A stretch of DNA of 64,000 nucleotides, from the IMG/VR virus record IMGVR_UViG_3300017767_000007, one strand, 5' to 3'. Positions 1 to 64,000 of this stretch are shown piece by piece; positions within the stretch are counted from its first letter, which is position 1; each line of letters opens with the position of its first letter. Made by a program: the position numbers and the translations under genes. Source of the DNA: an uncultured virus (IMG/VR IMGVR_UViG_3300017767_000007). Lineage: Duplodnaviria; Heunggongvirae; Uroviricota; Caudoviricetes. The notes beneath the pieces were generated by a model, which was not told the origin of the DNA, did no database searches, and saw only the letters and a list, made by a program, of their open reading frames with translations.

Positions 1-289
1 AAGAGTTTGAAATTCCAACAGGACCATTATGATGAAATGTGCCGTAAAGTTCATGAGCAGTAATACCAGCACCACCAAATACTAAGGTGATTTCATTATG
101 CTGATGGTTAATTGAACCAAGAGAAGGAATATCTAAAACGCATATATTAACTATAACAGGAACACCAGTAGTAAATTGCATTGTATCTGCATTTGTTGGT
201 GCTGAACCTGGGACAACACCTCCAAGCAACCAATTGTTAGGGTTTGCTGCTGATGTATCTATTGCTCCAGTCCAATCATATACTGCCAT
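1..289 (-). CDS. Partial virion/fibre-like protein (runs off window start)
   Basis: Hand translation from ATG at 289: MAVYDWTGAIDTSAANPNNW..., open to base 1; lies in structural operon. Confidence 0.6.
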   Translation of the reverse strand, partial: MAVYDWTGAIDTSAANPNNWLLGGVVPGSAPTNADTMQFTTGVPVIVNICVLDIPSLGSINHQHNEITLVFGGAGITAHELYGTFHHNGPVGISNS

Positions 290-291
290 TC

Positions 292-699
292 TTAGCCACT
301 AATCCTACTACTCGTACTTTTTACTGCGAATGCAGTACCACCTGCTTCAGAGACTAAATTTAAAGCCTCCTTTGCTCTTTTTCTAAACATATCTAATTGG
401 TATTGATACCTTCTATCTTGGTATCGGCTATCGTCGCTATCTCCTGCTGACATTTGACCAGGTAAAGTATCAATAAGAATGCTTAAGCAATCAACTGCTA
501 CGAGCATTTTGATAGCGTCTTCTTTTAAAGCAGTAGTTACTGCGTTAGTATTATCATTGAGATTAACATCATCACGAGCAACTTTTTCCACAAAATTTGT
601 TCTCATGTTGATATATTCTGCAATCGTTACTGTTAGAAGACCTTTTGGCCTTCCTAATAAGTCTCGTATATTATCATTAGTTACTGCCATTGGGTTCAC
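292..699 (-). CDS. Putative head-tail connector/adaptor-like protein
   Basis: ~130 aa helical protein just downstream of capsid genes; likely start ATG 690. Confidence 0.45.
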   Translation of the reverse strand: MNPMAVTNDNIRDLLGRPKGLLTVTIAEYINMRTNFVEKVARDDVNLNDNTNAVTTALKEDAIKMLVAVDCLSILIDTLPGQMSAGDSDDSRYQDRRYQYQLDMFRKRAKEALNLVSEAGGTAFAVKSTSSRISG

Positions 700-1072
700 C
701 TATACATTCACAGATGACAACAGCATTACTTGAAGGTGTCGGAGTTCTTTTTAGAACAATCAACTTACGAGAATTTAGTATTTTAACACTGTCTTCACAG
801 TCGGGAAGGGCATAAACAACTTTCTTACTATCTATTCCTTTTGCTATTAGTTCAGGACTTGTGTTTCCTGCAAGCCTAACAAGCCAAAATAGGTTGCTTT
901 TGAAGTTATCAAGGATAGCCTTAAGTTGTGTAGCAGAAGCGTCAGCAGGATAGTAATAACCCTTAGCATCTAATTGCTTGATAAGTCCTGCTTTAGAATC
1001 TTTCTTTTTCTTAGCAGGTGCTTTAGCCTTTACAGGTGCTTCTTTTGCAGGAGATTTACTCTTCTTTGCCAT
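677..1072 (-). CDS. Hypothetical protein with Lys/Ala-rich N-terminus
   Basis: ORF track; overlapping gene arrangement in head operon. Confidence 0.6.
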   Translation of the reverse strand: MAKKSKSPAKEAPVKAKAPAKKKKDSKAGLIKQLDAKGYYYPADASATQLKAILDNFKSNLFWLVRLAGNTSPELIAKGIDSKKVVYALPDCEDSVKILNSRKLIVLKRTPTPSSNAVVICECIGEPNGSN

Positions 1073-1241
1073 CTTTCTTCACCTTTTTTGACTTCTTTGG
1101 TTTGACTATTGCTTTGATTTTATCTTCAGACCATTCAGTCTTAGGGAGCATAGCAACTTTAGCCCATACCTCATCGGAGATATCAGCATCTAATTCTAAG
1201 CAATACGCCCGAAGGTGTGAAGCCTTAGTAAAGTGACGCAA
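1056..1241 (-). CDS. Small hypothetical basic protein
   Basis: ORF track; GGTGA RBS upstream. Confidence 0.5.
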   Translation of the reverse strand: MRHFTKASHLRAYCLELDADISDEVWAKVAMLPKTEWSEDKIKAIVKPKKSKKVKKDGKEE

Positions 1242-1252
1242 AAAGCATCACC

Positions 1253-2161
1253 TTACTGTACGCCTGTAATCTTAACGATTCGCTTTGATTTTCCAGCAGC
1301 AGCGCCATCTTGGTGTTCGTGAACAACCATTCCCATGTAGCCAGTTAGCATCCAATCGAAACCAACACCAGGAAGACGGGTTAGTTCAGTTTCTCTGAAT
1401 CCAGGTCCGTTGTATTGGAAGAATTCTGCGGTTTGAGCACCAGGAACCATAACAAGTGCGTCACTTCCGATTGCGCCACTTGCACCATCGTCACGAGTAT
1501 ACTTGAAGTCCATTCCCAAAACACCCTTTAGGTGGTCTTGTAGGGATTGAATAACATTTCCAAACAGTTGTGTGTTTAACAAAGCACTTCGCTTTACAGC
1601 AGGTAGGACAACGGATAGGGTTTCGTTGCCAGATACACGAGCCAAGTCGAAGATTTTGTCAGCAGCAGCCAAAAGGTCTTTTTCTTCATCAGCACCACCA
1701 GCACCGAAAGCAGCAGTAGCAGCAACGGTTTCATCAGCACCAGCATGAAGTCCACTTAGAATTAGGTTGTCAATGGTATCAGCCAATGCTTGTGTAACAC
1801 CAAGTTGTTGTCGGTTCATGTTTTCAAAGGATTCGCCACGAAGTAGTGTTGAATCAAGGAAAGTCACACGACCCATACCTTTCTTTAGACCTACTGAATA
1901 GTTCTTTGTTCCAATCTTTGTTGCACCGACAGTTGCGGAGTCATCAATTGGGTAGGTGAAAGCACCGCCAACACCAGTGTACCAAGTAAATTCCAGCCAA
2001 GGAACAGTTCTTGTTCCTACGAGGTCAGTTCCGATTGACAAAACTTTGCTTTGTAGTTGGATAAAGTCACGCAATACTTGTTCTTTAAGAGCATCTCTGC
2101 TTCCAAAGGGTCCTGCGTTGTCGTCACGAGCTATAATTGTTTCTAAATTTTCATTTGCCAT
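1253..2161 (-). CDS. Major capsid protein (HK97 fold)
   Basis: 302 aa; position after protease/scaffold and decoration gene; 'ALADTIDNLIL' spine-helix-like segment. Confidence 0.8.
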   Translation of the reverse strand: MANENLETIIARDDNAGPFGSRDALKEQVLRDFIQLQSKVLSIGTDLVGTRTVPWLEFTWYTGVGGAFTYPIDDSATVGATKIGTKNYSVGLKKGMGRVTFLDSTLLRGESFENMNRQQLGVTQALADTIDNLILSGLHAGADETVAATAAFGAGGADEEKDLLAAADKIFDLARVSGNETLSVVLPAVKRSALLNTQLFGNVIQSLQDHLKGVLGMDFKYTRDDGASGAIGSDALVMVPGAQTAEFFQYNGPGFRETELTRLPGVGFDWMLTGYMGMVVHEHQDGAAAGKSKRIVKITGVQ

Positions 2162-2166
2162 TCAAA

Positions 2167-2589
2167 TCACCATCCTGCATTGTTAGTATTAACAAGGATT
2201 AAGTTTTCGTTATCAGTCACATTGTCAGCGCTAATTACTTCGCCAGGTCCGACATAAACACCGAGTACAGTTCCAGTTCCAGAAGTATTCTTTCCTGTTC
2301 CTGTTGCGGTAAGTTCGATTGCATCACCGACTACATAGGTTGCAGCATCAGCACGAATGTAAAGAACACCGCCACTTGGCATGTATGAAACACGGCCACC
2401 AGTGACAAGAGCATCGTCTTTGTCCCTTTCTGAAGATTCAATGGTGACACCCAATGGGGTATTACCAACAGCACTACATAGTGCTACTGTGTTTGTTCCA
2501 TCAGCCTTAAGCAAAAGCCCAGATAGTCCTGCGCTTGCACCAGCTTTCAAAGTTGCGTTAATTGGTCCTGTTCCGATTCCTGTTAGCAT
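2167..2589 (-). CDS. Head decoration/cement protein
   Basis: 140 aa Gly/Ala/Thr-rich beta protein between scaffold and MCP. Confidence 0.65.
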   Translation of the reverse strand: MLTGIGTGPINATLKAGASAGLSGLLLKADGTNTVALCSAVGNTPLGVTIESSERDKDDALVTGGRVSYMPSGGVLYIRADAATYVVGDAIELTATGTGKNTSGTGTVLGVYVGPGEVISADNVTDNENLILVNTNNAGW

Positions 2590-2590
2590 T

Positions 2591-4864
2591 TCAAATCATC
2601 CCCTTTGTTTTTGCTTCTTCAAATGATGGAGCGAGGTTTTCGCCACCACCACGATTGTATGCAGCAACAAGAGCGTTAAAAGAAGCAGAGTATTCTGCTT
2701 CGGAAGATTCAACCAAGTTGCCGTTTAGATAATTAGCAACAACAGCGGTTGATGATGAAACACTTGCTACTACATCAGATGCAGGTTCAACAGGTTTCAT
2801 TTCTTTAGAAGGTGCAGGTCGGGATGCTTCCCAAGAAGCCATCAATTCTTTGACAGTTTCAGCAGGTAGTGCTTCGTGACCCTTAAGTCCAATTTCAGAT
2901 GCTTCCTTGACAAGTGCCAATCGAGCGTTCTCTGCTTCTTCAGCCGCTTTTGCTTCAAATGCAGCAATGCGTGAATTTGCGAGAATTAGTGCTTTTTCCA
3001 TTTCAGCCACAGCATCAACTGATTCAACAGTTTCGGATGCGATAACTTCTTCAATTACTTCTTCGGACATTGTATTCGCCTTCTTCGTATGATAACCTTC
3101 AGGAGCTGAATCATACTTAAGCATTTCCTCAGAAACAGCCTCTTCAACCTTTACAGCATTTTCAATTCTTGCACGAGGATATGCTGGTTTATGGACTATT
3201 GCGAGATGGTCAAAAGTGAAGTCATGCTCGAATACCATTTGAGTTTTTCCGTCTTTTGCTTCAACAATTCTGTCGGGAACTCCTGTTCCACCGATGGAAA
3301 CACCGTATTCTGAGCGAAACCAGAGTCCTGATTCTAAAACTTCAAACAATTCACTTCTTTCAACGGTTGCTTCAAAGTGAACTTCCCAAGAATCTTCGTC
3401 GCCTTCGACCCAAGCCTTTGTGACTCGACCTACAACGCCTTCGTCAATACCAGCCATATTCCTCTTAAAGCGACCTTGTTCAGCCTTTGGATGATTAAGA
3501 GTTACATCTGCATCAAGCATTTGAGGCAAAATGTTGTCAACTCCAGCCCTTGTAATAGACCAGTTGTTTTTGTTCATACCTTCATGGAATGCAACACCAC
3601 TAATCTTTACAACAGTTTTACCTGTTGATGCTTCAATAATTGATTCTGCATAAGTCATAGTGGCATCAAGAGTTACTGCAACACGGACACATTTACCGTT
3701 TCGCATTTCTTTGCCTGGAGGACAAGTATCTTTTTCGTATGAAGCATATTTGTCCTTGTCTTTTTTATAACCTTCAACCTTCTTAGGAATGTCTTTGCCG
3801 ACCTTCTTAATGTATTCTTCATGGTTTTTACCTGGCATAAAGACTTTCTTCCCATCTTCTTCATGTGTATGGAAACCATCAAGACCTAATTCCTTTGCAC
3901 GACCAGATGCTTCTCCTGGATTATCGAATACATCTTTGCGAATCATTTTTGCTTCAACTGCTTCATCTTCACAACAGTCTCTGCCACAGTCATGACAGTC
4001 TTCGTCTGCTTCAATGATTTCTTCAAAGTCAAGCCAAATTGGCTGTTCTTCATGTTGTTCCCACAATTCAGCAAACAATAAATCAATTTCATCATTGACC
4101 TCATCATCTTCGTCGCTGGTATAATCAGTTACAGATTTAGAGCGTTCCCACATTCTACAAGACCAATAACCTGCAGATGTTTTGTCTTTCTTTTCAGAGC
4201 ATGAATGTCTATCACGGAAAGCCTTTCGTCGCTTAGGGTCGTCACGCTTAATTTCCATGTTGGGGTCGCCAAAGCGCACGATGACTACATTACCGCTCGA
4301 ATTTTGCACATATACAGCAAACTTCTTTGGTCCTCCCGATGTTCGGAATGGTTTGTTAAGTGTAACTTTACGCCCTTTGTATTCTGCTGCAATCCAGTCC
4401 ATACTTACATATGCAGCCTCGTCACTCATTTCAAAGTTTTCCTCGCTGGCTCTTGGGTGTGACTTAGGCAATAAGTCGTTGTCTTGCTTGTAATTTGGAT
4501 TGGAAGGTCTGCCGTTTCGCAAGAGGTAAAGGAAGGCTTTGACTCGAGCGACACCCCATCCACCTCTTGACATATTTGGTGCGTGACTACGGCTGAAAGC
4601 ACCAGCACCCCTACGATAAACGGTTTTGAGCATTCCCATAGATGCTTTGCTCCCTTTACCCTTCTTATTGTGTTCTTGCATAAGGGAACGGAGTCGTGCG
4701 TTTGTTTCTTTGCTAAATGAAATTGACTTGTTTGGCTTCTTTGCTGAGCCTGGTTTGTTTTTCTTTGAGCCTTTTCTGCGCTCACTTGGTTTAGCGGGAG
4801 TTTTTCGTACATCATTTTTTCCAGGCTTCCCGTATTGAAGTGCTTCAACAATTTCTTCAGACAT
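2591..4864 (-). CDS. Prohead protease fused to N-terminal basic domains and C-terminal scaffold
   Basis: Protease-like core (ISGVAFH...NKNNW...LNHP...VSIGG...HLAIVHKPAYP); acidic coiled-coil C-terminus; between portal and MCP. Confidence 0.8.
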   Translation of the reverse strand: MSEEIVEALQYGKPGKNDVRKTPAKPSERRKGSKKNKPGSAKKPNKSISFSKETNARLRSLMQEHNKKGKGSKASMGMLKTVYRRGAGAFSRSHAPNMSRGGWGVARVKAFLYLLRNGRPSNPNYKQDNDLLPKSHPRASEENFEMSDEAAYVSMDWIAAEYKGRKVTLNKPFRTSGGPKKFAVYVQNSSGNVVIVRFGDPNMEIKRDDPKRRKAFRDRHSCSEKKDKTSAGYWSCRMWERSKSVTDYTSDEDDEVNDEIDLLFAELWEQHEEQPIWLDFEEIIEADEDCHDCGRDCCEDEAVEAKMIRKDVFDNPGEASGRAKELGLDGFHTHEEDGKKVFMPGKNHEEYIKKVGKDIPKKVEGYKKDKDKYASYEKDTCPPGKEMRNGKCVRVAVTLDATMTYAESIIEASTGKTVVKISGVAFHEGMNKNNWSITRAGVDNILPQMLDADVTLNHPKAEQGRFKRNMAGIDEGVVGRVTKAWVEGDEDSWEVHFEATVERSELFEVLESGLWFRSEYGVSIGGTGVPDRIVEAKDGKTQMVFEHDFTFDHLAIVHKPAYPRARIENAVKVEEAVSEEMLKYDSAPEGYHTKKANTMSEEVIEEVIASETVESVDAVAEMEKALILANSRIAAFEAKAAEEAENARLALVKEASEIGLKGHEALPAETVKELMASWEASRPAPSKEMKPVEPASDVVASVSSSTAVVANYLNGNLVESSEAEYSASFNALVAAYNRGGGENLAPSFEEAKTKGMI

Positions 4865-4980
4865 AAAATCACTTCTTTTTCCCTGTAGTAAAACAAATTC
4901 CTGTTTCGGTTTCTGTTTCGTCTATTTCTTTTGACTTTGCATCAAACCATTCGTCAAGAAGAGTGCATCGTGTCATAGTA

Positions 4981-5403
4981 TCACTCCTTTTTCTTTATTG
5001 GTCTTAGAACAGTATTATTTTTCAACTCATCCATTTCATGTTTGTGAGTTTGAGCAGCCTTTTCTAATTCATGCTTATGCTTTTGAGCCAACTTTTCTAA
5101 GTCTATCATGTGTTCCTTTTGAGAAGCATCTCTTTCTCTATTATGCTTTAAGTCTGTTGGGATATTTTCAACTTCTTGTGACTGTTCGGATTCCCACATA
5201 CGGAGAACAGTTTGTAAAGCAGGAGCAGCAGTTCCGCCTATGATTGCGATAAGTGCTATGAAACCATCTAAGTTTTCCAATACAACTTCAGGCTTCCAAA
5301 TACCCATACCAACAACTGAACCACAGGCAAGAAGCCATAAGTATATTGAAGGGATAACGGTTCTCTTTACCATTCTATCGTTAAAAGTGTCTTGTTTACT
5401 CAT
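4981..5403 (-). CDS. Two-TM membrane protein with coiled-coil tail
   Basis: Two hydrophobic segments followed by a charged helical region. Confidence 0.6.
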   Translation of the reverse strand: MSKQDTFNDRMVKRTVIPSIYLWLLACGSVVGMGIWKPEVVLENLDGFIALIAIIGGTAAPALQTVLRMWESEQSQEVENIPTDLKHNRERDASQKEHMIDLEKLAQKHKHELEKAAQTHKHEMDELKNNTVLRPIKKKE

Positions 5404-6814
5404 TTGAAGTGCCTCCTTTATCTCCTTCGTTGATTTCTTGTTGAGGTCGAGGACTTATAGGTCTTTCTGATAGTTTCTTACCTTCTTTAAAATCTGCACC
5501 TTCTGATACAGGCTCAAACCCAAGAATTTCTCTTGCTTCATTCCTTGTTATAATACCGTCACGATACCCTAATGAAACCCTTTGGTATTCTTGATAGTTA
5601 TTTTCTTCATCAACAGGTTCAAAGTATAATTCAGGTAAGTCTTTCTTTGTACTAACAACACCCTTCATTTCACAGTGATGTAACCAAAGTTTGTGTACTG
5701 CTTGAACAACGACTTCTTGTAGCCTTGCGATTGCTTGCATAGACCACATATTAGCATTAAATGTGGCAGCAAATGTTGAACCTGATTCTTGGCCAGCAGC
5801 AACACGAGGCACCTGAAGAACAGCGGAAATGTCGCTATTAATCATATCAAGGAATTTACTGTTATCTGGGACATTTTTCATATCCATTTGTTGTATTTGC
5901 ACATAATCAGGTAAAATTGGGATTTGGTCAGCACGAAGATTTTCCAGCAATTTACCAACTTCAGTCATAATATGGGATAGTCTTTCACGCTGTTCCTTTG
6001 GGTCAGAGATATGTTCAACAGCCTTCATATCAATGCTGATAAATTGCTTTGTCATGCTATCTTCAATAGCAATACGATTATTCATTGTGTTGTATTTAGC
6101 ACGAATTGCCTGTTTCAAACTGCTAAATCGAGATGCACCCCATACACCATAAGTCCATCTGTTTAACCTATCCATCCACCAATTAGAGCGATAGTCAATT
6201 TTGATGTGAGATATTTCATCTGCTGGTATTTCTAATTCTCCATGTTGCATTTCTCTAAAGCGGTATGTGACCGCTTTCATTATTGGGTCATCTTTGCCGT
6301 ATGCTCTTGGGCTTTTGCTTGAATTAGGTCTTGAATCAACTATGGTGACTTGGGTGATAGGGATGCTTTGTAGGTCAGTAATACCTATTCCTGCCCTTCC
6401 AACAATCTTATCTATGGAATTACCATAAACTATAAGGTTTCGCATTGTGTTAATGATAAAGTCATCAAAGTCTATGGCATCAACAAATTCTTCAATACAC
6501 ATACGAATCTTTTGATTCTTGGCTTTTGAATAGTCAATCTTGTATTTGTTGCCTGTAAGGCTGACAGCTCTTACTGCACCGTTAAGTTCGGGGTCAAGTC
6601 TTAGCATATCATCGTACAAATCAAATTCAGTATCATACTTCGACCCGTATTGCTTGTAGCCTTGTGTCCTCATTGCCTCAGTTTCAGTTAGTATATCTTT
6701 GATAGAAGCAGTAAATGGTGAACCAATTGGCGAATTTAGTGGAAATTCGACAACTTCTGCTGTTTTTTCAACTTTTTCTGGAGTTCTGCCAAGAATTCTG
6801 TCGAAAAGACCCAT
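5396..6814 (-). CDS. Portal protein
   Basis: 472 aa; MGLFDRILG start; 'GIITRNEAREILGF' C-terminal portal motif; first gene of head operon. Confidence 0.9.
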   Translation of the reverse strand: MGLFDRILGRTPEKVEKTAEVVEFPLNSPIGSPFTASIKDILTETEAMRTQGYKQYGSKYDTEFDLYDDMLRLDPELNGAVRAVSLTGNKYKIDYSKAKNQKIRMCIEEFVDAIDFDDFIINTMRNLIVYGNSIDKIVGRAGIGITDLQSIPITQVTIVDSRPNSSKSPRAYGKDDPIMKAVTYRFREMQHGELEIPADEISHIKIDYRSNWWMDRLNRWTYGVWGASRFSSLKQAIRAKYNTMNNRIAIEDSMTKQFISIDMKAVEHISDPKEQRERLSHIMTEVGKLLENLRADQIPILPDYVQIQQMDMKNVPDNSKFLDMINSDISAVLQVPRVAAGQESGSTFAATFNANMWSMQAIARLQEVVVQAVHKLWLHHCEMKGVVSTKKDLPELYFEPVDEENNYQEYQRVSLGYRDGIITRNEAREILGFEPVSEGADFKEGKKLSERPISPRPQQEINEGDKGGTSNE

Positions 6815-6849
6815 AATTAATTCTCAGTCTCACAGCACCTTTAAGTGTT

Positions 6850-7200
6850 CCGCAATTGTTTTTATTCTTTCACTTGTGTTTAGGAAAGAATTAATCGCAT
6901 AGCAGCTCGGCATAAGTGTTTATTTTTTATTATTTCCTATAAGGTTGTTGAAGAGTTTTATACTCTTAGAGCCAATAAAGACCCAGAATAGTATCTCTAA
7001 AGTGATAAGTAGTATCGCCCACTTTCCGAACCCTTCATACGGGATAGGTATATCTGAAAAGTCCATAGGTTACACAATCGGACAAATACAATTAAGTCTG
7101 ACTGTGGATAGCCCCAACACCCCCTAAATTAATAAAAATAAATAAAGATTGGCGCTGTGACACATTTATTTTTCTCTATCAAGCGGAAAAATAATTATTC
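6850..7200. promoter_or_regulatory. AT-rich divergent control region with two copies of an A-tract/CGCTRTG-like core/T-tract element
   Basis: Non-coding gap between divergent portal and phosphoesterase genes; resembles 24740-25000 in inverted orientation. Confidence 0.55.
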
Positions 7201-7232
7201 AATAGGGGGTGCATTTATAGGTAAATGACTGT

Positions 7233-8702
7233 TTGGTTAGAGCAATGAACAATAAGAAGACCAAAAGGGCAAGTCCAGGTACAGGTTATGAAATAATCGA
7301 AAAGGAGTCTCATTTATTATCAACAATGTCAAGACTCGCATTTGCACGACACCTACACAATCTTTACCCCGTTAAGTCCGTTAAAGGATGGGAAATGGCT
7401 ACTCAAAGGTGGCAAAAGGGTAATAGTGTTATTAATCCAGAAGTTGTAGCAGCACCTACAACTCGTATGTATTCAACCGACGCATATTACTATAACAATG
7501 ATGAAGACCTTTACTTTACTTTCCTTCGTGCAGCCGACCAAGTAGTAAAAATAGAAGGTGATGTTCACCGACAAATGAAGGCTGATTATTCCAATATGGC
7601 AACTGACGCACTAACAATCAATGAAATGTGCAGAAAGTATGCAATGCCTCGACCCTGGTTGGAAGAATATCGAAAGAGGCATGGTTGGACTCACGATATG
7701 TCTCCTTTTACAGATGAAGAATTTGCAGAAAAGGACACAGATGAAATGGTAAAAGACCTTATTCATTGGAGAAAGAAGGAACTGTTTGAAAAGTTTGAAC
7801 AGGCTCGCTGGAAAGACCTTGAAAAAGATGCTTCAAAGTGGAGAAATCTTAACGACCACCTGTTAGAAGAGTTCCTAAATCTTATTCCAAACGCACCTGA
7901 AGCACCAAATCGCTTAGAATTAACCGATGATGAAAAGCCATATGCACTTGTAGTATCAGCAACTGACTTTCATTGGGGTAAATATGGTTGGGTTGATGAA
8001 GTAGGTGAAACATACGACTTCGATGAAGCAAAGCATAGACTAATGGATAGGACTCAAGACCTTGTATCTCGATTACCATACCAACCTGAAAAGATAATTA
8101 TGGGTACAGGCAGCGACTGGTTTCATGTTGATAACGACTTAGGGACAACTACAAAGGGTACTCCACAAGATATGTGCGGTACACCAGCCCAAATCCTTAA
8201 AAGTGGTTGTGAATTGGCTGTCGAACACATAGAATTACTTAGACAAGTAGCACCTGTTGAAATCTATAACATGGCAGGAAACCACGACAGAATGTCTGCT
8301 TTGGCTCTTATCATGTATCTTGACGCATATTACAGAAATGCTGATGATGTTAGCGTAGTAGTTTCACCATACCCAAGACAATACATGACTTATGGAAACA
8401 ATTTGATAGGTTTAACTCATGGTGATAAAGCAATGCAGAAGTTACCTGCACTAATGGCTAATGAAGCAAAGGCTGAATGGGGAGTAACTGACCACCATTA
8501 TTGGTTTCACGGACATTTGCACCATCAAACTGTTAAAGAAAGTGCTGGAACTCTTATTATTCAATTGGCTTCTCTTGCAGGGCATGACAGATACCACGCA
8601 AGGGCTGGTTATACAATGTCAAAAGCAGGTTTGTCTGGATATATGATTGACAAAGAAGAAGGTCTAATTTGCAGTTTGTTCTCTCCTGTGGAGGGGCATT
8701 GA
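7233..8702 (+). CDS. Calcineurin-like metallophosphoesterase with N-terminal extension
   Basis: Motifs TDFHWG, GSDWF, GNHD, THGD, HGHLHH. Confidence 0.85.
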   Translation: MVRAMNNKKTKRASPGTGYEIIEKESHLLSTMSRLAFARHLHNLYPVKSVKGWEMATQRWQKGNSVINPEVVAAPTTRMYSTDAYYYNNDEDLYFTFLRAADQVVKIEGDVHRQMKADYSNMATDALTINEMCRKYAMPRPWLEEYRKRHGWTHDMSPFTDEEFAEKDTDEMVKDLIHWRKKELFEKFEQARWKDLEKDASKWRNLNDHLLEEFLNLIPNAPEAPNRLELTDDEKPYALVVSATDFHWGKYGWVDEVGETYDFDEAKHRLMDRTQDLVSRLPYQPEKIIMGTGSDWFHVDNDLGTTTKGTPQDMCGTPAQILKSGCELAVEHIELLRQVAPVEIYNMAGNHDRMSALALIMYLDAYYRNADDVSVVVSPYPRQYMTYGNNLIGLTHGDKAMQKLPALMANEAKAEWGVTDHHYWFHGHLHHQTVKESAGTLIIQLASLAGHDRYHARAGYTMSKAGLSGYMIDKEEGLICSLFSPVEGH

Positions 8703-8828
8703 TGGGAAATAGGACTTGTTTGCGTGAATGTATGAATTGTGGTAAAAGAGGAATATACGCTACAACAGCTTGCAGGTCAAAAAAGAATGGTATTTCAATT
8801 TATTGTGGGTATTTACGGGTGGTTAGAA

Positions 8829-8972
8829 ATGAGCGAACATCATAGGTTTTGTGAAAAGGTATACTGTAAGTTTTGTGGCTTTGCTACAGGAATTATGGAA
8901 GCGTCAAAGGCAATGGCTGGTAAATGTCCCCACTGCAAAAAAGAAGGGGGGTTGATGCCTCTTGGGTATTAA
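8829..8972 (+). CDS. Small zinc-ribbon protein
   Basis: CKFC...CPHC from ATG 8829. Confidence 0.5.
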   Translation: MSEHHRFCEKVYCKFCGFATGIMEASKAMAGKCPHCKKEGGLMPLGY

Positions 8973-10446
8973 CACCACTCGTATGAGCCTTTTAAGGTCA
9001 AAAAACGATATTAAGTATTTCTATGAATGGTTAGGTTATACATGGGGAGAGCATATAGATGAATGGGTCAATCTTTATACTGATAGAAAAGATGCACAGG
9101 TTCACAGGACTTGTATTATTGCGCCTCGTGACCACAGTAAATCAACAACCCTCCGTATTGTATTGCTACACCATGCTCTTTTTCTAAAGTGGCGTAGCAA
9201 ACCTTTTACTTGTTGGTTGTTTTCCGCAAGCAGGGATACTGCTTCAAGGCGTTTACAAGAAATAAGAGAAGATATTCTAAAGCATCCTGAATTGTCAAAG
9301 TATCTTGATACTAAGCGTGGTGGCAAATATGAATTGTTTTTTACTAATGGCGCATGGATAAGAGCCACATCTGTTGGTTCTGCTATTCGTGGTGAGCATC
9401 CAGCCTGTATTGCTCTTGACGATGTTCTTATGGATATGGGAGATATGTCAATGGATTCAGTTAGAGGTTGGCTTAGAAAGGTTGTCACTCCTATGTTGTC
9501 TCCAGGAACCAGCCTATATTGTGTTGGAACTCCTATGGCTATGACTGATATTTACCATACTGAAATGTTAGGTAATAAGGTTTGGAAAGCAGGCGTTTGG
9601 TCTGCAATCCTCAATTGGGATGAATACAAAGCCGACCCTGATAATGTTAAGCCAGAATGCCTTTGGCCTCAACATAGACCCATAGATTTTATACTTGAAC
9701 AAAAAGAGGCTATGCAGGAATTAGAATTTACTCAAGAATACCTTTGTAGAGTTATTGATGAAGATTCACAAGTATTCCCAAGAAAGATAAGCCGTCAAAA
9801 TATGGATATGGAATTAATGTTAGAAAAGGAAAAATTTCATGATGGCAAGTATGTAATTGGTTTTGACCCCTCACATGGATTAGGAAAAGACTACTCAGTC
9901 CTTGTAGTATTGAGGCAAGACTCGGATGGTTACATTTATCTCGTTGATATTTGGAGAAAGAATGACTTTCCACCTGAAAAGCAGGTTAATGTCATAGCGC
10001 AGTATAACGAAAGGTATAACATGCCTCCTATCGCTATTGAAGATGTAGGGTTTCAAAGGTTGTATAATGCCATACTTATGCAAAAGGGAGTTACTATTGA
10101 TTACAGACCGTCTAAAGCAAGCAACAAATCCCTAAAGCAAGGGCTGATGAGCAGACTTAGAGCATGGTTTGAACAAGGGAGAATTGTATTACCCTTCGGA
10201 GATGAACCGACTCGCAGGGTTATCAGATTATTTTTAGAAGAGTTAGAAAGTCATGCCTGGAAAAATGGTGACATAGTGGACTTAGGAAAACACAATGATA
10301 TGGTTATGGCCTTCGCTCACGCCATAGACCAATTCATTATGCCAACCAAACATGAGTCATTTAGTATGTCAAGCACTTCTCTCAACAACTGGCAAAATTC
10401 TACTGAATCTCCAAAACCTGGCGGAAAATTCCCATTTTTCTTTTAA
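8962..10446 (+). CDS. terL: Terminase large subunit
   Basis: Walker A variant APRDHSKST, Walker B IALDD, VGTP coupling motif, nuclease IGFDPS and HNDMVMA. Confidence 0.92.
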   Translation: MGINTTRMSLLRSKNDIKYFYEWLGYTWGEHIDEWVNLYTDRKDAQVHRTCIIAPRDHSKSTTLRIVLLHHALFLKWRSKPFTCWLFSASRDTASRRLQEIREDILKHPELSKYLDTKRGGKYELFFTNGAWIRATSVGSAIRGEHPACIALDDVLMDMGDMSMDSVRGWLRKVVTPMLSPGTSLYCVGTPMAMTDIYHTEMLGNKVWKAGVWSAILNWDEYKADPDNVKPECLWPQHRPIDFILEQKEAMQELEFTQEYLCRVIDEDSQVFPRKISRQNMDMELMLEKEKFHDGKYVIGFDPSHGLGKDYSVLVVLRQDSDGYIYLVDIWRKNDFPPEKQVNVIAQYNERYNMPPIAIEDVGFQRLYNAILMQKGVTIDYRPSKASNKSLKQGLMSRLRAWFEQGRIVLPFGDEPTRRVIRLFLEELESHAWKNGDIVDLGKHNDMVMAFAHAIDQFIMPTKHESFSMSSTSLNNWQNSTESPKPGGKFPFFF

Positions 10447-10533
10447 TATAAAGTTTTTTTTCAGAAATTTTTTTTGTGTATTATGCGCTCTGGTGGGCGT
10501 TAGGTTAGTACAAAAAATCTTTTTTTTTGTCAT

Positions 10534-10543
10534 CATATATAAG
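10534..10543 (+). promoter_or_regulatory. TATA box for leader transcript
   Basis: CATATATAAG about 35 nt before a structured non-coding region. Confidence 0.5.
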
Positions 10544-10576
10544 CATTTACCATACTACTTCATATACTTGAATGAA

Positions 10577-10864
10577 TAGGCTTATTTGTCCCCGATGGCG
10601 GGGGCGGGGGGGCGACTTCCTACGGCATGCGTCGTGAAAAGTATGGCTATAGTAGTGTAAACTACGGTGGTGTTAAGGGGCGAAGCGTATAAAAAAGTGT
10701 TAAGGGTTCATAGGTGTAGAAACGCTACAAATCGGTTAGATGCCGAACCTATGGGCGAAGCCATAGCACTATCCAAAAAACGGATGTATAGCCATAGACC
10801 TTCCCGATGCGAAGGTGATACGATAGGTGATTGACCGATAAAACAAGTATAGCGAATAAGCCTA
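10577..10864 (+). ncRNA. Candidate structured ncRNA / long 5' leader
   Basis: Closing stem 10577-10588/10853-10864, inner 10-bp stem 10642-10651/10787-10796, several hairpins. Confidence 0.6.
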
Positions 10865-10915
10865 AGCCGAATAAATACGGGCGATAACGAACAAACCAAA
10901 AGGGGGTGTTTACGG

Positions 10916-11287
10916 ATGGCAAAAAACCAACCAAAGGCACAAACAAGCGTGGTTAAAGCGACACCAAAAACGCAACTTAACGCAATGGGGAAGCGCACAA
11001 AGCGTGGATTCAATGCGGAAGGTGTAGCGAATGGCTTGAATAAGGCTATTCGATGCGGTGAAGACTACTTAGAAGCATACTATATGGGCGAATACTACCG
11101 TTCATCAAATGCTTGCGACGGTGTAATTGCATTCATTAACGGTGCAATTCAATATGCCGAAGCGTATGTGGTCAAGGCTTCCGACGATGGCAACGACCTT
11201 GATGCAATGACTTCCAAGTCCATTGCTAAAGCGATAGGTTATGTCAAGATGTTAGAAGGCTTAACGCACACCAAGCAACAAGTTTGA
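10916..11287 (+). CDS. Hypothetical early protein, basic N-terminus
   Basis: GGGGGTG RBS; contains no CAG/GAG/CTG/CTC in any frame. Confidence 0.75.
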   Translation: MAKNQPKAQTSVVKATPKTQLNAMGKRTKRGFNAEGVANGLNKAIRCGEDYLEAYYMGEYYRSSNACDGVIAFINGAIQYAEAYVVKASDDGNDLDAMTSKSIAKAIGYVKMLEGLTHTKQQV

Positions 11288-11332
11288 ACCAAGAATGAAT
11301 AAGACATGAATGGCGAACTAACCCCCATAAGA

Positions 11333-11643
11333 CACACATTATGTGTGAATCCCATGCTTAGACCTAAGCCGTTCTTTAACGGGGTGTGATTTTGACACCA
11401 ACGATAGCAACGGGGGACTTAACGGGATTAACAAGGCGACCCATGCCATAATGAATAGATGGGCGAATATGGATAACGACACAATCCACGCATCACATAG
11501 CGATAGATGTGACCCTTTGGCCGAATGGGTGACAATCGGCCACCCTAACGGATAGGGGGATTGCATACGCTTCTAAAGGATTAAGTTGAATACCTAAAGG
11601 CGCACATGATAAACCCATGAATGTGCGTGTGTGCATCCCCCCC
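11333..11643 (+). ncRNA. Candidate structured ncRNA
   Basis: At least eight adjacent hairpins and nested stems in an intergenic gap. Confidence 0.6.
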
Positions 11644-11649
11644 GTAATT

Positions 11650-11844
11650 ATGGAAGAATACAATATAAACCAATTTTGTATAGGTTGCGAAACCATACAT
11701 CATAATTCAATCGTAATGGTTGAAATCGAAATGCAATTAATAGACGGGTCAATACTTGACTTCAAATTATGCGAAAGGTGTTATGCCACTATGAAAGCAC
11801 CACAAGAATGCGTGGCAATATTAGTTAAGGGGTATGAAGCATGA
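11650..11844 (+). CDS. Small zinc-finger protein
   Basis: CIGC...CERC; likely ATG 11650. Confidence 0.55.
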   Translation: MEEYNINQFCIGCETIHHNSIVMVEIEMQLIDGSILDFKLCERCYATMKAPQECVAILVKGYEA

Positions 11845-12032
11845 AGTCCCTATACATGCGAAATAGAACCCTATACAACCAACTACAAAGGCAATGTGCC
11901 GAATACAACAAGAAGGCACTACAATGGTGTTTCAACCGCCCAAGCATGGGGTATGCTATGATACACCCAACCGAAGATAAGGTAGTTATCTTCGATACAA
12001 ACAATAACACAATCACCCTTAAGGAATTGTGA
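11841..12032 (+). CDS. Hypothetical protein
   Basis: ATGA overlap with previous gene. Confidence 0.55.
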   Translation: MKSLYMRNRTLYNQLQRQCAEYNKKALQWCFNRPSMGYAMIHPTEDKVVIFDTNNNTITLKEL

Positions 12033-12448
12033 ACATGGTGGATTGGGTTGGGGGTCATGCCCCCTTCCCGACCATACACATGTTAGGAAACATTGTAATT
12101 GAAGGCGAAGTAGTTGTAGCACTTTGTTTGATTGTTGGCTTGATGCTTGGATGGTATCACGCACACATGAAGGCATTTGCTATGGCGGAACAAGATGGAA
12201 CACCAAAGCGTAGGCACAAATACTTCAATATACCCGTTATATTGGATATGCCTGAAACCCTGAAATATACGGGGCATTTAGGATTGCTTGAAGATGCAAT
12301 AGCATCAATCAAGGGATTGTCTGAATTAGCCGACGACGATAAGGAAGACCATCAACTTCATCTAAGATTGATGAAAGACCATTATAGACATGCGGAAGAT
12401 ATACTTTTTGATATTGGATGCGGTCTCGGTGAAAGAAGTCACGAATAG
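12029..12448 (+). CDS. Hypothetical protein with one TM helix
   Basis: VVVALCLIVGLMLGW segment. Confidence 0.55.
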   Translation: MNMVDWVGGHAPFPTIHMLGNIVIEGEVVVALCLIVGLMLGWYHAHMKAFAMAEQDGTPKRRHKYFNIPVILDMPETLKYTGHLGLLEDAIASIKGLSELADDDKEDHQLHLRLMKDHYRHAEDILFDIGCGLGERSHE

Positions 12449-12491
12449 ATGAATACCCATAATCCGACATGATACGGGGTCGTAATGAAGT

Positions 12492-12527
12492 CATAGGGGG
12501 TTCGCCCCCTATGGCTTCCCTTTTTTT
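12492..12527 (+). terminator. Hairpin + T-tract terminator
   Basis: CATAGGGGG-TTCG-CCCCCTATG then T7. Confidence 0.8.
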
Positions 12528-12553
12528 ATTTGTATAACACCAGATCTGCAGAT

Positions 12554-12742
12554 GAGATCTCCCCCGCAACCAAAAAAAATACTGCGTTCCTGCTGCTGCA
12601 CCAGATGAGGTCTGTATATGTAAAAAACACAGCGCCAGCCTGCTGCTGACGAGATCTCCTACAAAATAGTAAAAAACATCTGCGAGGTCCTGGGACCTCC
12701 CCCTGACAGACAAAACTAAAAGATAGCGCAGGCTGCTGCTGA
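12554..12742. repeat. Degenerate ~48 bp tandem repeat (about 4 units; further copy at ~13304-13355)
   Basis: Units of GAGRTCT/GGACCT ... A-tract ... GCG ... CTGCTGCTG. Confidence 0.6.
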
Positions 12743-12743
12743 T

Positions 12744-13079
12744 TCAATCTTCGTCAGGCCAGCAACTGCTGCATTCGCATCCAACATAGCACCAGGGTTC
12801 TTCAGACTTAGGCTGCAAAATAATCTTTGGTGGGCCTGCATCTTCAGCCCAGGGGTCAAATTCTTCTTCATCAGCAACAACAGGTTCTTCCTGGTGAAGC
12901 GTTTCCAGCATCCACAGGACGGATTCAACTTGGTCAGGTCTTAGCTGGCCATTGTTCTTGTTTACAGGAATCTGGGATTGGAACGCCTTATTGCAGGAAG
13001 GGCAGACCCATTTGTTGCCCAAGCAGGCCTCCATTACTATGCCACATTCGCAGGCAATCTGTACAGAAATCTGCATCAT
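12744..13079 (-). CDS. Zinc-ribbon hypothetical protein
   Basis: CECG...CPSC and C-terminal CECSSC. Confidence 0.55.
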   Translation of the reverse strand: MMQISVQIACECGIVMEACLGNKWVCPSCNKAFQSQIPVNKNNGQLRPDQVESVLWMLETLHQEEPVVADEEEFDPWAEDAGPPKIILQPKSEEPWCYVGCECSSCWPDED

Positions 13080-13219
13080 TCATCACCACACATGCAGGGC
13101 ATCAGAAATCCCTCGTTGTCTTTTATCGGCAGGCCTCGTGTTTTAAATCCACCACAAGTCAGGCATTGCTGCGCCATGACATTGCGGAAGATTGTTCCAG
13201 ATATGGTTTCGTTCCCCAT
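13076..13219 (-). CDS. Small zinc-ribbon protein
   Basis: CLTC...CMC; ATG 13219 about 22 nt after TATA at ~13241. Confidence 0.5.
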   Translation of the reverse strand: MGNETISGTIFRNVMAQQCLTCGGFKTRGLPIKDNEGFLMPCMCGDE

Positions 13220-13370
13220 GTAACTGCTACTACTAACTACTATATAAGTCTTTAAGAGGTCTCCACAGATGGTTATATCGGGAGAATTTAGCCTGCAGGC
13301 CAACAGATCTCCCCAGCCAGCATAATAAACAAAAAAAGCTGCGCCTGCTGCTGGCAGGCTTCCCAAACGG

Positions 13371-13407
13371 AAAAAGCTGATGCAGGGGCCTGAACCCCCG
13401 CACCAGC
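13371..13407 (-). terminator. Hairpin + T-tract terminator
   Basis: Minus strand GCTGGTGCGGGGG-TTCAGG-CCCCTGCATCAGC then T-run. Confidence 0.65.
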
Positions 13408-13555
13408 GGCCACCTGACTAAACAGGGTAATGCCCCATGAAACCCCGAACAGATCTCATAGGGCGGTTATGCGGTTGCTGTATCTGTGCCTTCCTCATCA
13501 CACGCATATCGGTATCATAACCTGCAAACCTGAAGATTGCTGCTAAGCTGAAGAA

Positions 13556-13891
13556 TCACTTCTTAGCCTTTGCTGCTTTTTTCTTCGGTGCTGCTTTAGC
13601 TGCTTCCTTTGCTTTCTTTGCGTCTGCAAGGGCTGTTGCCGTCTGCTTTGCCATCAAGGTTGCTCCCATAAGGTTTGTTGCTGCCTTTACTGTCTTAGCT
13701 GGGTGTGCCTCTACATTGCATAGAATAAGGTTCGCTACTGCTTCGCTGCTTACCACAAGGTTGCTGAACTCCTCTTCCGAAATGTTCCCGTCTGTTAGCT
13801 GTTGCATGTTATACATCTCAACTAATCTGCGTTGCTTGTTCACGGTATCGCAAATCTGCTTTTGCTGTGCGTCTCCAAATTTATTTGTCAT
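13556..13891 (-). CDS. Hypothetical protein with histone-H1-like Lys/Ala tail
   Basis: GGAGGTGG RBS before ATG 13891 (ORF track extends to 14005); ends AKKAKEAAKAAPKKKAAKAKK. Confidence 0.7.
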   Translation of the reverse strand: MTNKFGDAQQKQICDTVNKQRRLVEMYNMQQLTDGNISEEEFSNLVVSSEAVANLILCNVEAHPAKTVKAATNLMGATLMAKQTATALADAKKAKEAAKAAPKKKAAKAKK

Positions 13892-14303
13892 CTTTTCCAC
13901 CTCCTTCCCCTCTTGTCGTGGACTTTTTCGACCTGATTGGTCGGGCGTATTGCTGTCGCAATCTGATGGTATCGGGGCATCGCTACCTGTCATTATTTCC
14001 GCCATGAATCAGTTATTGCATCCAAGTATATAAGTGTTTAGCAGATGAGCACAGGGGGTATAATCACGATTTTTAGGCAGGTCTCCACAGCATGTTGGCT
14101 CAGGAAAAAGTAATCTGGTATGTCAGGTAAGTTTCCTGGCAGTACCTCACAGTTAAAAAAGATAATCCCTGCAATAAAGTTTATATCAGACCTCCTACTA
14201 AAAATATAATATATCAGTTCCTGTTCCTACAATCTCATAGAGGCTCAAGAACAGCACACTTCTTGGATTTCAAAATCAGGCTATTCCTCCAAACCTTTAA
14301 GTA

Positions 14304-14525
14304 TCAGATATCACATTCACAGGCAAATACAGCATTTGGAGCACCCTTCATACCAGCAGCCTGATTGTTGCCACCGCAGGTTTTACAGAAATGCTTCACA
14401 TTCAGCATACAAGAGGTATCATTGCAAAATCCTGTTCCATCAACATCAACACCGCAGATGCAGGTTTCGCTGGTGGTAGCACAAATAATGCAGGAAGGGG
14501 GACAAATATCAGGCATCAAATACAC
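14304..14525 (-). CDS. Cys-rich hypothetical protein
   Basis: ORF track; multiple CxxC. Confidence 0.45.
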   Translation of the reverse strand: MYLMPDICPPSCIICATTSETCICGVDVDGTGFCNDTSCMLNVKHFCKTCGGNNQAAGMKGAPNAVFACECDI

Positions 14526-14794
14526 CGCCAGCGTGTAGGAGGAGTTACAGTTTTACCACCAGGTTTTACTTCACCGCAGGAACATTCAGCAACATGAGGG
14601 AATTGAATCCTTGACAGTTTATTCAGCAAGATTGCAGATACTTCGTGTATGCAGAAGCCATCACCATGTTCAGCAACAACAGGTTTACCACCTATTTTCA
14701 GGCTGAACCATTCAAATGATTCCAGACTATCAGGACTATACCGTATATGAGTATGCCCCAGACTTTCTATTTCTATTGTGAAACCAGCAACCAT
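14516..14794 (-). CDS. Hypothetical protein
   Basis: ORF track; coupled to neighbours. Confidence 0.5.
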   Translation of the reverse strand: MVAGFTIEIESLGHTHIRYSPDSLESFEWFSLKIGGKPVVAEHGDGFCIHEVSAILLNKLSRIQFPHVAECSCGEVKPGGKTVTPPTRWRCI

Positions 14795-15126
14795 CAGATG
14801 TCACCCCACTTCAGGACTTTCCTGCTTTTGTATCTTTCAAAGCCAGATTTTTCTCCACCAACAGGATGCGGGATAACATTTTGCAGGCCGATGAAGAACA
14901 TCAGGTCATGGAGCACCATCAGGTTTTCTTGGTGGCATAATCGCAGACTTACCAGTTTTCTATATGCTATAATTTCAGCAATTTCAGATATACCCATGTT
15001 CAGGACATCAGGCCATTCTTCTTTTTCGACCAGCGACATCAGTTTTCTTCTATACAATTCAGGGATATATTCTATTCCCAAATGTTGCAGGTATTCCTCC
15101 AATGCTTCATCTTCAATCAGTGACAT
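14794..15126 (-). CDS. Hypothetical protein
   Basis: ORF track; coupled; heavy CTG usage. Confidence 0.55.
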   Translation of the reverse strand: MSLIEDEALEEYLQHLGIEYIPELYRRKLMSLVEKEEWPDVLNMGISEIAEIIAYRKLVSLRLCHQENLMVLHDLMFFIGLQNVIPHPVGGEKSGFERYKSRKVLKWGDI

Positions 15127-15400
15127 CAGATTTACCCCACAAGTTCAGATTATACCATACAATACCAGCAACAACAGGTTTTTCCCTAATATCCGCACCA
15201 GATTGCAGACAATGCAGGCTAACGGGTGTCGCTACAGTTATGTTCAGGTGACCAGACCATATAGATACTTCTAACAGGTAGTCAGGTGTGTCGAGATTAA
15301 CCAATTGTTCATCAGTTAATCTGTCTTTTCGTTCTTCAGATTTTGTCAGGGATTTCCCCCCTTCAGGTTTTTCTTCCATGTTATGAGGTAGTAAGTTCAA
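15113..15400 (-). CDS. Hypothetical protein
   Basis: Likely leaderless ATG 15379 after TATA at ~15404. Confidence 0.5.
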   Translation of the reverse strand: MNLLPHNMEEKPEGGKSLTKSEERKDRLTDEQLVNLDTPDYLLEVSIWSGHLNITVATPVSLHCLQSGADIREKPVVAGIVWYNLNLWGKSDVTD

Positions 15401-15634
15401 GTATATAAGGTTTTAGCAGGTCTCCTAAGCAAGCCAAATCAAGCCATCAGGTCTCCTTTTATCGTTGAGATAGATAATATATTGTGTGTCTGGAGGTAGC
15501 ATCTGTCACCATGAGCGATAAAAAACCTAAAAAGCCTCTATTCCTGCTGCTCGACTTCCCAACAGACCTCCCAATCAATAGACTTTGACAGGCATCTGTG
15601 GCCTTCTGCATGGATAATAGACCAAAATTCAGAT

Positions 15635-15901
15635 TTACAATATTGACAGATATACCTCTTCACCAGTTTCCTCCCCATCATATACTATCTCACCGAACAG
15701 ACGAGTAAATTCTGCACCGTATGTTTCCCAGCAATTAAATTCATTGCATCTGCTTGAACAGGCTGGACCTGAACAATCGAGGAAATTTGGGTCATGTGTG
15801 AGAAACCACTCATGTTGCTGTTTTGTAATTGGTCGCCACAGATATTCAGTTACCATCTGATTCAACCTCCTTAACTGCGTCAAGCAGGGATATGTCGTCA
15901 C
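15635..15901 (-). CDS. Hypothetical protein
   Basis: ORF track. Confidence 0.45.
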   Translation of the reverse strand: MTTYPCLTQLRRLNQMVTEYLWRPITKQQHEWFLTHDPNFLDCSGPACSSRCNEFNCWETYGAEFTRLFGEIVYDGEETGEEVYLSIL

Positions 15902-15976
15902 ACTTCAGGCAACGGCTGGTATCACCAACAAGAGCCATCATCTGCGAACAATTGATACAAGCACGAGGAATACTGC

Positions 15977-16453
15977 TTAACATCTTAATTCCTCATCTGT
16001 GAACCACAAGTCATCATGGTTGGCTGTTCTATCTCTTATTGCCATTAGAATATCTGATGGGATTGTGAAATAACTGCCCTTGCCTCGTGTGAAGTCATAG
16101 TCAGTTCCTGTATTCATCCAACCTATTGTTGCCTGTTTGTACTGTTTGAACCATTGCATCTGCATAAACTGTGTCACAAGTTTTTGCCTGATAGTGTATT
16201 CGGCCTGTAATGGGACATTTGCGTCTGGGCAATGATGTTCCCTGCACCAATTTTCCCACAATTCATCTGATAATGCTCCTTCATGTTCAAGGATTATCTG
16301 TTCCCTGTCTTCGCTGTTCACCCAACCCATAATTCCTGATTCTGCGAAGTCCCATGCGTAGGGCTCCTCTTCCTCTTGGGTTGTTCCTGCTTGCTCATTC
16401 GTTAATTCCTGCCATCTGTATAGATGGTATGGAATCGCTGTTTCTTTTTCCAT
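15977..16453 (-). CDS. Hypothetical acidic protein
   Basis: ATG about 24 nt after TATA at ~16477. Confidence 0.7.
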   Translation of the reverse strand: MEKETAIPYHLYRWQELTNEQAGTTQEEEEPYAWDFAESGIMGWVNSEDREQIILEHEGALSDELWENWCREHHCPDANVPLQAEYTIRQKLVTQFMQMQWFKQYKQATIGWMNTGTDYDFTRGKGSYFTIPSDILMAIRDRTANHDDLWFTDEELRC

Positions 16454-16627
16454 ATTACGAGATAGATAGTTCCAATATATAAGGTTTTGGCAGAAGTTAT
16501 CTGTTTATTTTAATCAAGCAATCTGAATCGCAGTCGAAGCATACCAAATGCAGGGTATCATACGAATCTCCAACAGCAATGATATTATCGCTGCCACAAT
16601 CTGCACATGCCATGTAAAAATCTGAAC

Positions 16628-16897
16628 TCATACTTTCCACCCGTCTGCTGTTGCTTGTGCATCTGCAATCTTTTGAATCTTGTCAGACCATTCCTGCGTA
16701 TAACCACCTTCCCTGATAATCTGTCCGATGGTTTGTCCGTTATCAAGCCTCAAATACAGAAATCGTCTGGCCATGTCAAGGCTCATTTTATCTATTGGAA
16801 TCTCCTCAAAGAAGGTATGAGCAAGTGCTCCTATTATGCCCTTTAATTCGTGAATCTGCATTTCTGCCTTTTCTAAATCGGTAAAATCTGGATTCAT
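16628..16897 (-). CDS. Hypothetical protein
   Basis: Likely ATG 16897 just after stop of upstream gene. Confidence 0.55.
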   Translation of the reverse strand: MNPDFTDLEKAEMQIHELKGIIGALAHTFFEEIPIDKMSLDMARRFLYLRLDNGQTIGQIIREGGYTQEWSDKIQKIADAQATADGWKV

Positions 16898-16898
16898 C

Positions 16899-17453
16899 TC
16901 AATGACCACCACTAATGCTGGCTTCGTAGTAATCTGATTCGTATTTGGATATCTCACATTGCTCATCTTCGTCGTGAACATAATCTGCAAACTTGGTATA
17001 TTCCTCACAATCTGTATTACCATCGAATAAATCCCAGATATACTCAAACGCCCTATCCAGTTTTACTGATAAATGATTGTAAAGATTCCAAAAACTGCCG
17101 TAAAATGCTGGTTTGGCTACAATTGGCTCTTCGCTGAAGTGTTGCTTTGTCGTCTCCATACCCTGTATAGCGCATGAATAGTGTCCTGCTAATTTCAACA
17201 AAAGATTCTTTTGCTGTTCCATCTCTTCTTTAGTCCAATTTACATAATCTGGTGTAGCATCGTTATATCTGATTGATGCACCTAAAACTGACATAAGCCA
17301 TTCCGCCTCAATAACGGGTGGGGTATCTGGAACGCAACCAAATCCTGTAATTGCATTTTCCATTGCCTGTTTTTCCTCATCACTAAGATTTTCCCTGATT
17401 ATAATAGGTTTATCTGGTGCTGGTAATCTGAAATATTTTTCAATATCTGTCAT
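16899..17453 (-). CDS. Hypothetical protein
   Basis: ORF track; promoter at ~17507. Confidence 0.65.
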   Translation of the reverse strand: MTDIEKYFRLPAPDKPIIIRENLSDEEKQAMENAITGFGCVPDTPPVIEAEWLMSVLGASIRYNDATPDYVNWTKEEMEQQKNLLLKLAGHYSCAIQGMETTKQHFSEEPIVAKPAFYGSFWNLYNHLSVKLDRAFEYIWDLFDGNTDCEEYTKFADYVHDEDEQCEISKYESDYYEASISGGH

Positions 17454-17616
17454 TCGTTCTTCACTTCCCTGCTTTCTTTTCGCATAATATCAGATAGACC
17501 TAACTTATATATAAGGTTTTGGCAGATCTCCACAAGTCGTTCAGACGCCCAACATGGGGGATATAGGGAGTATCAGCAGGCGCAATTTCATGTGAGCACA
17601 AGATAAAAAACCTGAA

Positions 17617-17967
17617 TCATTCTTCTTCCTGCTGCTCGTCTTCTATGAATGCTTGCAGATGTTTTTCCGCCCTGTCTAACTCATCAATCTCTTTGTCATC
17701 ATCCCATGTGCAGGTTTTAAGCCAAACTGATGATACACCTGTATGGTCTGCATGTAATTCCCAATGCCACAATCGCTGGTTACTGTAATGTAGGTCGCCA
17801 AGAGGACAATGTGTTCTTTCCAGTAAACTATCTATTCGCAGGTTTACTGCAAGACTAATTTCTGATTTAGCAAAGAGGCTGATATGCTCAATACCGTATC
17901 TTGTTTTACATTTCTCTAACAACAGCAAAGAATCTTTGCTATTCCTGATTAGGATTTCGTAGGCCAT
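17617..17967 (-). CDS. Hypothetical protein
   Basis: ORF track; promoter at ~17992. Confidence 0.6.
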   Translation of the reverse strand: MAYEILIRNSKDSLLLLEKCKTRYGIEHISLFAKSEISLAVNLRIDSLLERTHCPLGDLHYSNQRLWHWELHADHTGVSSVWLKTCTWDDDKEIDELDRAEKHLQAFIEDEQQEEE

Positions 17968-18080
17968 GTATTGAGGTAAATACTAATAGTATTTATAGTT
18001 TTAGCAGACCGCATGAGCACTAATACAGATTCAGATCTCCTACGCTAAATACTTATATACTATTACTAATTACCTCTATT

Positions 18081-18190
18081 TGTTCCGTTAGGTGAAAAGA
18101 TGAAGCAGACGACACCCCCTCCAACGCTTTCGTTCAGCGTGTTTCTGATTTCTTTCATGTCTTTCGTTTGCAGATTTTCCCTGCGGAACA
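18081..18190 (+). ncRNA. Candidate ~110 nt stem-rich RNA
   Basis: TGTTCCG/CGGAACA closing stem starting about 25 nt after a TATA box; internal ACGCT/AGCGT hairpin. Confidence 0.45.
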
Positions 18191-18200
18191 CCTATTTACT

Positions 18201-18272
18201 GGGCTACAAGTATCAAGGAGATACACTGTCTTTGGTTTGGCAGAGGGCGAGGTTCAATTCCTCGGTAGGCCT
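18201..18272 (+). tRNA. Atypical tRNA-like gene (Pro-TGG-like, 8-nt anticodon loop)
   Basis: Acceptor GGGCTAC/GTAGGCC (1 mismatch), D stem GTAT/ATAC, anticodon stem CTGTC/GGCAG, T arm CGAGG-TTCAATT-CCTCG. Confidence 0.7.
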
Positions 18273-18308
18273 CCTATTCCACCCTAATACAGAAGTGGAG
18301 GTAATAAT

Positions 18309-18515
18309 ATGGTAAAGATAAGCAGAAGAAACAGTAAAGAAGTATGGCAAACAGATATACCTAAAGATAAACTCAGCAAGTGGGGTTATCCTGATGAAAG
18401 GTTTTTCAGTTTCAGCCGTTGTGTATGGCGAACAGAAGAAAAGTATGAATCCCTGTGGATTCCTCGACATTCCTCACACAACCCCTATAATCAATTGGAG
18501 GCATTAGATGTCTGA
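18309..18515 (+). CDS. Hypothetical protein
   Basis: GGAGGT RBS. Confidence 0.55.
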   Translation: MVKISRRNSKEVWQTDIPKDKLSKWGYPDERFFSFSRCVWRTEEKYESLWIPRHSSHNPYNQLEALDV

Positions 18516-18861
18516 TTTGAATGCAAAAGGCAGAACAGCAGTTTTTGATATGCTTGGAAGTCAGTTAATTACAGGTAAAGAATATCAATTCTTTGTCGCT
18601 GATAAGGATATGGCACTTCAGGGGCAACTCGATGATAATAAACTCGTAGCATTTCAGGTATGGCCTGGTGACGGCTCAACCCTCTTCATGTCCTTACGCT
18701 CAAATAGAATCGTATCTGAAAGAACGGCTGGTTTAATGGCTGTAAAGATGATTATTGACTGGTGTGAAGACCAAGAAGAGCTCGATTCAGGGGCAATTTC
18801 AGACAACCTCTATGACTTCTTAGAAACAGACGAAGGGAAAGCCCTGTGGGAGGGAAACTGA
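18508..18861 (+). CDS. Hypothetical protein
   Basis: GGAGG RBS. Confidence 0.6.
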   Translation: MSDLNAKGRTAVFDMLGSQLITGKEYQFFVADKDMALQGQLDDNKLVAFQVWPGDGSTLFMSLRSNRIVSERTAGLMAVKMIIDWCEDQEELDSGAISDNLYDFLETDEGKALWEGN

Positions 18862-19038
18862 TGGCTCATTACATGTATTGTAGTATTCCTGACTGTGATA
18901 ACAAAACAGATATGATGGGATTTGCTATCTGTTCCTCTTGTTTCCAAAAAGCAGTAGAAATAACACAAAAAGCAGAGGCATCCTCTTAAAATCTTATATA
19001 TTAGTAGGTAATAGCAGTAATAACACACAAAAGAACAG

Positions 19039-19575
19039 GTGAAACGAATGACAGAATTAAGAGGATTAGGATTAAAATGTTGTGGTCAGCAACGCAGGTA
19101 TGACAGAAAGATATTTACTGTGATGGGTTCACAGTCAGGTGCGGGACTATCAATGAGTTGTATCTGCGGTTATTGTGGTGCTTCACATCAGGTTAAACTT
19201 CCATACCCTCATTTTATCAGGCATCTTCCGATAAAAGACCAGATAGAATCTCTTAGCCACCACATGATACATTCGCAGATAGGCGGTCAGTATTGGTATA
19301 GTGTCAGGAAGATGCAAAGAAAGCACAGCATCGGCCAGCATAAGCAAATGCTCGACGCAGAAACCGATGAATTACACCACGCAAGAGGTTCTGATACAAG
19401 AAAATTCTTCAACCAATTAGAGCGTGAACTCATGGATAGGAATCTGGGGCTCGCATCCAAGAAACAGCAACTTAATTATTGGGACAGGAAGCACAGGCGT
19501 ATGGAACACTTTGATGAGAAGTGGGAGAAATTTATCGCAGGTCACAACCTATCGGAGGTGTTGTATTGGCAATAA
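19039..19575 (+). CDS. Hypothetical Cys/His-rich protein
   Basis: Own promoter; likely ATG 19048. Confidence 0.6.
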   Translation: MKRMTELRGLGLKCCGQQRRYDRKIFTVMGSQSGAGLSMSCICGYCGASHQVKLPYPHFIRHLPIKDQIESLSHHMIHSQIGGQYWYSVRKMQRKHSIGQHKQMLDAETDELHHARGSDTRKFFNQLERELMDRNLGLASKKQQLNYWDRKHRRMEHFDEKWEKFIAGHNLSEVLYWQ

Positions 19576-19964
19576 ATCTGTGGAAATTGGAGGACTACAA
19601 AGAATACCTCAGCGACTTAGGTTGGTCTGATGAAAGAATTGAAGATGAGGCCGAATACCGCTTTACAGATGTTCAGGGTGAACAAATCAAATACAGGATT
19701 AGACCTGACGGCTCATGGCATTGGCAGGAATTGTGTGATACAGGCGGATATTGGGAGCCAATAGAGGACCTAACAGAACACCTCCTATGGTATTTCAAAT
19801 ATACAGAAGGCGAGGGATTTAGATGTGTCTGTCATGATTCTCAATTCCTCACACTCAAATTAGTAAAGAACCCTGAAGGGTCTGAATACCCATACAGGTA
19901 TGAAGCAGATGATGACTGCGTATGCTGTCACCACAACAAAACTGATGCAGGAGTCCCCTCTTAA
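19521..19964 (+). CDS. Hypothetical acidic protein
   Basis: ORF track; true start probably later. Confidence 0.55.
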   Translation: MGEIYRRSQPIGGVVLAINLWKLEDYKEYLSDLGWSDERIEDEAEYRFTDVQGEQIKYRIRPDGSWHWQELCDTGGYWEPIEDLTEHLLWYFKYTEGEGFRCVCHDSQFLTLKLVKNPEGSEYPYRYEADDDCVCCHHNKTDAGVPS

Positions 19965-20022
19965 AACCTTATATATGATGACTAACTAACTCATAATAAC
20001 CGAAAAAAGAACAGGTGATGTA

Positions 20023-21189
20023 ATGAATGAAACAGATTTAGATATAGCAATGGGTATGCTGGAAGATGATGCAAAGGCCAGCAAAGCCCGTCAAGAACGC
20101 AGGAATAAAGCCATTGGGCGAAGGAAAGAGATAGAGGAAGAGTTTACAAGCAGGGTCATTGAAGCCCTTGAATCAGGCTCACCTCTTGGAAAGTGGGATA
20201 TAGGCCACAATGCTGCTGACCATCTTGGCGGAGGCTTCCCTCTTAACTTCAAAACAGGCAAACATTATCGTGGTATAAATGTATTTTTCCTGTGGTTTGC
20301 TCAAATGGATTCTGGAGGCTCATCTAAGTGGGGAACGAGGAAACAATGGTTCGACTATCTCCAAAGACTCTATGACAGCATTACCAAGAAGATGCCTGAA
20401 CACATGAAACCAGATATCAACCAATTCATACCTGAGGCTGGCGAGGGTTCACCTATTGTATTCTATAAGCCTGTTAAGGGTAAGAAGAAGGACAAGGCAA
20501 CAGGCAAACTCACTGACAAGGATGCCTGGATTCCGATGATGCGAGTTTATGAAGTATTCAATCAGGGGCAACTCAAACTTGACCCTGTTCTCAAAGCAAT
20601 GATGGGTCTGGAGGCACCAAGAGAATTACCTGAAGATGAAAGGGAAGCGAGGTGTTGGCAGATTGTTAATGATTATGTCAAGCGAACAGGTATCACCATA
20701 GAGCATAAAGGCACTTCCTCATATAACATGGATTCTGGAGGTAAAGATAAGAAGGGTCTGGTTGTGACTCCCGAAAGGGACTTCTTCAAGACACCAGCAA
20801 TATTCTGGGGTCATCTGTGGCACGAATTAGTGCATTCAACAGGTCACGCTCTTAGACTTAACCGACCTAAATCCTCCAACCTCAACACATGGACTGAAGA
20901 TGATTATGCTGACGATGAGATGTGGGATAAGTTATCTCGTGAAGGCTCTTATGCAAGGGAAGAACTCGTAGCGGAATTAGGTGCTGGTATGCTATGCCTG
21001 ATGATGGGCTTTGAATACGACACCAGACATGCAATATACCTCAAGTCATGGATTGCTGCTCTTAATGACGACCACTCAATGATTATCAGGATGGCTACGG
21101 CTGCTCAAAAGGCTCTTGACCTCATCTTAGGAACTGAATACGACAATAAGGAGGACGCTGAAGATGGCGCTGAAACCTCCGAATCCTGA
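20023..21189 (+). CDS. ardC: ArdC-like ssDNA-binding antirestriction protein with zincin domain
   Basis: PLNFKTGKHYRGIN, YEVFN, HELVHSTGH, YAREELVAELGA, YLKSW motifs. Confidence 0.85.
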   Translation: MNETDLDIAMGMLEDDAKASKARQERRNKAIGRRKEIEEEFTSRVIEALESGSPLGKWDIGHNAADHLGGGFPLNFKTGKHYRGINVFFLWFAQMDSGGSSKWGTRKQWFDYLQRLYDSITKKMPEHMKPDINQFIPEAGEGSPIVFYKPVKGKKKDKATGKLTDKDAWIPMMRVYEVFNQGQLKLDPVLKAMMGLEAPRELPEDEREARCWQIVNDYVKRTGITIEHKGTSSYNMDSGGKDKKGLVVTPERDFFKTPAIFWGHLWHELVHSTGHALRLNRPKSSNLNTWTEDDYADDEMWDKLSREGSYAREELVAELGAGMLCLMMGFEYDTRHAIYLKSWIAALNDDHSMIIRMATAAQKALDLILGTEYDNKEDAEDGAETSES

Positions 21190-21577
21190 AACCGAAAGGA
21201 TATTGATTGAGTTGCAAGAGGAACAGAAGCAACTATACGATTCAATTAACAGGATAAGCCACTTAACTGCTTATGCAGAAGTAAAAAAATTATTTCATGC
21301 TCACCATACAGAAGACCTGTATAGATTCATCCAAAATGTAAATGCAGAATTTACAACAGTAAGGGGAGAGATACTCGCAATGAATAATACCCTGTGCCAA
21401 TGCGGTTGCAGAAGATGCTCAGGCCTTGACTTCCAGACTTATACACACTATAACATAGAAAAAGGAGGTAATATTACCCTGACATTGTGTGGCATGTGTC
21501 GCTCAAACGCTTGTGGACCTCATGTAAAGTCAAACGACTCGCAACGATATATACCTTCAAGGACTGGTTGGTGCTGA
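21164..21577 (+). CDS. Hypothetical protein with Zn-binding C-terminus
   Basis: ORF track. Confidence 0.55.
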   Translation: MALKPPNPETERILIELQEEQKQLYDSINRISHLTAYAEVKKLFHAHHTEDLYRFIQNVNAEFTTVRGEILAMNNTLCQCGCRRCSGLDFQTYTHYNIEKGGNITLTLCGMCRSNACGPHVKSNDSQRYIPSRTGWC

Positions 21578-21864
21578 TGGAAACTACTGATGATGTCAAA
21601 GAGTGGAATCCTGAAAAGCATTATTCTCTATTCACTATGAACTGTGAGTTGTGTGAGGCTCACGACTACTTAATTTTCAGCGAGGTCTTGAAACTTTTTT
21701 GCTGTGAAAAATGCTACAACAATCTGGGAGGGAAAGACTGATGAAAAAGAGAACCAGATGCTTCTCCGATTTAGACGGTATTATACCCCAACCCAAAAAA
21801 CTAATCAGAAAAATCCTGCTAAAGACTTATATACTAAGACGGACTAACTCAAAATAACGGACAA

Positions 21865-22458
21865 GTGAAGAAAATGCCTAACCATTGCCAGAATACACTG
21901 ATAATTACAGCCCATACCAATGATAAATTAGATGAGGTAATACAACATCTAATGACAGAAGAACAGGACTTATCCTTTTCTAAGATTGCTCCTCCTCCTA
22001 ATGACCCAGCATACCGTGATGAACCAAGTCAGGGTGAAGTAAGGCATTCTCCTAATTGGTGGTATAACTGGAATGTTGAAAACTGGGGAACAAAGTGGGA
22101 CTGTTATGAAGTCAATATGAGAAGACCTGACTACAACCCCGAATGGGGAGAGAAGCCTCATGTAGTATATCAATTTGAAACAGCGTGGTCTCCTCCAAAC
22201 GAAACCCTCATATCTTACCTATCACACTTATTCCCTGAAGTAACTGTTGTTAATTGGTTTCAAGAAACAGGGATGGACTTTGCAGGGCATGGTGTATATG
22301 TCAATGGTCAGCAAACAGAATTCCAAGAATACAAACCCAATGTGCAGGAAAGTGATTTAGTCTGGAAAGGCCAACATAGATTGCCTGAAATTATACAAGA
22401 AAGAAAAGAAACTCAACTGGTAAAGAAGGGATTAAAAGATTTGGAGGAAGAAGAATGA
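21865..22458 (+). CDS. DUF1281/YubB-like ferredoxin-fold protein
   Basis: MPNHCQN start (ATG 21874), WYNWNVENWGTKW, FETAWSPP. Confidence 0.8.
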   Translation: MKKMPNHCQNTLIITAHTNDKLDEVIQHLMTEEQDLSFSKIAPPPNDPAYRDEPSQGEVRHSPNWWYNWNVENWGTKWDCYEVNMRRPDYNPEWGEKPHVVYQFETAWSPPNETLISYLSHLFPEVTVVNWFQETGMDFAGHGVYVNGQQTEFQEYKPNVQESDLVWKGQHRLPEIIQERKETQLVKKGLKDLEEEE

Positions 22459-22691
22459 AAACATCAAGACAGAAGAAAGCAGCAAACGCTCGTTTCAGAA
22501 GCAAATACAAGAGGCATGTTCGTAAAGGAGCAAAAGACTTAGAAGTTTCAGAAGCAGGTGTTTCACTAATAAGATTGGAGGAAGAGGAATGAAATCCGAA
22601 TGGCAATGGATGCTCATGTGCTCAAAATGCCTACACAGCGTAGGATATTGTGCATCTCATGGTTGTAACAATCAGGTAAAACTTAATATAG

Positions 22692-23372
22692 TTGATAAGG
22701 GGTGGAGTTAATATGGGAACAAGAACAAACATCAGCATTACGACTGAAGGAAAGTATAGACCAGAACAACAAATGATGATTTACAGGCACTATGACGGTT
22801 ATCCTGAATCGGTTATGCCTGACTTACTCACCTTAGTCAATATACATCTTAAAAATGAGCATCTAACTGTTTCACCAAACAAAACGAAGCAGACCTTAGA
22901 CTTCATCAGCAGCAATGTCACAGGGTTGCTCAAGCAAGCACCCGTTCAAAAGGCAGGTGAAGAAATAAAGCCTCGCCTATTGGGACAATTCCAAACAAAA
23001 ATCAGCCAATACGAAGAAACAGATGGTTTGCATGGTGATATAGAATACTTTTATGAGGTAGAACTGATACCCCAATTTGCTACAATCGAAGTTCATGAGG
23101 TGTCATACCCTAAGAATGACGATGGAGAATATGACTGGTCAATCCCAATGGAAGATAGACTCAAATCAGTTGCCAAGTTTGTCTTCTCACCTAAAGATAC
23201 TATCGGCAATCAGGAATTGATTGACTATATCAAACAAGAACCTGCACTTTACAATTGTGGGTTCAACAGAAGCGAAGTCCTAAATCAGAATGCTGAAGCA
23301 TGGCGGTATATTCCTGCTGATTGGTGGGAAGCCATTGATAGCAGTTCTGCCTGTTACAAACTTAGGCGATAG
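22692..23372 (+). CDS. Conserved phage protein (YRHYDGYP type)
   Basis: MGTRT start (ATG 22713), IYRHYDGYP, HGDIEYFY. Confidence 0.65.
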   Translation: MIRGGVNMGTRTNISITTEGKYRPEQQMMIYRHYDGYPESVMPDLLTLVNIHLKNEHLTVSPNKTKQTLDFISSNVTGLLKQAPVQKAGEEIKPRLLGQFQTKISQYEETDGLHGDIEYFYEVELIPQFATIEVHEVSYPKNDDGEYDWSIPMEDRLKSVAKFVFSPKDTIGNQELIDYIKQEPALYNCGFNRSEVLNQNAEAWRYIPADWWEAIDSSSACYKLRR

Positions 23373-23400
23373 AATTAAATGAATTTCAGTCAATGGAGAG

Positions 23401-23607
23401 GTGATGATAGACCATGAGCCGTTATGTCTTTGGGAATGCTGGTGCTGTGATAAGCAATTTGCATACCCTTCAGCAACAACCCCTCTCGTCTGTCCTTTCT
23501 GCTTTGAGGTTGGAGTTATACATTTTGTTGATAACCTTGAGGAGCCTGAATGGCGACCCATTGATGATGCAGAGGACATAGACGACGAGGTTGAATATTA
23601 TGAGTAA
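23401..23607 (+). CDS. Zinc-ribbon protein
   Basis: CWCC...CPFC. Confidence 0.5.
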   Translation: MMIDHEPLCLWECWCCDKQFAYPSATTPLVCPFCFEVGVIHFVDNLEEPEWRPIDDAEDIDDEVEYYE

Positions 23608-23905
23608 AACGAGAAGAAGAGGTGCATCAAGCATCCGTGTGAAAAGAGAGATTGTTGAGATATTGAAAAGTAATCCTGATGGACTGCCATCAACAAAAAT
23701 CATGGAAAAACTGAAAGAAAGTAAAATGAGCCGTAAGGCTTGTCCTTCAGGTGTTCAGTTAGGTCAAATACTTAGAGGAACATTAGGTGTCAGCAATGTG
23801 GGTCATACCTATGAATTTGCTGGCGAATCAAAAGTAAAGTATGTTCTGTGGCAACTCACCGACCTCCCAAAGTTTGAAGCATGGTGCGAAAGGAGGCTTG
23901 ACTAA
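23591..23905 (+). CDS. Winged-helix-like DNA-binding protein
   Basis: IVEILKSNPDGLPSTKIME pattern; basic. Confidence 0.5.
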   Translation: MNIMSKTRRRGASSIRVKREIVEILKSNPDGLPSTKIMEKLKESKMSRKACPSGVQLGQILRGTLGVSNVGHTYEFAGESKVKYVLWQLTDLPKFEAWCERRLD

Positions 23906-24735
23906 TGGTGGTAAATGCCCTGTTAGGAACTCACACTATCATTTTTTCATCAGACGAAATGGAGTTTGTTGATTATCAGCCTGTGACAAAAACAAAAGGT
24001 AATATCATAAACACTCCTCAACTGCTAATTAAAGTTAGAGGATGCGATATTCAGGTTAGGGGTAAAATACTAATCAAAAAACTGGTAATGCTCATGGTCG
24101 AAAAATACAGCGAATATGAAGGTATATGGGACTTCATTATCAGCGAAAGGGGCAGGATTGATGATGCTGAATGCCCAAGTTTCATTGAAGAGATAGCCCA
24201 TGAACAAGCCCATAACAAGCCCGTTTTTATGTCGGTGGTGGTATCACCCACCGAAGGCAAAAGGTCGCCACATAGCCCCATTTATGGGTCATTCTCGGCC
24301 ATGTTTATCGAAGGGTCAAACCCCTATCATTCAAGGACTAATAACGATTGGTTGGCAGATTTCATTCCTTCTCTATCCTTCCGCTACGGCAGGAAGTTGT
24401 GGCGTGGTTCGCAGGGCACACGCATGATTGAGGCATCGGAATCAGATTTGCACACGGAAAACCCTGCATCCTTAACACTATACGACTTCGGAAAGAGCAT
24501 AGGAGTTTCATCTCGATTTAATTGTGGGATAAGACCTCACCTAATAATAGAAGTCAAAAAGGAGTCGGAAAATTATATGTCTGATTTGAAAAAGGCCGTG
24601 ATTGAATCTGTAGCATCAGCACAAAGGCTCGACAAAAAGTTCTGGTATGGTGAATTTAGAGATATACCAAAGCCAAACTCAACTATGAGTAGTTTGGATA
24701 TTGACAAGTGGGAGTATTCCTCTTGGGATTTGTGA
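23905..24735 (+). CDS. Hypothetical protein
   Basis: ORF track. Confidence 0.65.
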   Translation: MVVNALLGTHTIIFSSDEMEFVDYQPVTKTKGNIINTPQLLIKVRGCDIQVRGKILIKKLVMLMVEKYSEYEGIWDFIISERGRIDDAECPSFIEEIAHEQAHNKPVFMSVVVSPTEGKRSPHSPIYGSFSAMFIEGSNPYHSRTNNDWLADFIPSLSFRYGRKLWRGSQGTRMIEASESDLHTENPASLTLYDFGKSIGVSSRFNCGIRPHLIIEVKKESENYMSDLKKAVIESVASAQRLDKKFWYGEFRDIPKPNSTMSSLDIDKWEYSSWDL

Positions 24736-24739
24736 TTTC

Positions 24740-25000
24740 TCGGTTATTATTTTTTTATATTTCTATCAGTCAGAAAAGAATAAATGGGGCGCTGTGCATC
24801 GGTTTTCTTATTTCTTTATTTATCTCAAGGGGTGGGGGCATATGATAACATCAAATAATCAGACTATACTATTATTATTATACTCTAAATCATCTTATGT
24901 AATTATTAAAAATAAAAGTAATCTCCCACGCTATGCAACGATTAATTCTTTTTGTAAATCGAGTAAAATAAAAAAATTAATTCCGATATGTATATTAACC
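24740..25000. promoter_or_regulatory. AT-rich element, candidate replication origin
   Basis: Non-coding; upstream of helicase operon; inverted similarity to 6850-7200. Confidence 0.5.
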
Positions 25001-25033
25001 TTCAATTCAAAGATAAAAATACGGGGCGATTGA

Positions 25034-25861
25034 ATGGCACTAAACAACTTTGACAGCACTTCAGACTTAGATGTAATAGAATACGATTGGCAGATTAGTC
25101 CAACACCCAAACGCATATACATTACAATTTCCAGCGAACCTGCCTTTGGCGGTCTGCTTATATCAAATGGTATTATTGGTAATAGAAAGCCTGTAGTAAA
25201 ATTTCACTCTAAGTGGTTCTATGACTCAACCTTTGGGCATAATAGCATGAAAATGGGAGATACAGGTGCATGTCTATACAAACTCAAGGGCGACAATTAC
25301 TTCTTAGAACTCGCAAATTGGCGACCATTCAATCTACATGACCCTGCTGCTGATTGGCTTTCGACTTATCCCCTTGTATCTGGTATATGCAAGTGGCTTT
25401 ATAGCAATCAATTTACAGAAGTTGTATCGCTATCCTCATCCGTCATACATGGATTTATTGACAGTCCAAAGTATTTACAATTCCCACCTGAAGAATTATA
25501 CATTCTTGACACTCAATCAGCCAAATACATACAAAAACCTGCCAAACCAAAAAACAAGAAACAACAGTTAATGCTGTCCCCACCACACTATCTCTTTACA
25601 AGGGTATGGGCTGAATACCTACCAACAGGGAAGTCATTAAATGTAGTCGCAGGGTCTGAAGGTATAGATAGCATAGACATTAAATCAGTAAATACATTAT
25701 CCACTTGGCTTAGGAGTCAAGGCATAACAATATCTCAAAAATCCATAGACAAGACTTACGCTGAAATAAAGAAAGCACAAAAAGAAGAATCTGTCGCTAT
25801 CTCGGAAAACCTTATAAGCAATAAGGTTAAGCCTTCAAATAACGGGGTGATGTATGGATGA
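25034..25861 (+). CDS. PAC2 (proteasome assembly chaperone)-like protein
   Basis: Pattern resemblance (GGLLISNGII...YPLVSGICKWL...FTEVVSLSS). Confidence 0.45.
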   Translation: MALNNFDSTSDLDVIEYDWQISPTPKRIYITISSEPAFGGLLISNGIIGNRKPVVKFHSKWFYDSTFGHNSMKMGDTGACLYKLKGDNYFLELANWRPFNLHDPAADWLSTYPLVSGICKWLYSNQFTEVVSLSSSVIHGFIDSPKYLQFPPEELYILDTQSAKYIQKPAKPKNKKQQLMLSPPHYLFTRVWAEYLPTGKSLNVVAGSEGIDSIDIKSVNTLSTWLRSQGITISQKSIDKTYAEIKKAQKEESVAISENLISNKVKPSNNGVMYG

Positions 25862-27222
25862 CCGACATAACTAATATATTTCATAGTGTTCAGGAATTTT
25901 GTGATGGAAACCATCTTATTGATGTAGCAGACAAAGTTCCCATATTCGTATGTAGCATAGGTGCTCACATCTTCAATGCTATCAATAAATGCTCAAGATG
26001 CGACTTTGACCCTATTAAGGTTGAAAACCCTGAAGACTTTACTATTGACTATTGCCCTCTTAGGCATGACAATAATCCAATTTACACTCCAATGTCACAA
26101 TTGGCTGACACAAGAGTTCACATTCTAATTCGTGGTGACAAAGGTTCAGGTAAGTCTGCTCTTATCAAGATGTTCTTAGCCGAAGGAACAGGATTATTGC
26201 ATCATAAGGATGCTTTTACTGCGGGTGTAGGTTTTCGTGCCATGACAGGTCCGAACTCAGTTACCGAATCGGGTTTGTTTGGTTCTGTTCAAGAAGACGG
26301 AACGATAGCAGGTCGCCCTTTGGCTCGTGAATTGTGTGGTGGATTCTTAGGCTTTGAAGAATTTTCTTCTCTTACTGATGCTATGCGTAAAGACCATAGC
26401 GTTGATATGAAGAATCAATTGCTCACTTCAACAGACAATGGTCGTGTAATGAAGGCATTGAAGCAGGGTTGGGTTCGATACAATACCCGATACACTATAT
26501 GGGCTGGTACTCAGCCTGGTCGTTTTGAAATGGCTTCTGGTCTTGACCGACGATTCTTTATTCTGGATATTGATATGTCCCCCTCCAAAGAACAAGTGTT
26601 CAAACAGGCTATGGCTAAACAATCAGCCATGACAAGTGCTACAAGGGCGGAGTTAGCCTCGCTCGCTATTGACATAAAAGAATGGGTTAAATCTCGTATG
26701 ACCGATGCTATACTCAACCCACCAACGGGTGTATGTTTTTCAGATGAATTGACCGAATGGATTCAACAACCTGCGGTTCGTTCTTTTGAATCAGACCTAT
26801 TCCGCAGATTGGCTATTGGTTATACCATGATGAAACCTGAATACAAGGGTGGTCAGATTCTTATGGTTGAATTAGATGAGCCTTTGCTTGAATTGTTAGA
26901 TGATTCGCTCAAGATGCGACGAAATGTTATGGATGCAGACTTGGCTCTAATCAAGGCATCTCTTTGGGGCAAAGATGTTGCGAAGTCCACTCTTATTAAA
27001 GAAGTATCTCGCATGGTAACTTCGGGTGACTATCAACAGGCAAAGCGTTGGATTGAAGATAACCTACATCATCAGTCTTGGTTTGAAGAATTTATTCCAC
27101 CATCTTCAGGTCGTGGTCGTAAAGGTGTCATTTGTCGTATAGGGTTCAAGAATCAGCAAATGGATGCTACTAATACAAGGGAAGTCACAACTCAAAAACT
27201 TCAATGGGGGCAAAAGCAATGA
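25858..27222 (+). CDS. mcm: MCM-like AAA+ replicative helicase
   Basis: HILIRGDKGSGKS, SVTESGLFGSV, GGFLGFEEF, TIWAGTQP, LDRRF. Confidence 0.75.
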   Translation: MTDITNIFHSVQEFCDGNHLIDVADKVPIFVCSIGAHIFNAINKCSRCDFDPIKVENPEDFTIDYCPLRHDNNPIYTPMSQLADTRVHILIRGDKGSGKSALIKMFLAEGTGLLHHKDAFTAGVGFRAMTGPNSVTESGLFGSVQEDGTIAGRPLARELCGGFLGFEEFSSLTDAMRKDHSVDMKNQLLTSTDNGRVMKALKQGWVRYNTRYTIWAGTQPGRFEMASGLDRRFFILDIDMSPSKEQVFKQAMAKQSAMTSATRAELASLAIDIKEWVKSRMTDAILNPPTGVCFSDELTEWIQQPAVRSFESDLFRRLAIGYTMMKPEYKGGQILMVELDEPLLELLDDSLKMRRNVMDADLALIKASLWGKDVAKSTLIKEVSRMVTSGDYQQAKRWIEDNLHHQSWFEEFIPPSSGRGRKGVICRIGFKNQQMDATNTREVTTQKLQWGQKQ

Positions 27223-27872
27223 AGTCGTATAATCAAATAAAGGCTCGATTGGGACAACTTAGAGTCTTAGCGGTGTCTAATACCAACTATTTACCTCTTG
27301 TTGAGGAATTAGAATGGGTTTTAGAATCAATGACAGATTGTCCTCTATGTTCCCATCCCGACAGACTAAAGATTGAATTGTCAATACGAAGTGAAACTGC
27401 CACACCAGAATTTTTGGAAACAAAGTATCGCTGGCCTACGGGAACAGTCATGGAACACATGAATGAACATTTAGAATACAAACCTGAAGAAGGTCAAGCA
27501 ATAGAAGCAATGAGGAAAGATACCATCAATACACTTAATTCAGCAGACAATCTCCTACAACGCATGAATACATGGCTCGATGAATGGGAAGAGAAGAAGG
27601 ATGCAGAAGGTATAACAGAAGAATGGGTTCAAACAGCAACAAGACTCGCTTCCGAATGTAACAGGGGTTTGAAACTCATTGGGACATTGAAGAAGGAGAT
27701 AGGTGTTGATTCACAACTCATGTTGGCCGACAGGAAGATGGATATGGTGATGGGTATATTGGTTCATACCCTGTCCGAACAACCACATCTCTTAGACCAA
27801 ATAGAATTACAAATGTCTGCTCTTAAAGACCCTACTCACATACAAGATGTTGATTATGAGGTGATTGACTAA
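27204..27872 (+). CDS. Zn-finger/HTH helical protein, possible terminase small subunit
   Basis: CPLCSHPDR...HMNEH; C-terminal DVDYEVID; likely ATG 27219. Confidence 0.4.
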   Translation: MGAKAMKSYNQIKARLGQLRVLAVSNTNYLPLVEELEWVLESMTDCPLCSHPDRLKIELSIRSETATPEFLETKYRWPTGTVMEHMNEHLEYKPEEGQAIEAMRKDTINTLNSADNLLQRMNTWLDEWEEKKDAEGITEEWVQTATRLASECNRGLKLIGTLKKEIGVDSQLMLADRKMDMVMGILVHTLSEQPHLLDQIELQMSALKDPTHIQDVDYEVID

Positions 27873-28093
27873 TGGATGACCTCACTATGAAGTGCGACTA
27901 TCCAATTGTTCTCGCCACACTAAATTCAGATGGAATACACTATACGCATACATTTTCAGGTATAGAATGGTGGTATCACGGACAGGAAGGAAGGGTATAT
28001 AAGGTATTACCTTCTCACATCAAGAGAGCGCATACCATAAATGATAGCACATGGCGCAGATTTATTGATTGGTTGGTGAAGGTGAATCCATGA
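27872..28093 (+). CDS. Hypothetical protein
   Basis: GGTGA RBS; coupled. Confidence 0.55.
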   Translation: MDDLTMKCDYPIVLATLNSDGIHYTHTFSGIEWWYHGQEGRVYKVLPSHIKRAHTINDSTWRRFIDWLVKVNP

Positions 28094-28761
28094 CTCTAAT
28101 TTTTACTGCAGACGATACTCCATACAAAGGCGGAGATGTTGTTGTCATGTATAAGTCAATCACTTATCCTCCGACTGCACCAAACACAACCTACATTCTG
28201 CACACTAATAAGGTTGTAATGTCTGATTTGATAGAATGGTTACCTCTTATTTCTTACAGATTAGTTGTAGTAACAGACAAGAAGCCCACTATACCTAAGC
28301 ATTTACAGGATGAAATAGTAATTCACCCATCACTAAACAAGGACAAAACAAACCATTTTAACGCCATCAATCCCATATTCCGATGGTCGGATAGACTAAG
28401 GGTGTTTAATGGCCTTGTAGGTGTCCCTATGCCCCTTATTTTGGCATTCTTGAAAGCGAACCGAACCACCGATATTGAAACCTTCAGACGATTGGCTAAA
28501 TCAACATATACACTCCCAGAGATTTATTCACAGGCTATCTTAGCGTATAGTGTTCAACCTATAAGTGGCAGGGTCGAATGGCCTAAGAAGAATCCGAAGT
28601 CAGATGAGCCAAACTCAACCATATTTAGGCATTCCGATGAATACCAAGACATTATAAGCCTCTATGCTGAAGATGTACTCAATGTCATTAGGGTTATTGC
28701 ACCTGAAGAAGTCCCAAAGGGGCAACCTAAGAGACAAACAAGCATAGTAGAGTGGTTATAG
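28069..28761 (+). CDS. PIP-box protein, possible degenerate clamp-loader large subunit
   Basis: C-terminal QTSIVEWL; likely ATG 28090. Confidence 0.45.
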   Translation: MVGEGESMTLIFTADDTPYKGGDVVVMYKSITYPPTAPNTTYILHTNKVVMSDLIEWLPLISYRLVVVTDKKPTIPKHLQDEIVIHPSLNKDKTNHFNAINPIFRWSDRLRVFNGLVGVPMPLILAFLKANRTTDIETFRRLAKSTYTLPEIYSQAILAYSVQPISGRVEWPKKNPKSDEPNSTIFRHSDEYQDIISLYAEDVLNVIRVIAPEEVPKGQPKRQTSIVEWL

Positions 28762-28929
28762 TGGCTGATGATGGATTAACTTCTATATGGTTTTTATTAC
28801 TGATATGGATTGCTATAAGCGTATTGGCTTATTCCCCTCCACCTGTGCCTAAGAAGAAGGAGGAAGTCTTGTCATCAGAAGAAGGCATTGACGACTCGTT
28901 TCTCACTAATTTAATGTGGTTGAGCCAGA

Positions 28930-29337
28930 ATGACTAATAATAAGACTATCAAGAGATTAATTGTTCGCATAGTCTATGGTAACGGTCCTCTTACAAAGAA
29001 CAGCCTTATCGGTCATTTACAAGAAATACTGGGTAATGTGAATAGAACAGAAGGCTCAATATCTTCTCTATTGGCTAAGAATACTCAAATACTTAGGATA
29101 GGGACAGTTAGAGAGCCTAACAAGTATGGCAGAAGAATTGCTACGCCTCAATATGATGTGGATAGGGATTTGATTCAATCAGCGAAAGACATCGTATATA
29201 CCACACCTTTATCTCTTATGACACCAGATGAAATTGCTAAATCGTCAAGATGTCCTGAATGTCACAAAGTTCGTGTTCTGCCCGATGATAGTCCTATATG
29301 TCATAAATGCCTGAAAGTTTCTGCCAAACCTTTATAA
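28930..29337 (+). CDS. wHTH + zinc-ribbon protein (possible transcription factor)
   Basis: GPLTKNSL...SISSLL; CPEC...CHKC. Confidence 0.5.
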   Translation: MTNNKTIKRLIVRIVYGNGPLTKNSLIGHLQEILGNVNRTEGSISSLLAKNTQILRIGTVREPNKYGRRIATPQYDVDRDLIQSAKDIVYTTPLSLMTPDEIAKSSRCPECHKVRVLPDDSPICHKCLKVSAKPL

Positions 29338-29360
29338 CCCTTAGTGCCTTCGTCTAAAAT

Positions 29361-30026
29361 ATGAAGATAATTGCCCTTAGTGGGAAGATGAGAAGCGGGA
29401 AGACTACACTCGGTGCTCTTTTGGAAAAGCACCTCAATGGATGCAAAAGGGTATCATTCGGAGATGAAGTGCGAAGAGAAGTGGCTCGTGGTATGGGTTA
29501 TGACTCTAACGATTGGAAGTTCCCTTTTACTACTCACGATAAGAAAGCACTAAGACCTGTTCTTCAAGCATGGGGACATAATATGCGTAAAGTTAGAGGG
29601 GAACGATATTGGATAGACAAACTCATGACTCGTATATTGGGAGATACAATTTACAATGACGACCAAATCTGGGTCATTGATGATGTGCGATATCTCAATG
29701 AATTAGAAGCAATTACAGAATTAGAATACGATGGTATAGGCTCATACCAATACCACATAATCAGACTTGAATGTAGTGAAGAAACTCAAATCAGAAGGGG
29801 ATGCGACCCATCTAATATGAGCCATGAATCTGAAATTGGGTTTACTGACTATACTTGGAATCACCCATATACAGATGTTATCCATTCCGATAACGATGAC
29901 TGCACTAATCTATATGTTACTGCTATCACTAAGTTATATGATATAGGTTTGATTGAAGATTATCAAATGAAAGATGCAATAACTGACTTTCAGTTCTATT
30001 CGGGCAAGGTTGAATCATGGCAGTAA
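29361..30026 (+). CDS. dNMP kinase-like P-loop kinase
   Basis: SGKMRSGKTT, SFGDEVR, RPVLQAWG, IDDVRYLNE. Confidence 0.8.
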   Translation: MKIIALSGKMRSGKTTLGALLEKHLNGCKRVSFGDEVRREVARGMGYDSNDWKFPFTTHDKKALRPVLQAWGHNMRKVRGERYWIDKLMTRILGDTIYNDDQIWVIDDVRYLNELEAITELEYDGIGSYQYHIIRLECSEETQIRRGCDPSNMSHESEIGFTDYTWNHPYTDVIHSDNDDCTNLYVTAITKLYDIGLIEDYQMKDAITDFQFYSGKVESWQ

Positions 30027-30310
30027 TTAGAGAAGAAGGCAACAACCTAATTTTCGAGAACGGTATGATTTGTGCATACCACTCCGATGAGATAGACAAT
30101 TGGGTTCTCAACTTTCATGCAACTAATAACACTAAAATGTCTGGATTGTGGAAAGAGTTTACCGAATATGCGAAACGGGTTGGCTGGAAAGAACACACTA
30201 TACTAATCGGAAGAGGAAGATGGATGGTGGATAAGACAGTAATTCCTTATGTGGTAATACGATGCACTTTGCAGAATTGTTCTCATTGTGTCTCGGCAAA
30301 GTATATATAG
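30017..30310 (+). CDS. Hypothetical protein
   Basis: ORF track. Confidence 0.5.
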   Translation: MAVIREEGNNLIFENGMICAYHSDEIDNWVLNFHATNNTKMSGLWKEFTEYAKRVGWKEHTILIGRGRWMVDKTVIPYVVIRCTLQNCSHCVSAKYI

Positions 30311-30709
30311 TAGTAAATGAAGGGGATAATATGACCGAAGCAAGCGAACTTCAACGAATGGCCGACGACCTAAAGTATCTGAATAGAATGAATTACGATG
30401 ATTTCTGCAAGGTTCTATTCCCGAATGCAACTGCTAATTACCTAATACCTAAGTGGGAACTGTTTAAGACAGACAAACTCAGTTTCATTTGGTCTTGTTC
30501 AACAGACAAGATTCAACTGATTTGTGACTACATCAAAGGGGAGATGAATGAATGACATTCCAGAATGACTTCGATGTATATATTTACAGGGGCAAACACT
30601 ATTACCGTTGCACCCTGCCAAGACAAGCAATCAACAGAACAATGGATGGATATAATCTGTTTAAGTTTGTTGATGGCAAACAAGTCCTGATTCCAATAGG
30701 TGAACCAAT

Positions 30710-31267
30710 ATGAATATCTTTGCTCTTTCACATGACCCAACGGAGGCTGCTCGCTTCCAATGCGACAAACATATCACCAAAATGACAGTCGAAGCATACC
30801 AATGTTTAGGTTCAGCCGTCATTCGTCATGGTGCTACGCCTGACATGATGCCACTCACTAAGAAGGGAACTCCGCTTAAGGGAGGTTATCACAATCACCC
30901 TGCTACCCGTTGGGCTGGAGATTCACAAGACAATTTCCTATGGCTTTGCTTCCATGCTGCTGCTCTATCAGAAGAATTTGAACGACGATTCGGTAATACG
31001 CACTTTTGTTCTGATGGTATAGAACACCTCTTCCACATGCACAATATCATTCCAAAGGGAGAAATGACTCCGTTTGCTCGTTGCTTCAATCAAAGCAAGG
31101 GTGAAAATCTTGACCTCTTAGAATGGGAATGTCCTGTGGAAGCATACCGTGAATTTTACAGGCGTGACAAAGCGACTATCGCTGAATGGAATCACTTTCG
31201 CAAAGCACCTGAATGGTGGAATGATAACGAATACCTATACGGAATAAAATATGAGGTGGCACAATGA
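30710..31267 (+). CDS. Pyrimidine-dimer DNA glycosylase/endonuclease V-like protein
   Basis: MNIF...CDKHITKM...HNHPATRW, PVEAYREFY family motifs. Confidence 0.7.
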   Translation: MNIFALSHDPTEAARFQCDKHITKMTVEAYQCLGSAVIRHGATPDMMPLTKKGTPLKGGYHNHPATRWAGDSQDNFLWLCFHAAALSEEFERRFGNTHFCSDGIEHLFHMHNIIPKGEMTPFARCFNQSKGENLDLLEWECPVEAYREFYRRDKATIAEWNHFRKAPEWWNDNEYLYGIKYEVAQ

Positions 31268-31379
31268 CTGACCAAGAAAGAATAAGATTTATGCTATGGG
31301 CTGAAAGGACTCATCCAAGAATACTAAATGAACTGCTTAGTGGATATAATAGAAGTCTTATCCCAAAGGAGGAATTACA

Positions 31380-31655
31380 ATGAATGCCAATGAAATAGCA
31401 GCTGATTGTGGATTTGATTCAGCATGGAATATGCTAAAGACTAATTGCGAAACAGACGAATTACTTGACTTACTGCATGAACTACTACATGATGATTCGC
31501 AGAAAGGTTCTGACATTATGTATGATTGGATAAAGGAAATCGCTTCAGACAAATACGAATGGGTTGATTGGGAGCAACTACAAGCCGATGCTGACGATGC
31601 TCGGTATGACGCTTGGAAAGATGACCAATATGAACAGTTTTTTGGAGAGGATTAA
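31380..31655 (+). CDS. Acidic hypothetical protein
   Basis: GGAGG RBS. Confidence 0.55.
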   Translation: MNANEIAADCGFDSAWNMLKTNCETDELLDLLHELLHDDSQKGSDIMYDWIKEIASDKYEWVDWEQLQADADDARYDAWKDDQYEQFFGED

Positions 31656-32014
31656 TATGTCGCTGTGGAATGATTTGAAAAATAAATTAGATGAAACAAT
31701 ATCTCGAATAGAAGAATTAACTTCTGCAAAGGAGTCAGTTGAAAACTTACTGATTGACCTTGAAGCATTGGATTTGCCTGACGGGATAGAAGGCTCGCAT
31801 CATGCTGAAATGGAACTGAATGATACACTTTCTTCAATAGAAGAAGAATTGCAGGAATTACAAGGCAAGGTGGCTCACCTATGACATGGAGAGCGTGGAG
31901 GCCTCAAGTCAATGTGGCTCAAAACTACAAGTGTTTGAAGTGCGGTCACATCTATCTGGCTTATCCATTGAATACGAAATGTCCTAAATGTTAATCTGTT
32001 AAAACCTTATATAT

Positions 32015-32455
32015 GTGAATGAATTGGTGATAAATATGTCCGAAGAAGAATACTATGTAGGCGACCCTTGTTATGTAATACGAGATGAAGATTGGCACTT
32101 ATTTTGTGCAAAGACATTTGAAAGTTCTGCTCAATCAAAAGCAACTCATCAAAACATGGATTCAGTAGTTGAATGGAATGGCGCACTTCTTGAAATTTGG
32201 TCTAATGGTGGCGACGGCTCATGGTCGTGGGGTTCTGATTCCTTTTGTGTTGATGCAGGAATCTTTGCGGTAATACCACTTAGTTGTCTGCGTGAAGATG
32301 AGCAGGAAGAAGCCCGAAGAATCATGGGTAGTTACGCTATCAGATTTACAAAAAAACCAGACTTGTATGTTGAAGATTACATCATCTATCTAAACGATGA
32401 AGCAGACGATGAAGGCCAAAGACGATTAGATGAAGAACGCAGAGGATGGTATTGA
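32015..32455 (+). CDS. Conserved phage protein (GDPCY type)
   Basis: YYVGDPCYVI, GGDG, VDAG; likely ATG 32036. Confidence 0.6.
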   Translation: MNELVINMSEEEYYVGDPCYVIRDEDWHLFCAKTFESSAQSKATHQNMDSVVEWNGALLEIWSNGGDGSWSWGSDSFCVDAGIFAVIPLSCLREDEQEEARRIMGSYAIRFTKKPDLYVEDYIIYLNDEADDEGQRRLDEERRGWY

Positions 32456-32609
32456 TAATGTCTGAACGCCCTTATTTCCCAGCAACAAAGACTAATACCG
32501 TTGATACTTCAGACATTGCTCGCATGACTATTGTGTATGGAGATGGTTCTATGGATATTATGATTCGCCAGCCTAACGGCACATTTTCCGTTGAAAGGAG
32601 AAATGCAAG

Positions 32610-33509
32610 ATGAAGGTTGTTTGGGCTGAAAAACACCGACCATCGGACATGGAAAACTTTAGAGGTCAAGAACATCTAAGGGCTGAAATGGAAGCCATAA
32701 TGTCGGGTAAATCCCAGATGCAACACTTCGTATTCTATTCCCGTGAGCCTGGCACAGGCAAAACTACACTTGCCTATATGTTGGCAAATAATCTCGGTTA
32801 TCAAATCCACAAATACAATGCCTCGTCTAAGAAACAGCGTGGTATTGAATTTATTGAGGAAGAAATATCCCTTATCGCAAGGTCAGGTCAAAATGAAGTA
32901 ATAGTGCTTCTTGACGAGGCCGACCAACTAACGCCAGCGGCTCAATCAGCACTAAAGGGTGTCATAGAAGATTCAACCTGTTTCTTTATCCTAACTTGTA
33001 ATGACCTATCCAAAGTCAGCCCCTGGTTGCAATCTCGGTGTCAAGTGCGAACATTTGAGCCTGTCCCTATCAAAGATATGGAAATTCAGTTGGCAACGAT
33101 TTGTGCCACCGAAGGAGTTGAAATCAAAGATGTTTCAATCAAGGTAATAGCGAAGCGACATGAGGGCGATATGCGAAACGCTATCGGTGCTTTACAGGCA
33201 TACGCTTCCCTTCCCGACAATCAGAAAGAACAATTCCTTAATAGCCTAACAACACCAGACATTGACTCAAAGAAGTTCTTACAAATGTGTTTCAAGGAAA
33301 GAGCAATTGACGATGCCTATACCATACTTTTATCAGCCCCACCTCGACAAGCGGTGAGGCAAGTCTTTACATTCGCTATCACAGGGGTTGCATCTGTGGA
33401 TAACAAACTGAAGGTAATTGATGCCTCCGTCACAACTGAGCGTGACTTAATCAATGGAGTAAATGAGCAAATTGCGCTTTATAACTTCGTTAGAATGCTG
33501 GCTAAATAG
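32610..33509 (+). CDS. rfcS: Replication factor C small subunit (clamp loader)
   Basis: WAEKHRP, PGTGKTT, NAS, LLDEAD, QSRC, GDMR. Confidence 0.92.
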   Translation: MKVVWAEKHRPSDMENFRGQEHLRAEMEAIMSGKSQMQHFVFYSREPGTGKTTLAYMLANNLGYQIHKYNASSKKQRGIEFIEEEISLIARSGQNEVIVLLDEADQLTPAAQSALKGVIEDSTCFFILTCNDLSKVSPWLQSRCQVRTFEPVPIKDMEIQLATICATEGVEIKDVSIKVIAKRHEGDMRNAIGALQAYASLPDNQKEQFLNSLTTPDIDSKKFLQMCFKERAIDDAYTILLSAPPRQAVRQVFTFAITGVASVDNKLKVIDASVTTERDLINGVNEQIALYNFVRMLAK

Positions 33510-33572
33510 GCCGAAACGACACGCTTATATACCCCTATGATAACCGAATAATAACAAGGAAAGGAATGTCCT

Positions 33573-34808
33573 ATGAATAATAACCAACCCGATATAGAAA
33601 AAGTAGCCAGCCAAATTGGTGTGTCTGTTGATGCACTTAATTCAAGAATGAACCAAGTTTCTGCTTCACAATCTGAAGCATGGAAAGCGTCAGGGTATGA
33701 CGATGATAAAATTGCATCTCTAACCCTTCGTATTTCAGCAAGACAACTACATTCTGAAGCAACCAAGATTAAGAATTCTGGTGCTACTGTCCTTGAAGGT
33801 ATGGCATTGCGCTCTCCAAGATACAAAGACTGGGGCAAACTGCGCTATGACAAAATGACTAATCAACTGAAGACTTGTGATGAAGCAGTTCGTTCTAACT
33901 TGATTGAACAGGGTGCTATCGTTCTGTTTGAAAACAACCATGACGGCACTTGGACTCGTCACATCAATGAATCTCTTCGTAATAAAGAAGCGTTTGAAAT
34001 TGGTGCTATTGAAGATTCAGTTTCAACTCCACATGCTAAGGCAGTTGAAGTTGATGAAAACACTATGTATTACATTGTTGCAGATAAGTCTTCTCCTACA
34101 TGGCCTTCTGGTGATTCTAATTGGAGATACGGTTCTCCTTCTCCTGTATCGGATAAGAAAAGAACTGTTTACTTCTTAGGTCGTAAGCAAGGCTCAAACG
34201 ATGACATTTCTGAAATCCAATTGGTATTTAGTGGTGACATGGCAGAAGCATCTTTCCCTACATTCGTTCCTGGTTCTATCGCAGTTAAGATGAATCAAAA
34301 GAACACAGTTGGCTATGCTAAGGCTGGTGTCACAAGTCTAAATGAAGACCCTGCTCTTGCTTCTATCTTCCCTAATGCACCTGTCATGTTTGATGGTGAT
34401 GCACCTGCTGGTATGATGGTTGATGCTTTGGGTGGTCTTGAACCTCAAGGTCGCTTCTTGAAAGGATTTGACTCTATGGCTTCATACCTACAATCAGTCC
34501 CTGAAAGTGAAAAGTGGACTTCTTATTGTGGCCTAATCGCTGAAGTAGTTCACATTGACCCTCGTGACAAAGGTGGATATACTATTACTGTTGGCGACCT
34601 TGACATTCTATCATCAGCACCGACTCAAGATATATGGGTTGATGCAGACCAAGAACACCTAATCAACTTTGGTGTGGGTTCTCAATTGGCTCTATTCGGT
34701 ACTGTATGGCAGACCAAAGAAGGTGAACATCGTTTCTCCTGTCAAGGTTGGTATGTTGTTGAAACTGTTGAAGCATTGGCTGTTGAAGAAGATGGGTGGG
34801 ATGCCTGA
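33573..34808 (+). CDS. Putative OB-fold ssDNA-binding protein (RPA-like)
   Basis: Position between RFC and ATPase; acidic C-terminus EEDGWDA; OB-like C-terminal strands. Confidence 0.5.
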   Translation: MNNNQPDIEKVASQIGVSVDALNSRMNQVSASQSEAWKASGYDDDKIASLTLRISARQLHSEATKIKNSGATVLEGMALRSPRYKDWGKLRYDKMTNQLKTCDEAVRSNLIEQGAIVLFENNHDGTWTRHINESLRNKEAFEIGAIEDSVSTPHAKAVEVDENTMYYIVADKSSPTWPSGDSNWRYGSPSPVSDKKRTVYFLGRKQGSNDDISEIQLVFSGDMAEASFPTFVPGSIAVKMNQKNTVGYAKAGVTSLNEDPALASIFPNAPVMFDGDAPAGMMVDALGGLEPQGRFLKGFDSMASYLQSVPESEKWTSYCGLIAEVVHIDPRDKGGYTITVGDLDILSSAPTQDIWVDADQEHLINFGVGSQLALFGTVWQTKEGEHRFSCQGWYVVETVEALAVEEDGWDA

Positions 34809-35743
34809 TGTCTTGGGCTAATACTAATCAAAAGTCAGCGCCACCTGCTAAAACGGCATTCGGTGAAGAATACTACGCCAACCTGTTCGCTAAGAAGGTT
34901 GCTGCTCAAGAAGGTTCTCAAATCCGTATGGCTCTTGTAGGGCATGAAAATACGGCTAAGACAGGTCTTGCACTATCCTTTGCATATACTGAAGCCGACA
35001 AGAAGGCTGGTAAAAAGGTATTCATCTTTGACTTTGACAACTCGGCTCAATCCATTATTGACTACGCATACCCAGATGACCCAAACATCATCCGTCTGCC
35101 TATCCATGATGAAAACGACGAATCCATCTTCAATGAGGACAACACTGTTAATTGGTTGGCATTGATTGATAAGACTCAATGGTTTGTAAATATCGTCGCC
35201 AAAGAAGACCCTGCTAATGTTGCTGGTGTAGTCTTTGATGGTGGCTCATCTTTCCTAAAGATTTGTGAAATGGCTATGCGTGAATCTCTGGTTCGCAAAG
35301 GCATTATTTCAGATGAAGGCGATACCTTTAATCAAAAGGAATGGCAGGAAAGAAACCGTTTGTTCCGTCAAACTCTTAACCGTGTTCATGGACTTTCATT
35401 CAGCAAAGTGTTCTTTACCTTCCACCTGAAACCTATCAAACAATACATGGATGATGGCTCAGGCCGTAAAGTGCTCATGTCTATTGGTGAAAGACCTGAA
35501 TGGGAAAATGGTTCAATGCGACTGTTCTCTCAACAAATCTTCTTGAACCGATACATGAAGAAGGCTGACCCAGCGGCTGGTGTCAAGGCTGACAAATCTA
35601 TGGGTGAAGGCGAATGGTCTATCAGAGCAACTGTTGAAGAAATGAAGGGTAAAAACATGGAACATCTCGGACAAACATACGATGTATTAACTGTCAAGAA
35701 GGGAGATGTCAAGTGGAATGGCCTGCCTATGCTTGAATGGTGA
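34796..35743 (+). CDS. RecA-fold/Sak4-like (AAA_24) ATPase
   Basis: GHENTAKT P-loop, FDFD, VVFDG, FTFH; likely ATG 34808. Confidence 0.65.
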   Translation: MGCLMSWANTNQKSAPPAKTAFGEEYYANLFAKKVAAQEGSQIRMALVGHENTAKTGLALSFAYTEADKKAGKKVFIFDFDNSAQSIIDYAYPDDPNIIRLPIHDENDESIFNEDNTVNWLALIDKTQWFVNIVAKEDPANVAGVVFDGGSSFLKICEMAMRESLVRKGIISDEGDTFNQKEWQERNRLFRQTLNRVHGLSFSKVFFTFHLKPIKQYMDDGSGRKVLMSIGERPEWENGSMRLFSQQIFLNRYMKKADPAAGVKADKSMGEGEWSIRATVEEMKGKNMEHLGQTYDVLTVKKGDVKWNGLPMLEW

Positions 35744-35744
35744 T

Positions 35745-35993
35745 ATGATGCGTATTGCTCGTAATCAAATCCTGTGTTCATTATTGACGGCACATGAGGT
35801 AAATGGGTTCATGCAAAATCTTGACCCTCCGCAACTTGTGTATGTCAGACATGACGATAATTCAGACATCTATGATTATCTAAAGTTATCTGTGGGTGAT
35901 ATAGTCTATACTAAACAGACGCATACTGAATATGTTAGGACAATAAGCAATATGTTTATAATCCCTATTGAGGAAGTTGTGGGTGTTGAATAG
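35745..35993 (+). CDS. groES: GroES-like co-chaperonin
   Basis: ~82 aa directly before GroEL; LSVGDIVY and FIIPIEEVVGV resemble GroES VKVGDKV and LILRESDILAV. Confidence 0.55.
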   Translation: MMRIARNQILCSLLTAHEVNGFMQNLDPPQLVYVRHDDNSDIYDYLKLSVGDIVYTKQTHTEYVRTISNMFIIPIEEVVGVE

Positions 35994-37491
35994 TATGCTG
36001 AACGGTAAAGAAGCCAAAGATAAACTGCTTATAGGTATTGATAAGGTGTATAGTGCTCTTGCGCCCACACTTGGTCCTGCGCCTCGATTAGTGTTGATTG
36101 ATTCTGACGAACATGATAAAGACCCACTCATTCTTGACGATGGAGTAAACATTTCTAAGTTCATCAAATCAGATTGTCCCTATGAAATGGCAGGTATCAA
36201 GTTAATGCGTATGGTTGCTCACGAAGCACAAAAGGCTTCTGGTGACGGAACAACATCTGCTACCGTGATAGCAAAGCACCTAATAACAAACTTATTTGAG
36301 GAAGAACATCACCCAGTTAGGCTTGAGAAAAACTTGCTTAAGGCATGGGAGAGTTTTAAGAATAGTTTAGAGGAATCCAAGTGGGATGCAAGCCCAGAAG
36401 AATTGCGTGAAGTCTGTTTGTCGGCACTTAATTATGACGAATTATCAGCGGGTTGCATCATGGAAGCGTTTGACAGCGTTGGTGCTGAAGGAATTGTAAT
36501 GGTGCATGAGCATCCAGGAGAATTAACTAAGGTCGAAACGACTCAAGGTTTGACTCTCAATAAGGGCTTTGTATCTCATCTATTTGCTGGTTCTCGTGAT
36601 GGTAAAGTAGTCTATGAAAACCCTGCAGTATTAGTTACAGACCATGATATTGTCACCTTTGATGAATTAATTCCTGCGCTACAATGTGCTGCTGAAAACA
36701 AGAAGCCACTAATCATTATCGCTGCTGGTTGGAAACCACACGCTATACAGAATCTTTTGCTAAACGCTGTAAATGGTAAAGTTATGGCCTGTGCTATCAA
36801 TGCGCCTGCTGGTGGTGAAGAACGGGCTGAAATCTATGAAGATATAGCAACTTCATTAGGCTGTAAACCAATACTTGCTGCTAAAGGTGAGCGATTAGAA
36901 GATAGAGATTATTCCCTTGAAGACTTTGGGTCTGCGGAATTGGTTTCCATTGACCGTAATACAACCGTATTTTCAGGCGTTGGTGGTAATGATGAAGAAA
37001 TTGAGGCTCGTATAGAACACTTAGAACAACTCAAAGCCGACGCAGACCATCCATTCTATGAACAAAAATACAACATGAGAATCGCTAAACTAAGAGGTAA
37101 GATTGCTACTATAAAGGTCGGTGGCCTGACCGATGTTGAAGTTCGTGAAAGACATGAAAGAATTGATGATGCCGTAAATGCCGTTAGAAGTGCTTTAACG
37201 GGCGGTGTTGTGCTTGGTGGGGGTATGATGCCCTACAAGATAAAAACGGGCTTTGTAGCCTTCGATAATGCCCTTAAATCGCTTGTTCAAACAATGGTAA
37301 AGAATTGGGGTCGGGAAATGCCCCAGACCGACGATGATTGGATATTCTTTGATGCTTCAACAGGAAGATTTAACGCTTATGATAATCATTTGGTTGATTC
37401 GCACGATGTAATTCTCAATTCGGTAAAGGCTGCTGTTTCTGTGGCAACACTTGTATTAAAGACGGAAACAATTTTGTCCGAAAGCAAATGA
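35968..37491 (+). CDS. groEL: Group I chaperonin (GroEL-like)
   Basis: TLGP, DDGVNI, GDGTTSA, KPLIIIA, RIDDAVNA; likely ATG 35995. Confidence 0.92.
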   Translation: MRKLWVLNSMLNGKEAKDKLLIGIDKVYSALAPTLGPAPRLVLIDSDEHDKDPLILDDGVNISKFIKSDCPYEMAGIKLMRMVAHEAQKASGDGTTSATVIAKHLITNLFEEEHHPVRLEKNLLKAWESFKNSLEESKWDASPEELREVCLSALNYDELSAGCIMEAFDSVGAEGIVMVHEHPGELTKVETTQGLTLNKGFVSHLFAGSRDGKVVYENPAVLVTDHDIVTFDELIPALQCAAENKKPLIIIAAGWKPHAIQNLLLNAVNGKVMACAINAPAGGEERAEIYEDIATSLGCKPILAAKGERLEDRDYSLEDFGSAELVSIDRNTTVFSGVGGNDEEIEARIEHLEQLKADADHPFYEQKYNMRIAKLRGKIATIKVGGLTDVEVRERHERIDDAVNAVRSALTGGVVLGGGMMPYKIKTGFVAFDNALKSLVQTMVKNWGREMPQTDDDWIFFDASTGRFNAYDNHLVDSHDVILNSVKAAVSVATLVLKTETILSESK

Positions 37492-37520
37492 TTATATACC
37501 CCTAAGTTTGGTGAATAAAC

Positions 37521-38342
37521 ATGATAACCGTTAATGCTTCCGCTTTGAAACGCCTACTATGCCTGACCCAACGAAGACAAACCGTTGCTGGAAAGAATAA
37601 TCCTCAAGTTGTTGCTTGTGTGCTTAGAGCAGACAACCAAAGACTATCCACAACCTCTTTAGTGCGTGATGGTAAAACATCAGTTTCATACTTCCATGTC
37701 CCATGTGTGCATGAAGGAGAAGCACTTGATGGTATGCCCGTTCCAGACATTGACAGACTAATGGGTGTCCTAAAACACTTTACAGGTGAAATCAAAGTTA
37801 GCACATCTAAGACAGGTATTGTAGTCAAATCTTCTAAGAAGCAATCAACTCTTCAAGCCAACCTTAATGGTCTTGCTTTCCCTCATTCGACAGAAACTAT
37901 CGGGGCTTGGGAAGAAAAATCAATGGGTCTGGCTCAAAAGATAGATGGTAATACCTATAAGTTAGCAGACGGAAGTGTAATCAAACCGATGTGTTCTATA
38001 ACGATTAATGCTGATGAATTGGCTGATGCTTTGTCTGCTGACAACATGAACAACCAAAAACTAAACAGATACAAATTCCACATGGGCGGTGAATTTACCG
38101 ACTCTTATCTTCATGTGGGCGACCCACTCAAGGGTCAGACTATCGTTAAACTTGTTGAAGAATTGAAGCATGACTGTGATGAATGGGAATGGTCTTTTGA
38201 AGGAGGACTTGAAAATGTTGTGTCTTTCCTAAGCGGTGAACTCATCCTAAGTTTCTTAGACTTCCGACCATACGAACAGGGAATCCGTATGATTCTATCT
38301 GCTGACAATGGTTGGTTTATGCAAGCAGGGGTATTGGAATGA
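37521..38342 (+). CDS. Putative sliding clamp (PCNA-like)
   Basis: 273 aa two-domain pattern; context with RFC and PolB. Confidence 0.55.
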   Translation: MITVNASALKRLLCLTQRRQTVAGKNNPQVVACVLRADNQRLSTTSLVRDGKTSVSYFHVPCVHEGEALDGMPVPDIDRLMGVLKHFTGEIKVSTSKTGIVVKSSKKQSTLQANLNGLAFPHSTETIGAWEEKSMGLAQKIDGNTYKLADGSVIKPMCSITINADELADALSADNMNNQKLNRYKFHMGGEFTDSYLHVGDPLKGQTIVKLVEELKHDCDEWEWSFEGGLENVVSFLSGELILSFLDFRPYEQGIRMILSADNGWFMQAGVLE

Positions 38343-38635
38343 CCGAAGAAACCCTGCGTAAAAAGATGAAAACAATCATCATCACAGCAAGGCATATAGG
38401 GTTCATGGAATCTGAGGTAAAGGATGAATATAAGATATTATCTCTTGAAGATTCACTCAATGAATTGATTGAAGAATTTTTTGCTCAATTAGGTAATGGT
38501 GAATAATAATGGGTCTTATGCAGGTGCCAAACGATGACGCAGATATGTGCGCCAAGTGTGGTATCAGTACCAAAGGTCATTACATAATGTGGAATAAACG
38601 CAGATATTGTTTGCCTTGTTTATCGGATATGGGAG

Positions 38636-39811
38636 TTGATGCAATTGACGAATGATATAGTGCTTGAATGTGAGGTGCCAACTGATGATGCACTTCAGTA
38701 TGCTCTCGACATGTATGACATTGAAAAGGGTGCAGGATTAAAGACTGTCATTCCCGATAGAATCAATCCCCCTGAAGGTTGGGCTATTGGTGCTATTGTA
38801 GGTGCTTCTGGTGCTGGTAAAACAACGCTATTAAGTAATCGTTTCGGACACAATGAGGATGCAATCATACCCACCGATGGCAGTTCTGTAATATCGAACA
38901 TATCACGCATTTTGGGTGGTAATCCTGCCGAAGCATCTCGTATTCTATCAAGTGTCGGATTGGGGTCTGTCCCTGCTTGGATTAGACCACCGTTTTGCCT
39001 GTCAAATGGTGAACGATTCCGATTTGATTTGGCCTGCACTATCGCAGATGCCATAGCAAATGACATAGAAATTATCACCATAGATGAGTTTACATCTGTT
39101 GTTGATAGGAATGTAGCAAAGGCAGCCTCATTTGCGCTACAAAAGTTTGCTCGTAAGACGGGTCAAAAGTTGGTTGTCGCCTCATGCCATGACGATATAG
39201 TTGAATGGCTAAATCCAGATTGGGTTTACAATCCTCACGATGGCGAAACCGTTGTGAGCGACGACAGGGGGTGGTCGGTTCAACGACCTAAGATTGAACT
39301 CAAAATTCTCAGAGCAGAATATGATGCGTGGGACATGTTCAAGAAACATCATTATCTGACCGAAGATTTGAATAAGGCATGCAGATTATTTGTTGCTTAT
39401 TGGGATGGAAAACCTGTTGCCTGTAATGCTATTCTTCCATTCCCTAACGGTGGCATACAGAATGGTTGGCGTTCTTCTCGTGTTGTAGTATTGCCTGATT
39501 ATCAAGGATTAGGATTAGCGGGTGCATTGTCTGAATTTGTATCTTCTATGATAAAATCTCAAGAAGGAAGATTATTTGCTCGACTACGCCACCCTGCCTT
39601 AGCGAATCACAGATTGAACCGACCTAATACATGGAAAGAAACAGCCGTATCTCGCAAAGTGCATACGCATTCAGGTAATGAAGAATGGGGTTGGAAACAG
39701 AATGACCGTGAATGCTGGTCTTTTGAATACATTGGTGAACCATCAAGTCTGCATGACGCAGAACTGTTTTGGGGTATAAAATTTGAATCAGACAAACATG
39801 AGTGGCTATAA
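38636..39811 (+). CDS. ABC-type ATPase fused to Mom-like GNAT acyltransferase
   Basis: GASGAGKTT, LSNGE, ITIDEF, ASCH; then FKKHHYL and SRVVVLPDYQGLGLA; no TM partner. Confidence 0.8.
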   Translation: MMQLTNDIVLECEVPTDDALQYALDMYDIEKGAGLKTVIPDRINPPEGWAIGAIVGASGAGKTTLLSNRFGHNEDAIIPTDGSSVISNISRILGGNPAEASRILSSVGLGSVPAWIRPPFCLSNGERFRFDLACTIADAIANDIEIITIDEFTSVVDRNVAKAASFALQKFARKTGQKLVVASCHDDIVEWLNPDWVYNPHDGETVVSDDRGWSVQRPKIELKILRAEYDAWDMFKKHHYLTEDLNKACRLFVAYWDGKPVACNAILPFPNGGIQNGWRSSRVVVLPDYQGLGLAGALSEFVSSMIKSQEGRLFARLRHPALANHRLNRPNTWKETAVSRKVHTHSGNEEWGWKQNDRECWSFEYIGEPSSLHDAELFWGIKFESDKHEWL

Positions 39812-40125
39812 CATTTATATGTAATCAGCAGGAAGGACTTTATATGCACGATATAAGCACAGACAACATTGTCGCAGAAGTCCTCTGTCATGGAGATATT
39901 AACCGAACAACAGAATTTGAAGGGGAAGAATATATCCTTCAAATAACAGTAACTAAATTTGAAAACAAGTTATACCGTGATAAGCAGTGGCTCGTTGAAA
40001 ATTACATCAACAAGAACAGAACAATGGCAGACATTGCTGATAAAGCAAATGTTACTCCAGCAACAATCAATCAATGGCTCGTAAAGCACGAAATCCCTAC
40101 AAGAAGTCGTGGCAGACGCCAATGA
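39802..40125 (+). CDS. HTH DNA-binding protein
   Basis: RTMADIADKANVTPATINQWL. Confidence 0.7.
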   Translation: MAITFICNQQEGLYMHDISTDNIVAEVLCHGDINRTTEFEGEEYILQITVTKFENKLYRDKQWLVENYINKNRTMADIADKANVTPATINQWLVKHEIPTRSRGRRQ

Positions 40126-40177
40126 ATACCTTTATAACCCCCTAATATGACCTATGTTTGGGTCGGTCTAAGTCGTC

Positions 40178-40450
40178 GTGGCACTTTGCCGTACCCCCAG
40201 AGGTCTCAATATGGTAACATGGATAGCAGTGTTTTTCGGTTTAGGATTAGGAATTTTAATCTCTTTACTAAACCCCATATCAGTAAGGATTGCTAAACGA
40301 TTTATGAAAGGTCGAGGTATTGAATTTTGTCGGTGTTGTGACGATGCTATCGCACACTCGCCTATCGGCTTATGCTCACCGTGTCAATACTTCTATGATG
40401 AAGAAGAAACAGCAAGATTAGAATATGAAAGATTGGAGATGGCTCAATGA
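40178..40450 (+). CDS. TM + zinc-finger protein
   Basis: Hydrophobic N-terminus, CRCC...CSPC. Confidence 0.5.
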   Translation: MALCRTPRGLNMVTWIAVFFGLGLGILISLLNPISVRIAKRFMKGRGIEFCRCCDDAIAHSPIGLCSPCQYFYDEEETARLEYERLEMAQ

Positions 40451-42645
40451 TTGTGGATAGAGGCAAAGGTAAGACTGTCTATATCAGATATCGTGACCCA
40501 ATAACACTTGAAAGGCAGAAGAAGACGATTAATAACATCTATCCCTACTGCTTTGTTGAAGATGAATCAGCACCATACATTGAAGCAGTTTCTAAAGAAG
40601 GTGGATATACGGGTCTTTACGGAGAATCACTCACTAAGGTCACTATGTATGACCCTGCTGAAGTAGGGAAATTGAAGAATATAGGTGCTACATGGGAGGC
40701 AAATATCCCCTTCGTCAATCGTGTTCTTGCAGACGCAAAACCCGACATACCAGATTACAAACACCGTATCTGGTATCTTGATGGTGAATGGTCTGTTAAT
40801 ACGGGTCAAATAACTCTTCTATCAGTCTATGACAACTATACGGAGAAGATGTTCACATGGTTTACTGCGGAAGGTTACAATGCAGGTAAGCATAAACAAG
40901 TGGGCGAATATACCCTTGATAACCCAGCATTAGCGTTTGATACTGAAAAAGAATTGCTGGCACACTTCATACAATTTATGAGAAGGCATGACCCAGATGT
41001 GATAACTGGTTGGTTCGTTGTTGGCGCTGACATAAAGCAAATAGTTGAGCGTTGCCGTAAAGTAGGAGTGGATTCTCGCAAAATGTCTCCATACAATCGA
41101 ATTAGATATGAATTTGATGATTGGTCGCAACCTATACCTGGCAGAAATTGTATTGACTTAATGCTCGCATTTAGCAAACTTTGGGAGATGAAGAACGGTA
41201 AATTGCCTGGCCTCAAGTTAGATGATGTAGCAGAAGAATGTTTGGGTGAAAGAAAGTTGGAGTTACCAGACGGACACGACACTTATTTCACTAACTTCCC
41301 TCTTTACTTGAGATACAACCAATTAGATGTCGAATTGTTACCTAAATTAAATGCCCTAAATAACGCCATAGAACACTATCTAAGCATCCAAACCATCGTC
41401 AAGTGCGATATACGCACAACACCATTTATTACCCGTATTTTCACTTGTTTAGCACTACAAGACGATGAATTTACTCTTAGAATCCCTTCTAAGGCTCAGT
41501 TTGCTAAAGTGCCTTATCCTGGAGCTGACATACAACAACCTGTGCCTGGAGTTTATGACAATGTTGCTATCATGGATATTAAGGCAATGTATCACTCAAA
41601 TGTCAATTTGCACAATATATCTTGGGAAACTCTCGATGAAGAGGGAAATGACTGTGGTAACGGTTCTAAGTTTAGGCATGGAAAGCGAGGTTTGTTGGGT
41701 CGTCAGATGGATAAGATGACCGAGTTAAGAAATCACTATAAGAAGTTAATGAAGGAGGCCAAGACACCCGAAGAGGCAAAGCGATACGATGCCTTACAAT
41801 ATGCTACTAAATCCCTCGTCGCTTCTATGTATGGTTGTGCTGGTGACAGTAAGTATGCTCTTTATCACCCAGAAGTTGCATCTGCTATCACATATACTTC
41901 CCGTCAAACCCTGTTCCGACTACGAGACGAATGTAAAAGTTTGGGATATGATGTTATATACGGTCATACTGACTCTATCTTCTGCACCGTTCCTTCACCC
42001 GAAGAAGGAGTCAAAGCAATGGATATTATCAATGAGAGAATGTCACCCATCGAGACTGAATTTGAAAGGTTTGCTAATACCATGTTAATATCAGCCAAGA
42101 ACAGGTATGTGGGTAATGTCACATGGGTTGATGGTGAATATGTTGAGCCACAAATGTATCTCAAGGGCATGGAGATTAAGCAATCTCGTATGCCACCTGC
42201 TATGAAAGATGCCGTAAAGACTGTAATAACAAGCATTCTTGAGCGAAAGCAACCACCTGTTGATGAATTAGCCAGAATAATTGAAGATATTATGGCGGGT
42301 GATATCTCACTTGAGGATTTGGCTATGAAGGGTAAATTGACTCAAGACCTTGACAAATACAAGGTTTTGTCTGGTGCTTCAGCAGGTGCTAAGTGGGCTA
42401 ATGATTATCTCGGCAAAGGTTATCGTGGAGGTGACTACTTCAAGACAACTCTTAACAGCGAAGGAAACTACATAGCATTTGACAAACCATCAGACCTTGA
42501 AGGCCTGAACATTGAAATTGGTTATTTACAAATTGTTCAGCGATTTATTATTGATAAGGTGAAACCCTTATTTGAAATAGCAGGCTGGTCTATCATACCA
42601 CTTGAGAATGCTCGAGACGGCAAATCTAAGGTTGCTTGGTTGTGA
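40447..42645 (+). CDS. polB: Family B DNA polymerase
   Basis: Exo YLDGE, DVITGW; DIKAMY, K...SMYG, YGHTDSIF, KNRY. Confidence 0.95.
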   Translation: MIVDRGKGKTVYIRYRDPITLERQKKTINNIYPYCFVEDESAPYIEAVSKEGGYTGLYGESLTKVTMYDPAEVGKLKNIGATWEANIPFVNRVLADAKPDIPDYKHRIWYLDGEWSVNTGQITLLSVYDNYTEKMFTWFTAEGYNAGKHKQVGEYTLDNPALAFDTEKELLAHFIQFMRRHDPDVITGWFVVGADIKQIVERCRKVGVDSRKMSPYNRIRYEFDDWSQPIPGRNCIDLMLAFSKLWEMKNGKLPGLKLDDVAEECLGERKLELPDGHDTYFTNFPLYLRYNQLDVELLPKLNALNNAIEHYLSIQTIVKCDIRTTPFITRIFTCLALQDDEFTLRIPSKAQFAKVPYPGADIQQPVPGVYDNVAIMDIKAMYHSNVNLHNISWETLDEEGNDCGNGSKFRHGKRGLLGRQMDKMTELRNHYKKLMKEAKTPEEAKRYDALQYATKSLVASMYGCAGDSKYALYHPEVASAITYTSRQTLFRLRDECKSLGYDVIYGHTDSIFCTVPSPEEGVKAMDIINERMSPIETEFERFANTMLISAKNRYVGNVTWVDGEYVEPQMYLKGMEIKQSRMPPAMKDAVKTVITSILERKQPPVDELARIIEDIMAGDISLEDLAMKGKLTQDLDKYKVLSGASAGAKWANDYLGKGYRGGDYFKTTLNSEGNYIAFDKPSDLEGLNIEIGYLQIVQRFIIDKVKPLFEIAGWSIIPLENARDGKSKVAWL

Positions 42646-42681
42646 CAATACTATTATATACCCTTATGCGAAGTTGATATT

Positions 42682-42948
42682 ATGGCGGGAAAAAGACCAC
42701 TTGTTGATAGGATGGTAAAGGGTGCTTTGCGCTCATGGTTTGAAGTTATGGGTGTCAAAACATTTACCTCGCACGATTTATTTACATGGATGAATACAAT
42801 GGATATGATACCTCACAGTTCAAATAACTTTTCATCACAGATGATTGGCTCAAGATTATCCTTTTGGGCTAAGACAGGTAAAGTTGAAGGGTTGGTACTT
42901 CACTCAAACCACGAATACCAACTAAATACATTCAGGATGGTGAGATAA
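42682..42948 (+). CDS. Hypothetical (possible wHTH) protein
   Basis: Own TATA at ~42654. Confidence 0.55.
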   Translation: MAGKRPLVDRMVKGALRSWFEVMGVKTFTSHDLFTWMNTMDMIPHSSNNFSSQMIGSRLSFWAKTGKVEGLVLHSNHEYQLNTFRMVR

Positions 42949-43250
42949 TGTTAGACCAAACAGACTTCGATATTTTTCAAGGCAGACTTGACATAAACAG
43001 ACTTCCAAAGAAGGTTCTGCTTGGCAGGTATAAGAACCTTATTACACAATTGATGATTATATCCAACACTAATACTGCAATGTGTATTTGGTTGCAAGAC
43101 AATCACGCTGAAGCATGGGAAGAATTGCTCAATGCTGACCTTTCACAAATGGGACAACCCGAATCAGACGCAATAGCACATGATGAAGATGAGGCAAGAA
43201 TGCTCGATGAAACCCATTCAGATATTAGACAGGTGGATGATGATGAGTGA
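42948..43250 (+). CDS. Hypothetical protein
   Basis: Coupled; GGTGA RBS. Confidence 0.55.
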   Translation: MLDQTDFDIFQGRLDINRLPKKVLLGRYKNLITQLMIISNTNTAMCIWLQDNHAEAWEELLNADLSQMGQPESDAIAHDEDEARMLDETHSDIRQVDDDE

Positions 43251-44070
43251 AGTCGTTTCATCATACAATCCTGCTGAAGAAGGCGCATTAAGGATAAGTA
43301 AATCCTCCTTTGGGACATACGATAAGTGTCCTCGCCTTTACTATTGGAATTACATTCAGAGATTATCCCCACCTGCTAACGATGCTATGATTAGGGGTTC
43401 ACTAATACACGAAGTTTTAGAGGTATCACTCACCGAAGATAAACCTATTCCTCAAGTTGTCACCGAAATGGAAGTTAAACCAGACTTAGGTATAGATGCT
43501 ATGGATGAAATTATGCAGGCAATAACCGAACAATTTCCTGATTGGGTATTGGTCGAAGCAGAAGTCAAACACACTATTCCCTATACCGTTGAATTTACAG
43601 ACGATGAGTTAGTTTTGCATAACTATGAAGTTGTGCTCGTAGGTAAGATTGATGGTGTGTTCAGAGATAAAGACGGTAAACTCATCATTGTCGAATTGAA
43701 GACAGGTGAATTGGGGTCGAGCAAGGTATCTCGGACTCGTAAAGAACTGAACTACTACAAGTTTATGCTGGAAGAAGCAGGATATGATGTTGAAGATTGC
43801 AGGTATCTTGTAATTGCTCCAGACGCTACGAATGTTGATGTAGCAATGAAGTTAGAGTCAAGCAAGCGAAAGACTGTAATATGGGGTGAAACATCAGGTA
43901 TTGCTTATCTCGAAAAGCCGAATGGTCGCTCATACAACACCACTATACGCAAGTTTGGTGAGGCGGTTCATGGTATCAGCTCCGAACAATGGCCTATGAA
44001 TTGGTCTGAATACTACTGCCCTGAATGGTGTGAATACCACTTAGGTTGCGAACAGGAGTTGTTATCTTGA
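43180..44070 (+). CDS. Cas4-like PD-(D/E)XK exonuclease
   Basis: CPR, RGSLIH, GKIDG, VELKTG, CPEWCEYHLGC Fe-S pattern. Confidence 0.85.
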   Translation: MMKMRQECSMKPIQILDRWMMMSEVVSSYNPAEEGALRISKSSFGTYDKCPRLYYWNYIQRLSPPANDAMIRGSLIHEVLEVSLTEDKPIPQVVTEMEVKPDLGIDAMDEIMQAITEQFPDWVLVEAEVKHTIPYTVEFTDDELVLHNYEVVLVGKIDGVFRDKDGKLIIVELKTGELGSSKVSRTRKELNYYKFMLEEAGYDVEDCRYLVIAPDATNVDVAMKLESSKRKTVIWGETSGIAYLEKPNGRSYNTTIRKFGEAVHGISSEQWPMNWSEYYCPEWCEYHLGCEQELLS

Positions 44071-44176
44071 TTTGCGAAGAATGTGATGCTGAATTTGATG
44101 TGTCTACTGCTAAGGCAATCTTATTGGGAAAAGAAGATGTGAAACCCTTATTAGTGTGTCCTGTGTGCGGTAATTA

Positions 44177-45229
44177 TTGCCCGATGGAATGATTGATATG
44201 CAGATACAATTTCCCAGACAAATAGGTCTTAAGAGGTCAATGTGTCATAATCGTAAAGACTTTGAAAAGTATTTATCTGTTTTGGGAAGTAAGTCCTCGT
44301 GCTACACTTCACTATACGCTTTCACTAAACTCAATCCTGACAAGCGACCAGATTATTCGACTGCAATCATTGATAGAGCATGGTGGGATTTTGATTTAGG
44401 TCATAATGGCGTTGAAATGCCTGAAGTAAAAGATGATGTGGCGTTGCTAATACGAAGAATTTATGAGGACTATCCACAATCCGATGTGAGAGTTGTGGCA
44501 ACAGGTCGTGGGTTTCATGTTCACCAAATGTTCTCAAAGACTGTTAGTGGTGTGCATTGGTCTTCTGAATTACAGCGTTATGAAGCAAAGATGGCTGAAA
44601 ACTTGAGGTCACTTGACGGTATTGGTTATGCTGAAAAATTGACTCGTATTCCCAATACATACAATCCATCTCGCAAACGCTGGGCTGTTATGGTTGATAC
44701 TCAAAAATTTATGGAAAATCCACACGATTATTCTATCCCTTCCCACCCATCGGAAGCACCTAAAGATTCTTGCCCGTTTTTGGGTGTTCCTGTGGCTTCT
44801 ATGGCGTTTAATTTGGTTGATTGGGTTGCCACCCACCCAAAGCAAAAGAAGGCCGTTAAGCGCACTTGTGGGGCTTTCGCAGTTGGGCTTGCAGGGGAAG
44901 TCCCTATCCCACCTTGTATCAACAGCATTATCAAACAACCTAATCCCGAACATCAGGCTCGTATATTCTTGGTTACTGAAATGGCACATAATATGCGTTG
45001 GTTTGCAGACCCAGACACAATATCCGAAGAACAACAGCAAGATATTGAAGACTCAATATGTGCATACATCGAAACGCTGGATTGGATTGACTATAACGCT
45101 TCAATAACTCGCAAGGCAGTAAAGTCTTTGATAAGACTACAAAATCCTCCAAGTTGTAGGGTAATACAACGCAGGGGTTGGTGCAAGGGCAGTTGTTGGA
45201 GAGACGATGGGACTATGGAGGTTCTATAA
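44177..45229 (+). CDS. Archaeo-eukaryotic primase, PriS fused to PriL-like C-terminal domain
   Basis: WDFD, TGRGFHVH, RIPNTYN; PPCI...HQAR...PPSC...C...C. Confidence 0.85.
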   Translation: MPDGMIDMQIQFPRQIGLKRSMCHNRKDFEKYLSVLGSKSSCYTSLYAFTKLNPDKRPDYSTAIIDRAWWDFDLGHNGVEMPEVKDDVALLIRRIYEDYPQSDVRVVATGRGFHVHQMFSKTVSGVHWSSELQRYEAKMAENLRSLDGIGYAEKLTRIPNTYNPSRKRWAVMVDTQKFMENPHDYSIPSHPSEAPKDSCPFLGVPVASMAFNLVDWVATHPKQKKAVKRTCGAFAVGLAGEVPIPPCINSIIKQPNPEHQARIFLVTEMAHNMRWFADPDTISEEQQQDIEDSICAYIETLDWIDYNASITRKAVKSLIRLQNPPSCRVIQRRGWCKGSCWRDDGTMEVL

Positions 45230-45507
45230 TGAAGGCAAAGAAGTTTAAGAGATTTAGAGATTTTTCAGCAAAGTTGATTCGTGACACTGGTGATGAATAT
45301 ATCGTGTCTGAGTTGATTGACAAATACATTACTCATTTGACAAGAGATGGGAGACCTGGAACAAAGGGTGTTCCTAATGCTCTTGCTGCTGGTCAAGTTT
45401 TAAGATGGGATGAGCGTTTTATTTGGAGTGAAACAAAGTGGTTCGGTGATGTAGGAAAGTCAGGGCAAAGAGTATGCGTTTGGTATCTCAAGCCCGAATA
45501 CCTATGA
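45178..45507 (+). CDS. Hypothetical protein
   Basis: Likely ATG 45229 with GGAGG RBS. Confidence 0.55.
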   Translation: MVQGQLLERRWDYGGSIMKAKKFKRFRDFSAKLIRDTGDEYIVSELIDKYITHLTRDGRPGTKGVPNALAAGQVLRWDERFIWSETKWFGDVGKSGQRVCVWYLKPEYL

Positions 45508-45541
45508 AGACTTTATATGAGAACAATCTCAACCACTATAT

Positions 45542-46243
45542 ATGCTCTTAGTTGATGACAGGGAAAACCCCACTATAATACAAAAAATTCTGGCTAAGTG
45601 TGGTGACTCAGAATTAGAAAAAACAGGCTTTGCTAAAGTCTGTCGAATGAAATCTGGTGATTATGTCATCGGAAAAACAGGAATAGAAGCCAAAGAAATC
45701 AATGACTTGTATCACTCGATTATGGGTCATGGCAGATCTCGCACGATAGTTGGTCAGTTAGTTGAATTGCAGGAAACCTTTGAAAATCCTATGTTGGTTG
45801 TCTATAACAAAAAACTCAAACCGATGAAAAAGGGGCGACATCTGAACGGTGCTGAAGCGGTGAGGGAAATAGCCCGTATGGTGGCTGTCATAAAAAAGTT
45901 TAAAAGGGAGTTTTACAGCCACTTTCCTCGTATTAAGTATATGGAATTAGATAGCATGGATGAGATGGTGGACTTCTTAGCAGGTACTCACTATCAAGAA
46001 ACAGTCAAAGGAACTTCTAAACCTACACTACGCAGCAACTCAAAACCACTTCTTGATAATAGGGTCGCTGCGCTTTCTGCAATAAAAGGAATTAGCGTAA
46101 AAAACGCTGGTGACCTGTTAGACAAATTTGGTTCATTACCAAAAATACTACGCAGTCGCACCACCCAAAAACAGCTCATGTCGGTGAAGGGTATTGGCAG
46201 GTCTAAAGCAAAAAGTATTTTGGAATTGAGAAACTCGATTTAA
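45542..46243 (+). CDS. ERCC4/XPF-type structure-specific nuclease with tandem HhH
   Basis: VDDRE, GDY, IEAK; IKGIS and VKGIG HhH motifs. Confidence 0.88.
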   Translation: MLLVDDRENPTIIQKILAKCGDSELEKTGFAKVCRMKSGDYVIGKTGIEAKEINDLYHSIMGHGRSRTIVGQLVELQETFENPMLVVYNKKLKPMKKGRHLNGAEAVREIARMVAVIKKFKREFYSHFPRIKYMELDSMDEMVDFLAGTHYQETVKGTSKPTLRSNSKPLLDNRVAALSAIKGISVKNAGDLLDKFGSLPKILRSRTTQKQLMSVKGIGRSKAKSILELRNSI

Positions 46244-46293
46244 TTTTGTGTATATAAAAAGAAATAAACGCAGTACAGCGTAGCATTTCTTTA

Positions 46294-46755
46294 TTAATTT
46301 ATAATTTCCAAGTGTGGCGACCACCATACTTCTCTATGCTCAAAATGCTTCCAAGTACTGTTAGACATAATTTTTTTGGCTTCAGAATGTGCAAGTTTAA
46401 TATAACCTAAATTGCTGACAACGCTCTTTAACTGAGACATTTTCGATTCTTCAATTGGATTTAATACTGCTACAATCGGTTTTCTAATTCGTTTGTTTCT
46501 TTCCTGTAAAATTTTAGTGTGATAACCTTTACCTCTAAAACCTCTCTTAACATAGGTATTTCCGACCAAAATAAAAGAATCTATGTATGCTGTGCAAGTG
46601 TATGCCACTGGGACATCTCCTTCATACAAAAACCAATATGTCGCAAAATCAAAAAGAGGTGGATAGCCCTTTTCTGTCGCTGGAATAATTTTTTCTCCCC
46701 AAATACTTTCAGCGTTTTCAATACCCATAACTAATTTTAAGAAAATGCTCATCAC
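46294..46755 (-). CDS. GNAT acetyltransferase
   Basis: NTYVKRGFRGKGY motif A; last gene of tail operon. Confidence 0.7.
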   Translation of the reverse strand: MMSIFLKLVMGIENAESIWGEKIIPATEKGYPPLFDFATYWFLYEGDVPVAYTCTAYIDSFILVGNTYVKRGFRGKGYHTKILQERNKRIRKPIVAVLNPIEESKMSQLKSVVSNLGYIKLAHSEAKKIMSNSTWKHFEHREVWWSPHLEIIN

Positions 46756-49700
46756 CTTGAAACTACATTTGTGTCAAAGACTTCTCCAGGACCATCAACC
46801 ATATTTGCGCCTGTTTTCATAGTTACGCTGATTGATGAAAGTTTTACGGATTCTTGAGCTGCTGTATCACCATTGATACCAGCCGCTCTTCTGATTGTAA
46901 TTTCTAAGTGATTACCTGCTACATCAGCACCTTCTATCTTTTGATTGAATAAATTGTGTCTTAAACCATTTTGGTTTATAGGGATGACAAGAGTTTCCGT
47001 TTTGCTAAATCCTGTTTCAACAACCTTTACAGTAGTGTATATCTTGGCAAACCCTTCTGCCGTTGGATTTGTATTAAGCCCTATTCCACTTGGAGTTGGA
47101 ATGGTACTTTGGTTAGTTTGAGCAGACTCTGAATGCACAGTAGTATCAACCTTAGAAAGAATAGTTACTGAATTATTTGTAACATTGTTAGGTACTACTT
47201 GTATTCCAGAAACTTCTGATACTTCGGCTTGTTCAGAATCACCAGCTGCAAATGTTCTGCCTGGCAATGAAATTCCAGTTTCGCTTAGAGCAGCACTTCC
47301 CCCCGATGGAGTAAAAACACCGTCATTAGAAACTAAAACAGAAGTTTCTATTGCTGCTGGCAATGGTCTGTCTTGACCTAATAACCCCCATTCCGAATTA
47401 CCCATAGGCACCTGCATTTTCTTTTTTAGTCTTCCCATAATGCCTTTAGATACTTGATTAATACCTATTGTGCTTGCAGTAGTGTAGCCTGTTTGACTAC
47501 CAAATGTTCCTGGTGGGGTCAATTCAGGTCTTGGTCTTGGTTTGGGTGCAGGACCTGTTGTATCTCCGCCTGGAGGCACAGGTTCGCCATCGTCTTCATC
47601 AGAATCTCCACGACCCGATGTTCCACCTGGTCCTGCTGGACTTGGTTTAGGGTCATTAATAATAGGAGGAGTCAAAAACATAGAACCTAAATTACTTAAG
47701 AAATGAGATTCATCAGTTGTTAGACCTAATACTACTTCTTCATGTCTTAGTGGGTTTATTTTCCATTGAACATTATTAATAATCAAAGGTTTGTTTGTAA
47801 ATCCATAGGTTGAATCGCTATACTGTAGAGCAGTTCCTGTTCTAAAGTTAATGTCGTCATTGATAATCAATCTCGGTGCATACCACAAAGTCCTGTCCCT
47901 CATACCAGACCCAAATTCGTCATAATATCTGCACCCAAGAGGGAATATAGACTTGTCATTATATGAACCGCTGCCGAGGAGGGTGAAGTAATTTGTCGGT
48001 GCGGATTCAACAGGTACTCCGTGAGCAGGATTTAAGATATTTCCTAATGTATCTCCACAACGCATTCTGATTAAAGATTCTAAGTATTCTCTGTTTACTG
48101 AAACTATAATTTTATTGACAATACCAGTTCCAAATGCGTATGTGGGTGGCAAATTAAGTTCAAGAAAACCATTATCCAATGAGCCATAACTAACGGTCTG
48201 TGAAAAGAAATCGTTTGCGTGGCTATGCCCTTGACCAGCTGCATTAACTGCTGCAATGTGATTCAAATCTCCTCTATTACAAGCCCCAAACCATTCTGCT
48301 TCACCTATTAGATTTGGGTCTCCATTTGAGTCAGTACCGTTAGAAGAAACAAAGCCTGTGTTTCTTGTTGCATTATCTCTGAATATAGGGTCAATAACTG
48401 TTATAATAAACTTTGCCGATGTAGCAGCCTCGTCAATTGTTCCAGGAGTAGGCGCACCACTTCTTGTCCCATCAACGCTAATAATAAATCTTAATTGATT
48501 TCCTGTTGTCATACTGTATTTAGGTAAGCCTTGAGGAACATAAACAACTTCAATAGCATTAGCAAGGCTGTTTGCACCATACCAATAATTATTTCCAGCC
48601 CAAGTAATTTCATCAGAAGCATTTACAACTGAAGCATCCCTGTTAGATGCTCCAATAAGAGGAGTATTGGTGTTATTGAGTTGGCCGTCAAGAGCACTTA
48701 CTGAACCAGAAAAGAAATTGTTGTTCATCCTTCCCATCATATAGTGCGGGTACTTACCGTATACTGTCCTTTGTGGGTCAGCAATATACCCATACCTTGC
48801 ACCATCAAGCATAACATCATCTGATTGCGTTCCTCGCACTACTTTTGCATTTAATGAAACGGGTGCTTTCTTTGCTTTCAAGTATTCTTGTTTTGCTAAA
48901 TACTCTGCTTCTGCTTTAGTTCCCACATCGGGCATATCCATAATTTTCCAGCGAATGTTTTCTGTCCCTACTACTTTTGGATAGTCACAAAATGACTTAG
49001 AATCATTGAAGTAAACTCTAACATGAGTTACTCTTTGTTGTATGCTTGTGTTCATATTAGATATATTCAAAACGCTTCTGTCGAGCGAGCGGAAAGAATT
49101 GTAGCCAGGTCTAAGTTCTATTCTGCCATCAGGACCAATTTGATAAGTAAATGTTTGTCCGAGGCCTGAAGTTCCAGTACCAGCTGCTTTTTGAATTTTT
49201 ACTATGGCACTATACATTGTTGAATTTTTAGCATTTACTACACTGCCAAAACTGTCAAATTGTGTATTATTGTGACCCCAGTGGGGACTGCCAATAGTTG
49301 CAGAGCCATTAGTGCTCATTATTTTTGTTTGTGGCACATTCTTAAAGGATGAAATACCTGTAAATTGAGATTTACCCAACCAATTTTTTGTCAAAGACAA
49401 CATATTTAAGAATCTAAACTTTTCGCTTTCAAACCATGTTCCGCTGTTTTCGTTTTCGACCTTACCAGAAATACGCATCATAAATCTCATACCACTAAGA
49501 GGAGCATACGAGTTATACGCAGTAACACTATCATAATCTTCTAAGTCAAATATCGCTCTTGAAGATGAACCGTTTTGTTGAGCAGCCTTAATGTTATTTG
49601 CTGCTATTGTTCTTTCAGCAGCAGTCTTGGTTGGAACTCCGTTCAAACCTCCTACAATATCAACGAACACATTGTTTAAATAGTTATCAACTGTATTTCG

Positions 49701-52700
49701 ACCAGACCAAGCATAATACCATGTATATGTTGTCTTTGTCTGTCCAGCTCCTTCAACTGCTACTATTCTTCCAACTCCGCTATCATCCCATTCTGTAACA
49801 TCGTCGAGGTATAACCTGTTAATTCCACTAAAATTATCTGGTTGGTTTCTTTTTACTTCCGACGCATCTTGAATAAAGTCCATTTGTTGAGGGTGAGGCA
49901 TATATGGGTGTTGAATAGTTTTGTATGAAGGCATTGCTTCAATCCAATAGTTATCCATCATAATTGGGAATCCGTGACCTACTGCAAAGTAATCTTGTAG
50001 GTCTGTCCTCCCACCACCTATTCTTCCTGTCCTTCCAAGATTTGCTTCAGTATTCACATTCCAGAATTTGCTTGTGTCAATAACAACAAAGGAACCTGCT
50101 TTATCTTCCCAATTGTGGTATATTGAATTAGAGTCAGAGTTTGAGCCAAGAGGTAAAGCAGACCAGGGTGCTTGAGTTACAGGTTCAAGCGTTGAATCTA
50201 ATTCCCATATGTCTAAGTCTTCACCAACCTTCAAATCAGCAAACTTAACAGGCGAGCCGTCAGGTTCTTCTGAATCAACAAATTCCATGCTAACACTATA
50301 ATTATTAGAAATAGGCATCATTAAACCAAACTTCTTTTTCCTTAAACCAGAATCAGCGTTAGCAGTTCCATCATTTCTCATATCAGCCCAGAGAATCCAA
50401 ATGTGTTTGTAATCGTTATCAATTTCTCTAAATCTTACAATACTTCCTGCAGAGTGGAATTTAGACAAAAATTGTACTCCTGTAATTGAAGCATAAGTCT
50501 GGTCGACTGCGTTAAAACCAGCTAAACCTGTAAATGTAAAAGAATCTACTGTTCCGTCAGCATCCACAATTTCTCCAACGCCACCTGATGTAGCCATTGT
50601 AGTTACTAATCCTATTGGGTTTCCTGTTGTTTGGTCGTTTAATGCTAATCTTGTATTTGCTATTGATACTGTTTGACCAGTTGTATATGCGTTAGGAAAA
50701 ATATCTGAAGATAATAATACATCTGGGTGATAGGTTGAACCATTTTTACCTTGACTGATTTTCTTTTCCTTGATACGCCCAAACTGCATTTGAAACCACT
50801 TAGATTTAGGCATATCTTGAATCCAACGAGAATGTACTGCTCTATATGGTCTGGCAATAGAATTATTAGCAGCAGCAAGAGGTGCAGTCGCTTGTTCGTT
50901 GCAATATTCTAAGTCAGGACTATCATACAAAAACCAGCCAACTTCTCCAGCAGTTCCTAATCCAAGCCCTGTTATTTCGTTGTGGTTATAATATAGGTTC
51001 GCTAAATCTCCATAAGTAGCGTTATATGTTCCGTTACCTAATTGAGAAACTTCAAGATAATGTGTCCCATCAATCCATGTTTGGCCTGGGTCTGGCATAT
51101 TACCAAAGCCTGTGATTTCAAATACAAGAGTTACAATCCCATCCCAATTATTACCTGTTGTCCCTTGTGGAATTTGAATTGGGTTTCCTTGAGCGTCATT
51201 CCCACCATATCTAATTACCAAGCGTTGCCCAATGTATAAATCCCAGATGTTGATATTTTCACCTGTCTTAAAGTAAAGTTTTGTTATTAAATTCCCAGCA
51301 GGTTCTGAGCCACCATGAGCATTATCAAGTATATTAGTAGCACTCCAATATTGCCAAACATTGTCGCCATTAGAATTAACTCTAAACCAACCCAACCTAT
51401 TTAACCAATCTTGCTGAGTATAGGAAAGTGTAGAATGAGCAGCATTCCAACTGGCATCAAACATTTGTCCAGCAAAAGTATCGTTATTTTGATTTTGACT
51501 TGTTGGTGGGCCTGGTAAAGCAGACCCAAACCCATTCCAACTTCTATACAAATTATCAAACGGAGTACTTCCTACAGTATAACCTCCACCAGGAACTTGT
51601 GCTCTTCCTGTCTTTGGGTTGTTAGGAATATCAGCGTCAATCAAAGCAAAATGATAACCACAATTTGAGCTCCTTGTTGTTTGTTGCCAATTTGTAGGGT
51701 CAGGAATATCTCCAGACCAAAGGGTATTAGGGTAATCGTGTTGAAGTGGTGTAATGTTTGCTGTTGTGTGCTTAACCCTATTACTGCTGGTTAATCTCAT
51801 TGGAATATCAAGGTTACCTCTTGTTAGGTCACGAGGAGTTACTGTTACTCCATTAATTGTGGTGGATGAGTCGCTTGGTAATTCAGATATTCTATTATAC
51901 CTTTGACCTGACTGACTTGCACCTCTAAAAACTCTTGTGTCTGAAATAGTAACATATTGCTTTTCCCAATCTATTAAATGTCTTGTGTTGCCTGCAGAAG
52001 AACTAACAAATTCACCACCTAAAAGAGCTGGATTTTTATAGATTTCATCGAATTGCAAAGTCCAGTAATGCTTTAGTCCTGTCTTATGCCTTCCGTCATC
52101 ATAACTGTCATTGTTGTCAATAGCCAAAATTTTACCTGATGGGACATATGTTTTGTCAATGTAAAAGTGATTTGTTGATGGGTCGTGAACTGTAAATGAG
52201 CCACTATAATTAGTTGAGCCTTGTATGTTTATTGTTTCTCCTTGAGTATATCCGTGAGCATCAGAATAAACTCTTAGTGGGTTTGTAAGTGCAGATGGAT
52301 TAGCATAAGTCGCTTCAGGCTTTTGGAATCCATAAATGTGAGTTTGACCTACATAATCGTATATAGTATCAGGTGCTCCTCCTTCTTCATTATACATTTG
52401 AATTGGGTGTCCCGAATTTAATCTCATTCTTGTTGATGTATCTGCATTATAGTTCGGTCTTTCATAACCTAAAGTACCTGTGCCTCTTTCAAGAGAAGTA
52501 GCACCTAAATGCAACTTTTCAATAAAGTTTGCAGATTCGTATGGTCGCCAGCCAATAGGTTCGGTTTCATCTATTTGTTCACTTTGTCCTACTTCCCAAA
52601 TAGGTATTGTTCGGTCAAGAGAAGCCAAATAATCTCTGGCACTCAACTTTATGATTTTTTCTCCAGGTCGGTTTTGGTTGCTGGTGTATCTTTCAATATG

Positions 52701-54365
52701 CCCTCTCCAAACGCAACGATGGATATTATCACGGAATAGCATCAGTTCTTGCAGTTGGTTTGTTTCTTCTTCAAAGACCTTAAAAATATCTAAGTTATCG
52801 AAATCATCATGTATGTCTAACTGGCATTGAGATATACCGTTTGAAGTATAGTTAATAGAAGCCCTTGACAAAGTAACCTGTTCACCGCCAATGCCAGATG
52901 AATCTGCAATATCACGCCAAAGATATGCTCGGTCAAGAAGTGTTGTAATTTGAACATAATCTGTGTCTGTCCCTGCTTCTTGGTAGCCATCAACCAATCC
53001 ACTATCAAGGGACAAATCCCAACCAAAAACTTCTGGTGCTTTGTATTTATTTCCTGTATCGGGGTTAATTCCTATTGCTTGTGCTGAAGCAACAACTTCA
53101 CCGTCATGTAATACATCATAAGTTCCTGCAGTCCAGTCAAACTTAAATTCAATATCATTCCAAATTTGCAGCAAAGTCCAGCGCCTTGTTTGGTCGGCTG
53201 ATGGTATAGCATTATCAGATGGAAAAGATGTGCTTTCAGGCGTTTGTCCGAAGTTTGCTAATACATTGTAGCCTCCGTCAACTGCGCCACCAGCCATTAC
53301 AAGAGAAGCAGAGTTTGAACCTGTTAATGCTGATTTTTTAAACCAGGGGTTTCTGTCAAGATAACCTGTTTTTAGACCTGTTGCTTCGGCTGTCAAAGGC
53401 GAGCCGCTGATTGCTGCGTTTTGTTTTCTTGAAGAAGTGGTAAATGTGTATGTAGCAGCTGGTACTGCTGAAGAAAATCCGTTAGCGTCAGTGTAGTCAT
53501 CCCTTCTAAATCCTACTTTTATTGTGTAAGAATGACCTGTTGATTGTCCGTTGTCCCAACCAGACCAATTGCGCCAAGCCATTCTAAGTCCAAAAATGTC
53601 TTTATCAGATGCAGCTCCTAAATTAGCGTTATAGGAAACAAGCCTTCTGGTCATATTTTCTCTAATGTGAGTGTTAATTGCTAACATAGGTTTTCCAGAA
53701 TCAAGAGATTCAATTGGTTCTAAGATAGCCTTTGAAAATGGGTCTCCTGCATAACCTGTTTTTAGTTGGTTAGCGTCTGGAGCAACTTCTCCTACATGAA
53801 CGCTGCAAATGTTTGCATATTGAAAGATGTTAGTCGCTGAAGCAAAGGAATCAGATTCAGCACTCCCACCTTTGTATAAATTGCTTGAAACCATATCAGG
53901 AATCGTGATTGCTGCGCTTTTTCCTTGCGATGGGTCATTGTTACCCAAATGAACAGAATAACGCCCAGAAGTGTTATATCCGTTTGTTAAAGTTTGAAAG
54001 GAATCAAGAGATGCGTCTGCACCAAATTTGTATCGGTTGCCTTGTGTAATACCATCGGGATATGAGGGTTGAGCCTTTCCTTCATACTTCCCAGAGTTTT
54101 TTCTCATAGTGTCGTTTGTTAAAAATTCATGAGCACCTAAATTATGAGTTTCATCTCCGTCAACTCGCTCTTTGTATGCCTTTTTGTATCGAGGGTTAAG
54201 GCGAGCCTCACCATTTAAAGAATTACCAAAATGGCTTGCTGTGTGAACAATTAGTCCAGTTAAATTAGGGTTGTTTTCATCATCAGCAATTGCTCGACTT
54301 GCGTTAAAGTCGTCATAGTAACCTGCCAAAAATACTGAATACTTTCTATCTACTGACTTTGCCAT
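46752..54365 (-). CDS. Very large tail tip/central fibre protein
   Basis: 2537 aa directly after tape measure; hub-like segment (WRGHIERY...SARDYL); Pro/Gly linker. Confidence 0.75.
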   Translation of the reverse strand: MAKSVDRKYSVFLAGYYDDFNASRAIADDENNPNLTGLIVHTASHFGNSLNGEARLNPRYKKAYKERVDGDETHNLGAHEFLTNDTMRKNSGKYEGKAQPSYPDGITQGNRYKFGADASLDSFQTLTNGYNTSGRYSVHLGNNDPSQGKSAAITIPDMVSSNLYKGGSAESDSFASATNIFQYANICSVHVGEVAPDANQLKTGYAGDPFSKAILEPIESLDSGKPMLAINTHIRENMTRRLVSYNANLGAASDKDIFGLRMAWRNWSGWDNGQSTGHSYTIKVGFRRDDYTDANGFSSAVPAATYTFTTSSRKQNAAISGSPLTAEATGLKTGYLDRNPWFKKSALTGSNSASLVMAGGAVDGGYNVLANFGQTPESTSFPSDNAIPSADQTRRWTLLQIWNDIEFKFDWTAGTYDVLHDGEVVASAQAIGINPDTGNKYKAPEVFGWDLSLDSGLVDGYQEAGTDTDYVQITTLLDRAYLWRDIADSSGIGGEQVTLSRASINYTSNGISQCQLDIHDDFDNLDIFKVFEEETNQLQELMLFRDNIHRCVWRGHIERYTSNQNRPGEKIIKLSARDYLASLDRTIPIWEVGQSEQIDETEPIGWRPYESANFIEKLHLGATSLERGTGTLGYERPNYNADTSTRMRLNSGHPIQMYNEEGGAPDTIYDYVGQTHIYGFQKPEATYANPSALTNPLRVYSDAHGYTQGETINIQGSTNYSGSFTVHDPSTNHFYIDKTYVPSGKILAIDNNDSYDDGRHKTGLKHYWTLQFDEIYKNPALLGGEFVSSSAGNTRHLIDWEKQYVTISDTRVFRGASQSGQRYNRISELPSDSSTTINGVTVTPRDLTRGNLDIPMRLTSSNRVKHTTANITPLQHDYPNTLWSGDIPDPTNWQQTTRSSNCGYHFALIDADIPNNPKTGRAQVPGGGYTVGSTPFDNLYRSWNGFGSALPGPPTSQNQNNDTFAGQMFDASWNAAHSTLSYTQQDWLNRLGWFRVNSNGDNVWQYWSATNILDNAHGGSEPAGNLITKLYFKTGENINIWDLYIGQRLVIRYGGNDAQGNPIQIPQGTTGNNWDGIVTLVFEITGFGNMPDPGQTWIDGTHYLEVSQLGNGTYNATYGDLANLYYNHNEITGLGLGTAGEVGWFLYDSPDLEYCNEQATAPLAAANNSIARPYRAVHSRWIQDMPKSKWFQMQFGRIKEKKISQGKNGSTYHPDVLLSSDIFPNAYTTGQTVSIANTRLALNDQTTGNPIGLVTTMATSGGVGEIVDADGTVDSFTFTGLAGFNAVDQTYASITGVQFLSKFHSAGSIVRFREIDNDYKHIWILWADMRNDGTANADSGLRKKKFGLMMPISNNYSVSMEFVDSEEPDGSPVKFADLKVGEDLDIWELDSTLEPVTQAPWSALPLGSNSDSNSIYHNWEDKAGSFVVIDTSKFWNVNTEANLGRTGRIGGGRTDLQDYFAVGHGFPIMMDNYWIEAMPSYKTIQHPYMPHPQQMDFIQDASEVKRNQPDNFSGINRLYLDDVTEWDDSGVGRIVAVEGAGQTKTTYTWYYAWSGRNTVDNYLNNVFVDIVGGLNGVPTKTAAERTIAANNIKAAQQNGSSSRAIFDLEDYDSVTAYNSYAPLSGMRFMMRISGKVENENSGTWFESEKFRFLNMLSLTKNWLGKSQFTGISSFKNVPQTKIMSTNGSATIGSPHWGHNNTQFDSFGSVVNAKNSTMYSAIVKIQKAAGTGTSGLGQTFTYQIGPDGRIELRPGYNSFRSLDRSVLNISNMNTSIQQRVTHVRVYFNDSKSFCDYPKVVGTENIRWKIMDMPDVGTKAEAEYLAKQEYLKAKKAPVSLNAKVVRGTQSDDVMLDGARYGYIADPQRTVYGKYPHYMMGRMNNNFFSGSVSALDGQLNNTNTPLIGASNRDASVVNASDEITWAGNNYWYGANSLANAIEVVYVPQGLPKYSMTTGNQLRFIISVDGTRSGAPTPGTIDEAATSAKFIITVIDPIFRDNATRNTGFVSSNGTDSNGDPNLIGEAEWFGACNRGDLNHIAAVNAAGQGHSHANDFFSQTVSYGSLDNGFLELNLPPTYAFGTGIVNKIIVSVNREYLESLIRMRCGDTLGNILNPAHGVPVESAPTNYFTLLGSGSYNDKSIFPLGCRYYDEFGSGMRDRTLWYAPRLIINDDINFRTGTALQYSDSTYGFTNKPLIINNVQWKINPLRHEEVVLGLTTDESHFLSNLGSMFLTPPIINDPKPSPAGPGGTSGRGDSDEDDGEPVPPGGDTTGPAPKPRPRPELTPPGTFGSQTGYTTASTIGINQVSKGIMGRLKKKMQVPMGNSEWGLLGQDRPLPAAIETSVLVSNDGVFTPSGGSAALSETGISLPGRTFAAGDSEQAEVSEVSGIQVVPNNVTNNSVTILSKVDTTVHSESAQTNQSTIPTPSGIGLNTNPTAEGFAKIYTTVKVVETGFSKTETLVIPINQNGLRHNLFNQKIEGADVAGNHLEITIRRAAGINGDTAAQESVKLSSISVTMKTGANMVDGPGEVFDTNVVSR

Positions 54366-54367
54366 TA

Positions 54368-57300
54368 CTAATCCACTGCTCCACTTCTAACCACTCCAGC
54401 ATCAACTAAAGCACTAACTACTTCTTCGGTAATCGTATCAACCATTTCATGTAGCAACATACCATTAAAGTTGTTAGTTACAACCAGCTCAGTGTTTGCT
54501 ATAAGGTTTTCGACTCCTTTATTTTGGACTTGCTTAACGAAGTCACCTGATATACCTGATTGGGAAAGACCGAAGAACATTGCTTCACGGTTGTTGTTAA
54601 ATTCCAACATTGTATCTCCTAAATGTTGTATTGAATCAGCCACATCATCAATATCATTCATGCCACCAGACCCCATGCTGCTAATTTCATCAACGAGGAA
54701 TTGTGCTTCTTCAGTCGTCATAGAAAATTGCTTTTCTAAGTCATCCACTACCTCTTTGTATTTCATAACAGAGCCTGTGTCAAAGTCGCCTGAATCATCA
54801 ACTGCTACTGCCAACATTTCTATTTCTTTATCGGTAAAGTTTTTGTCTAAGAAGTCCATAAATTCAGTAGTATATTCACCACTACTTGCTACTGCATTTG
54901 CGTAAGTTTCACTAAAGTTTGAAGCTGAATTTCCTATAACTTCGAGCAAATCTTCCATTTGAGCAGCACTTGCATTAATTCCTTCTTCTTGTTGGAAAGC
55001 AGCAATTATGGCAGCAACAGTCTTTGTTGTATCATCTTGCAGACCTTTAGTTTCTCGATATGAGCCCATACTTGCTCCACCAGTAACATAATTTAGAATA
55101 CCCATTCCCAGTGCATCATCGTATTCGTCTTCATATTCGTCTCTAAATTGACTCACTGCGCTGGCTGCATTTGCACTTGCGTCATCAGACATTTTCTTTT
55201 GCATTTCTGCTAATTCGCCTTGTAATACGAGTTGAGCAATCAATAGAGTTTCTTGAGTTTGCAAAGCACCAACATACTTTTGAGCGGCCTCTAATTGCAT
55301 CATAAAGAGCCTTTCTTGAACAGTAGCACCGTCACCTGCTTTTTCTTTTAATTCATCCATTTCATCTTTTACAATTCCAATGGCTGTTTGAGTTTGCTCT
55401 AATCCCATTGCATTAATTGTATCAGAATCTATTCCAGCTTCTAAAAAGGCATCACGAACCATTGTTGGAACATCTTCTAATGCTGGTTCTAAACCTGTAT
55501 TTCTTAAGTCTGTTAAAAGTGTGAGGCTGTCAGTTAAGTGTCCGTTAAATTCAACAACACCCTCGCTCATGCTGTCTACTGAATCTGTAAATAAGTATGT
55601 GGCAGCAGTAATAGCAACTACAAGAGCGATACCAAGACCTGTGCTTACCAAAAAGGCTTTCATACCAGCAGCAGCAGCTCCAGCAGCAGCAGCAACACCT
55701 TTTAAGGAAAAGGAAAGTGTGTTGTTTGCAACAGCAGCACCCATACCTGCCGTTGCTTGTGCGAGCATAGAATTTGTCATCTGCATCATTTGTACTGTGC
55801 TCATAATCATAACAGGCATCATTAACGCCATGCTTGCTTTAGCACCCTTAGATGAATCGTCAAATAAAGTAATTAATGCAGATGCACCTCCTAAAATACC
55901 ACTATACTTTGTCATTGTAGCATTCATAGCCATTTGCTTTGCCATCATCCTATCTTGGGTTTGAGCATGAGCAGTTTGAGCCATAATTATTTGAAACAAA
56001 TTGGCAATTTGTTCCTCAGTTTGGAAGTTGTTTTCTTTCATTAACTGTGTTAAAATTTTAAGAGCCAAAGCCTCTTGGTCAGTCAAATCTTCCTTAATGA
56101 ATTTTTTGGCAGTTACCCTTTCTATAATGGCAATTTCTTCTTGGCTCACATTATTTAGCATATCTTGAGCACTCATGTGTTTATTCAAAGACAAAGCAAT
56201 TTTTTCATTTTGCACTAACCTTTGAACCATCATTTGTAGATTTTTACCCTTTCTTTTGTCCTCTTCACCACCAATCAGCTTTTCTAATTCAAGTGACTGT
56301 CGAGCCATCAACAAGTCTGATTCGCTAATGCTTAACTTCATTCTTTTATCATTGAGAAGTTGATTTGCTAAGTCTTGCTCTATCATTCCTAACTCAACCA
56401 ACCTCCCAAGCAGTTGAACTTCATGTCCTGCATTTTGTACAGTTGTAGTACCACTTCCAACCTTAGCCATTTGTATCGCATGAATATTTCTCAATGCTTG
56501 TTCTTCTTGGTTAATTAGCATCAATTCATTACTTCTTAGTGCTACACCAGCCCTAACTGCTTCTAATTCTTCAGCAGACATTACTTGATTAGCAGCTGCC
56601 CTCGCTTGCACAACAGCAAGAATGCTGTTTTGTGCCTGTTCACTTTGCTTTACAGCATTAAGAATTTGACCTTCTAAACCAGCAATTTCAGCAGCAAGTC
56701 CTCGTCTTCGATTAGCAAGAGCGTTTATATCGCCTGCAGCTGAAGCCTGCATGTGCATTTTCAATAAAGTATTAGTCCCAGAAAATTCTTTCATCTGCTC
56801 ATATGCGAGTGCTGTTTTACCTATGTTAGCAATCCTTTGTCTAACTTGCATTTCTTTTATTGCCATATCCGTTGTAAAACTTTGCATTTGTGCTGCTTGG
56901 TTATAGATTTGTGGATTAACCAATTGCTCGCCTTGCATAGCCCTTAGAATCGTTTGCTGGGTCTGCATTGCTACACTTAGGGATTTAATGTTAATCATGG
57001 CTTCCACGACAGGCCCCATCACCTTTTGCACCCTTTGGAATGCAAAAGCAAAGTCCATACCTTTTTTTACTACTGAGCCTAAAACAGCATCCATAATATC
57101 GAAGTTTTCAAAGTCTAATTTTGCTAATGCCTTAAAATCATTAGTTATACCTCCAAGAGGACCCTCAGACCCAGATTCGTAAAAGTCGGTCATAGCCCTG
57201 TTAAATGATATTTGTTGTTTTGTCGCTTTCATTTGTGCTGGGATAAAAGCAGTACCCATTGCTGCTTCGGTATTCTTTAACTCGGCTTGGAGTTTCTGGA

Positions 57301-58375
57301 GTTTAGTTGCTTGGTCGTCAAGTTTAATATTAACTTCATCTTGAGCATCTGATAACCCAAGAGCAGCCTGAGTCGCTAATGTTTGTTGTCTATCAGCACC
57401 TTCAACTAACTTAAGGAATCTTACATAGTGGTCGTTACCAGCAACTATTTGAGCAATATGTTGCTTTTCAGCATCTTCTAACTTAGGGAATTGTTGCGCT
57501 AACTGTTGAACAATGTCAGAAAGAGGAAGCAAGTTGCCTGCAGTATCTTTAACTTGAACACCATAAGCCTGTAAAATCTTATTGTTATCGTGGGTATCAG
57601 AACCTAATCGAGCATAAATCATTTTGAGGGCACGACCAGCCTTACCCATCTCTTCACCAGATTCAACCATTACTGCAGCACTTGCAGCCATATCAGCAAT
57701 AGATTCACCTGTCATGTGTGCCTGACTTGCGAATTGATTCATAATGAAAGTAATTTGTTGCATTGTAGCAGCAGATCTGTTTTCAACTGTGTTTAGTTGA
57801 GTCAAAGTCTTCATAGAATTTGCTCTAACAAAGTTTGCTCTTTCTTCAGCATCCATAGCCTCAATTTGAGACTTAGCCATACCACCGAACATAAAGTTAG
57901 TCTGTTGTTGCAGGTTTACCATCTTTTGCATAGCATCTTGGGTTTCCATATCACCAATCAACGCAAACTTAATACCTACCTCAGTCGCAGCAACAACTGA
58001 ACCTTCACCACCTACTACATCTTTAAGTTGTGCCATTTTAGCACCAGCCTCAAGAGCCTTATCAGCAGTAAATCCAAATTGTAAACCAATGCTCTTAATT
58101 TGTTCTCTGACTTCTTCAAGATTTTCAGTTTCACCCATAAACTTGTCAAATTGAATACGAGCCTTAGCAAATTCTTGAGCCAAAGGGACAGTTGCTTGGA
58201 CTAATCCATCCATTTGCTCTGTTATCTGGTCAACTGCTTGGTGAACACCCGAAAGACCGTTAAGCATAATAGCATTCATAATGTTCATCTGTGCTCTTGC
58301 ATCAGACAAAAGACGCTTCGCTTGAAATGAACCAACCACTTCAAACATTACCATTGCTGCGCCTGTGGTTGCCAT
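54368..58375 (-). CDS. Tail tape measure protein
   Basis: 1335 aa Ala/Gln-rich helical; GEEMGKAGRALK pattern; hydrophobic segments. Confidence 0.9.
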   Translation of the reverse strand: MATTGAAMVMFEVVGSFQAKRLLSDARAQMNIMNAIMLNGLSGVHQAVDQITEQMDGLVQATVPLAQEFAKARIQFDKFMGETENLEEVREQIKSIGLQFGFTADKALEAGAKMAQLKDVVGGEGSVVAATEVGIKFALIGDMETQDAMQKMVNLQQQTNFMFGGMAKSQIEAMDAEERANFVRANSMKTLTQLNTVENRSAATMQQITFIMNQFASQAHMTGESIADMAASAAVMVESGEEMGKAGRALKMIYARLGSDTHDNNKILQAYGVQVKDTAGNLLPLSDIVQQLAQQFPKLEDAEKQHIAQIVAGNDHYVRFLKLVEGADRQQTLATQAALGLSDAQDEVNIKLDDQATKLQKLQAELKNTEAAMGTAFIPAQMKATKQQISFNRAMTDFYESGSEGPLGGITNDFKALAKLDFENFDIMDAVLGSVVKKGMDFAFAFQRVQKVMGPVVEAMINIKSLSVAMQTQQTILRAMQGEQLVNPQIYNQAAQMQSFTTDMAIKEMQVRQRIANIGKTALAYEQMKEFSGTNTLLKMHMQASAAGDINALANRRRGLAAEIAGLEGQILNAVKQSEQAQNSILAVVQARAAANQVMSAEELEAVRAGVALRSNELMLINQEEQALRNIHAIQMAKVGSGTTTVQNAGHEVQLLGRLVELGMIEQDLANQLLNDKRMKLSISESDLLMARQSLELEKLIGGEEDKRKGKNLQMMVQRLVQNEKIALSLNKHMSAQDMLNNVSQEEIAIIERVTAKKFIKEDLTDQEALALKILTQLMKENNFQTEEQIANLFQIIMAQTAHAQTQDRMMAKQMAMNATMTKYSGILGGASALITLFDDSSKGAKASMALMMPVMIMSTVQMMQMTNSMLAQATAGMGAAVANNTLSFSLKGVAAAAGAAAAGMKAFLVSTGLGIALVVAITAATYLFTDSVDSMSEGVVEFNGHLTDSLTLLTDLRNTGLEPALEDVPTMVRDAFLEAGIDSDTINAMGLEQTQTAIGIVKDEMDELKEKAGDGATVQERLFMMQLEAAQKYVGALQTQETLLIAQLVLQGELAEMQKKMSDDASANAASAVSQFRDEYEDEYDDALGMGILNYVTGGASMGSYRETKGLQDDTTKTVAAIIAAFQQEEGINASAAQMEDLLEVIGNSASNFSETYANAVASSGEYTTEFMDFLDKNFTDKEIEMLAVAVDDSGDFDTGSVMKYKEVVDDLEKQFSMTTEEAQFLVDEISSMGSGGMNDIDDVADSIQHLGDTMLEFNNNREAMFFGLSQSGISGDFVKQVQNKGVENLIANTELVVTNNFNGMLLHEMVDTITEEVVSALVDAGVVRSGAVD

Positions 58376-58415
58376 GTTATCACTCCCTCTTAATACTCAA
58401 GAACCTCATATTCGT

Positions 58416-58673
58416 TTAATCGTTCCGCTTGGCTCGCTTTTGTTTTCGCTTTTCCCATGCTGAACGAGCGCTTTTTGAGCCACCCTTTTTGCCTTTCTTG
58501 GCTTTTTCTGTTGCTTCTCCAATTTGGTCTTGTATCTCGCAAGCAACTGCTAAATCTAATTCCAAACGGTATGCTCCGCCTGGCTCGCAATACTTCATTA
58601 CTAAGTCCGATGGAAGGACACCCTTGTAGGCTTGGCACAAGACGGGTGCTATCTTGTAAATTAGACCAAAGGG
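58416..58673 (-). CDS. Tail assembly chaperone -1 frameshift extension (gpGT-like)
   Basis: -1 frame open from slippery C CCT TTG (58673-58667) to stop 58416. Confidence 0.75.
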   Translation of the reverse strand, partial: PFGLIYKIAPVLCQAYKGVLPSDLVMKYCEPGGAYRLELDLAVACEIQDQIGEATEKAKKGKKGGSKSARSAWEKRKQKRAKRND

Positions 58674-59032
58674 ACTGCGCCCTCATTCGTGTCACCCCTA
58701 ACAAACATCAACAATTCTCTGAGTTCGTTAGAAGTTAGAATGCCCAAATCAAAATCGGCAGGTTCAACAATACATTTTGGAATCCATTCTGTGATTTGCA
58801 TTTCAACACCGACATTTTGTTCTTCGAGGTATTCAACAAACTCCGCTTGTTGGTCTTCAGTCCATTCTTCGACTGACATACCAAAGTCACGGAATTTACG
58901 CAAGGCTCGACCTTGAGCTGCTTCCCACTTCATTCTATCTAAACCGCTGGCTTGTCGGACTACGAGTTTAACTTTTCCTGATTCGTCGTCTCCGAACTCA
59001 AATTCTTTTTTCATTACTGGCATTTTTTTCAC
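58661..59032 (-). CDS. Tail assembly chaperone (gpG-like)
   Basis: Between tail tube and tape measure genes. Confidence 0.8.
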   Translation of the reverse strand: MKKMPVMKKEFEFGDDESGKVKLVVRQASGLDRMKWEAAQGRALRKFRDFGMSVEEWTEDQQAEFVEYLEEQNVGVEMQITEWIPKCIVEPADFDLGILTSNELRELLMFVRGDTNEGAVPLV

Positions 59033-59084
59033 TTCGCTACTAAACTATTCTAAACTTTGTCTTAAAGACACTAACTAATACTAA

Positions 59085-60089
59085 TCAAATGTATGCGCTT
59101 GCTTGTGCGCTTCTAATGGTGCATTCGGCCATACAAGTGTTTGTATTGTCGAACAACCCAAAGAAAGGAGTTGTCATGGTTTGGTGGTCACGACCAGAAA
59201 CAGATGTTTCAGGTGAATCAAATACAACCTTGAAGAAGTCAAATTCAATGTCAGCGTTTGCTGTTTCAATATACTTCATACGGAGTGCTGGAGTACCAAC
59301 AACGGATGAATCGTAAATGAATGTTGAACCAGATGCTTGAGTCAAACCGTTGTATGTTGGCTCTGATGCGCCAGCAGTATACATTGGTTCGTTAAATTCA
59401 ATGTTTCCGCTAATAGCCCTACGAGTAACAGGAGGTGCTTGTGTAAGAGTCAAGTTTCCAATAGAGAAACCAGAATCAAGGTCACGGTTAATTGAAAGTT
59501 CAAAGTCAGAAGATTTAACCGATGCAGACTTTGTTGCATTGCCGTTAAAGAAAATTTCTGCGTTAGCATAATACATTGGTTCATTGTCTGGGAAAGAAGG
59601 AGTCGCCATTGTTCCAGATGAAGGAGATTCAGATTTTCCTTGACATTCAAAGGACATAGTAGTAAAGTCACCAACGCTTGCAGATACAGACATTTTGTTT
59701 ACAGACATACCTGTAAAGATGTGGTCACGAGCAGTTCTTCCGATGTGGATAGAAAAGGTTGGGTAAAAGTCAGTAGTTGCAGCACCTTCTTCAAGTGTAT
59801 GGACATTCGGAGAACCTGCCACTACAGTATCAGTAGCGAATAGTCCAGCAATCATCGAACAAGTAAAGTCATCAGTCATCATAACGGTATTCAAAGAACC
59901 TTCACAGTATTCTTTACCACGAACCACCTTCGATGCACCATACTTAGACATATCTTCACGAACCATTGTTTCGTAAATATGTTTGAATGATTCGTCGTCT
60001 ATTTCACCATATACAGGTGAGGTTGCAGGGTCTGTTCCATAAGTTGTTTCTTTCTCGATTGATACATAACGGCTGTCGAAGTCTCCCAT
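59085..60089 (-). CDS. Major tail tube protein
   Basis: KETTYGT N-terminal motif; 334 aa; position. Confidence 0.8.
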   Translation of the reverse strand: MGDFDSRYVSIEKETTYGTDPATSPVYGEIDDESFKHIYETMVREDMSKYGASKVVRGKEYCEGSLNTVMMTDDFTCSMIAGLFATDTVVAGSPNVHTLEEGAATTDFYPTFSIHIGRTARDHIFTGMSVNKMSVSASVGDFTTMSFECQGKSESPSSGTMATPSFPDNEPMYYANAEIFFNGNATKSASVKSSDFELSINRDLDSGFSIGNLTLTQAPPVTRRAISGNIEFNEPMYTAGASEPTYNGLTQASGSTFIYDSSVVGTPALRMKYIETANADIEFDFFKVVFDSPETSVSGRDHQTMTTPFFGLFDNTNTCMAECTIRSAQASAYI

Positions 60090-60143
60090 ATTATCATCTC
60101 CTAATACTCACTCTTCACCAGTCAATCACACTTAAAGTCTGTG

Positions 60144-61184
60144 TTATCTCTTACGATAATTGCTTCTGCGTCTAAACTTAAATGTGTGATGGTTTACACA
60201 AACTACTTCATCTTCTTCCAATTTCATATCAATGTTAGAACTGAAGTCAGCAACTGCGTCTGTATTATCGTTTTGTCCTGTTTTTGAATAAATTTCTTCA
60301 ACGACTTCTCCTGATATTTCAGCACAAAGTCGGTGTGCATATCTAAAGTCAGCCGCACGAGTTACTACAAAGACTTCAACTGTGTAATCGTGATAAACTA
60401 CTCCACCGCCTAATGCTTCTATGTTTGTATTAAGTGAAGGAACTACAACAAATATCGTAGGGGGTTGTAATCTTGCTGTAACTGAAGGTGAAAGGTCATT
60501 GGCATAGACAATAGAAGCATCTTCAACGAATGTCTTAAGATACATTCGCTTTGAATTTTTTAAGACTTCTATGATTCTATAACCATTTCTTACCAGCAAA
60601 TCAGTAGTCCAAATAGACGAGGCTAATTCTTCTGTACCAAATGCACCGTCACTTGAATAATAAACATTACCAAACAATACTGAACCATCGTCACAACCAA
60701 ATGATACATCAGTTGTGCTGGAAGTGCTGATAACTTCATTGTATAGTGTTTCTCCTGTTTCTGTTTCTTGCATATCAAATGGATAGAATCTGCCAACTGC
60801 ACCGTTAAGTGTTAGTCTAAAAAAGAAGGGTTTACTCAAGTCTAAATTGCTTATGGTTACATCAGTAGCACCCGCACCACTTATCTTCAAGGAAGTAGTG
60901 TTTCCTGTGGATTTAACGATGATTTCTCCTACACCATTACCAAGTGAAGCCAACTTTGTTCCATCAACGGGTGTAGTATCATATTTTAGCGATACTATCA
61001 TTGTAAGTCCTGTATTTGTTGTGCTGATTGTATTATATCCAGCAGCACTCACTTTCCAATAATCTTCATCTTCGGCACCTGCTACTGTTGTATTCCACGA
61101 ACCTTGATTTTGCCCGATAGGGTTTGCAGGGTCTTCTCCATTTAATCTATGCGACCACGAAACTAATCTGCCTGCTACACTCAT
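60144..61184 (-). CDS. Tail terminator-like protein with N-terminal beta-sandwich domain
   Basis: C-terminal PTIFVV...YTVEVFVV pattern; position before tail tube. Confidence 0.55.
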   Translation of the reverse strand: MSVAGRLVSWSHRLNGEDPANPIGQNQGSWNTTVAGAEDEDYWKVSAAGYNTISTTNTGLTMIVSLKYDTTPVDGTKLASLGNGVGEIIVKSTGNTTSLKISGAGATDVTISNLDLSKPFFFRLTLNGAVGRFYPFDMQETETGETLYNEVISTSSTTDVSFGCDDGSVLFGNVYYSSDGAFGTEELASSIWTTDLLVRNGYRIIEVLKNSKRMYLKTFVEDASIVYANDLSPSVTARLQPPTIFVVVPSLNTNIEALGGGVVYHDYTVEVFVVTRAADFRYAHRLCAEISGEVVEEIYSKTGQNDNTDAVADFSSNIDMKLEEDEVVCVNHHTFKFRRRSNYRKR

Positions 61185-61960
61185 CTCAACATCAACTCCA
61201 TAAACTTATCCATTGTCAAACTTGTAGTATTGACACTCCATTGCTGTAAGAATGGAAGTGGTTTAACTCGCCTAACAGGATTCATTTTGTTCTTATTGTT
61301 TGAATCAATAGCCATTTGGAACAAATTGTCTAAGTCATTACCTGCAGCTGATTCAGTCCATTCAGGGCTACTGGGAGTCCAATTAACGCTTGCTGCTACA
61401 GGGAACATTGGCGCACGAGGTTCACTCCCAGCCTTAAGTCCTTCAACAAGTGGTGCTAATTTTGCGCCTCTTGAACCTGTTAGTGGTGTTCCCATATCTT
61501 TACCTACAAATCCTATAAATCTTGCTTGTTCAACATCAAAGTCATAGTTTAGGTGTTTTCCTACTAACTTGTAAATTGACATTCCTGTGCTATCACGCTT
61601 AAGTCTTTCTCGGATAAATGAACTTTGTATAGAAGGTGCTTTTTTGTGATAACCCTGTCCTTGCTGTAAAAATAACTTGGTCTTTGTAGTGCTCATACGG
61701 GCAGCATGACCTGTAGCCAAAGCAAATGTTTTCTTTAGTCCTGATTCGCTTAGTTGTTTCATATACTTCTTTAGTTGAGACCAATCCCACTTAATCATCA
61801 TTGCTCCCTGTTTAGGAGAAATTACTCTTTGCATTTCGTCTTTAAATGCTCTATCAATAAATGCAGCATCAGAAGAAGTGACATCTGGTAACGACCTCAC
61901 TTTAGACATATAGTCTGATATATTAAATGATTCTCCTAAAACCTGTGAAACACTCATCAT
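61181..61960 (-). CDS. Putative neck/tail completion protein
   Basis: Position; KPLPFL C-terminal pattern. Confidence 0.45.
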   Translation of the reverse strand: MMSVSQVLGESFNISDYMSKVRSLPDVTSSDAAFIDRAFKDEMQRVISPKQGAMMIKWDWSQLKKYMKQLSESGLKKTFALATGHAARMSTTKTKLFLQQGQGYHKKAPSIQSSFIRERLKRDSTGMSIYKLVGKHLNYDFDVEQARFIGFVGKDMGTPLTGSRGAKLAPLVEGLKAGSEPRAPMFPVAASVNWTPSSPEWTESAAGNDLDNLFQMAIDSNNKNKMNPVRRVKPLPFLQQWSVNTTSLTMDKFMELMLR

Positions 61961-63171
61961 TAGTTAATGCCTCCGTGATGTGCAATTCTGTTAAGGGACT
62001 CAGTACCTCTTTTACGGAAGGTATTTGCTCTTAGGTCTTTGCCATCACCGAAAACTGCTTGGTCTTCATAGATATAGCCAGCTGCTAAATCAGCACAAAC
62101 CTCTCTTATGATATGCGCTATTTCTCCTTCTTGTACTGTTACTCCGCTTGCGTGGTCAAATGATAATCCTGTTGCCCCTGTTAATCTTGTAAATGTAAAT
62201 GTTGGAATTATTGAACCATTACTATCACCGCTTTCTGAAATAGTAATTCCTGTTGGTGCTACGGTATAGACACCAGGAGAAGTAATGGAAGTGCTTGATA
62301 TAATTCCTGTTGTATTCAAAACAACAGTTACAGTAGCATTGCCAAAAGAAGATGACGAAGTTATTGTTGGGGTCGAAGCATACTTTGTAGTATCGGTAAC
62401 TGTAATTGATTGTAGTTGTCCTGTGGAATCAAGGACTGCTGTTAGTGTGTTAGTACCAAAGTCAGTAGAATCAGCAACTGTGATAGGTGGAATAGATGGA
62501 TAATATGTAGTGTCTGTAATAACTATATTGCTAATAACTCCAGAAGTAACTGTAAATGTGCCACCTGCACTACTGCCGATATTAAATGTGCCAGTTCCGT
62601 CTGTTGAGCCATCATCTGCTAAAGCACCACCATTAACACCACTCAAAGTTATACTGCTAACTTGAAAGTGAACAGTATAAGAGCCAATGCTGACTCCGTT
62701 TACAAGATAGTTTCCTGGCTGGCAATTTGTGTTAGTGCCTCCGATAGTATATGATGCTGTTGTTGCGCTAATTCCGTATGTTCCAGCAAATCCACTACCT
62801 GTTCCACCTGTTGCAGTTAATGTTCCTACAGGATAAGTGTCGCCAGCAACTGCAATAGTTAAAGCAGATATTCCTCCGTCTTTTCCAGTCCATTGAAATG
62901 AATCGCCATCAACATTGCCCTTTGCAGAAGCAGTAAATAGATTAGCGTTAGTGACAGTTACTTCAGTTGCTTGAGCCAAAGAATCGGCATTTGTTGTAGT
63001 AGCAGCCAATGACTTGCTTGGTTCATCACGACCTCTTGAAAAAAATTCTTGGTCTATGTCAATACAAGCCCTTCTTATTGCTCCTGTTAATCTTGATGCA
63101 GCTGCAATACGCTCTTGAGAACTAAGTCCCATTCGGTCAGCAACATCAGATGTGGAACAATAATAAACCAT
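61960..63171 (-). CDS. Head-tail adaptor-like protein with large beta-rich insertion
   Basis: YCSTSDV...RACIDID N-terminus and IIREVCADLAAG C-terminus flank a Gly/Thr/Ser-rich region. Confidence 0.6.
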   Translation of the reverse strand: MVYYCSTSDVADRMGLSSQERIAAASRLTGAIRRACIDIDQEFFSRGRDEPSKSLAATTTNADSLAQATEVTVTNANLFTASAKGNVDGDSFQWTGKDGGISALTIAVAGDTYPVGTLTATGGTGSGFAGTYGISATTASYTIGGTNTNCQPGNYLVNGVSIGSYTVHFQVSSITLSGVNGGALADDGSTDGTGTFNIGSSAGGTFTVTSGVISNIVITDTTYYPSIPPITVADSTDFGTNTLTAVLDSTGQLQSITVTDTTKYASTPTITSSSSFGNATVTVVLNTTGIISSTSITSPGVYTVAPTGITISESGDSNGSIIPTFTFTRLTGATGLSFDHASGVTVQEGEIAHIIREVCADLAAGYIYEDQAVFGDGKDLRANTFRKRGTESLNRIAHHGGIN

Positions 63172-63172
63172 T

Positions 63173-63337
63173 TCACATCAGCACCTGAGCATCCATTCCG
63201 AGAGAAGCAAGCATAGCAAAGAAGGCATATTTCAAGTATTTAGCCATTGTTGATAATTCAAAGACTGCTTGTTCAAGCAAACGAACCCTGTCGTCTAAAT
63301 CTTCAACTCTATCTTCTAAATTTGCCATTACAATCAT
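63173..63337 (-). CDS. Small coiled-coil + TM protein (holin-like?)
   Basis: Hand translation MIVMANLEDRVEDLDDRVRLLEQ...YAFFAMLASLG. Confidence 0.5.
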   Translation of the reverse strand: MIVMANLEDRVEDLDDRVRLLEQAVFELSTMAKYLKYAFFAMLASLGMDAQVLM

Positions 63338-63513
63338 TCCTCTTCAATCATTTCTTTTGCGTCTTCTGCTATACCTGTTACTTCTTCAATAATTTCCTCG
63401 ATTTCATCAAGGGTAATTTTTCCGTCAGCCATAACTCTTTTGTAAAGAGCAAGACCCTTTTCACCTACATAGGCAGCAACCATAGCATACAGCACAATAC
63501 TTTCTAATTCCAT
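63334..63513 (-). CDS. Small TM protein
   Basis: Hand translation MELESIVLYAMVAAYVG...DGKITLDEIEE. Confidence 0.5.
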   Translation of the reverse strand: MELESIVLYAMVAAYVGEKGLALYKRVMADGKITLDEIEEIIEEVTGIAEDAKEMIEEE

Positions 63514-63515
63514 TT

Positions 63516-63743
63516 TTAGTCCTCACTTTGAATTTGAACGACTTTGCTCCAGGGAATTACTAAGAAGTGTCGCTCACCCTTCTTCTTAGAAACCAACAAA
63601 CCATGAGGTGTTTCTTTGATATACACATTGGTATAGCATCTTTCAGGAGGTTGATAAACAACCTTTCCTCTATATACCATCTCATCAGTCATATTCTTAG
63701 CACGAGACGATGCTCTTTTAACATTAACGGACATATTTATCAC
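63516..63743 (-). CDS. Hypothetical protein
   Basis: ORF track. Confidence 0.5.
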   Translation of the reverse strand: MINMSVNVKRASSRAKNMTDEMVYRGKVVYQPPERCYTNVYIKETPHGLLVSKKKGERHFLVIPWSKVVQIQSED

Positions 63744-63746
63744 TAA

Positions 63747-64000
63747 CTACATTCTTAATTCGTAATTATTCATCAACCATCTTCCTCTATCATGTAGTTG
63801 TTGATAATCAACAATAAGAAGTATTCTTACAGGCATTGGTTCTTCCGTAGGCTCACCCGTATTTGGGTCAATCATAAATGCTTCGTGTTTCCCTGCATCC
63901 ATTACTCTAACATTGTTTAGTCTTGTATCTCTCGACGCAGGATAAATTCTTAGTCTGGTGCTGGCGACCATTCCCGAAGCAACATCTCTCATACTTTCAA
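63747..64000 (-). CDS. Partial hypothetical protein
   Basis: ORF runs in from window end. Confidence 0.45.
   Translation of the reverse strand, partial: ESMRDVASGMVASTRLRIYPASRDTRLNNVRVMDAGKHEAFMIDPNTGEPTEEPMPVRILLIVDYQQLHDRGRWLMNNYELRM

What the first reader, a model, noticed from the sequence alone, without database searches (positions are those of the whole stretch)
10493..12251. A 1.76 kb zone with no SAG trinucleotide (CAG/GAG/CTG/CTC) on either strand
Seen: reading line by line, the last motif is CTG at 10490-10492 and the next is CTG at 12252; on the plus strand CAG/GAG are absent from 10465 to 12540. A rough composition estimate gives 80-100 expected. TAG, AAG, CAC and GAC are common here, so the exclusion is specific. 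It covers four ORFs in all frames and two non-coding regions, so codon bias cannot explain it. The zone starts just after terL and the plus-strand gap ends just after a terminator. Known analogy: T5 first-step-transfer DNA is depleted of restriction sites. Inference: this is the first-entering or first-transcribed end of the genome, and it must stay free of a SAG-directed modification or of a host sensor that reads SAG.
Basis: partly seen in the sequence, partly recalled or inferred. Interest (0 to 1): 0.95.

Follow-up and report, generated by a model that had tools for sequence, protein, structure and literature searches.

The report
Viral operon purged of SAG triplets
In one clade of marine, probably archaeal, tailed viruses a roughly 2 kb gene cassette beside the DNA-packaging gene never contains the triplets CAG or GAG on either strand although its sequence evolves fast, as if it must stay invisible to an unknown enzyme that reads that motif.

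Summary
The window has no CAG/GAG/CTG/CTC from 10493 to 12251, where about 94 are expected; the next largest gap in 64 kb is 198 nt.

It is neither chance, codon bias nor shared ancestry. All 12 relatives with terL at 80% identity or more, and all 10 further gene-A loci, have a 1.3-2.3 kb SAG-free zone at the same place. Their zone DNA is mostly not alignable. None of 13 more distant relatives has one.

Close pairs differ by 61-113 substitutions. Ten to 21 should have created the motif and none did, so the filter is still acting.

The zone is one plus-strand cassette. It starts at a conserved motif and TATA-like box after terL. It holds a ~340-nt structured leader, a conserved 123-aa protein of unknown fold family and small variable genes. 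It ends at a hairpin/T-run terminator, followed at once by a SAG-dense repeat array.

Sense-strand SAG is never tolerated; all seven independent exceptions are CTS.

My best reading (0.35) is a cassette kept free of the target of a strand-reading, SAG-specific nuclease or modifier, chiefly at transcript level. The agent was not found.

The parts
8962..10446 (+). terL (large terminase), the upstream neighbour and anchor of the zone
   Evidence: Pfam Terminase_6C E 5.5e-10. 35 relatives found in IMG/VR. About 25% identity to T4-like terminases.
10447..10500 (+). Left boundary: T-runs after terL, then the conserved motif GGT(G/A/T)GGCGT at 10492-10500. The last CTC/CTG lie at 10488/10490.
   Evidence: (invariant columns).
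10493..12251 (.). Zone with no CAG/GAG/CTG/CTC on either strand
10465..12540 (+). Plus-strand (sense) SAG-free stretch of 2,079 nt. It runs from just after terL to 13 nt past the terminator T-run.
10535..10543 (+). TATA-like box ATATATAAG (inferred promoter; the transcription start is not mapped)
   Evidence: Read from the sequence. TAGTATATA is conserved in the W-like lineages.
10580..10915 (+). Long 5' leader. A conserved TAGG..TTTGTCC motif and first hairpin lie at about 10585-10610.
   Evidence: The plus strand folds with z -3.2 and the minus strand with z +0.24. The hairpin is kept in 9 lineages with little covariation. GCGA occurs 18 times in the eight 250-nt bins from 10501 to 12500 and TCGC 0 times.
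10916..11287 (+). Gene A, 123 aa: the one protein conserved in every zone. Predicted three-helix bundle of unknown function.
   Evidence: 25-94% identity across lineages. pLDDT 82.7 with no PDB match at E<=0.001. 13 clusters among 1.84 billion representatives.
11288..11616 (+). Second non-coding stretch inside the zone
   Evidence: No plus-strand ORF of 40 aa or more. 17.6 motifs expected, 0 seen.
11617..11844 (+). 75-aa ORF with CxxC...CxxC (zinc-ribbon-like)
   Evidence: Homologues in L001 and L002.
11841..12032 (+). 63-aa ORF
   Evidence: Homologue in L001.
12029..12448 (+). Gene Z, 139 aa, with a hydrophobic N-terminal segment. It holds the only exceptions in the window: CTG at 12252, 12260 and 12321, and CTC at 12425.
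   Evidence: only clade-specific homologues.
12487..12531 (+). Terminator: 14-nt inverted repeat (12487-12500 / 12505-12518) plus T-run 12521-12527
   Evidence: The weak Rfam ctRNA hit is only this hairpin.
12541..12745 (.). SAG-dense intergenic array beginning CAGATCTGCAG. It has ~50-nt repeats of A-run + CCTGCTGCTG + CAGATGAGATCT. Read on the minus strand these are GC elements plus T-runs.

Best explanation
The zone is a self-contained, insulated expression cassette. It comprises a promoter region, a structured leader, gene A, small variable genes and a terminator. Purifying selection keeps it completely free of the recognition triplet of a strand-reading, SAG-specific nucleic-acid enzyme that is active during infection.

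I commit to an endonuclease that acts on single strands, with the cassette's own transcript as the critical target. A motif-less mRNA can still be translated when every other RNA, host or viral, is being cut. The cassette's products, plausibly an inhibitor or switch, can therefore always be made.

The nearly complete exclusion on the antisense strand would then reflect a weaker DNA-level or second-strand exposure to the same activity.

Shown:
- the exclusion, its specificity and its conservation by position;
- ongoing selection;
- the stricter rule on the sense strand.

Shown in part: the cassette boundaries (terminator shown; the promoter and transcription start are inferred and not mapped).

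Inferred:
- that the agent is a nuclease;
- that it acts on RNA;
- that the cassette encodes its antagonist.
For: 1. Absolute and specific absence: 0 against about 94 expected.
2. The same zone occurs in 12 of 12 close terL relatives that have downstream DNA, and in 10 of 10 further gene-A loci analysed. It occurs in 0 of 13 distant relatives with 1.3 kb or more downstream. The zones are mostly not alignable.
3. In six close pairs with 61-113 substitutions each, 9.7-20.9 motif-creating changes are expected and 0 are seen. None of 2,000 simulations per pair gave 0.
4. Plus-strand SAG is absent from about the conserved left motif to 13-18 nt past the terminator T-run in every lineage that has both ends. 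SAG density jumps to 12-16 per 100 nt right after.
5. All 7 independent internal exceptions are CTS, never SAG, on the sense strand, although 58% of motif-creating substitutions would give SAG (P = 0.0022).
6. The sense RNA is more folded than shuffles: leader z -3.2, and 8 of 8 250-nt windows negative. The antisense strand is not consistently so.
7. The ribosome-binding sites in the zone read GGGGG/AGGGG/AGGA, not GGAGG.
8. Enzymes with two- to three-letter single-strand specificity are common. Among archaeal MazF homologues 132 of 186 were active with short motifs (PMC13107127, listing abstract and passages).
9. RNA-library contigs from three studies match 10611-11465 at 100% identity. This is only a weak hint of expression.
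Against: - No SAG-specific nuclease, RNase or methyltransferase was recognised in the ~65.7 kb genome by Pfam, PHROGs or NCBIfam. The host is unknown.
- A purely RNA-level agent does not explain why CTS is also almost wholly excluded: about 47 are expected per zone and 0-4 are seen.
- The motif-free DNA seems to begin 55-130 nt upstream of the inferred promoter. The start site is not mapped, and that stretch is AT-rich.
- All other viral genes carry SAG at normal or raised density, so they would be hit too. That requires a temporal or inhibitor step for which there is no evidence.
- Gene A has no recognisable function.
Confidence: 0.35

Rival explanations
1. DNA-level escape without any entry model. 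A frequent-cutting, strand-specific nickase or a bulky base modification aimed at SAG/CTS (of the chlorovirus Nt.CviQII R^AG / M.CviQII kind) acts on the duplex. This cassette must stay un-nicked or unmodified so that it can be transcribed. Lesions on the template strand block RNA polymerase, which would make one strand stricter than the other.
For: - Exclusion on both strands is the natural outcome for a duplex target.
- The promoter-proximal DNA is also motif-free.
- Virus-encoded nickases with degenerate three-letter sites exist (PMC3017599, passages).
- Phage HNH nickases with 3-7 bp sites sit beside terminase genes (PMC3592412, abstract and passages).
- Clade-specific enzymes of unknown role are absent from 4 complete non-zone relatives: a GNAT-ABC ATPase fusion and a dNMP-kinase-like protein.
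Against: - No methyltransferase or nickase was recognised.
- About 3,300 sites elsewhere in the genome would be nicked or modified.
- If the nick falls in the SAG-bearing strand, as in Nt.CviQII, the strictly protected strand is the non-template one, which should matter least for transcription.
Confidence: 0.2
2. One reading: the zone is the genome end that enters the cell first (T5 first-step-transfer analogy). It must survive a host SAG-directed nuclease until its products neutralise it.
For: - Position next to terL and next to a repeat array that could be a packaging site.
- Small fast-evolving genes typical of host take-over.
- An ArdC-like anti-restriction homologue lies in the same clade-specific block.
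- T5's two-step transfer is real (preprint 10.64898/2026.04.02.716235, listing abstract only). That the T5 first-step DNA lacks EcoRI sites is recalled, not from a call.
Against: - No terminus evidence. The map is circular, a relative's repeat is a 119-nt overlap, and contigs break in and around the zone at many different points.
- TerL is T4-like at about 25% identity. Such terminases often package by the headful (recalled).
- The strand asymmetry is not predicted.
- The cassette is transcribed towards, not away from, the putative end.
Confidence: 0.08
3. Directed mutation rather than selection. A transcription-coupled editing or hypermutation activity converts the A of SAG (and the T of CTS) within this unit, so the motif is erased as fast as it arises.
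For: - The zone is bounded by a transcription unit and affects both strands, with the non-template strand more complete.
- Zones are 3-10 points richer in G+C than the upstream flank in 9 of 10 lineages. CpG observed/expected is about 1.0 against 0.52-0.87.
- Strand-symmetrised, the 22 SAG lost per kb are matched by +24.9 SGG and +20.0 SCG per kb. WAG (+1.2) and SAA (-1.5) hardly change.
- Zone proteins evolve much faster than terL.
Against: - A>C products are as enriched as A>G, which a deaminase would not give.
- Wobble-position and Arg-codon shifts forced by the ban can explain the CpG and G+C rise.
- Gene A stays a conserved protein.
- No deaminase was found.
Confidence: 0.1
4. Exclusion of a DNA-binding protein. 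A viral or host protein that nucleates on CWG/SAG-rich DNA (the CTGCTG / CAGATCTG arrays beside the zone) silences or packages DNA. The cassette is kept free of any nucleation site.
For: - Every lineage has a SAG-dense array with CTGCTG/CAGCAG runs right after the terminator.
- The neighbouring clade-specific region is SAG-enriched: CAG observed/expected 1.36.
Against: - Binding to a three-letter word is weak and cooperative, so single sites should be tolerated. The ban is absolute over 20.5 kb of independent zone sequence.
- The strand asymmetry is unexplained.
Confidence: 0.07
5. Avoidance of a CRISPR adjacent motif, so that no spacer can be taken from, or used against, the earliest transcript.
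For: Adjacent motifs are 2-3 nt and count on both strands. Orientation rules could give strand asymmetry (reasoning only, no call).
Against: - The rest of the genome stays fully targetable.
- No CRISPR link to the presumed hosts was found in the passages read.
- Absolute depletion of such motifs is not known (recalled).
Confidence: 0.03

Closest known systems
Motif-less transcripts immune to sequence-specific endoribonucleases (MazF / ACA-less mRNAs; archaeal MazF homologues with 2-3 nt motifs)
   Same: A short motif is completely absent from a transcript, so the transcript survives an enzyme that cuts that motif everywhere else. Three-letter specificity is usual for these enzymes (PMC9102682, listing abstract only; PMC13107127, passages).
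   Different: Here the motif is also missing from the antisense strand and probably from promoter DNA. The unit is a ~2 kb multi-gene viral cassette conserved across a clade. No such RNase or SAG specificity is known or was found.
Chlorovirus frequent-cutting nicking/modification systems (Nt.CviQII R^AG with M.CviQII; Nt.CviPII ^CCD)
   Same: They are virus-borne and strand-specific, with a degenerate three-letter site of the form (two-fold base)-A-G (PMC3017599, passages).
   Different: Those viruses protect their whole genome by methylation. Here no methyltransferase or nickase gene is recognisable, and protection is by absence of the site in one cassette only.
Phage T5 first-step-transfer DNA and T7 early region (restriction-site-poor, first-entering DNA)
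   Same: A local segment with host-take-over-type genes lacks a target that the rest of the genome carries (T5 two-step transfer: preprint 10.64898/2026.04.02.716235, listing abstract only; the site depletion is recalled).
   Different: Those cases concern 4-6 bp palindromes at a mapped physical end. Here a three-letter word expected about 94 times is absent, with strand asymmetry, and no terminus is known.
Genome-wide restriction-site avoidance in phages
   Same: Selection against a nuclease target.
   Different: The avoidance here is not genome-wide. Outside the zone SAG is at normal or raised frequency: observed/expected for CAG is 1.01 (core) and 1.36 (early region), and for GAG 0.79 (core) and 0.84 (early region).

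Membership tests
T5-type first-step-transfer region | Lies at a fixed physical genome end that enters first | not testable with these tools
   All runs are held as contigs. The map is circular. A relative's terminal repeat is a 119-nt overlap.
T5-type first-step-transfer region | Local depletion of a nuclease target that the rest of the genome carries | tested here: met
   0 against about 94 expected in the zone. Density is normal elsewhere.
T5-type first-step-transfer region | Encodes pre-early host take-over or anti-defence functions | tested here: inconclusive
   The four ORFs have no family, fold or named homologue.
Motif-less mRNA immune to a sequence-specific RNase (MazF/ACA-less type) | Motif absent over the whole sense transcript | tested here: met
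   Plus-strand SAG is absent from 10465 to 12540, and likewise in every lineage.
Motif-less mRNA immune to a sequence-specific RNase (MazF/ACA-less type) | Constraint confined to the sense strand | tested here: not met
   CTS is also excluded: 0-4 per zone against about 47 expected.
Motif-less mRNA immune to a sequence-specific RNase (MazF/ACA-less type) | A cognate RNase with that specificity in host or virus | not testable with these tools
   None was recognised in the virus. The host genome is unknown.
Virus-encoded nicking-modification system (Nt.CviQII/M.CviQII type) | Cognate DNA methyltransferase and nickase genes in the virus | tested here: not met
   No methyltransferase or matching nuclease was found. 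All window ORFs of 200 aa or more were scanned with Pfam; the 759-aa ORF in the 1.7-kb gap was scanned with PHROGs and relaxed Pfam; subsets were scanned with PHROGs and NCBIfam.
Virus-encoded nicking-modification system (Nt.CviQII/M.CviQII type) | Strand-specific degenerate three-letter target | tested here: met
   The excluded word is exactly SAG/CTS, with a stricter rule on one strand. This shows a target of that form, not the enzyme.
Genome-wide restriction-site avoidance | Depletion across the whole genome | tested here: not met
   Outside the zone, observed/expected for CAG is 1.01-1.36 and for GAG 0.79-0.84.
   Portal, terL, tail tube, PolB, RFC-like ATPase, Cpn60/TCP1, ERCC4 and PD-(D/E)XK are present. 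The best named PolB hits are haloarchaeal tailed viruses at 23-25%. No named magrovirus genome was available for comparison, and the genome is ~65.7 kb against the ~100 kb reported (PMC5434244, passages).

The most novel reading that the evidence does not exclude
A clade of marine archaeal viruses lives with a frequent-cutting, strand-selective SAG-reading enzyme, either its own or its host's, that hits nearly all nucleic acid in the cell. The clade carries a 'safe-harbour' operon written in a reduced vocabulary (no SAG, almost no CTS) that alone stays intact and expressible. Motif content would then act as a programmable sensitivity code, with SAG-free, SAG-rich and one-strand-only genes side by side. 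This principle of viral gene control and defence evasion has not been described.
Probability: 0.3. Interest if true: 0.92.

Novelty: new variant of a known kind. Interest (0 to 1): 0.85.

Why it matters
Avoidance of nuclease targets is known for 4-6 bp sites and is usually statistical. Here a three-letter word expected once every ~19 nt is absent from about 20.5 kb of independently evolving sequence in 12 lineages. The edges are sharp and the two strands are treated differently.

That implies an agent with very short specificity and severe consequences. It also implies a viral counter-design, a motif-free cassette, that could be searched for systematically in other viruses by k-mer gap scans.

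The pattern gives a concrete handle for finding a new nuclease or modification system in uncultured marine archaea and their viruses. Candidates are gene A, the clade-specific enzymes and the SAG arrays. It also offers a natural example of sequence rewriting under a vocabulary ban, including ribosome-binding sites and RNA structure.

Tried and rejected
- **Chance.** Rejected.
- **Codon bias.** Rejected. The two non-coding stretches alone should hold about 40 sites, and all frames are free.
- **TAG recoding.** Reading TAG as sense opens no convincing longer genes.
- **Known RNA family or tRNA.** There are none. The only Rfam hit is the terminator hairpin, below its threshold.
- **Identity by descent.** Rejected.
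- **General compositional island.** Only SAG/CTS and its sub-words are missing. The TCT/AGA deficit follows from overlap with the banned words.
- **Analogous zones with another motif in distant relatives.** Nothing comparable. G006 has a TAW-free stretch, probably a GC-rich island (its G+C was not measured). L012 has a marginal TAGA/TCTA gap.
- **R-loop origin driven by the G-runs of the leader.** The G-runs are not conserved in L007 and L022.
- **UV-dimer avoidance, primase-site avoidance, diversity-generating retroelement, tRNA-cleavage or codon models.** Considered and dropped, because they do not predict a both-strand, all-frame, non-coding SAG ban. No call tested these.
- **RNA-run contigs.** Twelve pieces from 4 runs were laid. 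Stretches without cover mean nothing, and the libraries may contain DNA.
- **Gene A function.** Foldseek against the PDB, the Atlas, profile searches and family scans gave nothing.
- **Host identification.** A scan of species genomes with terL found nothing.
- **Earlier notes of this scan.** None bear on this finding.
- **Literature.** Searches for magrovirus, first-step transfer/restriction sites, restriction-site avoidance/early region and ACA-less/MazF found no description of a motif-free cassette like this. Supplements were not read.
- **Coding strand of the early genes.** Synonymous/non-synonymous counts favour the minus strand only weakly, because the two candidate frames share wobble positions.
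Full report
**Observation**

- On both strands taken together, the last CAG/GAG/CTG/CTC before the zone is CTG at 10490. The next is CTG at 12252.
- This 1,762-nt gap compares with a median gap of 15 and a next-largest gap of 198 among 3,326 sites in the window.
- On the plus strand alone, CAG/GAG are missing from 10465 to 12540.
- From the trinucleotide frequencies of the rest of the window, 94 sites are expected in the 1,759 nt.
- The related words TAG, AAG, CAC and GAC are at or above expectation.
- Each part of the zone is empty: leader 22.6 expected, gene A 19.9, second non-coding stretch 17.6, the other ORFs 33.9.
- Among 316 three- and four-letter motif pairs, SAG/CTS stands alone at ln p = -83.5.
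- The deficit of TCT and AGA follows from overlap with the banned words.

**Conservation by position, not by sequence**

terL relatives were fetched from IMG/VR: 33 loci.
- Fourteen of them have terL at 80% identity or more.
- Twelve of the 14 have at least 1.3 kb of DNA after terL. All 12 have a SAG/CTS-free stretch of 1,364-2,320 nt starting just after terL.
- The other two end at or inside terL.
- Of the 19 loci at 73% identity or less, 13 have at least 1.3 kb downstream. None has a gap above 274 nt.

A second set was fetched with the conserved zone protein from metagenome contigs.
- It gave 12 loci. Ten were analysed; two were dropped as the same contigs as L002 and L007.
- All 10 place the gene inside such a zone.

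There are 12 distinct zone sequences, 20,520 nt in sum. They fall into about five groups that BLASTN cannot align with one another beyond short pieces.

**The filter is still acting**

Six close pairs of zones differ by 61-113 substitutions in well-aligned columns.
- I placed the same numbers and types of substitutions at random. This creates 9.7-20.9 motifs on average and never zero in 2,000 trials per pair.
- The observed number is zero in each pair.

**Anatomy**

- After the terL stop come T-runs and an invariant motif, GGT(G/A/T)GGCGT, at 10492-10500.
- A TATA-like box follows at 10535-10543. This is inferred; the transcription start is not mapped.
- Next are a conserved TAGG..TTTGTCC element and a first hairpin.
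- The leader is about 340 nt. It folds better than shuffles on the plus strand (z -3.2) but not on the minus strand (z +0.24).
- All eight 250-nt windows of the unit have negative plus-strand z-scores (-0.76 to -2.94). The six windows from 9001 to 10500, which span terL and the first 54 nt after its stop, range from -1.45 to +0.76.
- Gene A (10916-11287, 123 aa) is present in every zone at 25-94% identity.
  - It is predicted as a three-helix bundle (pLDDT 82.7).
  - It has no PDB match at E<=0.001.
  - It has only 13 related clusters among 1.84 billion representatives.
- A 329-nt non-coding stretch, two small ORFs and gene Z (139 aa) follow. Gene Z has only clade-specific homologues.
- The unit ends at a 14-nt inverted repeat plus T-run (12487-12527).
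- In each of the seven lineages whose right boundary was printed or inspected, the first CAG lies 13-18 nt beyond the T-run. It opens an array with 12-16 SAG/CTS per 100 nt, made of A-runs, CCTGCTGCTG and CAGATGAGATCT repeats.
- The ribosome-binding sites inside the zone read GGGGG, AGGGG or AGGA, never GGAGG.

**Strand asymmetry**

- From the left motif to the terminator, plus-strand SAG never occurs in any lineage.
- The internal exceptions are all plus-strand CTS: four in the window (12252, 12260, 12321, 12425), three in L001/L004 (two shared with the window), one in L052 and one in L048.
- That makes seven independent events against none.
- Yet 58% of single substitutions that would create the motif would create SAG, so P = 0.0022.
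- The constraint therefore reads the two strands separately and is strictest on the sense, non-template strand.

**Composition**

- Zones are 3-10 points richer in G+C than the upstream flank in 9 of 10 lineages. Their CpG observed/expected is about 1.0, against 0.52-0.87 in the flank.
- The rest of this genome is CpG-poor: 0.62 in the core and 0.51 in the early region. Four complete distant relatives lie at 0.72-0.92.
- Strand-symmetrised, the 22 SAG lost per kb are matched by +24.9 SGG and +20.0 SCG per kb. WAG and SAA hardly change.
- This could reflect directed change of the middle base. It is also what wobble-position and Arg-codon shifts under the ban would give, and A>C is as common as A>G. 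I do not take it as proof of a mutational mechanism.

**Genome context**

- The window plus 1,737 nt closes a ~65.7 kb circular map.
- Genes found: portal, terL, tail tube, tape measure, family B polymerase, RFC-like ATPase, Cpn60/TCP1 chaperonin, ERCC4 and PD-(D/E)XK nucleases, an ArdC-like protein and a T4 endonuclease V-like glycosylase.
- The best named PolB matches are haloarchaeal tailed viruses at 23-25%. TerL resembles T4-like terminases at about 25%.
- This fits the published description of magroviruses in gene content (PMC5434244, passages). I could not compare with a named magrovirus.
- The block from 10.9 to 25.8 kb has no counterpart in four complete distant relatives without a zone. 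The same holds for a GNAT-ABC ATPase fusion (38636-39811) and a dNMP-kinase-like protein (29361-30026).
- No DNA methyltransferase, matching nuclease, deaminase or RNase was recognised.

**Expression**

Contigs from RNA libraries of three studies match 10611-11465 (six pieces), 12977-14324 (five) and 7961-8159 (one) at 100% identity. These libraries may hold DNA and were chosen with this stretch, so this is only a weak hint.

**Interpretation**

The data require an agent with SAG specificity whose effect at a single site is severe. The pieces of evidence pull in different directions.
- The stricter sense strand, the exact end at the terminator, the folded RNA and the abundance of short-motif endoribonucleases in archaea favour protection of the transcript (PMC13107127, passages).
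- The near-complete ban on the antisense strand and in promoter-proximal DNA favours a duplex-level agent. The closest known kinds are the chlorovirus nickase Nt.CviQII (R^AG; PMC3017599, passages) and the phage HNH nickases beside terminase genes (PMC3592412, abstract and passages).

I therefore commit to a motif-free immunity cassette against a strand-reading SAG-specific nuclease or modifier, with the transcript as the main target. My confidence is 0.35. The rivals are:
- a purely DNA-level version, at 0.20;
- directed mutation, at 0.10;
- the entry-end model, at 0.08;
- protein-binding exclusion, at 0.07;
- CRISPR-motif avoidance, at 0.03.

The remainder is unexplained.

**Literature**

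I found no description of such a cassette in my searches. Three comparisons rest on recall, not on a call: T4 RegB (GGAG), Mu Mom (a site beginning S-A-S) and the restriction-site-poor first-step DNA of T5.

Noticed in passing
window 13450-14010, 14000-15500, 16100-17500; also downstream of the zone in L001, L003, L006, L007, L022, L049: Small clade-specific genes next to the zone show extreme one-strand partition of the same words. Genes 13556-14005, 15977-16453 and 16899-17453 have 5.6-6.5 sense SAG per 100 nt and 0-0.4 CUS. Genes 14304-15126 have 0.4-1.4 SAG and 5.7-7.2 CUS. Blocks of 300-600 nt with zero SAG or zero CTS on one strand recur in relatives. Preference for NNT or NNA codons may explain part of it. 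The coding strand is only weakly resolved.
   Followed up: partly
whole window versus 10493-12251: CpG is depleted across this genome (observed/expected 0.62 in the core, 0.51 in the early region) but not in the zone (1.0). Four complete distant relatives without a zone are at 0.72-0.92.
   Followed up: partly
window 38636-39811 (+) and 29361-30026 (+): A fusion of an ABC-type ATPase with a GNAT acetyltransferase domain (PHROG 11143, E 5e-97) and a dNMP-kinase-like P-loop protein are absent from four complete relatives that lack the zone. They are possible nucleic-acid-modifying enzymes. No link to SAG is shown.
   Followed up: partly
window 12500-26000: AGATC/GATCT is about 10 times more frequent here than in the rest of the window (14 against 1.4 expected). 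CAGAT and TCAGG are about 3 times enriched.
   Followed up: no
window 13240-13560 (-): A strongly folded minus-strand stretch (z -3.9; z -7 in one 250-nt window) with two GC hairpins each followed by a U-run. These are probably terminators of the minus-strand early genes.
   Followed up: partly
G006 61445-62327; G003 70653-71316; L012 6383-8169: Distant relatives have weaker motif-free stretches downstream of terL. G006 has an 882-nt TAW-free stretch (also free of AAAA and ATA; probably GC-rich, G+C not measured). G003 has a 663-nt ATG/CAT-free repeat region. L012 has a 1,786-nt TAGA/TCTA gap of marginal significance.
   Followed up: no
window 10734-10820: One contig from an oligo-dT RNA library matches 10734-10820 exactly. 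It then continues for 64 letters unlike the window. It may be a strain variant, a chimera or a processed RNA.
   Followed up: no
window 20023-21189 (+): An ArdC-like anti-restriction N-domain plus zincin peptidase lies in the clade-specific early block and is absent from the four distant relatives.
   Followed up: no
window ends / G002: The window wraps a ~65.7 kb circular map. IMG/VR contig G002 starts at window 33195 and ends near 14250, and 1,737 nt lie between the window's end and its start. A related contig of 65,478 nt exists.
   Followed up: partly

Follow-up and report, generated by a model that had tools for sequence, protein, structure and literature searches.

Positions 10588–10915 of the window, the whole stretch of 64,000 nucleotides analysed here, most likely form a structured 5′ leader RNA of about 330 nt that belongs to the gene ORF1, evolves fast, and has no known family. 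We infer from the sequence that this leader opens a first transcription unit reaching from 10588 to about 12530. Most of the unit lies in a desert for the trinucleotide SAG (CAG or GAG, counted on either strand and thus as CAG, CTG, GAG, and CTC), and the pattern of surviving restriction-type sites suggests that the virus marks SAG in its own DNA. The original prediction, a 288-nt noncoding RNA or regulatory leader at 10577–10864, overlooked both the SAG-free unit and the signs of viral DNA modification. By itself the RNA would be a new structured leader; its setting matters more.

The window probably derives from a tailed virus of marine archaea, likely Poseidoniales. Its gene content is that of a tailed virus, with terL (8962–10446), portal, PolB, clamp loader, and chaperonin genes and archaeal promoters, and we take it to be a magrovirus, a virus of Poseidoniales. 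The phage records searched hold no named close relative. Word counts revealed that GATC, AGCT, and CGCG are avoided across the window, and one study reports modification of these motifs in marine archaea, Poseidoniia among them (bioRxiv 10.1101/2021.05.08.442635). The close clade comprises 11 distinct sequences of this region, the window counted, which were found by terL, ORF1, and pattern scans and whose terL matches that of the window at about 80% or more where covered; terL of the distant relative G010 matches at 59%. One scan with a 16-nt pattern returned 33 loci, five of them already-known relatives and the others in unrelated contexts, and a second pattern returned eight, six known and two without a desert.

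Three elements bear on where the RNA starts:

10533–10544, minus strand: upstream TATA box used by the original prediction; an AA-rich BRE-like stretch was seen by eye on the minus side only
10550–10567, plus strand: leader promoter (BRE and TATA), its offset shared by all 11 leaders; its BRE has no adjoining CTG
10577–10587, plus strand: 5′ arm of the originally predicted closing stem, read here as promoter DNA (−11 to −1)

In leaderless genes of this virus, the distance from the start of the TATA box to the ATG is 28–30 nt (five cases), and the same spacing from the TATA box at 10559 places +1 at about 10588. This start is inferred from promoter spacing, and the TATA-to-+1 offset is the same in all 11 leaders and in four leaderless genes of the window. 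At that offset a TATA box precedes a G/C-rich hairpin in all 11 leaders compared, and every leader shown has a G/C hairpin at or near +1. The RNA had been predicted to begin at 10577, about 35 nt after a TATA box; that box exists (10536), but the conserved rightward promoter is the one at 10559, and the upstream box is absent in three lineages (L005, L007, and L021) and looks, by eye, more like a promoter facing left. Transcription may also begin at a second site near 10565. Given a start near 10588, the predicted closing stem would draw its 5′ arm (−11 to +1) from promoter DNA, and the conserved bases of this arm are also present in lineages that lack the 3′ arm of the window.

The leader and its parts are as follows:

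10588–10915, plus strand: structured 5′ leader RNA, 328 nt (292–337 nt in 12 sequences)
10588–10605, plus strand: 5′-terminal hairpin from +1, pair probability 0.99, with a G-C to A-U change in two of four sequences
10621–10636, plus strand: covarying hairpin absent from the original prediction, with double-sided changes in L002 and L010
10642–10796, plus strand: long-range stem 10642–10651/10787–10796, with 10 of 10 pairs here and 8 of 10 in three relatives
10652–10665, plus strand: short covarying hairpin with double-sided changes in three of five pairs
10709–10753, plus strand: three-way junction, kept in four of four sequences, with a competing hairpin at 10749–10766
10798–10816, plus strand: covarying hairpin with a conserved loop; L001 and L010 each have two double-sided changes
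10870–10915, plus strand: A/C-rich unpaired stretch (A+C 0.63–0.86 in 11 leaders) with a GAG-free Shine-Dalgarno site at 10902–10908

Double-sided changes occur in four local hairpins, namely the +1 hairpin and those at 10621–10636, 10652–10665, and 10798–10816. Eight of 70 predicted pairs covary across four sequences, a number reached in 2 of 500 shuffles, though it leans in favour of the structure because the structure was derived from the same alignment. Between L003 and L040, 10 of 78 pairs changed on both sides, and between L005 and L078 one of 78 did. Covariation had been proposed as a check on the RNA, and the outcome is divided: the local hairpins covary, in few sequences, but no long-range helix does in the close sequences. 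The predicted perfect 10-bp stem (10642–10651/10787–10796) is perfect in the window and falls to 8 of 10 pairs in the three relatives, with no compensation. The predicted three-way junction is kept in all four close sequences with wobble and loop changes only. RNAalifold on a MAFFT alignment missed this junction through misalignment, and a comparison of anchored arms was used instead; RNAalifold picks the rival hairpin at 10749–10766, whose core 12-mer is also kept in L003 and L040.

Leader length is steady although distant leaders cannot be aligned, hairpins are gained and lost while the sequence drifts between lineages, and the 3′ end of every leader compared is A/C-rich and includes a Shine-Dalgarno site. 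A covariance model built from seven close leaders found only its own seeds in 34 sources and missed L006, L007, L022, and G010, so it lends no support to one fold common to all lineages. Neither an antisense target nor further copies of the leader were found within the window. In RNA libraries from four studies, shallow unstranded pieces fall within 10611–11465 in four of four runs, which had been chosen for holding the stretch. Among the pieces listed, one contig bridges the junction of leader and ORF1 (10866–11063), though the pieces may be DNA, and X1 also contains exact pieces from elsewhere. These runs cover just 0.04–0.18 of the stretch and can neither rank nor orient transcripts; they lend weak support to transcription of the leader.

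The leader stands at the head of a unit with these features:

10453–10500, no strand: A/T tracts and a conserved site right after terL, with the last SAG before the desert
10493–12251, no strand: SAG desert of 1759 nt, free of CAG, CTG, GAG, and CTC
10916–11287, plus strand: ORF1, 123 aa, with a basic N-terminus, a predicted three-helix bundle, and no known family
11288–11649, plus strand: second structured noncoding spacer, folding z −2.2 to −7.7 in nine sequences (−7.7 in L007)
11650–12448, plus strand: three more small ORFs, variable between lineages
12487–12530, plus strand: hairpin and U-tract terminator that ends the unit, with a similar element in nine of nine sequences shown
12541–12750, no strand: SAG-dense noncoding cluster past the terminator

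Within 10493–12251 we observed no SAG against 94 expected, while SAC was undepleted (91 vs 82 expected), and the next-longest SAG gap in the 64 kb spans 195 nt. Deserts of 1.4–2.3 kb are also present in the 10 remaining close sequences, some clipped by contig ends and one with a single break, and G010 has one of 1731 nt behind terL; 65 further terL loci, many with short flanks, have no SAG gap longer than 325 nt. The first SAG comes right after a hairpin and U-tract in seven of the nine sequences examined, and the window and L001 have a few SAG in the last ORF (four in the window) followed by the same terminator and cluster. Past the terminator, 150 nt hold 16–24 SAG compared to 5–8 in the background. 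Because SAG returns at the terminator, the desert appears to be one transcription unit opened by the leader. A codon-level cause was rejected since every reading frame lacks the words, as do noncoding parts, and palindrome avoidance was rejected since it is genome-wide.

ORF1 is kept across the clade and has 32 unnamed homologues, and its predicted model has a pLDDT of 75.9. Searches with it gave no Pfam, PHROGs, or NCBIfam family, no Atlas match, and no PDB fold at E up to 0.001; equivalence to the first ORF of G010 was rejected, as the two are not homologous. In the second spacer, modular hairpins come and go between lineages. Hairpin terminators are unusual in archaea, and in several relatives the terminator at 12487–12530 carries UNCG or GNRA-type loops. 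The tracts at 10453–10500 are a candidate packaging site or genome end; similar A/T tracts lie 3′ of terL in desert and non-desert relatives alike, and contig ends do not pile up after terL. Two stretches of the window, 12541–12750 and 13260–13560, are SAG-dense noncoding repeats with A-tracts. Outside the desert clade, one virus has a 1.9-kb stretch without CAG or CTG in which GAG and CTC are present (L047:8098–10022) and which apparently spans a leftward unit about 1.7 kb from terL.

Host-type restriction sites appear to survive in these viruses only where SAG overlaps them. In 10 desert or GNAT-carrying sets, 160 of 160 AGCT sites overlap SAG, compared to 471 of 567 in three controls that hold AGCT, and for GATC the counts are 31 of 31 against 105 of 732 in controls (Fisher p 8e-12 and 3e-25, respectively, for sites that are only partly independent). 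All 23 GGNCC sites of the window overlap SAG, as do nearly all GTAC sites in lineages that purge GTAC, and an unbiased scan found SAG-exempted words in four of seven desert/GNAT sets and in none of eight controls. Some of the surviving GATC sites sit in a repeated motif past the terminator. Such exemption had been predicted for a mark on SAG; its reading follows restriction-enzyme logic, and the position of the overlap matters. Overlap at S gives no protection (CTAG, CCGG, and CGCG are absent from the window), nor does overlap at A alone, with no TCGA in 31 kb of four lineages against about 25 expected at the window's rate. Protected and unprotected overlaps together indicate a footprint at the G of SAG or at the C paired with it. 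We therefore strongly infer that the virus places a mark on the G:C pair of 5′-SAG-3′/5′-CTS-3′ in its virion DNA, and that this mark shields overlapping host restriction sites. The SAS motif and modified A of a Mom-type adenine hypermodification do not fit, as SAC is not purged and TCGA overlapped at A alone does not survive.

ACGT, CCGG, CGCG, and CTAG have zero copies in the 64 kb, and seven of the nine GATC sites of the window lie within 12.5–18.1 kb. The set of palindromes purged differs genome by genome among relatives and may be a host fingerprint. An ArdC-like anti-restriction protein (ArdcN and MPTase domains) is encoded at 20023–21189 of the window and is also present in G010, G012, G013, and G016; ArdC as a strict partner gene of the desert was rejected because the non-desert G016 has it.

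Two genes elsewhere in the window co-occur with the desert:

29361–30026, plus strand: dNMP kinase-like gene
38636–39811, plus strand: ABC-ATPase and GNAT gene, the candidate enzyme for the SAG mark (GNAT domain by Pfam)

The protein encoded by the latter, hereafter ABC-GNAT, probably places the SAG mark. It has 46.7% identity to a protein of Tenacibaculum phage pT24 over 70% of the query, and ABC-ATPase-coupled GNAT proteins have been predicted to carry out an uncharacterised acyl modification of a DNA base, the passage in question giving neither motif nor base (PMC7824862). G010 was chosen beforehand for its GNAT gene alone as a test of the link between gene and desert, and it has a desert. 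Gene and desert occur together in two of two carriers, and neither occurs in nine of nine other near-complete records. Three desert fragments (37–53% complete) lack the GNAT gene, three GNAT fragments show no desert in the parts fetched, which stop short of terL, and no comparable desert is present in two bacteriophages or in a fifth viral record, all of which have a distantly related ABC-GNAT gene. The dNMP kinase gene and a 146-aa protein without known function co-occur with the desert in the same way, and the gene-desert link may be one inherited event, a question of shared origin judged here from a quick tree. The predicted GNAT model (pLDDT 43.5) was too poor for a structure search.

A motif resembling CTG-BRE also stands ahead of 29361. 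Among viruses with distant ABC-GNAT genes, Nonlabens phage P12024S has a weak 1.2-kb stretch free of CCA/TGG inside one gene and not at a leader (L239:30797–32005), and a viral contig has a 3.5-kb stretch without ACCG/CGGT (L282:2509–5994).

Promoters downstream of the first unit differ from that of the leader:

14020–18010, minus strand: second promoter class, with TATA boxes at 14034, 15409, 16483, and 17998 and CTG just upstream of the BRE; another lies at 32006 on the plus strand

Leaderless promoters have CTG beside the BRE in five of five cases in the window, four of four in L002, and one of one in L007, compared to two of six in controls. This second class carries the motif of the proposed SAG mark.

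Parallels to known modification systems are partial. The Mom protein of phage Mu, a GNAT enzyme, modifies SAS and is similar in using a short context motif (PMC13219725) and in protecting overlapping restriction sites. It differs in that the window shows a SAG-only purge and a footprint that points to a G:C pair rather than to A, and the window enzyme is fused to an ABC ATPase and has no match to Mom among PDB sequences. The ABC-GNAT family of pT24 shares the domain pair and is a predicted DNA base acylase (PMC7824862); the window pattern differs in suggesting SAG/CTS, and the distant bacteriophage members checked have no such desert. For this family, the window pattern would supply a motif (SAG/CTS) and a likely base pair (G:C). 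By analogy, the region may be viewed as a T5-like pre-early unit joined to a Mom-like protective modification, but it fails the motif test for Mom. Viruses usually avoid host sites; a first unit purged of what seems to be the virus's own mark would turn that pattern around. Searching for deserts together with site exemption may be generally useful for revealing DNA modifications of uncultured viruses from sequence alone.

For the role of the leader, we give about even chances to a cis-acting function, in which it would stabilise the message of a mark-free first unit and feed ORF1. ABC-GNAT would mark the G:C pair of SAG and so shield overlapping host restriction sites. If the first unit is kept mark-free, unmodified host machinery could read the single incoming genome at once, and the next promoters, with CTG beside the BRE, would await a product of that unit. 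The +1 hairpin and the folded body might guard the message against 5′ decay, the unpaired A/C-rich tail could allow strong translation of ORF1, and feedback by ORF1 would be possible via the competing folds at 10709–10766. Modification, timing, and RNA function in this scheme are all deduced from the DNA sequence. Counting against a cis-acting leader, a simple stabiliser would not need 300 nt, and whole-leader folding scores are modest. The part of the original prediction that envisaged a regulatory leader made very early agrees with a structured leader at the start of a special first unit, with local covariation and UNCG loops, while its earliness is a deduction. A different reason for the desert, evasion of a host nuclease that depends on modification, is equally compatible with the data. 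A tentative extension is that modification serves as a developmental switch, whereby the SAG mark shields sites and silences or gates the CTG promoters, and the RNA and ORF1 of the mark-free unit unlock the marked genome.

We consider it rather unlikely that the leader, with or without the second spacer, acts in trans as a scaffold or decoy, alone or with ORF1. Such an RNA could enable host RNA polymerase or TFB to read SAG-marked DNA, or could neutralise a modification-dependent nuclease before marked DNA is exposed. Two structured blocks of about 300 nt in a 1.9-kb unit would suit such a role, as would a length that is kept while sequence and hairpins turn over, a small, basic ORF1 that is kept across the clade, and later promoters with CTG beside the BRE. 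Against these points, there is no terminator or visible processing site to free the RNA, no fold common to all lineages, and no antisense target in the window, and the first ORF of G010 is unrelated.

An improbable reading is that the nascent leader modifies elongating host RNA polymerase in cis, or that it sets the pace at which transcription pulls in the first 2 kb of DNA, as far as the SAG cluster. The put RNA of phage HK022 is a nascent RNA that modifies elongating RNA polymerase in cis. Structured leaders and nascent antiterminators of early phage operons, put RNA among them, resemble the window in having hairpins directly behind the first promoter, in cis; the window leader differs in its length of about 300 nt, its archaeal promoter, the lack of a family match, and a unit that ends at a conserved terminator. 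In favour of this reading, the leader begins at +1 of the first promoter, and in every lineage shown the unit is bounded by a terminator and a dense SAG cluster, similar to the repeat-rich injection stop of T5 (bioRxiv 10.1101/866236). The first-step-transfer (pre-early) region of T5 would also be alike as the unit expressed first, located at a presumed genome end, and in its long noncoding blocks, structured or repeated, and repeat-rich boundary (same preprint). It differs in size (8% of the T5 genome compared to a window unit of about 2 kb), and we found no A1 or A2 homologue in the window. Further, the word purged from the unit is 3 nt long and apparently a target of the virus's own modification, and two-step entry of this virus is hypothetical. 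Other points count against polymerase modification or paced entry: a conserved terminator ends the unit, so read-through is not obviously wanted, the contig ends gave no genome end, and Rfam similarity is lacking.

Stable loops favour the plus strand. Across eight lineage representatives, we counted nine UNCG-capped stems on the plus strand and two on the minus (shuffle mean 1.7, 0 of 300 shuffles as high) and eight C-GNA-G triloop stems against one (shuffle mean 1.1), with no clear enrichment of GNRA loops. The triloop count, together with GC-GNA-GC in six of eight leaders and a DNA fold z of −2.45, raises the prospect that the hairpins act as single-stranded or extruded plus-strand DNA, as an entry, packaging, or origin signal, instead of as RNA. 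GC-GNA-GC is a very stable DNA mini-hairpin. We regard this as a poor prospect: some 7-mer common to six of eight leaders is usual in shuffles, the structure starts at +1, oligo-T is avoided, the RNA fold scores better, and G-U pairs are common.

The original prediction of a discrete 288-nt noncoding RNA, made from the upstream TATA box and closed by 10577–10588/10853–10864, is very improbable, although much of its fold description was sound. All named helices are present at the positions given for them, and the minimum free energy fold of 10577–10864 forms them apart from the 10798–10816 hairpin, which is out-competed (pair probability 0.33). This interval folds at −100.9 kcal/mol, better than dinucleotide shuffles (z −4.26, 0 of 200 as good), and one of 68 control 288-nt windows scored as low (12 shuffles each). 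The minus strand reaches z −2.03. The limits had been picked for pairing, however: the fold from the inferred start (10588–10915) reaches only −2.66, and whole leaders −1.0 to −2.7 across 11 sequences, the window among them, with −1.12 for G010. Elsewhere in the 2-kb unit, several 120-nt windows fold equally well or better. A 288-nt window at 13301 on the minus strand has a fold z of −4.58.

The closing stem would form with probability 0.93–0.95 if the RNA starts at or before 10577, for which a second start near 10565 would serve, and 8 of its 12 pairs are predicted in all four close sequences. The pairing of the ends was thus correctly seen in the window, but the three closest relatives retain 9, 10, and 10 of the 12 pairs, with middle pairs broken in all three and no compensatory change. 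The two arms vary independently, and lineages that lack this 3′ arm share the kept 5′ bases. There is no terminator near 10864 and no oligo-U before ORF1 (longest T run 2–4 in 11 leaders), the upstream box is missing in three lineages, and the RNA runs instead into the A/C-rich stretch and Shine-Dalgarno site; with its 5′ arm read as promoter DNA, a 288-nt RNA closed by paired ends does not fit. That the structure has no selected role and merely reflects a G-rich sequence purged of SAG is scarcely credible, for despite the modest z-scores of relatives and the fast turnover, four hairpins show double-sided changes, the stable loops are strand specific, and length is constant.

No family had been recognised for the RNA, and Rfam agreed: version 15, which covers SRP, RNase P, tmRNA, ribozymes, put, and large phage noncoding RNAs, gave no match at gathering threshold in the 64 kb, none at E up to 5 in 10300–12200, and none at E up to 1 in five related loci. 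ARAGORN found neither tRNA nor tmRNA. Archaeal SRP RNA is similar in its length of about 300 nt, its small 5′ hairpins, and, in the minimum free energy fold, a long stem capped by two hairpins, but the window leader differs in having no Rfam match at E up to 5, no helix-8 motif seen, an unsupported closing helix, and a run into an ORF. Our incomplete coverage of the literature returned no paper on the leader RNA or the SAG desert. In the supplement parts searched of a viral structured-RNA catalogue, five contig names had no match, and the RNA may still be listed there (PMC10690425).

Other observations concern this virus group at large. A 2537-aa protein encoded at 46752–54365 of the window adjoins the tape measure, has no Pfam or PHROGs match, and is 27–33% conserved in other records. 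We also found a 61-kb contig of the group (L333, G025:C3) in an Opitutales bin and a PolB fragment (L332) in a Rhodobiaceae bin, both of which are probably mis-binned.

Follow-up and report, generated by a model that had tools for sequence, protein, structure and literature searches.

A conserved intercistronic hairpin array beside a small orphan gene in uncultured marine phages

The spacer between two small genes of an uncultured marine phage holds a non-coding array of some ten hairpins. Its modules are largely independent of one another and are swapped or rebuilt between phage lineages at kept positions, while some loop sequences are retained. The last member of the array, the long irregular stem-loop P8, lies immediately before the start codon of the next gene, p75, which it probably controls. 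We favour a reading of the array as a cis-acting intercistronic mRNA structure, in which P8 would be a translational operator or processing site and the remaining hairpins would provide stability or binding, and give this reading about an even chance of being correct. We are likewise half persuaded that the array is no gene for a free RNA, acting instead in cis as part of a + strand phage mRNA.

Gene order, coding status and the p123 flanks

The array is part of an operon directly downstream of terL. Its elements are as follows (positions are those of the window, the whole 64-kb stretch of DNA that was analysed):

10527..10543, + strand: promoter-like motif TTGTCATCATATATAAG at the operon head, a conserved block in 9/9 aligned upstream regions
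about 10550..10915, + strand: upstream structured leader, ~365 nt
10916..11287, + strand: p123, 123 aa, a disordered basic tail followed by a three-helix bundle; member of a small phage-only family
11288..11649, + strand: intercistronic hairpin array, non-coding, 362 nt
11650..11844, + strand: p75, 64 aa from a conserved ATG, with a zinc-ribbon-like CxxC...CxxC pattern
11841-12032, + strand: p63, the operon gene after p75
12035-12448, + strand: p139, the last operon gene
12487..12518, + strand: intrinsic terminator, a 14-pair stem followed by a T run, closing the operon

The genes flanking the array all lie on the + strand, the terminator at 12487-12518 is strong, and the only terminator-like site within the array is one weak 5-pair stem at 11369-11382; together, these features suggest that the operon is transcribed as a single unit. 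P8 is followed by GUAAUUAUGG instead of the U-tract of an intrinsic terminator. Judged by its sequence, TTGTCATCATATATAAG may be the promoter. Two close copies of it are found between other genes of the window, both on the − strand (19968-19984 and 18052-18068), and its matches at ≤3 mismatches (5 vs 4.0 ± 1.9) are not above chance. The leader, p123 and the array co-occur in phages with TerL at least 80% identical and are jointly missing from relatives at about 60% TerL identity. By tblastn, TerL is distantly T4-like, with at most 27% identity to cultured phages, so that no cultured experimental system or published transcriptome applies.

A conserved reading frame, which the initial annotation had named as the explanation that would do away with a structured RNA, was sought and not found in 10 versions of the array: their longest ORFs (25 to 75 aa) differ in strand and frame, and those of the window split into separate frames or hit stops in relatives. 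A cmscan with Rfam 15 models (E≤10, both strands of 9500-13500) gives zero matches inside the array and only two permissive ones elsewhere, at 13370-13431 and at 12460-12531, the latter being the terminator, whose site yields a sub-threshold match to ctRNA_pGA1. ARAGORN lists neither tRNA nor tmRNA anywhere in the window, a blastn search with 10447-11650 as query recovers nothing from 50,697 phage records, and no description of the array was found in Rfam or in the literature (searched chiefly by listings and abstract starts).

RNA-library pieces from three studies match 10611-11465 without differing letters, among them 11315-11465, which reaches into the array, and 10611-10833 and 10734-10820 on the leader. 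Seven RNA runs matched 5–14% of words and four of these were mapped. All eight pieces (151–223 nt, depth 2–5; DNA carry-over is possible) fall within 10611-11465, and the empty stretches at 10300-10610 and 11466-12600 are uninformative about ends or expression, as the pieces are contigs at depth 2–5. In one X2 contig, opposite strands are joined at 10958/11029 within p123, probably through an assembly artefact.

The protein between the two structured stretches was originally described as small and basic, which holds for its disordered N-terminal tail (8 K/R in residues 1–33, mostly lysine, with no D/E) and fails for the remainder (pI 4.75). Its AlphaFold2 model has a pLDDT of 77.9. Pfam and PHROGs contain no match, Foldseek against PDB and BFVD gives none at E≤0.001 and no recognisable RNA-binding fold, and the ESM Atlas is blank; a profile search of 1.84 billion representative proteins recovers only 13 small relatives or clusters.

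The leader shows structure and conservation of the same kind as the array, and both stretches therefore bracket the p123 gene, as the initial annotation proposed. In column shuffles, it holds 7.3 hairpins per sequence vs 5.1 ± 0.6 and has a local energy of −83.6 vs −67.2 ± 2.6 (0/100 shuffles as good for either). The hairpin CCCCG-AUGG-CGGGG occurs in 9/9 sequences, a compensatory change turns CCTTC/GAAGG into CCACC/GGTGG, and CAUAGG/CCUAUG and CUAUGG/CCAUAG form alternative pairings at 10706-10764. Two short words are enriched in both flanks of p123: AUAG (5 vs 1.9 and 8 vs 2.3) and GGCGA (3 vs 0.36 and 4 vs 0.44). A global likeness of the flanks was considered and rejected, with a local alignment score of 22 vs 19.1 ± 2.5 and just four shared 9-mers. 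A search for terminal or inverted repeats linking them, as in a mobile element, found none, and direct-repeat families in the window do not go beyond 14–24-nt two-copy matches.

Hairpin modules and how they are conserved

The array holds 13 perfect hairpins (a stem of at least 5 Watson–Crick pairs and a loop of 3–14) in its 362 nt, compared with 3.8 ± 2.2 per 350 nt window-wide, a density that ties the window maximum and bears out the initial description of a hairpin-packed, densely paired region. Every stem named there is present, and span-limited folding recovers them. Single-sequence stability is only modestly unusual: the whole array folds with z −2.93 and its first 220 nt with z −1.27, and a control within the p123 coding sequence scores as low (−2.29). 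The modules are, all on the + strand:

11333..11347, + strand: H1, CACACA-UUA-UGUGUG, a hairpin at its alignment position in 10/11 rows
11348..11429, + strand: variable domain, with GCUUA/UAAGC, a UAAGCCGUUC...AGCAACGGGG module, nested GGUGU/ACACC and a possible outer AAUCCC/GGGAUU
11440..11463, + strand: M3, CCCAU...GAAUAG-AUGGG, with GGCGA on either side
11470..11488, + strand: M4, UGGAU-AACGACACA-AUCCA, with a variable stem and an invariant loop core ACGA.A
11493..11512, + strand: M5, UCACAU-AGCGAUAG-AUGUGA
11518..11542, + strand: M6, UGGCCGA-AUGGGUGACAA-UCGGCCA, its stem identical in 6 rows
11543..11557, + strand: H7, CCCUA-ACGGA-UAGGG, mutually exclusive with the lower half of P8
11548..11645, + strand: P8, a long irregular stem-loop of P8a (ACGG/CCGU), an AUA bulge and P8b (GGGGGAU/AUCCCCC)

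Ten distinct relatives, all uncultured marine phages, carry hairpins in the same places with different stem sequences. When the columns of the 10-sequence array alignment are shuffled, none of 100 shuffles reaches the observed 6.0 hairpins per sequence (vs 4.3 ± 0.5), the four position-conserved hairpin clusters (vs 0.15, at most 1) or the local energy of −72.0 (vs −58.0 ± 2.1). The pairing is thus conserved in homologues.

Individual modules illustrate how this conservation comes about. H1 has 10 different 5′ arms across its 10 rows; between the window and its nearest relative, L001, which differ at 3 of 4204 bases, two of the differences are the partners of a single H1 pair (A11334G with T11346C, A-U to G-C), and the array contains no other difference. 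In the variable domain, GCTTA/TAAGC lies at 11356-11369 and GGTGT/ACACC at 11383-11399, the latter becoming GGTAA/TTACC in L050 by two compensated pairs. The UAAGCCGUUC...AACGG module is found in the window, L001, L050, L006, L054 and L055, and the domain is swapped for other hairpins in L003, L051, L014, L007 and L058. Two pairings first reported here need amendment. CCGTT does have an AACGG partner, although the distal copy (about 11413-11417) pairs better than the adjacent one; relatives carry a single AACGG with AAGC directly before it. The outer AATCCC/GGGATT (11348-11353 / 11424-11429) exists as sequence and is missing from the + strand minimum-energy fold; this stem is confined to the window, L001 and L050.

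Further along, the M3 stem changes to CCTTC/GAAGG in L014 and CCCC/GGGG in L055. M4 stems include TGGAT/ATCCA, GTATTG/CAATAC, GCCT/AGGC and GGAT/ATCC around loop letters A46, C47, G48, A49 and A51, which are invariant in 11/11 rows. M5 varies to TCGCAT/ATGCGA (L007) and TCATAT/ATATGA (L006) and is replaced by ACCCC/GGGGT in L014, L054 and L058; a degenerate M5 pattern searched against viral contigs recovers only the five contigs known already. M6 has G-run/C-run stems with a kept UGGGUGA loop in L006 and L007 and becomes GCATC/GATGC in L014, L054 and L058, and its exact hairpin has 0 matches in 185,579 prokaryote species genomes. The CCCTA/TAGGG pairing reported earlier is present as H7, whose formation competes with that of the lower portion of P8. 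As helix 5 of the six-helix model alignment, H7 has 86% of its cells paired; L007 and L054 cannot form it fully and have CCC-UUAC-GGG as an alternative.

Conservation is largely by replacement of hairpins and not by point covariation, since broken pairs outnumber compensated ones in a close-pair comparison (window vs L050: 3 pairs kept with both sides changed, 10 broken). RNAalifold on a plain MAFFT alignment retrieves merely 16 pairs at −4.76 kcal/mol; this analysis and the six-helix model alignment A7 are blurred by module replacement and mis-registration, and our conclusions rest on per-sequence independent folds, column shuffles and a P8-only model. Simple point covariation and a choice of strand were both considered and are unsupported by the pairwise substitution classes and the strand-neutral mismatch count. 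The covariance models R1 and R2 have a single site in the 64-kb window, and covariance models find no site (E≤0.01) in 19 further terL loci. More distant p123-bearing lineages have unrelated, very stable folds at the array site (L011, z −7.78; L010, z −4.25; 0/200 shuffles as good), which points to a generic need for structure at this place.

Which nucleic acid strand the hairpins serve can be approached from their composition. The column-shuffle test is passed by both strands (z −5.9 on +, −7.9 on −), array stems are nearly all Watson–Crick (2.5 G.U per sequence vs 7.0 in shuffles), and neither G.T nor G.U exceeds A.C, be it among strand-neutral internal mismatches (G.T 0, A.C 3, other 9) or in the noisier six-helix alignment (G.U 22 vs A.C 31); these counts are compatible with a hairpin signal at the DNA level. 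Unpaired positions of the array on the + strand are 47% A and 13% G, and A-rich, G-poor unpaired positions are the usual make-up of RNA loops. This bias, the orientation of the flanking genes and the presence of G.U without A.C in P8 argue for + as the sense strand.

The P8 stem-loop and the p75 start codon

P8 is the most clearly defined member of the array. In the window, it pairs as GGGGGAU.GCAUACGC/GCGUGUGUGC.AUCCCCC around P8c (GCGCACAU/AUGUGCG) and holds a branched 60-nt insertion around P8c; 11548-11649 folded alone reaches −39.1 kcal/mol (z −5.11, 0/200 shuffles as good). Its three-helix architecture is identical in 10/10 independent folds and the AUA bulge is invariant (10/10). In the P8 alignment, 90% of cells are paired vs 31–60% when slid, and covariation is 0.286 vs 0.135 ± 0.026 (0/500). 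Both P8a and P8b covary: 5/14 pairs are changed on both sides (13 cells of this type vs 5.4 ± 1.6), and G.U occupies 4 cells and A.C none. The stem stacks ~20 pairs (4 + 7 + 9) in the window and 13–16 in the nine other versions.

The base of P8 ends 2–4 nt 5′ of the ATG at 11650 in 10/10 sequences. This ATG is the only start common to all ten, and L006 and L014 have no in-frame start upstream of it. The genes p123 (with the Shine–Dalgarno-like AAGGGGGTG), p63 and p139 have AAGGGG/AAGGAA 8–11 nt upstream of their starts; p75 is preceded by CCCCCCCGTAATT and alone in the operon has no Shine–Dalgarno sequence. P8 is thereby a hairpin at a ribosome-binding region that presents invariant unpaired nucleotides on a covarying stem, as an operator does.

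Given the short distance to the ATG and the missing Shine–Dalgarno sequence, folded P8 should keep the 30S subunit off the p75 start codon. Relief could come by three routes: upstream CCCUA could compete for UAGGG, a protein could recognise the AUA bulge, or the duplex could be cut in the double-strand-specific manner of T7 RNase III sites. A cut of this last kind would, in addition, end the p123 message in a protective hairpin. By position only, p123 and p75 may be the proteins that bind P8. In L011, an ordinary GGGGGAAG Shine–Dalgarno sequence stands between the last hairpin and the gene that follows, so occlusion of the start codon would not be universal in the wider family. A translational operator accounts for P8 alone; the role of the eight or nine other hairpins is a guess, and H1 to M6 may be nuclease barriers or binding sites.

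Rival readings and known systems

The initial annotation saw in the flanks of p123 an RNA–protein cassette for host takeover or anti-defence. An element of the mRNA acting in cis fits better than a free cassette because no promoter or terminator signal is seen in the array, P8 is tied to the ATG and p123 is basic only in its tail. Excision of the arrays as stable RNAs, which would work with the p123 tail or as decoys of host proteins in takeover or counter-defence, is in our view unlikely. It draws on the position of the arrays on both sides of p123 and their co-occurrence with it, on AUAG and GGCGA in both flanks, on the disordered +8 tail of p123 and on the invariant M4 ACGA.A, M6 UGGGUGA and P8 AUA, which resemble recognition sites on covarying stems. 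Structured phage RNAs of the terminase region that interact with host immunity are also on record, namely cabRNA (PMC10686824). A discrete RNA with its own ends, as first envisaged, sits poorly with an array in which we find no promoter or terminator signal, and the lock between P8 and the p75 start codon speaks for a role in cis. The hairpin loops all differ, so the array is not a repeat of one binding site, and a CsrB/RsmZ-like sponge is contradicted by its GGA count (6 vs 6.4 ± 2.1). Nor do we find support for binding by p123, which has no recognisable RNA-binding fold, for self-cleavage, or for host takeover or anti-defence, with no defence-related gene identified next door. A more specific version, in which arrays and p123 form one module, is rather improbable: two processed stable RNAs would be read by the p123 tail or host factors through the ACGA.A and UGGGUGA loops, the AUA bulge and the GGCGA and AUAG words, and the resulting RNA–protein particle or decoy would redirect host RNA-binding or RNA-sensing machinery and add an undescribed kind to the structured RNAs that phages encode.

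The counts that leave room for a DNA signal raise another reading, in which hairpins in DNA mark a packaging, replication or recombination site by the terminase gene and p123 is a DNA-binding, TerS-like protein. We give it little credence. In its favour are the position directly behind terL, the basic p123 tail, the almost wholly Watson–Crick stems that score alike on both strands and, outside P8, the lack of preference for G.T over A.C. GCGAAGC, a sequence that folds into a DNA mini-hairpin of unusual stability, has three copies on the window's + strand, two of them in the upstream flank, and recurs in L014 and L054 in the arrays downstream of p123. However, protein sites in double-stranded DNA would keep their sequence instead of covarying to arbitrary stems, the A-rich, G-poor unpaired make-up is specific to the mRNA-sense strand, P8 has G.U and no A.C cells, and a fixed distance of 2–4 nt between P8 and an ATG is meaningless for DNA. 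The distantly T4-like TerL (≤27% identity to cultured phages) presumably implies headful packaging without a complex cos site, p123 has no TerS fold or family match in Pfam, PHROG or fold searches, and no terminal or inverted repeats join the flanks.

The place of p123 between structured RNAs also recalls pL-nutL-N, and attenuation or antitermination of the lambda N/nut or put type can be imagined. Here, hairpins would pause or terminate polymerase without U-tracts and so set the ratio of p123 to downstream expression, with p123 or the RNA itself modifying polymerase. A basic-tailed small protein after a promoter-like motif and the alternative pairings (H7 vs P8, and the leader pair at 10706-10764) suit this scheme, which we nevertheless consider very improbable: the region contains no U-tract terminators, no boxA/boxB-like repeated element was recognised (by eye and with Rfam models only), and the p123 tail is lysine-rich and not an arginine-rich motif. 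Finally, palindromes arisen by chance, a small gene that was overlooked or one copy of a REP-like repeat dispersed in the genome, as the modest single-sequence z-scores and the spurious 34–75 aa ORFs overlapping the array might suggest, are largely refuted and barely credible in view of the column-shuffle and covariation tests, the compensated pair vs L001, the lack of a conserved frame, the single site of R1/R2 and the lack of an exact M6 match in prokaryotes.

For uncultured marine phages, annotation mostly proceeds by gene, and non-coding RNA has hardly been explored. Two long covarying hairpin arrays around the orphan p123, in a self-contained 2-kb operon beside the terminase, offer a testable case. 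If P8 is an operator or processing site, as in the cis-acting reading that we favour, it would extend T7/lambda-style post-transcriptional control to a lineage without a cultured relative and provide a defined RNA element for reporter assays; if the arrays are processed to stable RNAs that work with p123, they would represent a new class of phage RNA–protein module. Hairpins rebuilt at fixed positions with invariant loops are, moreover, a signature for elements missed by alignment-based covariation tools.

Several known systems resemble parts of this arrangement. The RNase III sites of T7 early mRNA (R0.3, R0.5, R1.1) and the lambda N leader hairpin are irregular stem-loops in intercistronic or leader positions, and cutting there protects the 3′ end of the upstream message with a hairpin and alters translation of the downstream gene. 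P8 is likewise an irregular, bulged stem-loop in an intercistronic spacer, directly 5′ of a start codon. Such sites have about two helical turns of interrupted duplex; P8 stacks ~20 pairs in the window. In contrast to the T7 sites, P8 stacks only 13–16 pairs in 9/10 versions, is accompanied by eight or nine extra hairpins and has no sequence similarity to them, and its cleavage is putative. Phage operators bound by proteins are known from the MS2/PP7 coat–replicase junction, T4 RegA and gp32. With these, P8 shares a start-codon hairpin with a covarying stem and an invariant bulge; it differs in being far larger, in ending before the ATG, in having candidate binders only and in preceding a gene that wholly lacks a Shine–Dalgarno sequence.

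REP/BIME elements are dispersed multi-copy palindromes thought to stabilise upstream mRNA. The array resembles them as a set of short GC-rich hairpins after a stop codon, whereas each of its hairpins is unique and covariance models find a single site per genome. The CsrB/RsmZ sponges differ in their GGA content, which is at the expected level in the array, as given above, and depleted in the upstream flank (1 vs 9.0). As regards lambda N/nut, the 8 K/R in residues 1–33 of the p123 tail are mostly lysine, and no boxB-like repeated hairpin is seen by eye. A further parallel is cabRNA, a CBASS-activating, roughly 400-nt, hairpin-rich RNA that a phage late operon yields from its terminase region, with sequences that are unrelated between phages and all predicted to form hairpins (PMC10686824). 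The array shares with it the wealth of hairpins and the neighbourhood of the terminase. The source of cabRNA is the terS/terL coding sequence itself, and binding to a host cyclase defines it (PMC10686824), whereas the array has no coding function, belongs to a small operon of its own downstream of terL and is under selection for its own pairing.

Genomic setting

The window covers most of a ~65-kb uncultured marine tailed phage genome, relatives of its proteins lying on contigs of up to 65.9 kb. No close cultured phage was found and blastn returned no match; TerL shares no more than 27% identity with T4-like terminases. The minus strand carries the structural genes (portal-like, tape measure, minor tail); a GroEL-like gene, a DNA polymerase and exonucleases are encoded on the plus strand, where the array sits within a short gene block:

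Features of the gene block
7233-8702 (+): Metallophos-type exonuclease, start of the block
8962-10446 (+): TerL (Terminase_6C, phrog_38)
Between terL and p123 (+): gap of 470 nt
10916-11287 (+): p123, a 123-aa ORF
11288-11649 (+): array gap of 362 nt, between p123 and three small genes
12487-12518 (+): strong intrinsic terminator, after the three small genes

The GroEL-like chaperonin (35968-37491, +; phrog_5725, E 7e-90) is unusual in a ~65-kb tailed phage, and PHROG yields no match at E<=1e-5 for a 2537-aa ORF (46752-54365, -) that adjoins the tape-measure gene. In Rfam, ctRNA_pGA1 matches below threshold at 12460-12531 (+; 30.3 bits against a gathering score of 45); the operon terminator hairpin lies at this site, and most likely the match is just that hairpin.

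A conserved, non-coding string of hairpins

The hairpin array at 11288-11649 is real, conserved and non-coding, and Rfam has no counterpart to it. All stems listed in the initial annotation lie where it placed them and are recovered by folding, and its description of the stretch as hairpin-dense holds: 362 nt contain 13 perfect hairpins (at least 5 Watson-Crick pairs, loop 3-14), against 3.8 ± 2.2 per 350 nt window-wide. Thirteen per 350 nt is the window maximum, reached elsewhere only in the gap upstream of p123, whose count is owed in part to an A-run/T-run palindrome. Single-sequence folding is unimpressive (z-scores of -2.93 on the plus strand, -2.15 on the minus strand and -1.27 for the first 220 nt; -2.29 for a control within the p123 coding sequence), so the case for the array rests on comparison with relatives.

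TerL and p123 served as anchors for gathering homologous loci from viral as well as metagenome contigs. With duplicates removed, ten distinct gap versions share recognisable common blocks (the window, L050, L003, L051, L006, L014, L007, L054, L055 and L058); the array of a further locus, L001, is a single base pair apart from that of the window. No conserved reading frame, the alternative named beforehand, explains the region: the longest gap ORF ranges from 25 to 75 aa on differing strands and frames, and the window ORFs of 34, 67 and 75 aa are broken across frames or shortened in relatives.

Pairing is kept in these homologues. When every sequence was folded separately (48-nt span limit) and the hairpins were mapped onto a MAFFT alignment, they lined up in matching columns. 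None of 100 column shuffles, which preserve composition and relatedness and destroy structure, reached the observed values for hairpins of at least 5 pairs per sequence (6.0 versus 4.3 ± 0.5), clusters present in at least 7 of 10 sequences (4 versus 0.15, maximum 1) or local energy (-72.0 versus -58.0 ± 2.1 kcal/mol). The first hairpin, H1, occurs directly after a C-rich run in 10 of 11 rows, with ten different 5' arms (CACACA, CGCACA, CACCC, ..CCCGTGT, CTTGTGT, TTGCG, GCGC, ..CCGCA, CCGC and a longer arm in L007). M4 varies in its stem (TGGAT/ATCCA, GTATTG/CAATAC, GCCT/AGGC, GGAT/ATCC) around a loop core, ACGA.A, unchanged in 11 of 11 rows. M5 appears as TCACAT/ATGTGA, TCGCAT/ATGCGA or TCATAT/ATATGA, replaced elsewhere by an ACCCC/GGGGT hairpin, and M6 retains its UGGGUGA loop on either a GGCCGA/UCGGCC or a G-run/C-run stem. 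The most assumption-free evidence for pairing comes from the window and L001: of three differences across the 4204 bases aligned (8947-13150 in the window), A11334G and T11346C fall on the two partners of one H1 pair and turn A-U into G-C.

Alignment-based measures are weaker, because one hairpin is frequently swapped wholesale for another in the same position, and lineages share modules in mosaic fashion. RNAalifold on the plain alignment gave only 16 pairs; the six-helix covariance-model alignment (A7) has 70% of cells paired (shuffled 62.6 ± 1.2, 0/500; slid 25-48%), with several helices mis-registered; and between close pairs of sequences broken pairs outnumber compensated ones (10 versus 3 for window/L050). 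CGATG-AATCAA-CATCG, for example, is found in L014 and L007, and ACCCC/GGGGT plus GCATC/GATGC is common to L014, L054 and L058, while L055 retains the window-type M6. This pattern of replacement favours a series of self-contained hairpins over a single globular fold.

In three more distant lineages (p123 homologues 26-34% identical) the sequence 3' of the p123 homologue is unrelated, yet folds even more strongly (z-scores of -7.78 in L011, -4.25 in L010 and -2.86 in L025), which suggests that the selected feature at this place is stable structure. Phages with ~60% identical TerL lack p123 and the long gaps, and small ORFs directly follow terL (12/12 loci examined).

The terminal stem-loop and the start of p75

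The best-defined element of the array is the terminal stem-loop P8 (11548-11645). Folded alone, from ACGGAUAG to just 5' of the next ATG, it has the same architecture in all ten versions: helix P8a (4 pairs; ACGG/CCGU, CGGG/CCCG, AUGG/CCAU), an invariant 3-nt AUA bulge, helix P8b (3-7 pairs; GGGG/CCCC, GGU/ACC, GAU/AUC, GGUGUAG/CUACGCC), an internal loop and helix P8c (5-7 pairs; GCACAU/AUGUGC, GCAUAU/AUGUGC, GCACUU/AAGUGC), in place of which the window has a branched 60-nt insertion. Fold z-scores range from -1.29 to -5.11, and 0, 0, 1, 2, 0, 0, 1, 3, 5 and 22 of 200 shuffles per version fold as well. In a model-based alignment, which was fitted to a structure itself derived from ten independent folds, 90% of cells pair (slid 31-60%; shuffles 80 ± 2.1, 0/500), 5 of 14 pairs vary in both partners, compensated cells number 13 versus 5.4 ± 1.6 (0/500), and the covariation score is 0.286 versus 0.135 ± 0.026.

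ATG 11617, the ORF finder's start for p75, falls within P8. ATG 11650 is the sole start codon common to all ten sequences, and in L006 and L014 it is the only one in frame; p75 therefore encodes a 64-aa CxxC...CxxC protein. In all ten versions, 2-4 nt separate the end of P8 from this ATG. AAGGGGG, AAGGGG and AAGGAA lie 8-11 nt 5' of the starts of p123 and the downstream genes p63 and p139, respectively; p75 has CCCCCCCGTAATT upstream of its start and is Shine-Dalgarno-less. Initiation at an unassisted AUG should be impeded by a stable helix that stops only 2-4 nt away, given what is known of the 30S footprint. The G-rich 5' strand of P8 (GGAUAGGGG / GGAUAGGUG) can pair instead with an upstream CCCUA or CCC, and the two pairings may form a switch:

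11543-11557 (+): H7, alternative pairing to the P8 5' strand; 86% paired cells, CCC-UUAC-GGG in L007 and L054

Flanks of p123 and possible roles

Structured stretches on both sides of p123, as originally proposed, are borne out. The upstream gap behaves like the array in column shuffles (0/100 as good), with 7.3 hairpins per sequence versus 5.1 ± 0.6, 5 conserved clusters versus 1.1, a local energy of -83.6 versus -67.2 ± 2.6 kcal/mol, and compensation such as CCTTC/GAAGG to CCACC/GGTGG. Within this leader, CAUAGG...CCUAUGG...CCAUAG (10706-10764) allows two mutually exclusive pairings, either of the first two segments or of the last two, an attenuator-like arrangement.

A conserved TTGTCAT..TATATAAG block heads the upstream gap and has near-copies in two other gene gaps. 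The motif T(T/A)GT(C/A)AT(C/A)(A/G)TATATAAG lies in gene gaps at 10527-10543 (+), 19968-19984 (-), 18052-18068 (-) and 21826-21842 (-), is conserved ahead of the p123 leader of relatives and may be a promoter type of the phage itself; at 19968 it faces left into 19039-19964, where the ORF finder has plus-strand ORFs only.

Global similarity of the two flanks was rejected on comparison. AUAG and GGCGA are enriched in both, and AUGGGCGAA is present in both and once within p123. AU(A/G)UGGGCGAA occurs at 10748-10759 (leader), 11081-11094 (p123 coding) and 11456-11469 (array, just 3' of M3), and 6 of the window's 14 plus-strand GGGCGA lie inside 10447-11660; these words could be a binding site. 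GCGAAGC (G-C/C-G stem, GAA triloop), an exceptionally stable mini-hairpin as DNA, has two of its three plus-strand copies in the 64 kb at 10680-10686 and 10755-10761, and recurs in both flanks, being found in the downstream arrays of L014 and L054. In composition the two arrays (10447-11660) stand apart from the remainder of the genome as foreign (GC about 48-50% versus 40%): C-runs, G-runs and CG-containing words are abundant there and almost absent from coding regions (20001-46000), with 56 CCCC against 3.2 expected from the coding background.

We give about even chances to the array being a cis-acting intercistronic mRNA structure, in which P8 is an operator or processing site and the upstream hairpins are modular stability or binding elements. 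The RNA-protein cassette of the initial annotation seems unlikely, and the takeover or anti-defence function assigned to it found no support. The p123 protein is genuine and conserved, with an invariant GKRG...G..N..NK..R..D motif, and its family, found only in phages, is very small (13 representative clusters); the description of p123 as basic fits the disordered N-terminal tail (+8), whereas the three-helix bundle is acidic. No family or fold match was found for p123, which speaks neither for nor against nucleic-acid binding.

A packaging or replication signal acting as DNA is improbable, and is kept in view because both strands pass the column shuffles, stems hold few G.U (2.5 versus 7.0 per sequence in shuffles), the strand-neutral mismatch count is G.T 0 and A.C 3, and the noisy A7 has 22 G.U and 31 A.C. 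Against it, all neighbouring genes lie on the plus strand, P8 cells have 4 G.U and 0 A.C, A, C, U and G make up 47%, 22%, 18% and 13% of unpaired positions, and P8 is in register with the start codon. Parts of 10611-11465 are matched without a difference by short contigs in four RNA-labelled public runs from three studies, one contig spanning 11315-11465; at a depth of 2-5, showing neither strand nor ends and with DNA carry-over possible, they establish only that these sequences occur in RNA libraries. A device for attenuation or antitermination is likewise improbable.

Acting in cis, P8 would control the Shine-Dalgarno-less p75 as its translational operator, as a site of double-strand-specific processing, or as both, and the hairpins upstream of it may, as separate modules, stabilise the p123 message or offer binding sites on it. 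As a cis-acting structure the array resembles the RNase III sites of T7 and lambda and phage translational operators.

Follow-up and report, generated by a model that had tools for sequence, protein, structure and literature searches.

Palindromic sites surviving in the DNA of a magrovirus-like virus follow an SAG flank rule that suggests a protective DNA modification

RESULTS

Features of the Locus

The DNA analysed here, called the window, is the whole 64-kb stretch from an uncultured virus. Its tailed-virus morphogenesis genes, its archaeal-type replication set (PolB, RFC, and chaperonin), and its marine relatives are magrovirus-like (magroviruses being viruses of Poseidoniales, as described in PMC5434244), in agreement with the first-pass annotation, which had called it a marine archaeal virus. 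The gene for the terminase large subunit lies at 8962..10446 on the plus strand, and 44 nt past its stop begins a 1.76-kb stretch (10493..12251) that is free of the word SAG (S = C or G) on both strands and holds small plus-strand ORFs at 10916-11287, 11617-11844, and 11841-12032, together with the start of another at 12029-12448. A hairpin terminator (12487-12518) comes after this stretch and is followed by a largely non-coding repeat region (12520..13560), which has the top SAG density of the window (49 per 500 nt compared with a mean of 26) and contains four CCTGCTGCTG-type copies, five of the nine GATC sites, and several W-AGCTG sites. Further along, a variable slot is bordered on the left by a conserved core gene (37521..38342, plus strand) and on the right by the family B DNA polymerase gene (40447..42645, plus strand). 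Within it lies the plus-strand gene (38636..39811) for a 391-residue protein of phrog_11143, in which an ABC-type ATPase is fused to a GNAT acyltransferase domain (ABC-GNAT). Nucleases encoded in the window are Mre11-like, Cas4-like, ERCC4-like, and T4 endoV-like.

Short Palindromes Are Purged, and the Survivors Overlap SAG

Exact counts over the 64-kb window show that dozens of short restriction-enzyme target words have been removed from the virus DNA, with palindromic 4- and 6-mers far below the expectation of a first-order Markov (dinucleotide) model. GATC is found 9 times where ~235 copies are expected and AGCT 39 times where ~253 are expected; GTAC is found 46 times with 147 expected, and ACGT, CCGG, CGCG, and CTAG have no copy in the whole window. 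Of the 64 six-letter palindromes, 34 are missing. The most over-represented dinucleotides are CA and TG. Depletion of short palindromes is common to all 80 relatives collected. According to PMC8919816, most archaeal MAGs have methylated GATC, and AGCT, CGCG, and GTAC are marked in Poseidoniia or Euryarchaeota, which is consistent with restriction pressure on the purged words.

All nine GATC survivors lie in AGATCT, and all nine in SAGATCTS, their half-sites being nine CAG and nine GAG. Had there been no purge, 4.3 SAGATCTS copies would be expected, compared with the nine seen, and of ~230 other GATC copies expected none is left. Two of the sites read CAGATCTG, one at 12541..12548 (G of GATC at 12543) in non-coding DNA and one at 57772..57779 (G at 57774) within a tail tape-measure-like gene. 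Another two, at 12554..12561 (G at 12556) and 12651..12658 (G at 12653), read GAGATCTC and are non-coding copies of repeat D2. The remaining five read CAGATCTC: 13304..13311 (G at 13306), also a non-coding D2 copy; 13450..13457 (G at 13452); 17523..17530 (G at 17525), part of promoter-like repeat D1/D6, which lies upstream of an ORF on the minus strand; 18032..18039 (G at 18034), adjoining the promoter-like inverted repeat I1; and 45733..45740 (G at 45735), within the ERCC4-type nuclease gene. Seven of the nine are non-coding, and because at least six belong to a single promoter-like repeat, CAG(A/G)(T/C)CTCC, they are not nine independent events. The 39 AGCT sites span 2129..63103, and each is flanked by C or G on one side at least, with S on both flanks in 25, on one in 14, and on neither (WAGCTW) in 0, where the dinucleotide model expects 52, 126, and 76; the probability of 0/39 WAGCTW, by arithmetic from base frequencies, is ~3e-8. 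CAGCT is present on one strand in 36 of the 39, and many of the sites are in frame as NCA-GCT-G. The first-pass annotation had placed all nine GATC sites exactly and had rightly seen no WAGCTW, its six AGCT examples all being present, although its figure of about 30 AGCT sites was too low. The check proposed with it, exact counts with flank tables, leaves neither word at the chance ratio in non-SAG flanks (ACGT, CCGG, and CGCG being absent outright), and chance is excluded as the source of the GATC and AGCT flank pattern.

The rule reaches ten palindromes beyond these two. In an unbiased scan of the neighbours of survivors, which covered 198 surviving sites and 226 motif classes (short words), CAG (83 versus 39, z 8.7) and SAG (106 versus 61, z 8.4) rank first. 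SAG overlaps all 16 survivors of GAATTC (4/4), GATATC (7/7), GTATAC (4/4), and GTCGAC (1/1), for which 17.8, 11.7, 7.3, and 3.7 unshielded copies are expected and none is found, and overlap is likewise complete in AGGCCT (7/7), AGCGCT (2/2), and AGTACT (2/2), with 3.3, 2.0, and 3.9 unshielded copies expected and again none found. The strand requirement is graded: GATC has SAG on both strands, six-letter sites on one, and AGCT is intermediate. The shielding SAGs are spread over every codon phase, either strand, and non-coding DNA in the same proportions as SAGs in general, so that the rule is not a codon effect. SAC gives no protection in the window, where SACGT is found 0 times with 53 expected and SA|CCGG, SA|CGCG, and SA|CTAG are all 0; the first-pass analogy with a Mom-type SASNY specificity therefore does not fit. 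There are exceptions to the rule: GTGCAC and GTTAAC are at 0 despite 3.0 and 3.5 expected SAG-flanked copies, SAG is missing at 21 of the 46 GTAC and at both GCATGC survivors, and TTGCAA (8), CATATG (6), and ACATGT (4) persist where SAG overlap is impossible.

The SAG-free leader described in the first pass is borne out: between positions 10491 and 12251 there is no start of a CAG, GAG, CTG, or CTC, although the dinucleotide content of the stretch itself predicts 57. No words other than CAG and GAG have a giant gap (57 and 38 times their mean spacing), and for both it lies at 10.49-12.25 kb.

The Footprint in Related Viruses

With the family B DNA polymerase we collected and placed 80 marine relatives of 60-68 kb. 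The ABC-GNAT gene occupies the slot where sister viruses hold a DNA methyltransferase, and we distinguish the ABC-GNAT viruses (class I), those with the methyltransferase in the same slot (class II), and those without a shield (class III). The pooled SAG shield has a z of 5.6 in the 4 other ABC-GNAT viruses, 6.3 in 8 viruses with the slot methyltransferase, and -2.5 in 46 with neither. Shield and SAG-free stretch were both seen again in 5 related genomes, and 9 others have neither; the nine complete relatives carrying neither ABC-GNAT nor the slot methyltransferase show neither footprint, and in the 9 complete shield-less genomes there is no SAG-free stretch, the largest SAG-free gaps being 127-236 nt. 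The arrangement of a terminase gene followed by a SAG-free stretch is shared by the window, G005, G011, and G012, and G013 has a GAG-free stretch and likewise a GAG-only shield. Among methyltransferase variants the shield word is SAG in G008 and G012, RAG/AG in G011, and GAG only in G013. Protection also depends on register. In class I the observed/expected ratios, compared with control, are 0.232 versus 0.05 for SA|G, 0.234 versus 0.06 for S|AG, 0.288 versus 0.06 for SA-inside|G, and 0.062 versus 0.031 for S-only; in class II protection comes mainly with the A inside (0.715 versus 0.214), SA|G being at 0.068 versus 0.03-0.05; and class III is flat.

The ABC-GNAT Protein and the Search for Known Enzymes

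In a phyletic screen the ABC-GNAT gene was present in 4/4 other class I genomes and 0/9 of class III, the only gene so distributed, making its product the only lineage-specific candidate for a SAG-modifying enzyme on sequence grounds. The GNAT assignment comes from the Acetyltransf_1/7 profiles, PF13508 (6.7e-7) and PF00583 (5.7e-6), and an acyl-CoA loop of the R/Q-x-x-G-x-G/A type; the segment R..VVLPDYQGLG is conserved, with R282, V284, L286, P287, D288, Q290, and G291 invariant in 36 sequences, and the fold model (pLDDT 86.5) gives a GNAT match to 2ae6. The ABC-type ATPase has a conserved Walker A, LSGGQ-like signature, Walker B, and H-loop (GxSGxGKT, LSNGE, IDEFTSVVD, and SCH), and numerous ABC nucleotide-binding domains match it weakly in NCBIfam and the PDB. 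Thousands of phrog_11143 homologues occur in phages and prophages. In 45 loci of at least 9 kb from unrelated phages, these homologues go with no SAG shield (~141 overlaps versus 155 expected). Among such loci of at least 4 kb, 50 show a GATC purge. Grouped by SAG class, the GATC sites left in them number 1, 9, and 47, where 17, 267, and 1037 would be expected, and the pattern across the classes is flat; AGCT with S on both flanks is found 0 times with 100 expected.

No Pfam, NCBIfam, or PHROG match to a DNA methyltransferase, Mom, or DpdA was found in the window, and a six-frame search of it with the relatives' modification enzymes as queries found nothing. The Mom family (PF25680), a GNAT domain with an HTH-like insertion, had no match among the 66 window proteins at E<=0.01, and the best E reached by phmmer with a relative's Mom on all six frames was 1.7; the Mom target word SAS (SAG plus SAC) differs from the SAG-only protection seen here. 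N6/N4 amino-methyltransferases (PF01555, PF02086, and PF05869), marked by SAM-binding FxGxG and (D/N/S)PPY motifs, had no window match, the best E with an HMM of the relatives' family against six frames being 0.38, nor did C5 cytosine methyltransferases (PF00145; best phmmer E of 0.14 with the C5 enzyme of G008) or the DpdA transglycosylase of 7-deazaguanine DNA modification. Relative G010, the positive control, carries a true Mom (1e-34) and DpdA (4e-74). The first-pass term "undescribed system" has to be narrowed: an amino-methyltransferase of ordinary appearance is encoded by sister viruses that show the same footprint, and the lack of any known modification enzyme is confined to this virus and its nearest relatives.

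DISCUSSION

The strong depletion of 4- and 6-letter palindromes is the same as that of restriction-site avoidance in phage and archaeal virus genomes. Unlike in ordinary avoidance, the survivors here obey one flank rule, which would read out a second, protective layer, and a word-free stretch accompanies the purge. The proposal, already made in the first pass, that SAG carries a protective modification fits four independent lines, all drawn from sequence statistics, namely the motif scan, the other palindromes, the SAG-free stretch, and the recurrence in relatives, and we judge it, with some reserve, to be probably the best reading. A base in 5'-SAG-3' would be modified after replication, on each strand separately. 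Host restriction enzymes would cut unmarked short palindromes, selection would have deleted nearly all copies of ~40 words, and sites that include the A or G of a SAG would be masked and tolerated. Protection is equal with only the G inside the site (SA|G...) or only S and A (...SA|G), which implies that the mark would disturb recognition of both neighbouring base pairs, and the pattern suggests a mark bulkier than a methyl group. The 1.76-kb SAG-free stretch would be a segment kept free of the mark; our guess is that it might enter the cell first, evading modification-dependent nucleases until early genes act.

Whether the virus itself determines the mark we regard as evenly balanced. The ABC-GNAT protein is put forward tentatively as the likeliest enzyme, which would draw on ATP and on a donor of acyl or aminoacyl groups (compare Mom and TmcA). 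It seems to us somewhat unlikely that the fusion would turn out to be a DNA-modifying enzyme of a novel type, an acyl- or aminoacyl-transferase driven by ATP that attaches a bulky group to the A (or G) of double-stranded SAG, in viruses that pair the mark with a mark-free, first-entering segment to slip past modification-dependent nucleases. Counting against the SAG reading as a whole are the searches of the window that found no known modification enzyme, the ABC-GNAT homologues elsewhere that go with no shield, the exceptions to the rule, and the membership of most GATC survivors in one repeated regulatory word; two unrelated enzymes (ABC-GNAT and the methyltransferase) would also have to have nearly the same three-letter specificity.

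A host enzyme could instead make the SAG mark, to be inherited in each cycle by two virus lineages whose hosts have a SAG-type methylase, with ABC-GNAT unrelated to it. The failure to find a known modification enzyme in the window, the ABC-GNAT homologues elsewhere without a SAG shield, and the association of one motif with two different slot genes would all suit such an origin, yet the shield follows viral gene content (z 5.6 and 6.3 versus -2.5), its fine specificity follows the viral methyltransferase variant (G008, G012, G011, and G013), the register pattern is not alike in the two viral classes, and SAG, CAG, and RAG have no whole-word matches in the available text of the marine methylome study (PMC8919816). 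We therefore hold a host-made mark to be unlikely. A distinctly unlikely alternative is that SAG is primarily recognized by a nicking or cutting enzyme that the virus itself would direct against host DNA in chlorovirus style, the mark serving as self-protection and the shielding arising as a by-product; the SAG-free stretch would then be, with as little probability, the part that must survive unmarked. The strand-symmetric absence of SAG over 1.76 kb, at the level of double-stranded DNA, suggests action on unmarked SAG, and several nucleases are encoded, as listed above. However, the phyletic screen found none specific to SAG-positive lineages, 33 loci without a shield have the T4-endoV-like gene and its neighbour g32015, and the same modification would still be required.

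Two further accounts dispense with protection. Survivors might be kept by function (regulatory words or protein constraints) or by composition, with SAG enrichment a side effect of CAG/CTG-rich sequence, as the largely non-coding, repeated GATC sites, the excess of CA and TG, and the in-frame AGCT sites might suggest. This is very unlikely, since dinucleotide content is already in the expectations, the rule spans at least 10 palindromes, three registers, and both coding and non-coding DNA, and does not hold in related viruses of similar composition (46 loci and 9 complete genomes), and 0 of 57 expected SAGs over 1.76 kb would be left unexplained. Scarcely credible is the idea that host enzymes need particular flanks, the avoided words being truly longer (WAGCT, or GATC not preceded by SA). 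For any one palindrome it makes, by logic, no formal difference whether it is "avoided unless S-flanked" or W is part of the avoided word, but more than 10 unrelated restriction specificities would need one SA/S flank rule, class III relatives have purged these palindromes too without following any flank rule, and the SAG-free stretch is again unexplained.

Protective modification of SAG has several partial precedents. The GNAT enzymes Mom and TmcA act on adenine N6 and cytosine N4, respectively. Mom of phage Mu (6-NcmdA on adenine in SAS, formerly SASNY) shares with the present case a short degenerate word starting with SA and a post-replication mark on double-stranded DNA that blocks many restriction enzymes, and a GNAT domain, the fold of the Mom catalyst (PMC13219725), is likewise part of the present candidate; unlike Mom, the candidate is fused to an ABC-type ATPase, and SAC is unprotective. 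With TmcA, the tRNA(Met) cytidine acetyltransferase, the candidate shares the two-domain logic of a P-loop NTPase and a GNAT, and its model matches 2zpa_A in Foldseek at rank 28 (E 2.6e-7, 431 columns) with a TMq of only 0.25, but its ATPase is an ABC-type nucleotide-binding domain (LSNGE signature), with no helicase and no tRNA-binding domain. The chlorovirus methyltransferase M.CviQII reportedly recognizes RAG and is said to be paired with a nicking enzyme, Nt.CviQII, acting at R/AG. As here, this is a virus-marked three-letter NAG word, and the class II sister magroviruses resemble it in their SAG, RAG, or GAG shields with the A needed inside the site; in contrast, the window virus is without a methyltransferase, and its register pattern is unlike that of its methyltransferase-bearing relatives. 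The first-step-transfer DNA of T5, which reportedly has no EcoRI sites, is also a genome segment with special word content and is thought to be exposed before protection, whereas the word missing here is the presumed protective word itself and first entry is a guess.

A further anti-restriction function of the virus is the ArdC-like protein (ArdcN plus zincin peptidase) encoded at 20023..21189 on the plus strand.

Palindrome Depletion and the SAG Flank Rule

Exact counting bore out what the first-pass annotation had claimed for two tetramers, namely that GATC and AGCT survive only where they are overlapped by the word SAG (S is C or G). All nine GATC copies in the window (G at 12543, 12556, 12653, 13306, 13452, 17525, 18034, 45735, and 57774) are AGATCT and all nine extend to SAGATCTS, and there is no WAGCTW (W is A or T) among the 39 copies of AGCT. 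A dinucleotide model predicts 235 GATC and 253 AGCT sites. Divided by whether SAG overlaps on both strands, one strand, or neither, the GATC sites number 9, 0, and 0, compared with 4.3, 55, and 175 expected, and the AGCT sites 25, 14, and 0, compared with 52, 126, and 76 expected. Far more words are purged than the two originally noted: ACGT, CCGG, CGCG, and CTAG are reduced to zero copies, GTAC is present at 46 copies (147 expected), and 34 of the 64 six-letter palindromes are missing from the window.

SAG also emerged from an unbiased scan in which it was not assumed. Flank-dependent overlap of 226 word classes of two to four letters with 198 surviving sites of depleted palindromes was compared with a Markov expectation, and the top ranks were taken by CAG (83 versus 39 expected, z 8.7) and SAG (106 versus 61 expected, z 8.4). 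Among individual palindromes, SA precedes the G on one strand in every survivor of GAATTC (four), GATATC (seven), GTATAC (four), and GTCGAC (one), and S precedes AG in every survivor of AGGCCT (seven), AGCGCT (two), and AGTACT (two). The survivors of TGGCCA (3/3) and TGTACA (2/2) have a G directly after the site, which gives a CAG overlap from the other end. The four tetramers that are totally missing are words whose G can never have SA before it, and SAC is not protective, as SACGT has no copies in the window against 53 expected. The base 5′ of SAG shows a mild preference for G (57 versus 36) and against A (20 versus 36); this is inconsistent among relatives, and extra specificity bases beyond SAG were rejected.

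The distribution of shielding SAGs over all codon phases, both strands, and non-coding DNA mirrors that of SAG overall, and codons for Gln/Glu or Leu therefore do not explain the rule. The GATC sites taken alone are weaker evidence than they appear because most are copies of a repeated CAG(A/G)(T/C)CTCC that precedes the TATA-like boxes of small minus-strand genes, and seven of the nine are non-coding; it is the other palindromes that carry the case. There are also exceptions to the rule. GTGCAC and GTTAAC have zero copies despite about three SAG-flanked copies expected of each, 21 of the 46 GTAC sites and both GCATGC sites survive without SAG, and TTGCAA (eight), CATATG (six), and ACATGT (four) survive though SAG overlap is impossible for them.

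Five copies of a 52-nt promoter-like element stand before small minus-strand ORFs at 13993-18079, with an inverted copy at 18044-18079. Each is laid out as a minus-strand start codon, a TATATAAG-type box, and then TTTTAGCAG(A/G)TCTCC, and together they have the look of a promoter family for early genes that shares a conserved upstream word.

A SAG-free Stretch beside the Terminase Gene

A second footprint is the absence of the word itself. Within 1.76 kb (10491 to 12251) there is not a single start of CAG, GAG, CTG, or CTC, where the stretch's own dinucleotides predict 57. When the longest gaps of all two-, three-, and four-letter words were scanned, those of CAG and GAG reached 57 and 38 times the mean spacing, and that of the next word 14 times. 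The stretch begins 44 nt past the terminase stop codon, contains four small plus-strand ORFs, and has a strong hairpin terminator beyond its end; the region of highest SAG density in the genome comes after it. It is near-identical across four independent viromes, with three variants inside it, none of which creates a SAG, a number too small to carry weight.

Nearby are two hairpin terminators of opposite orientation, at 12487-12518 (+) and 13376-13407 (−). At 12572-13353 there are three copies of an A-run with ...CCTGCTGCTG after it, and a related fourth copy is at 12719-12741 (direct-repeat families D3 and D19); this repeat region may serve as an origin, in packaging, or in the loading of an enzyme. 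Elsewhere, ∼1-kb gaps of CCG and ACG, each 10-11 times the mean spacing, lie at 55750-56869 inside the tape-measure-like gene and are possibly due to chance.

Both Footprints Follow a Variable Slot in Relatives

Relatives were collected by means of their family B polymerase (PolB) from marine metagenomes (n = 80, 60-68 kb), and the palindrome purge is present in 80 of 80. They differ in a variable slot between a conserved core gene (37521-38342 in the window) and the polymerase (40447-42645), whose content defines three classes. In class I (the window and loci L002-L006), the slot holds a gene for an ABC-type ATPase fused to a GNAT domain (ABC-GNAT); in class II (eight loci), a TCPPY-motif amino-methyltransferase, in most cases adjoined by a PLP-enzyme gene; and in class III (46 loci), neither of the two. 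The pooled SAG shield is z 5.6 in class I (49 versus 29.9 expected, from four loci of other viruses) and z 6.3 in class II (98 versus 63), compared with z −2.5 in class III (90 versus 111). A SAG-free stretch of 1.1-1.8 kb lies directly past the terminase gene in the window and G005 of class I and in G011 and G012 of class II, and in none of the nine complete class III genomes, where the largest SAG-free gaps are 127-236 nt. The two footprints are thus concordant in the fuller genomes, and in G013, which has a divergent methyltransferase, the shield is GAG only and the stretch is free of GAG only.

Classes I and II are separate lineages in the polymerase tree, where a class III clade is the sister group of class II (98% support). 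The trait may nonetheless have had one common origin in the two classes, because the tree leaves its backbone without resolution.

Different lineages seem to use different shielding words. Among further relatives (L037, L071, L137, and G018) the shields are AAG (z 5.0), AGCT (z 4.7), TCGA (z 6.6), and CG (z 4.9), and in the class III genome G010 (loci L116-L119) purged sites are shielded by GATC (z 10.2). This last virus encodes an N6/N4 methyltransferase, DpdA (4e-74), and a true Mom-family protein (1e-34) beside RFC. Its genome also has a twofold over-representation of AGCT (505 versus 247) and lacks AGCT over 2.2 kb near the terminase gene.

In G007, G008, G011, and G012 (e.g. L101:2075-4866) the slot beside PolB encodes a permuted amino-methyltransferase (FAGG... 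then TCPPYGD), adjoined by a PLP-dependent enzyme of the ACC-deaminase/D-cysteine desulfhydrase type; G008 has a short C5 methyltransferase in addition. The pairing of methyltransferase and PLP enzyme hints at more than plain methylation.

The Nature of the Proposed Mark

Survival (observed/expected) was resolved by which bases of SAG fall inside the site, for five class I genomes, five class II genomes, and class III. In class I, survival is raised with only G inside (0.232 versus controls of ∼0.05), with A and G inside (0.234 versus 0.06), and with S and A inside and G outside (0.288 versus 0.06), and is 0.062 versus 0.031 with only S inside. Protection in class II is strong only with A inside (0.715 versus 0.214 and 0.215 versus 0.103) and weak with only G inside (0.068 versus 0.03-0.05); the class III pattern is flat. 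On this sequence evidence, class II viruses would methylate the A of SAG, and we infer that the footprint of the class I mark includes the neighboring base pair, so that the mark would be bulkier than in class II.

Search for a Candidate Modifying Enzyme

Profile searches and a six-frame search with the relatives' proteins found no methyltransferase, Mom, DpdA, or PLP enzyme in the window. All window ORFs of at least 60 aa were then screened phyletically against five class I, five class II, and nine class III genomes. The ABC-GNAT gene (38636-39811, plus strand; 391 aa, phrog_11143) occurs in each of the other four informative class I genomes and is missing from every class III genome. One further gene, the small 32015-32455, has this pattern but is also found in viruses without a shield. 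It and its T4-endoV-like neighbor (30710-31267) were rejected as determinants, the 31 analyzable of their 33 homologue loci being without a SAG shield (best z 3.4, at one locus), as was the small GNAT at 46294-46755, which is not lineage-specific. Conserved core proteins of unknown function gave no methyltransferase signal in the 48 homologues scanned.

In the ABC-GNAT protein the ABC motifs are intact and the GNAT acyl-CoA loop is conserved. The fold model is confident (pLDDT 86.5), and a search with it returned only generic matches to ABC nucleotide-binding domains, small GNATs, and, loosely, TmcA. The family is very large (2476 matches, many in bacterial MAGs), and in other phages its members sit among genes for replication and recombination. 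No SAG shield is seen in unrelated phages that encode a homologue (∼45% identity) and have purged GATC or AGCT, and SAG specificity is not general to the family, if the family acts on DNA at all. We put ABC-GNAT forward only tentatively as the SAG-modifying enzyme, a role we consider somewhat doubtful.

Interpretation and Relation to Known Systems

The proposal of the first-pass annotation that SAG carries a protective modification is partly supported: the two footprints agree on SAG, and the modification itself is unproven. It is the best reading of the sequence data and probably correct. Palindrome avoidance itself is textbook knowledge. For the class II relatives the closest precedent is the methylation of RAG in chloroviruses. 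The logic proposed for the window virus is the same as that of Mom, a GNAT enzyme that uses Gly-tRNA as the glycine donor to modify adenine N6 within SAS words on double-stranded DNA and so blocks many restriction enzymes (PMC13219725); the window virus does not qualify as a Mom system, however, either by sequence or by its word, which is SAG only. A marine methylome study lists GATC, AGCT, CGCG, and GTAC marks in archaeal MAGs (PMC8919816), which fits the purged words.

The excerpts of the magrovirus literature searched make no mention of restriction, methylation, or palindromes, and a limited search by title and abstract found no published account of a shielded-survivor footprint. What appears to be new is the flank rule that exposes the protective word, the concordant absence of that word from a stretch next to the terminase gene, and a lineage in which both occur without a known modification enzyme. 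Sequence alone appears to reveal, for a virus never grown in culture, both which word is modified and which restriction specificities its host has; that host is presumably one of the most abundant ocean archaea. The footprints are independent, concord on the word, and follow small differences among relatives (SAG, RAG, GAG, and GATC). If the reading is true, they would offer a general route to predicting modification motifs in metagenomic viruses, and a virus without a known modification enzyme could point to a new enzyme family.

Genome and Gene Content

The window (64 kb, 40.5% G+C) encodes a tailed-virus module of portal, large terminase, tail tube, and tape-measure-like proteins, an archaeal-type replication set (family B polymerase, RFC-like clamp loader, chaperonin, and Cas4-like and ERCC4-like nucleases), and an ArdC-like anti-restriction protein; it has no tRNA genes. 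This gene set agrees with that of magroviruses as given in PMC5434244. An IMG/VR contig of identical sequence (G002) wraps around the window, implying that the genome is circularly permuted and ∼65.7 kb long; a 759-aa tail-fiber-like ORF is all that the remaining 1.7 kb contains.

A second variable slot, before RFC (29361-31267), holds a dNMP kinase (phrog_139) and the T4-endonuclease-V-like protein (Pyr_excise, phrog_624), neither of which tracks the SAG footprint. At 20023-22458 the ArdC-like gene lies together with a DUF1281_C (Api92-like) gene, both of types known from plasmid leading regions. The DUF1281_C gene is confined to SAG-positive relatives, occurring in two class I, two class II, and none of nine class III genomes.
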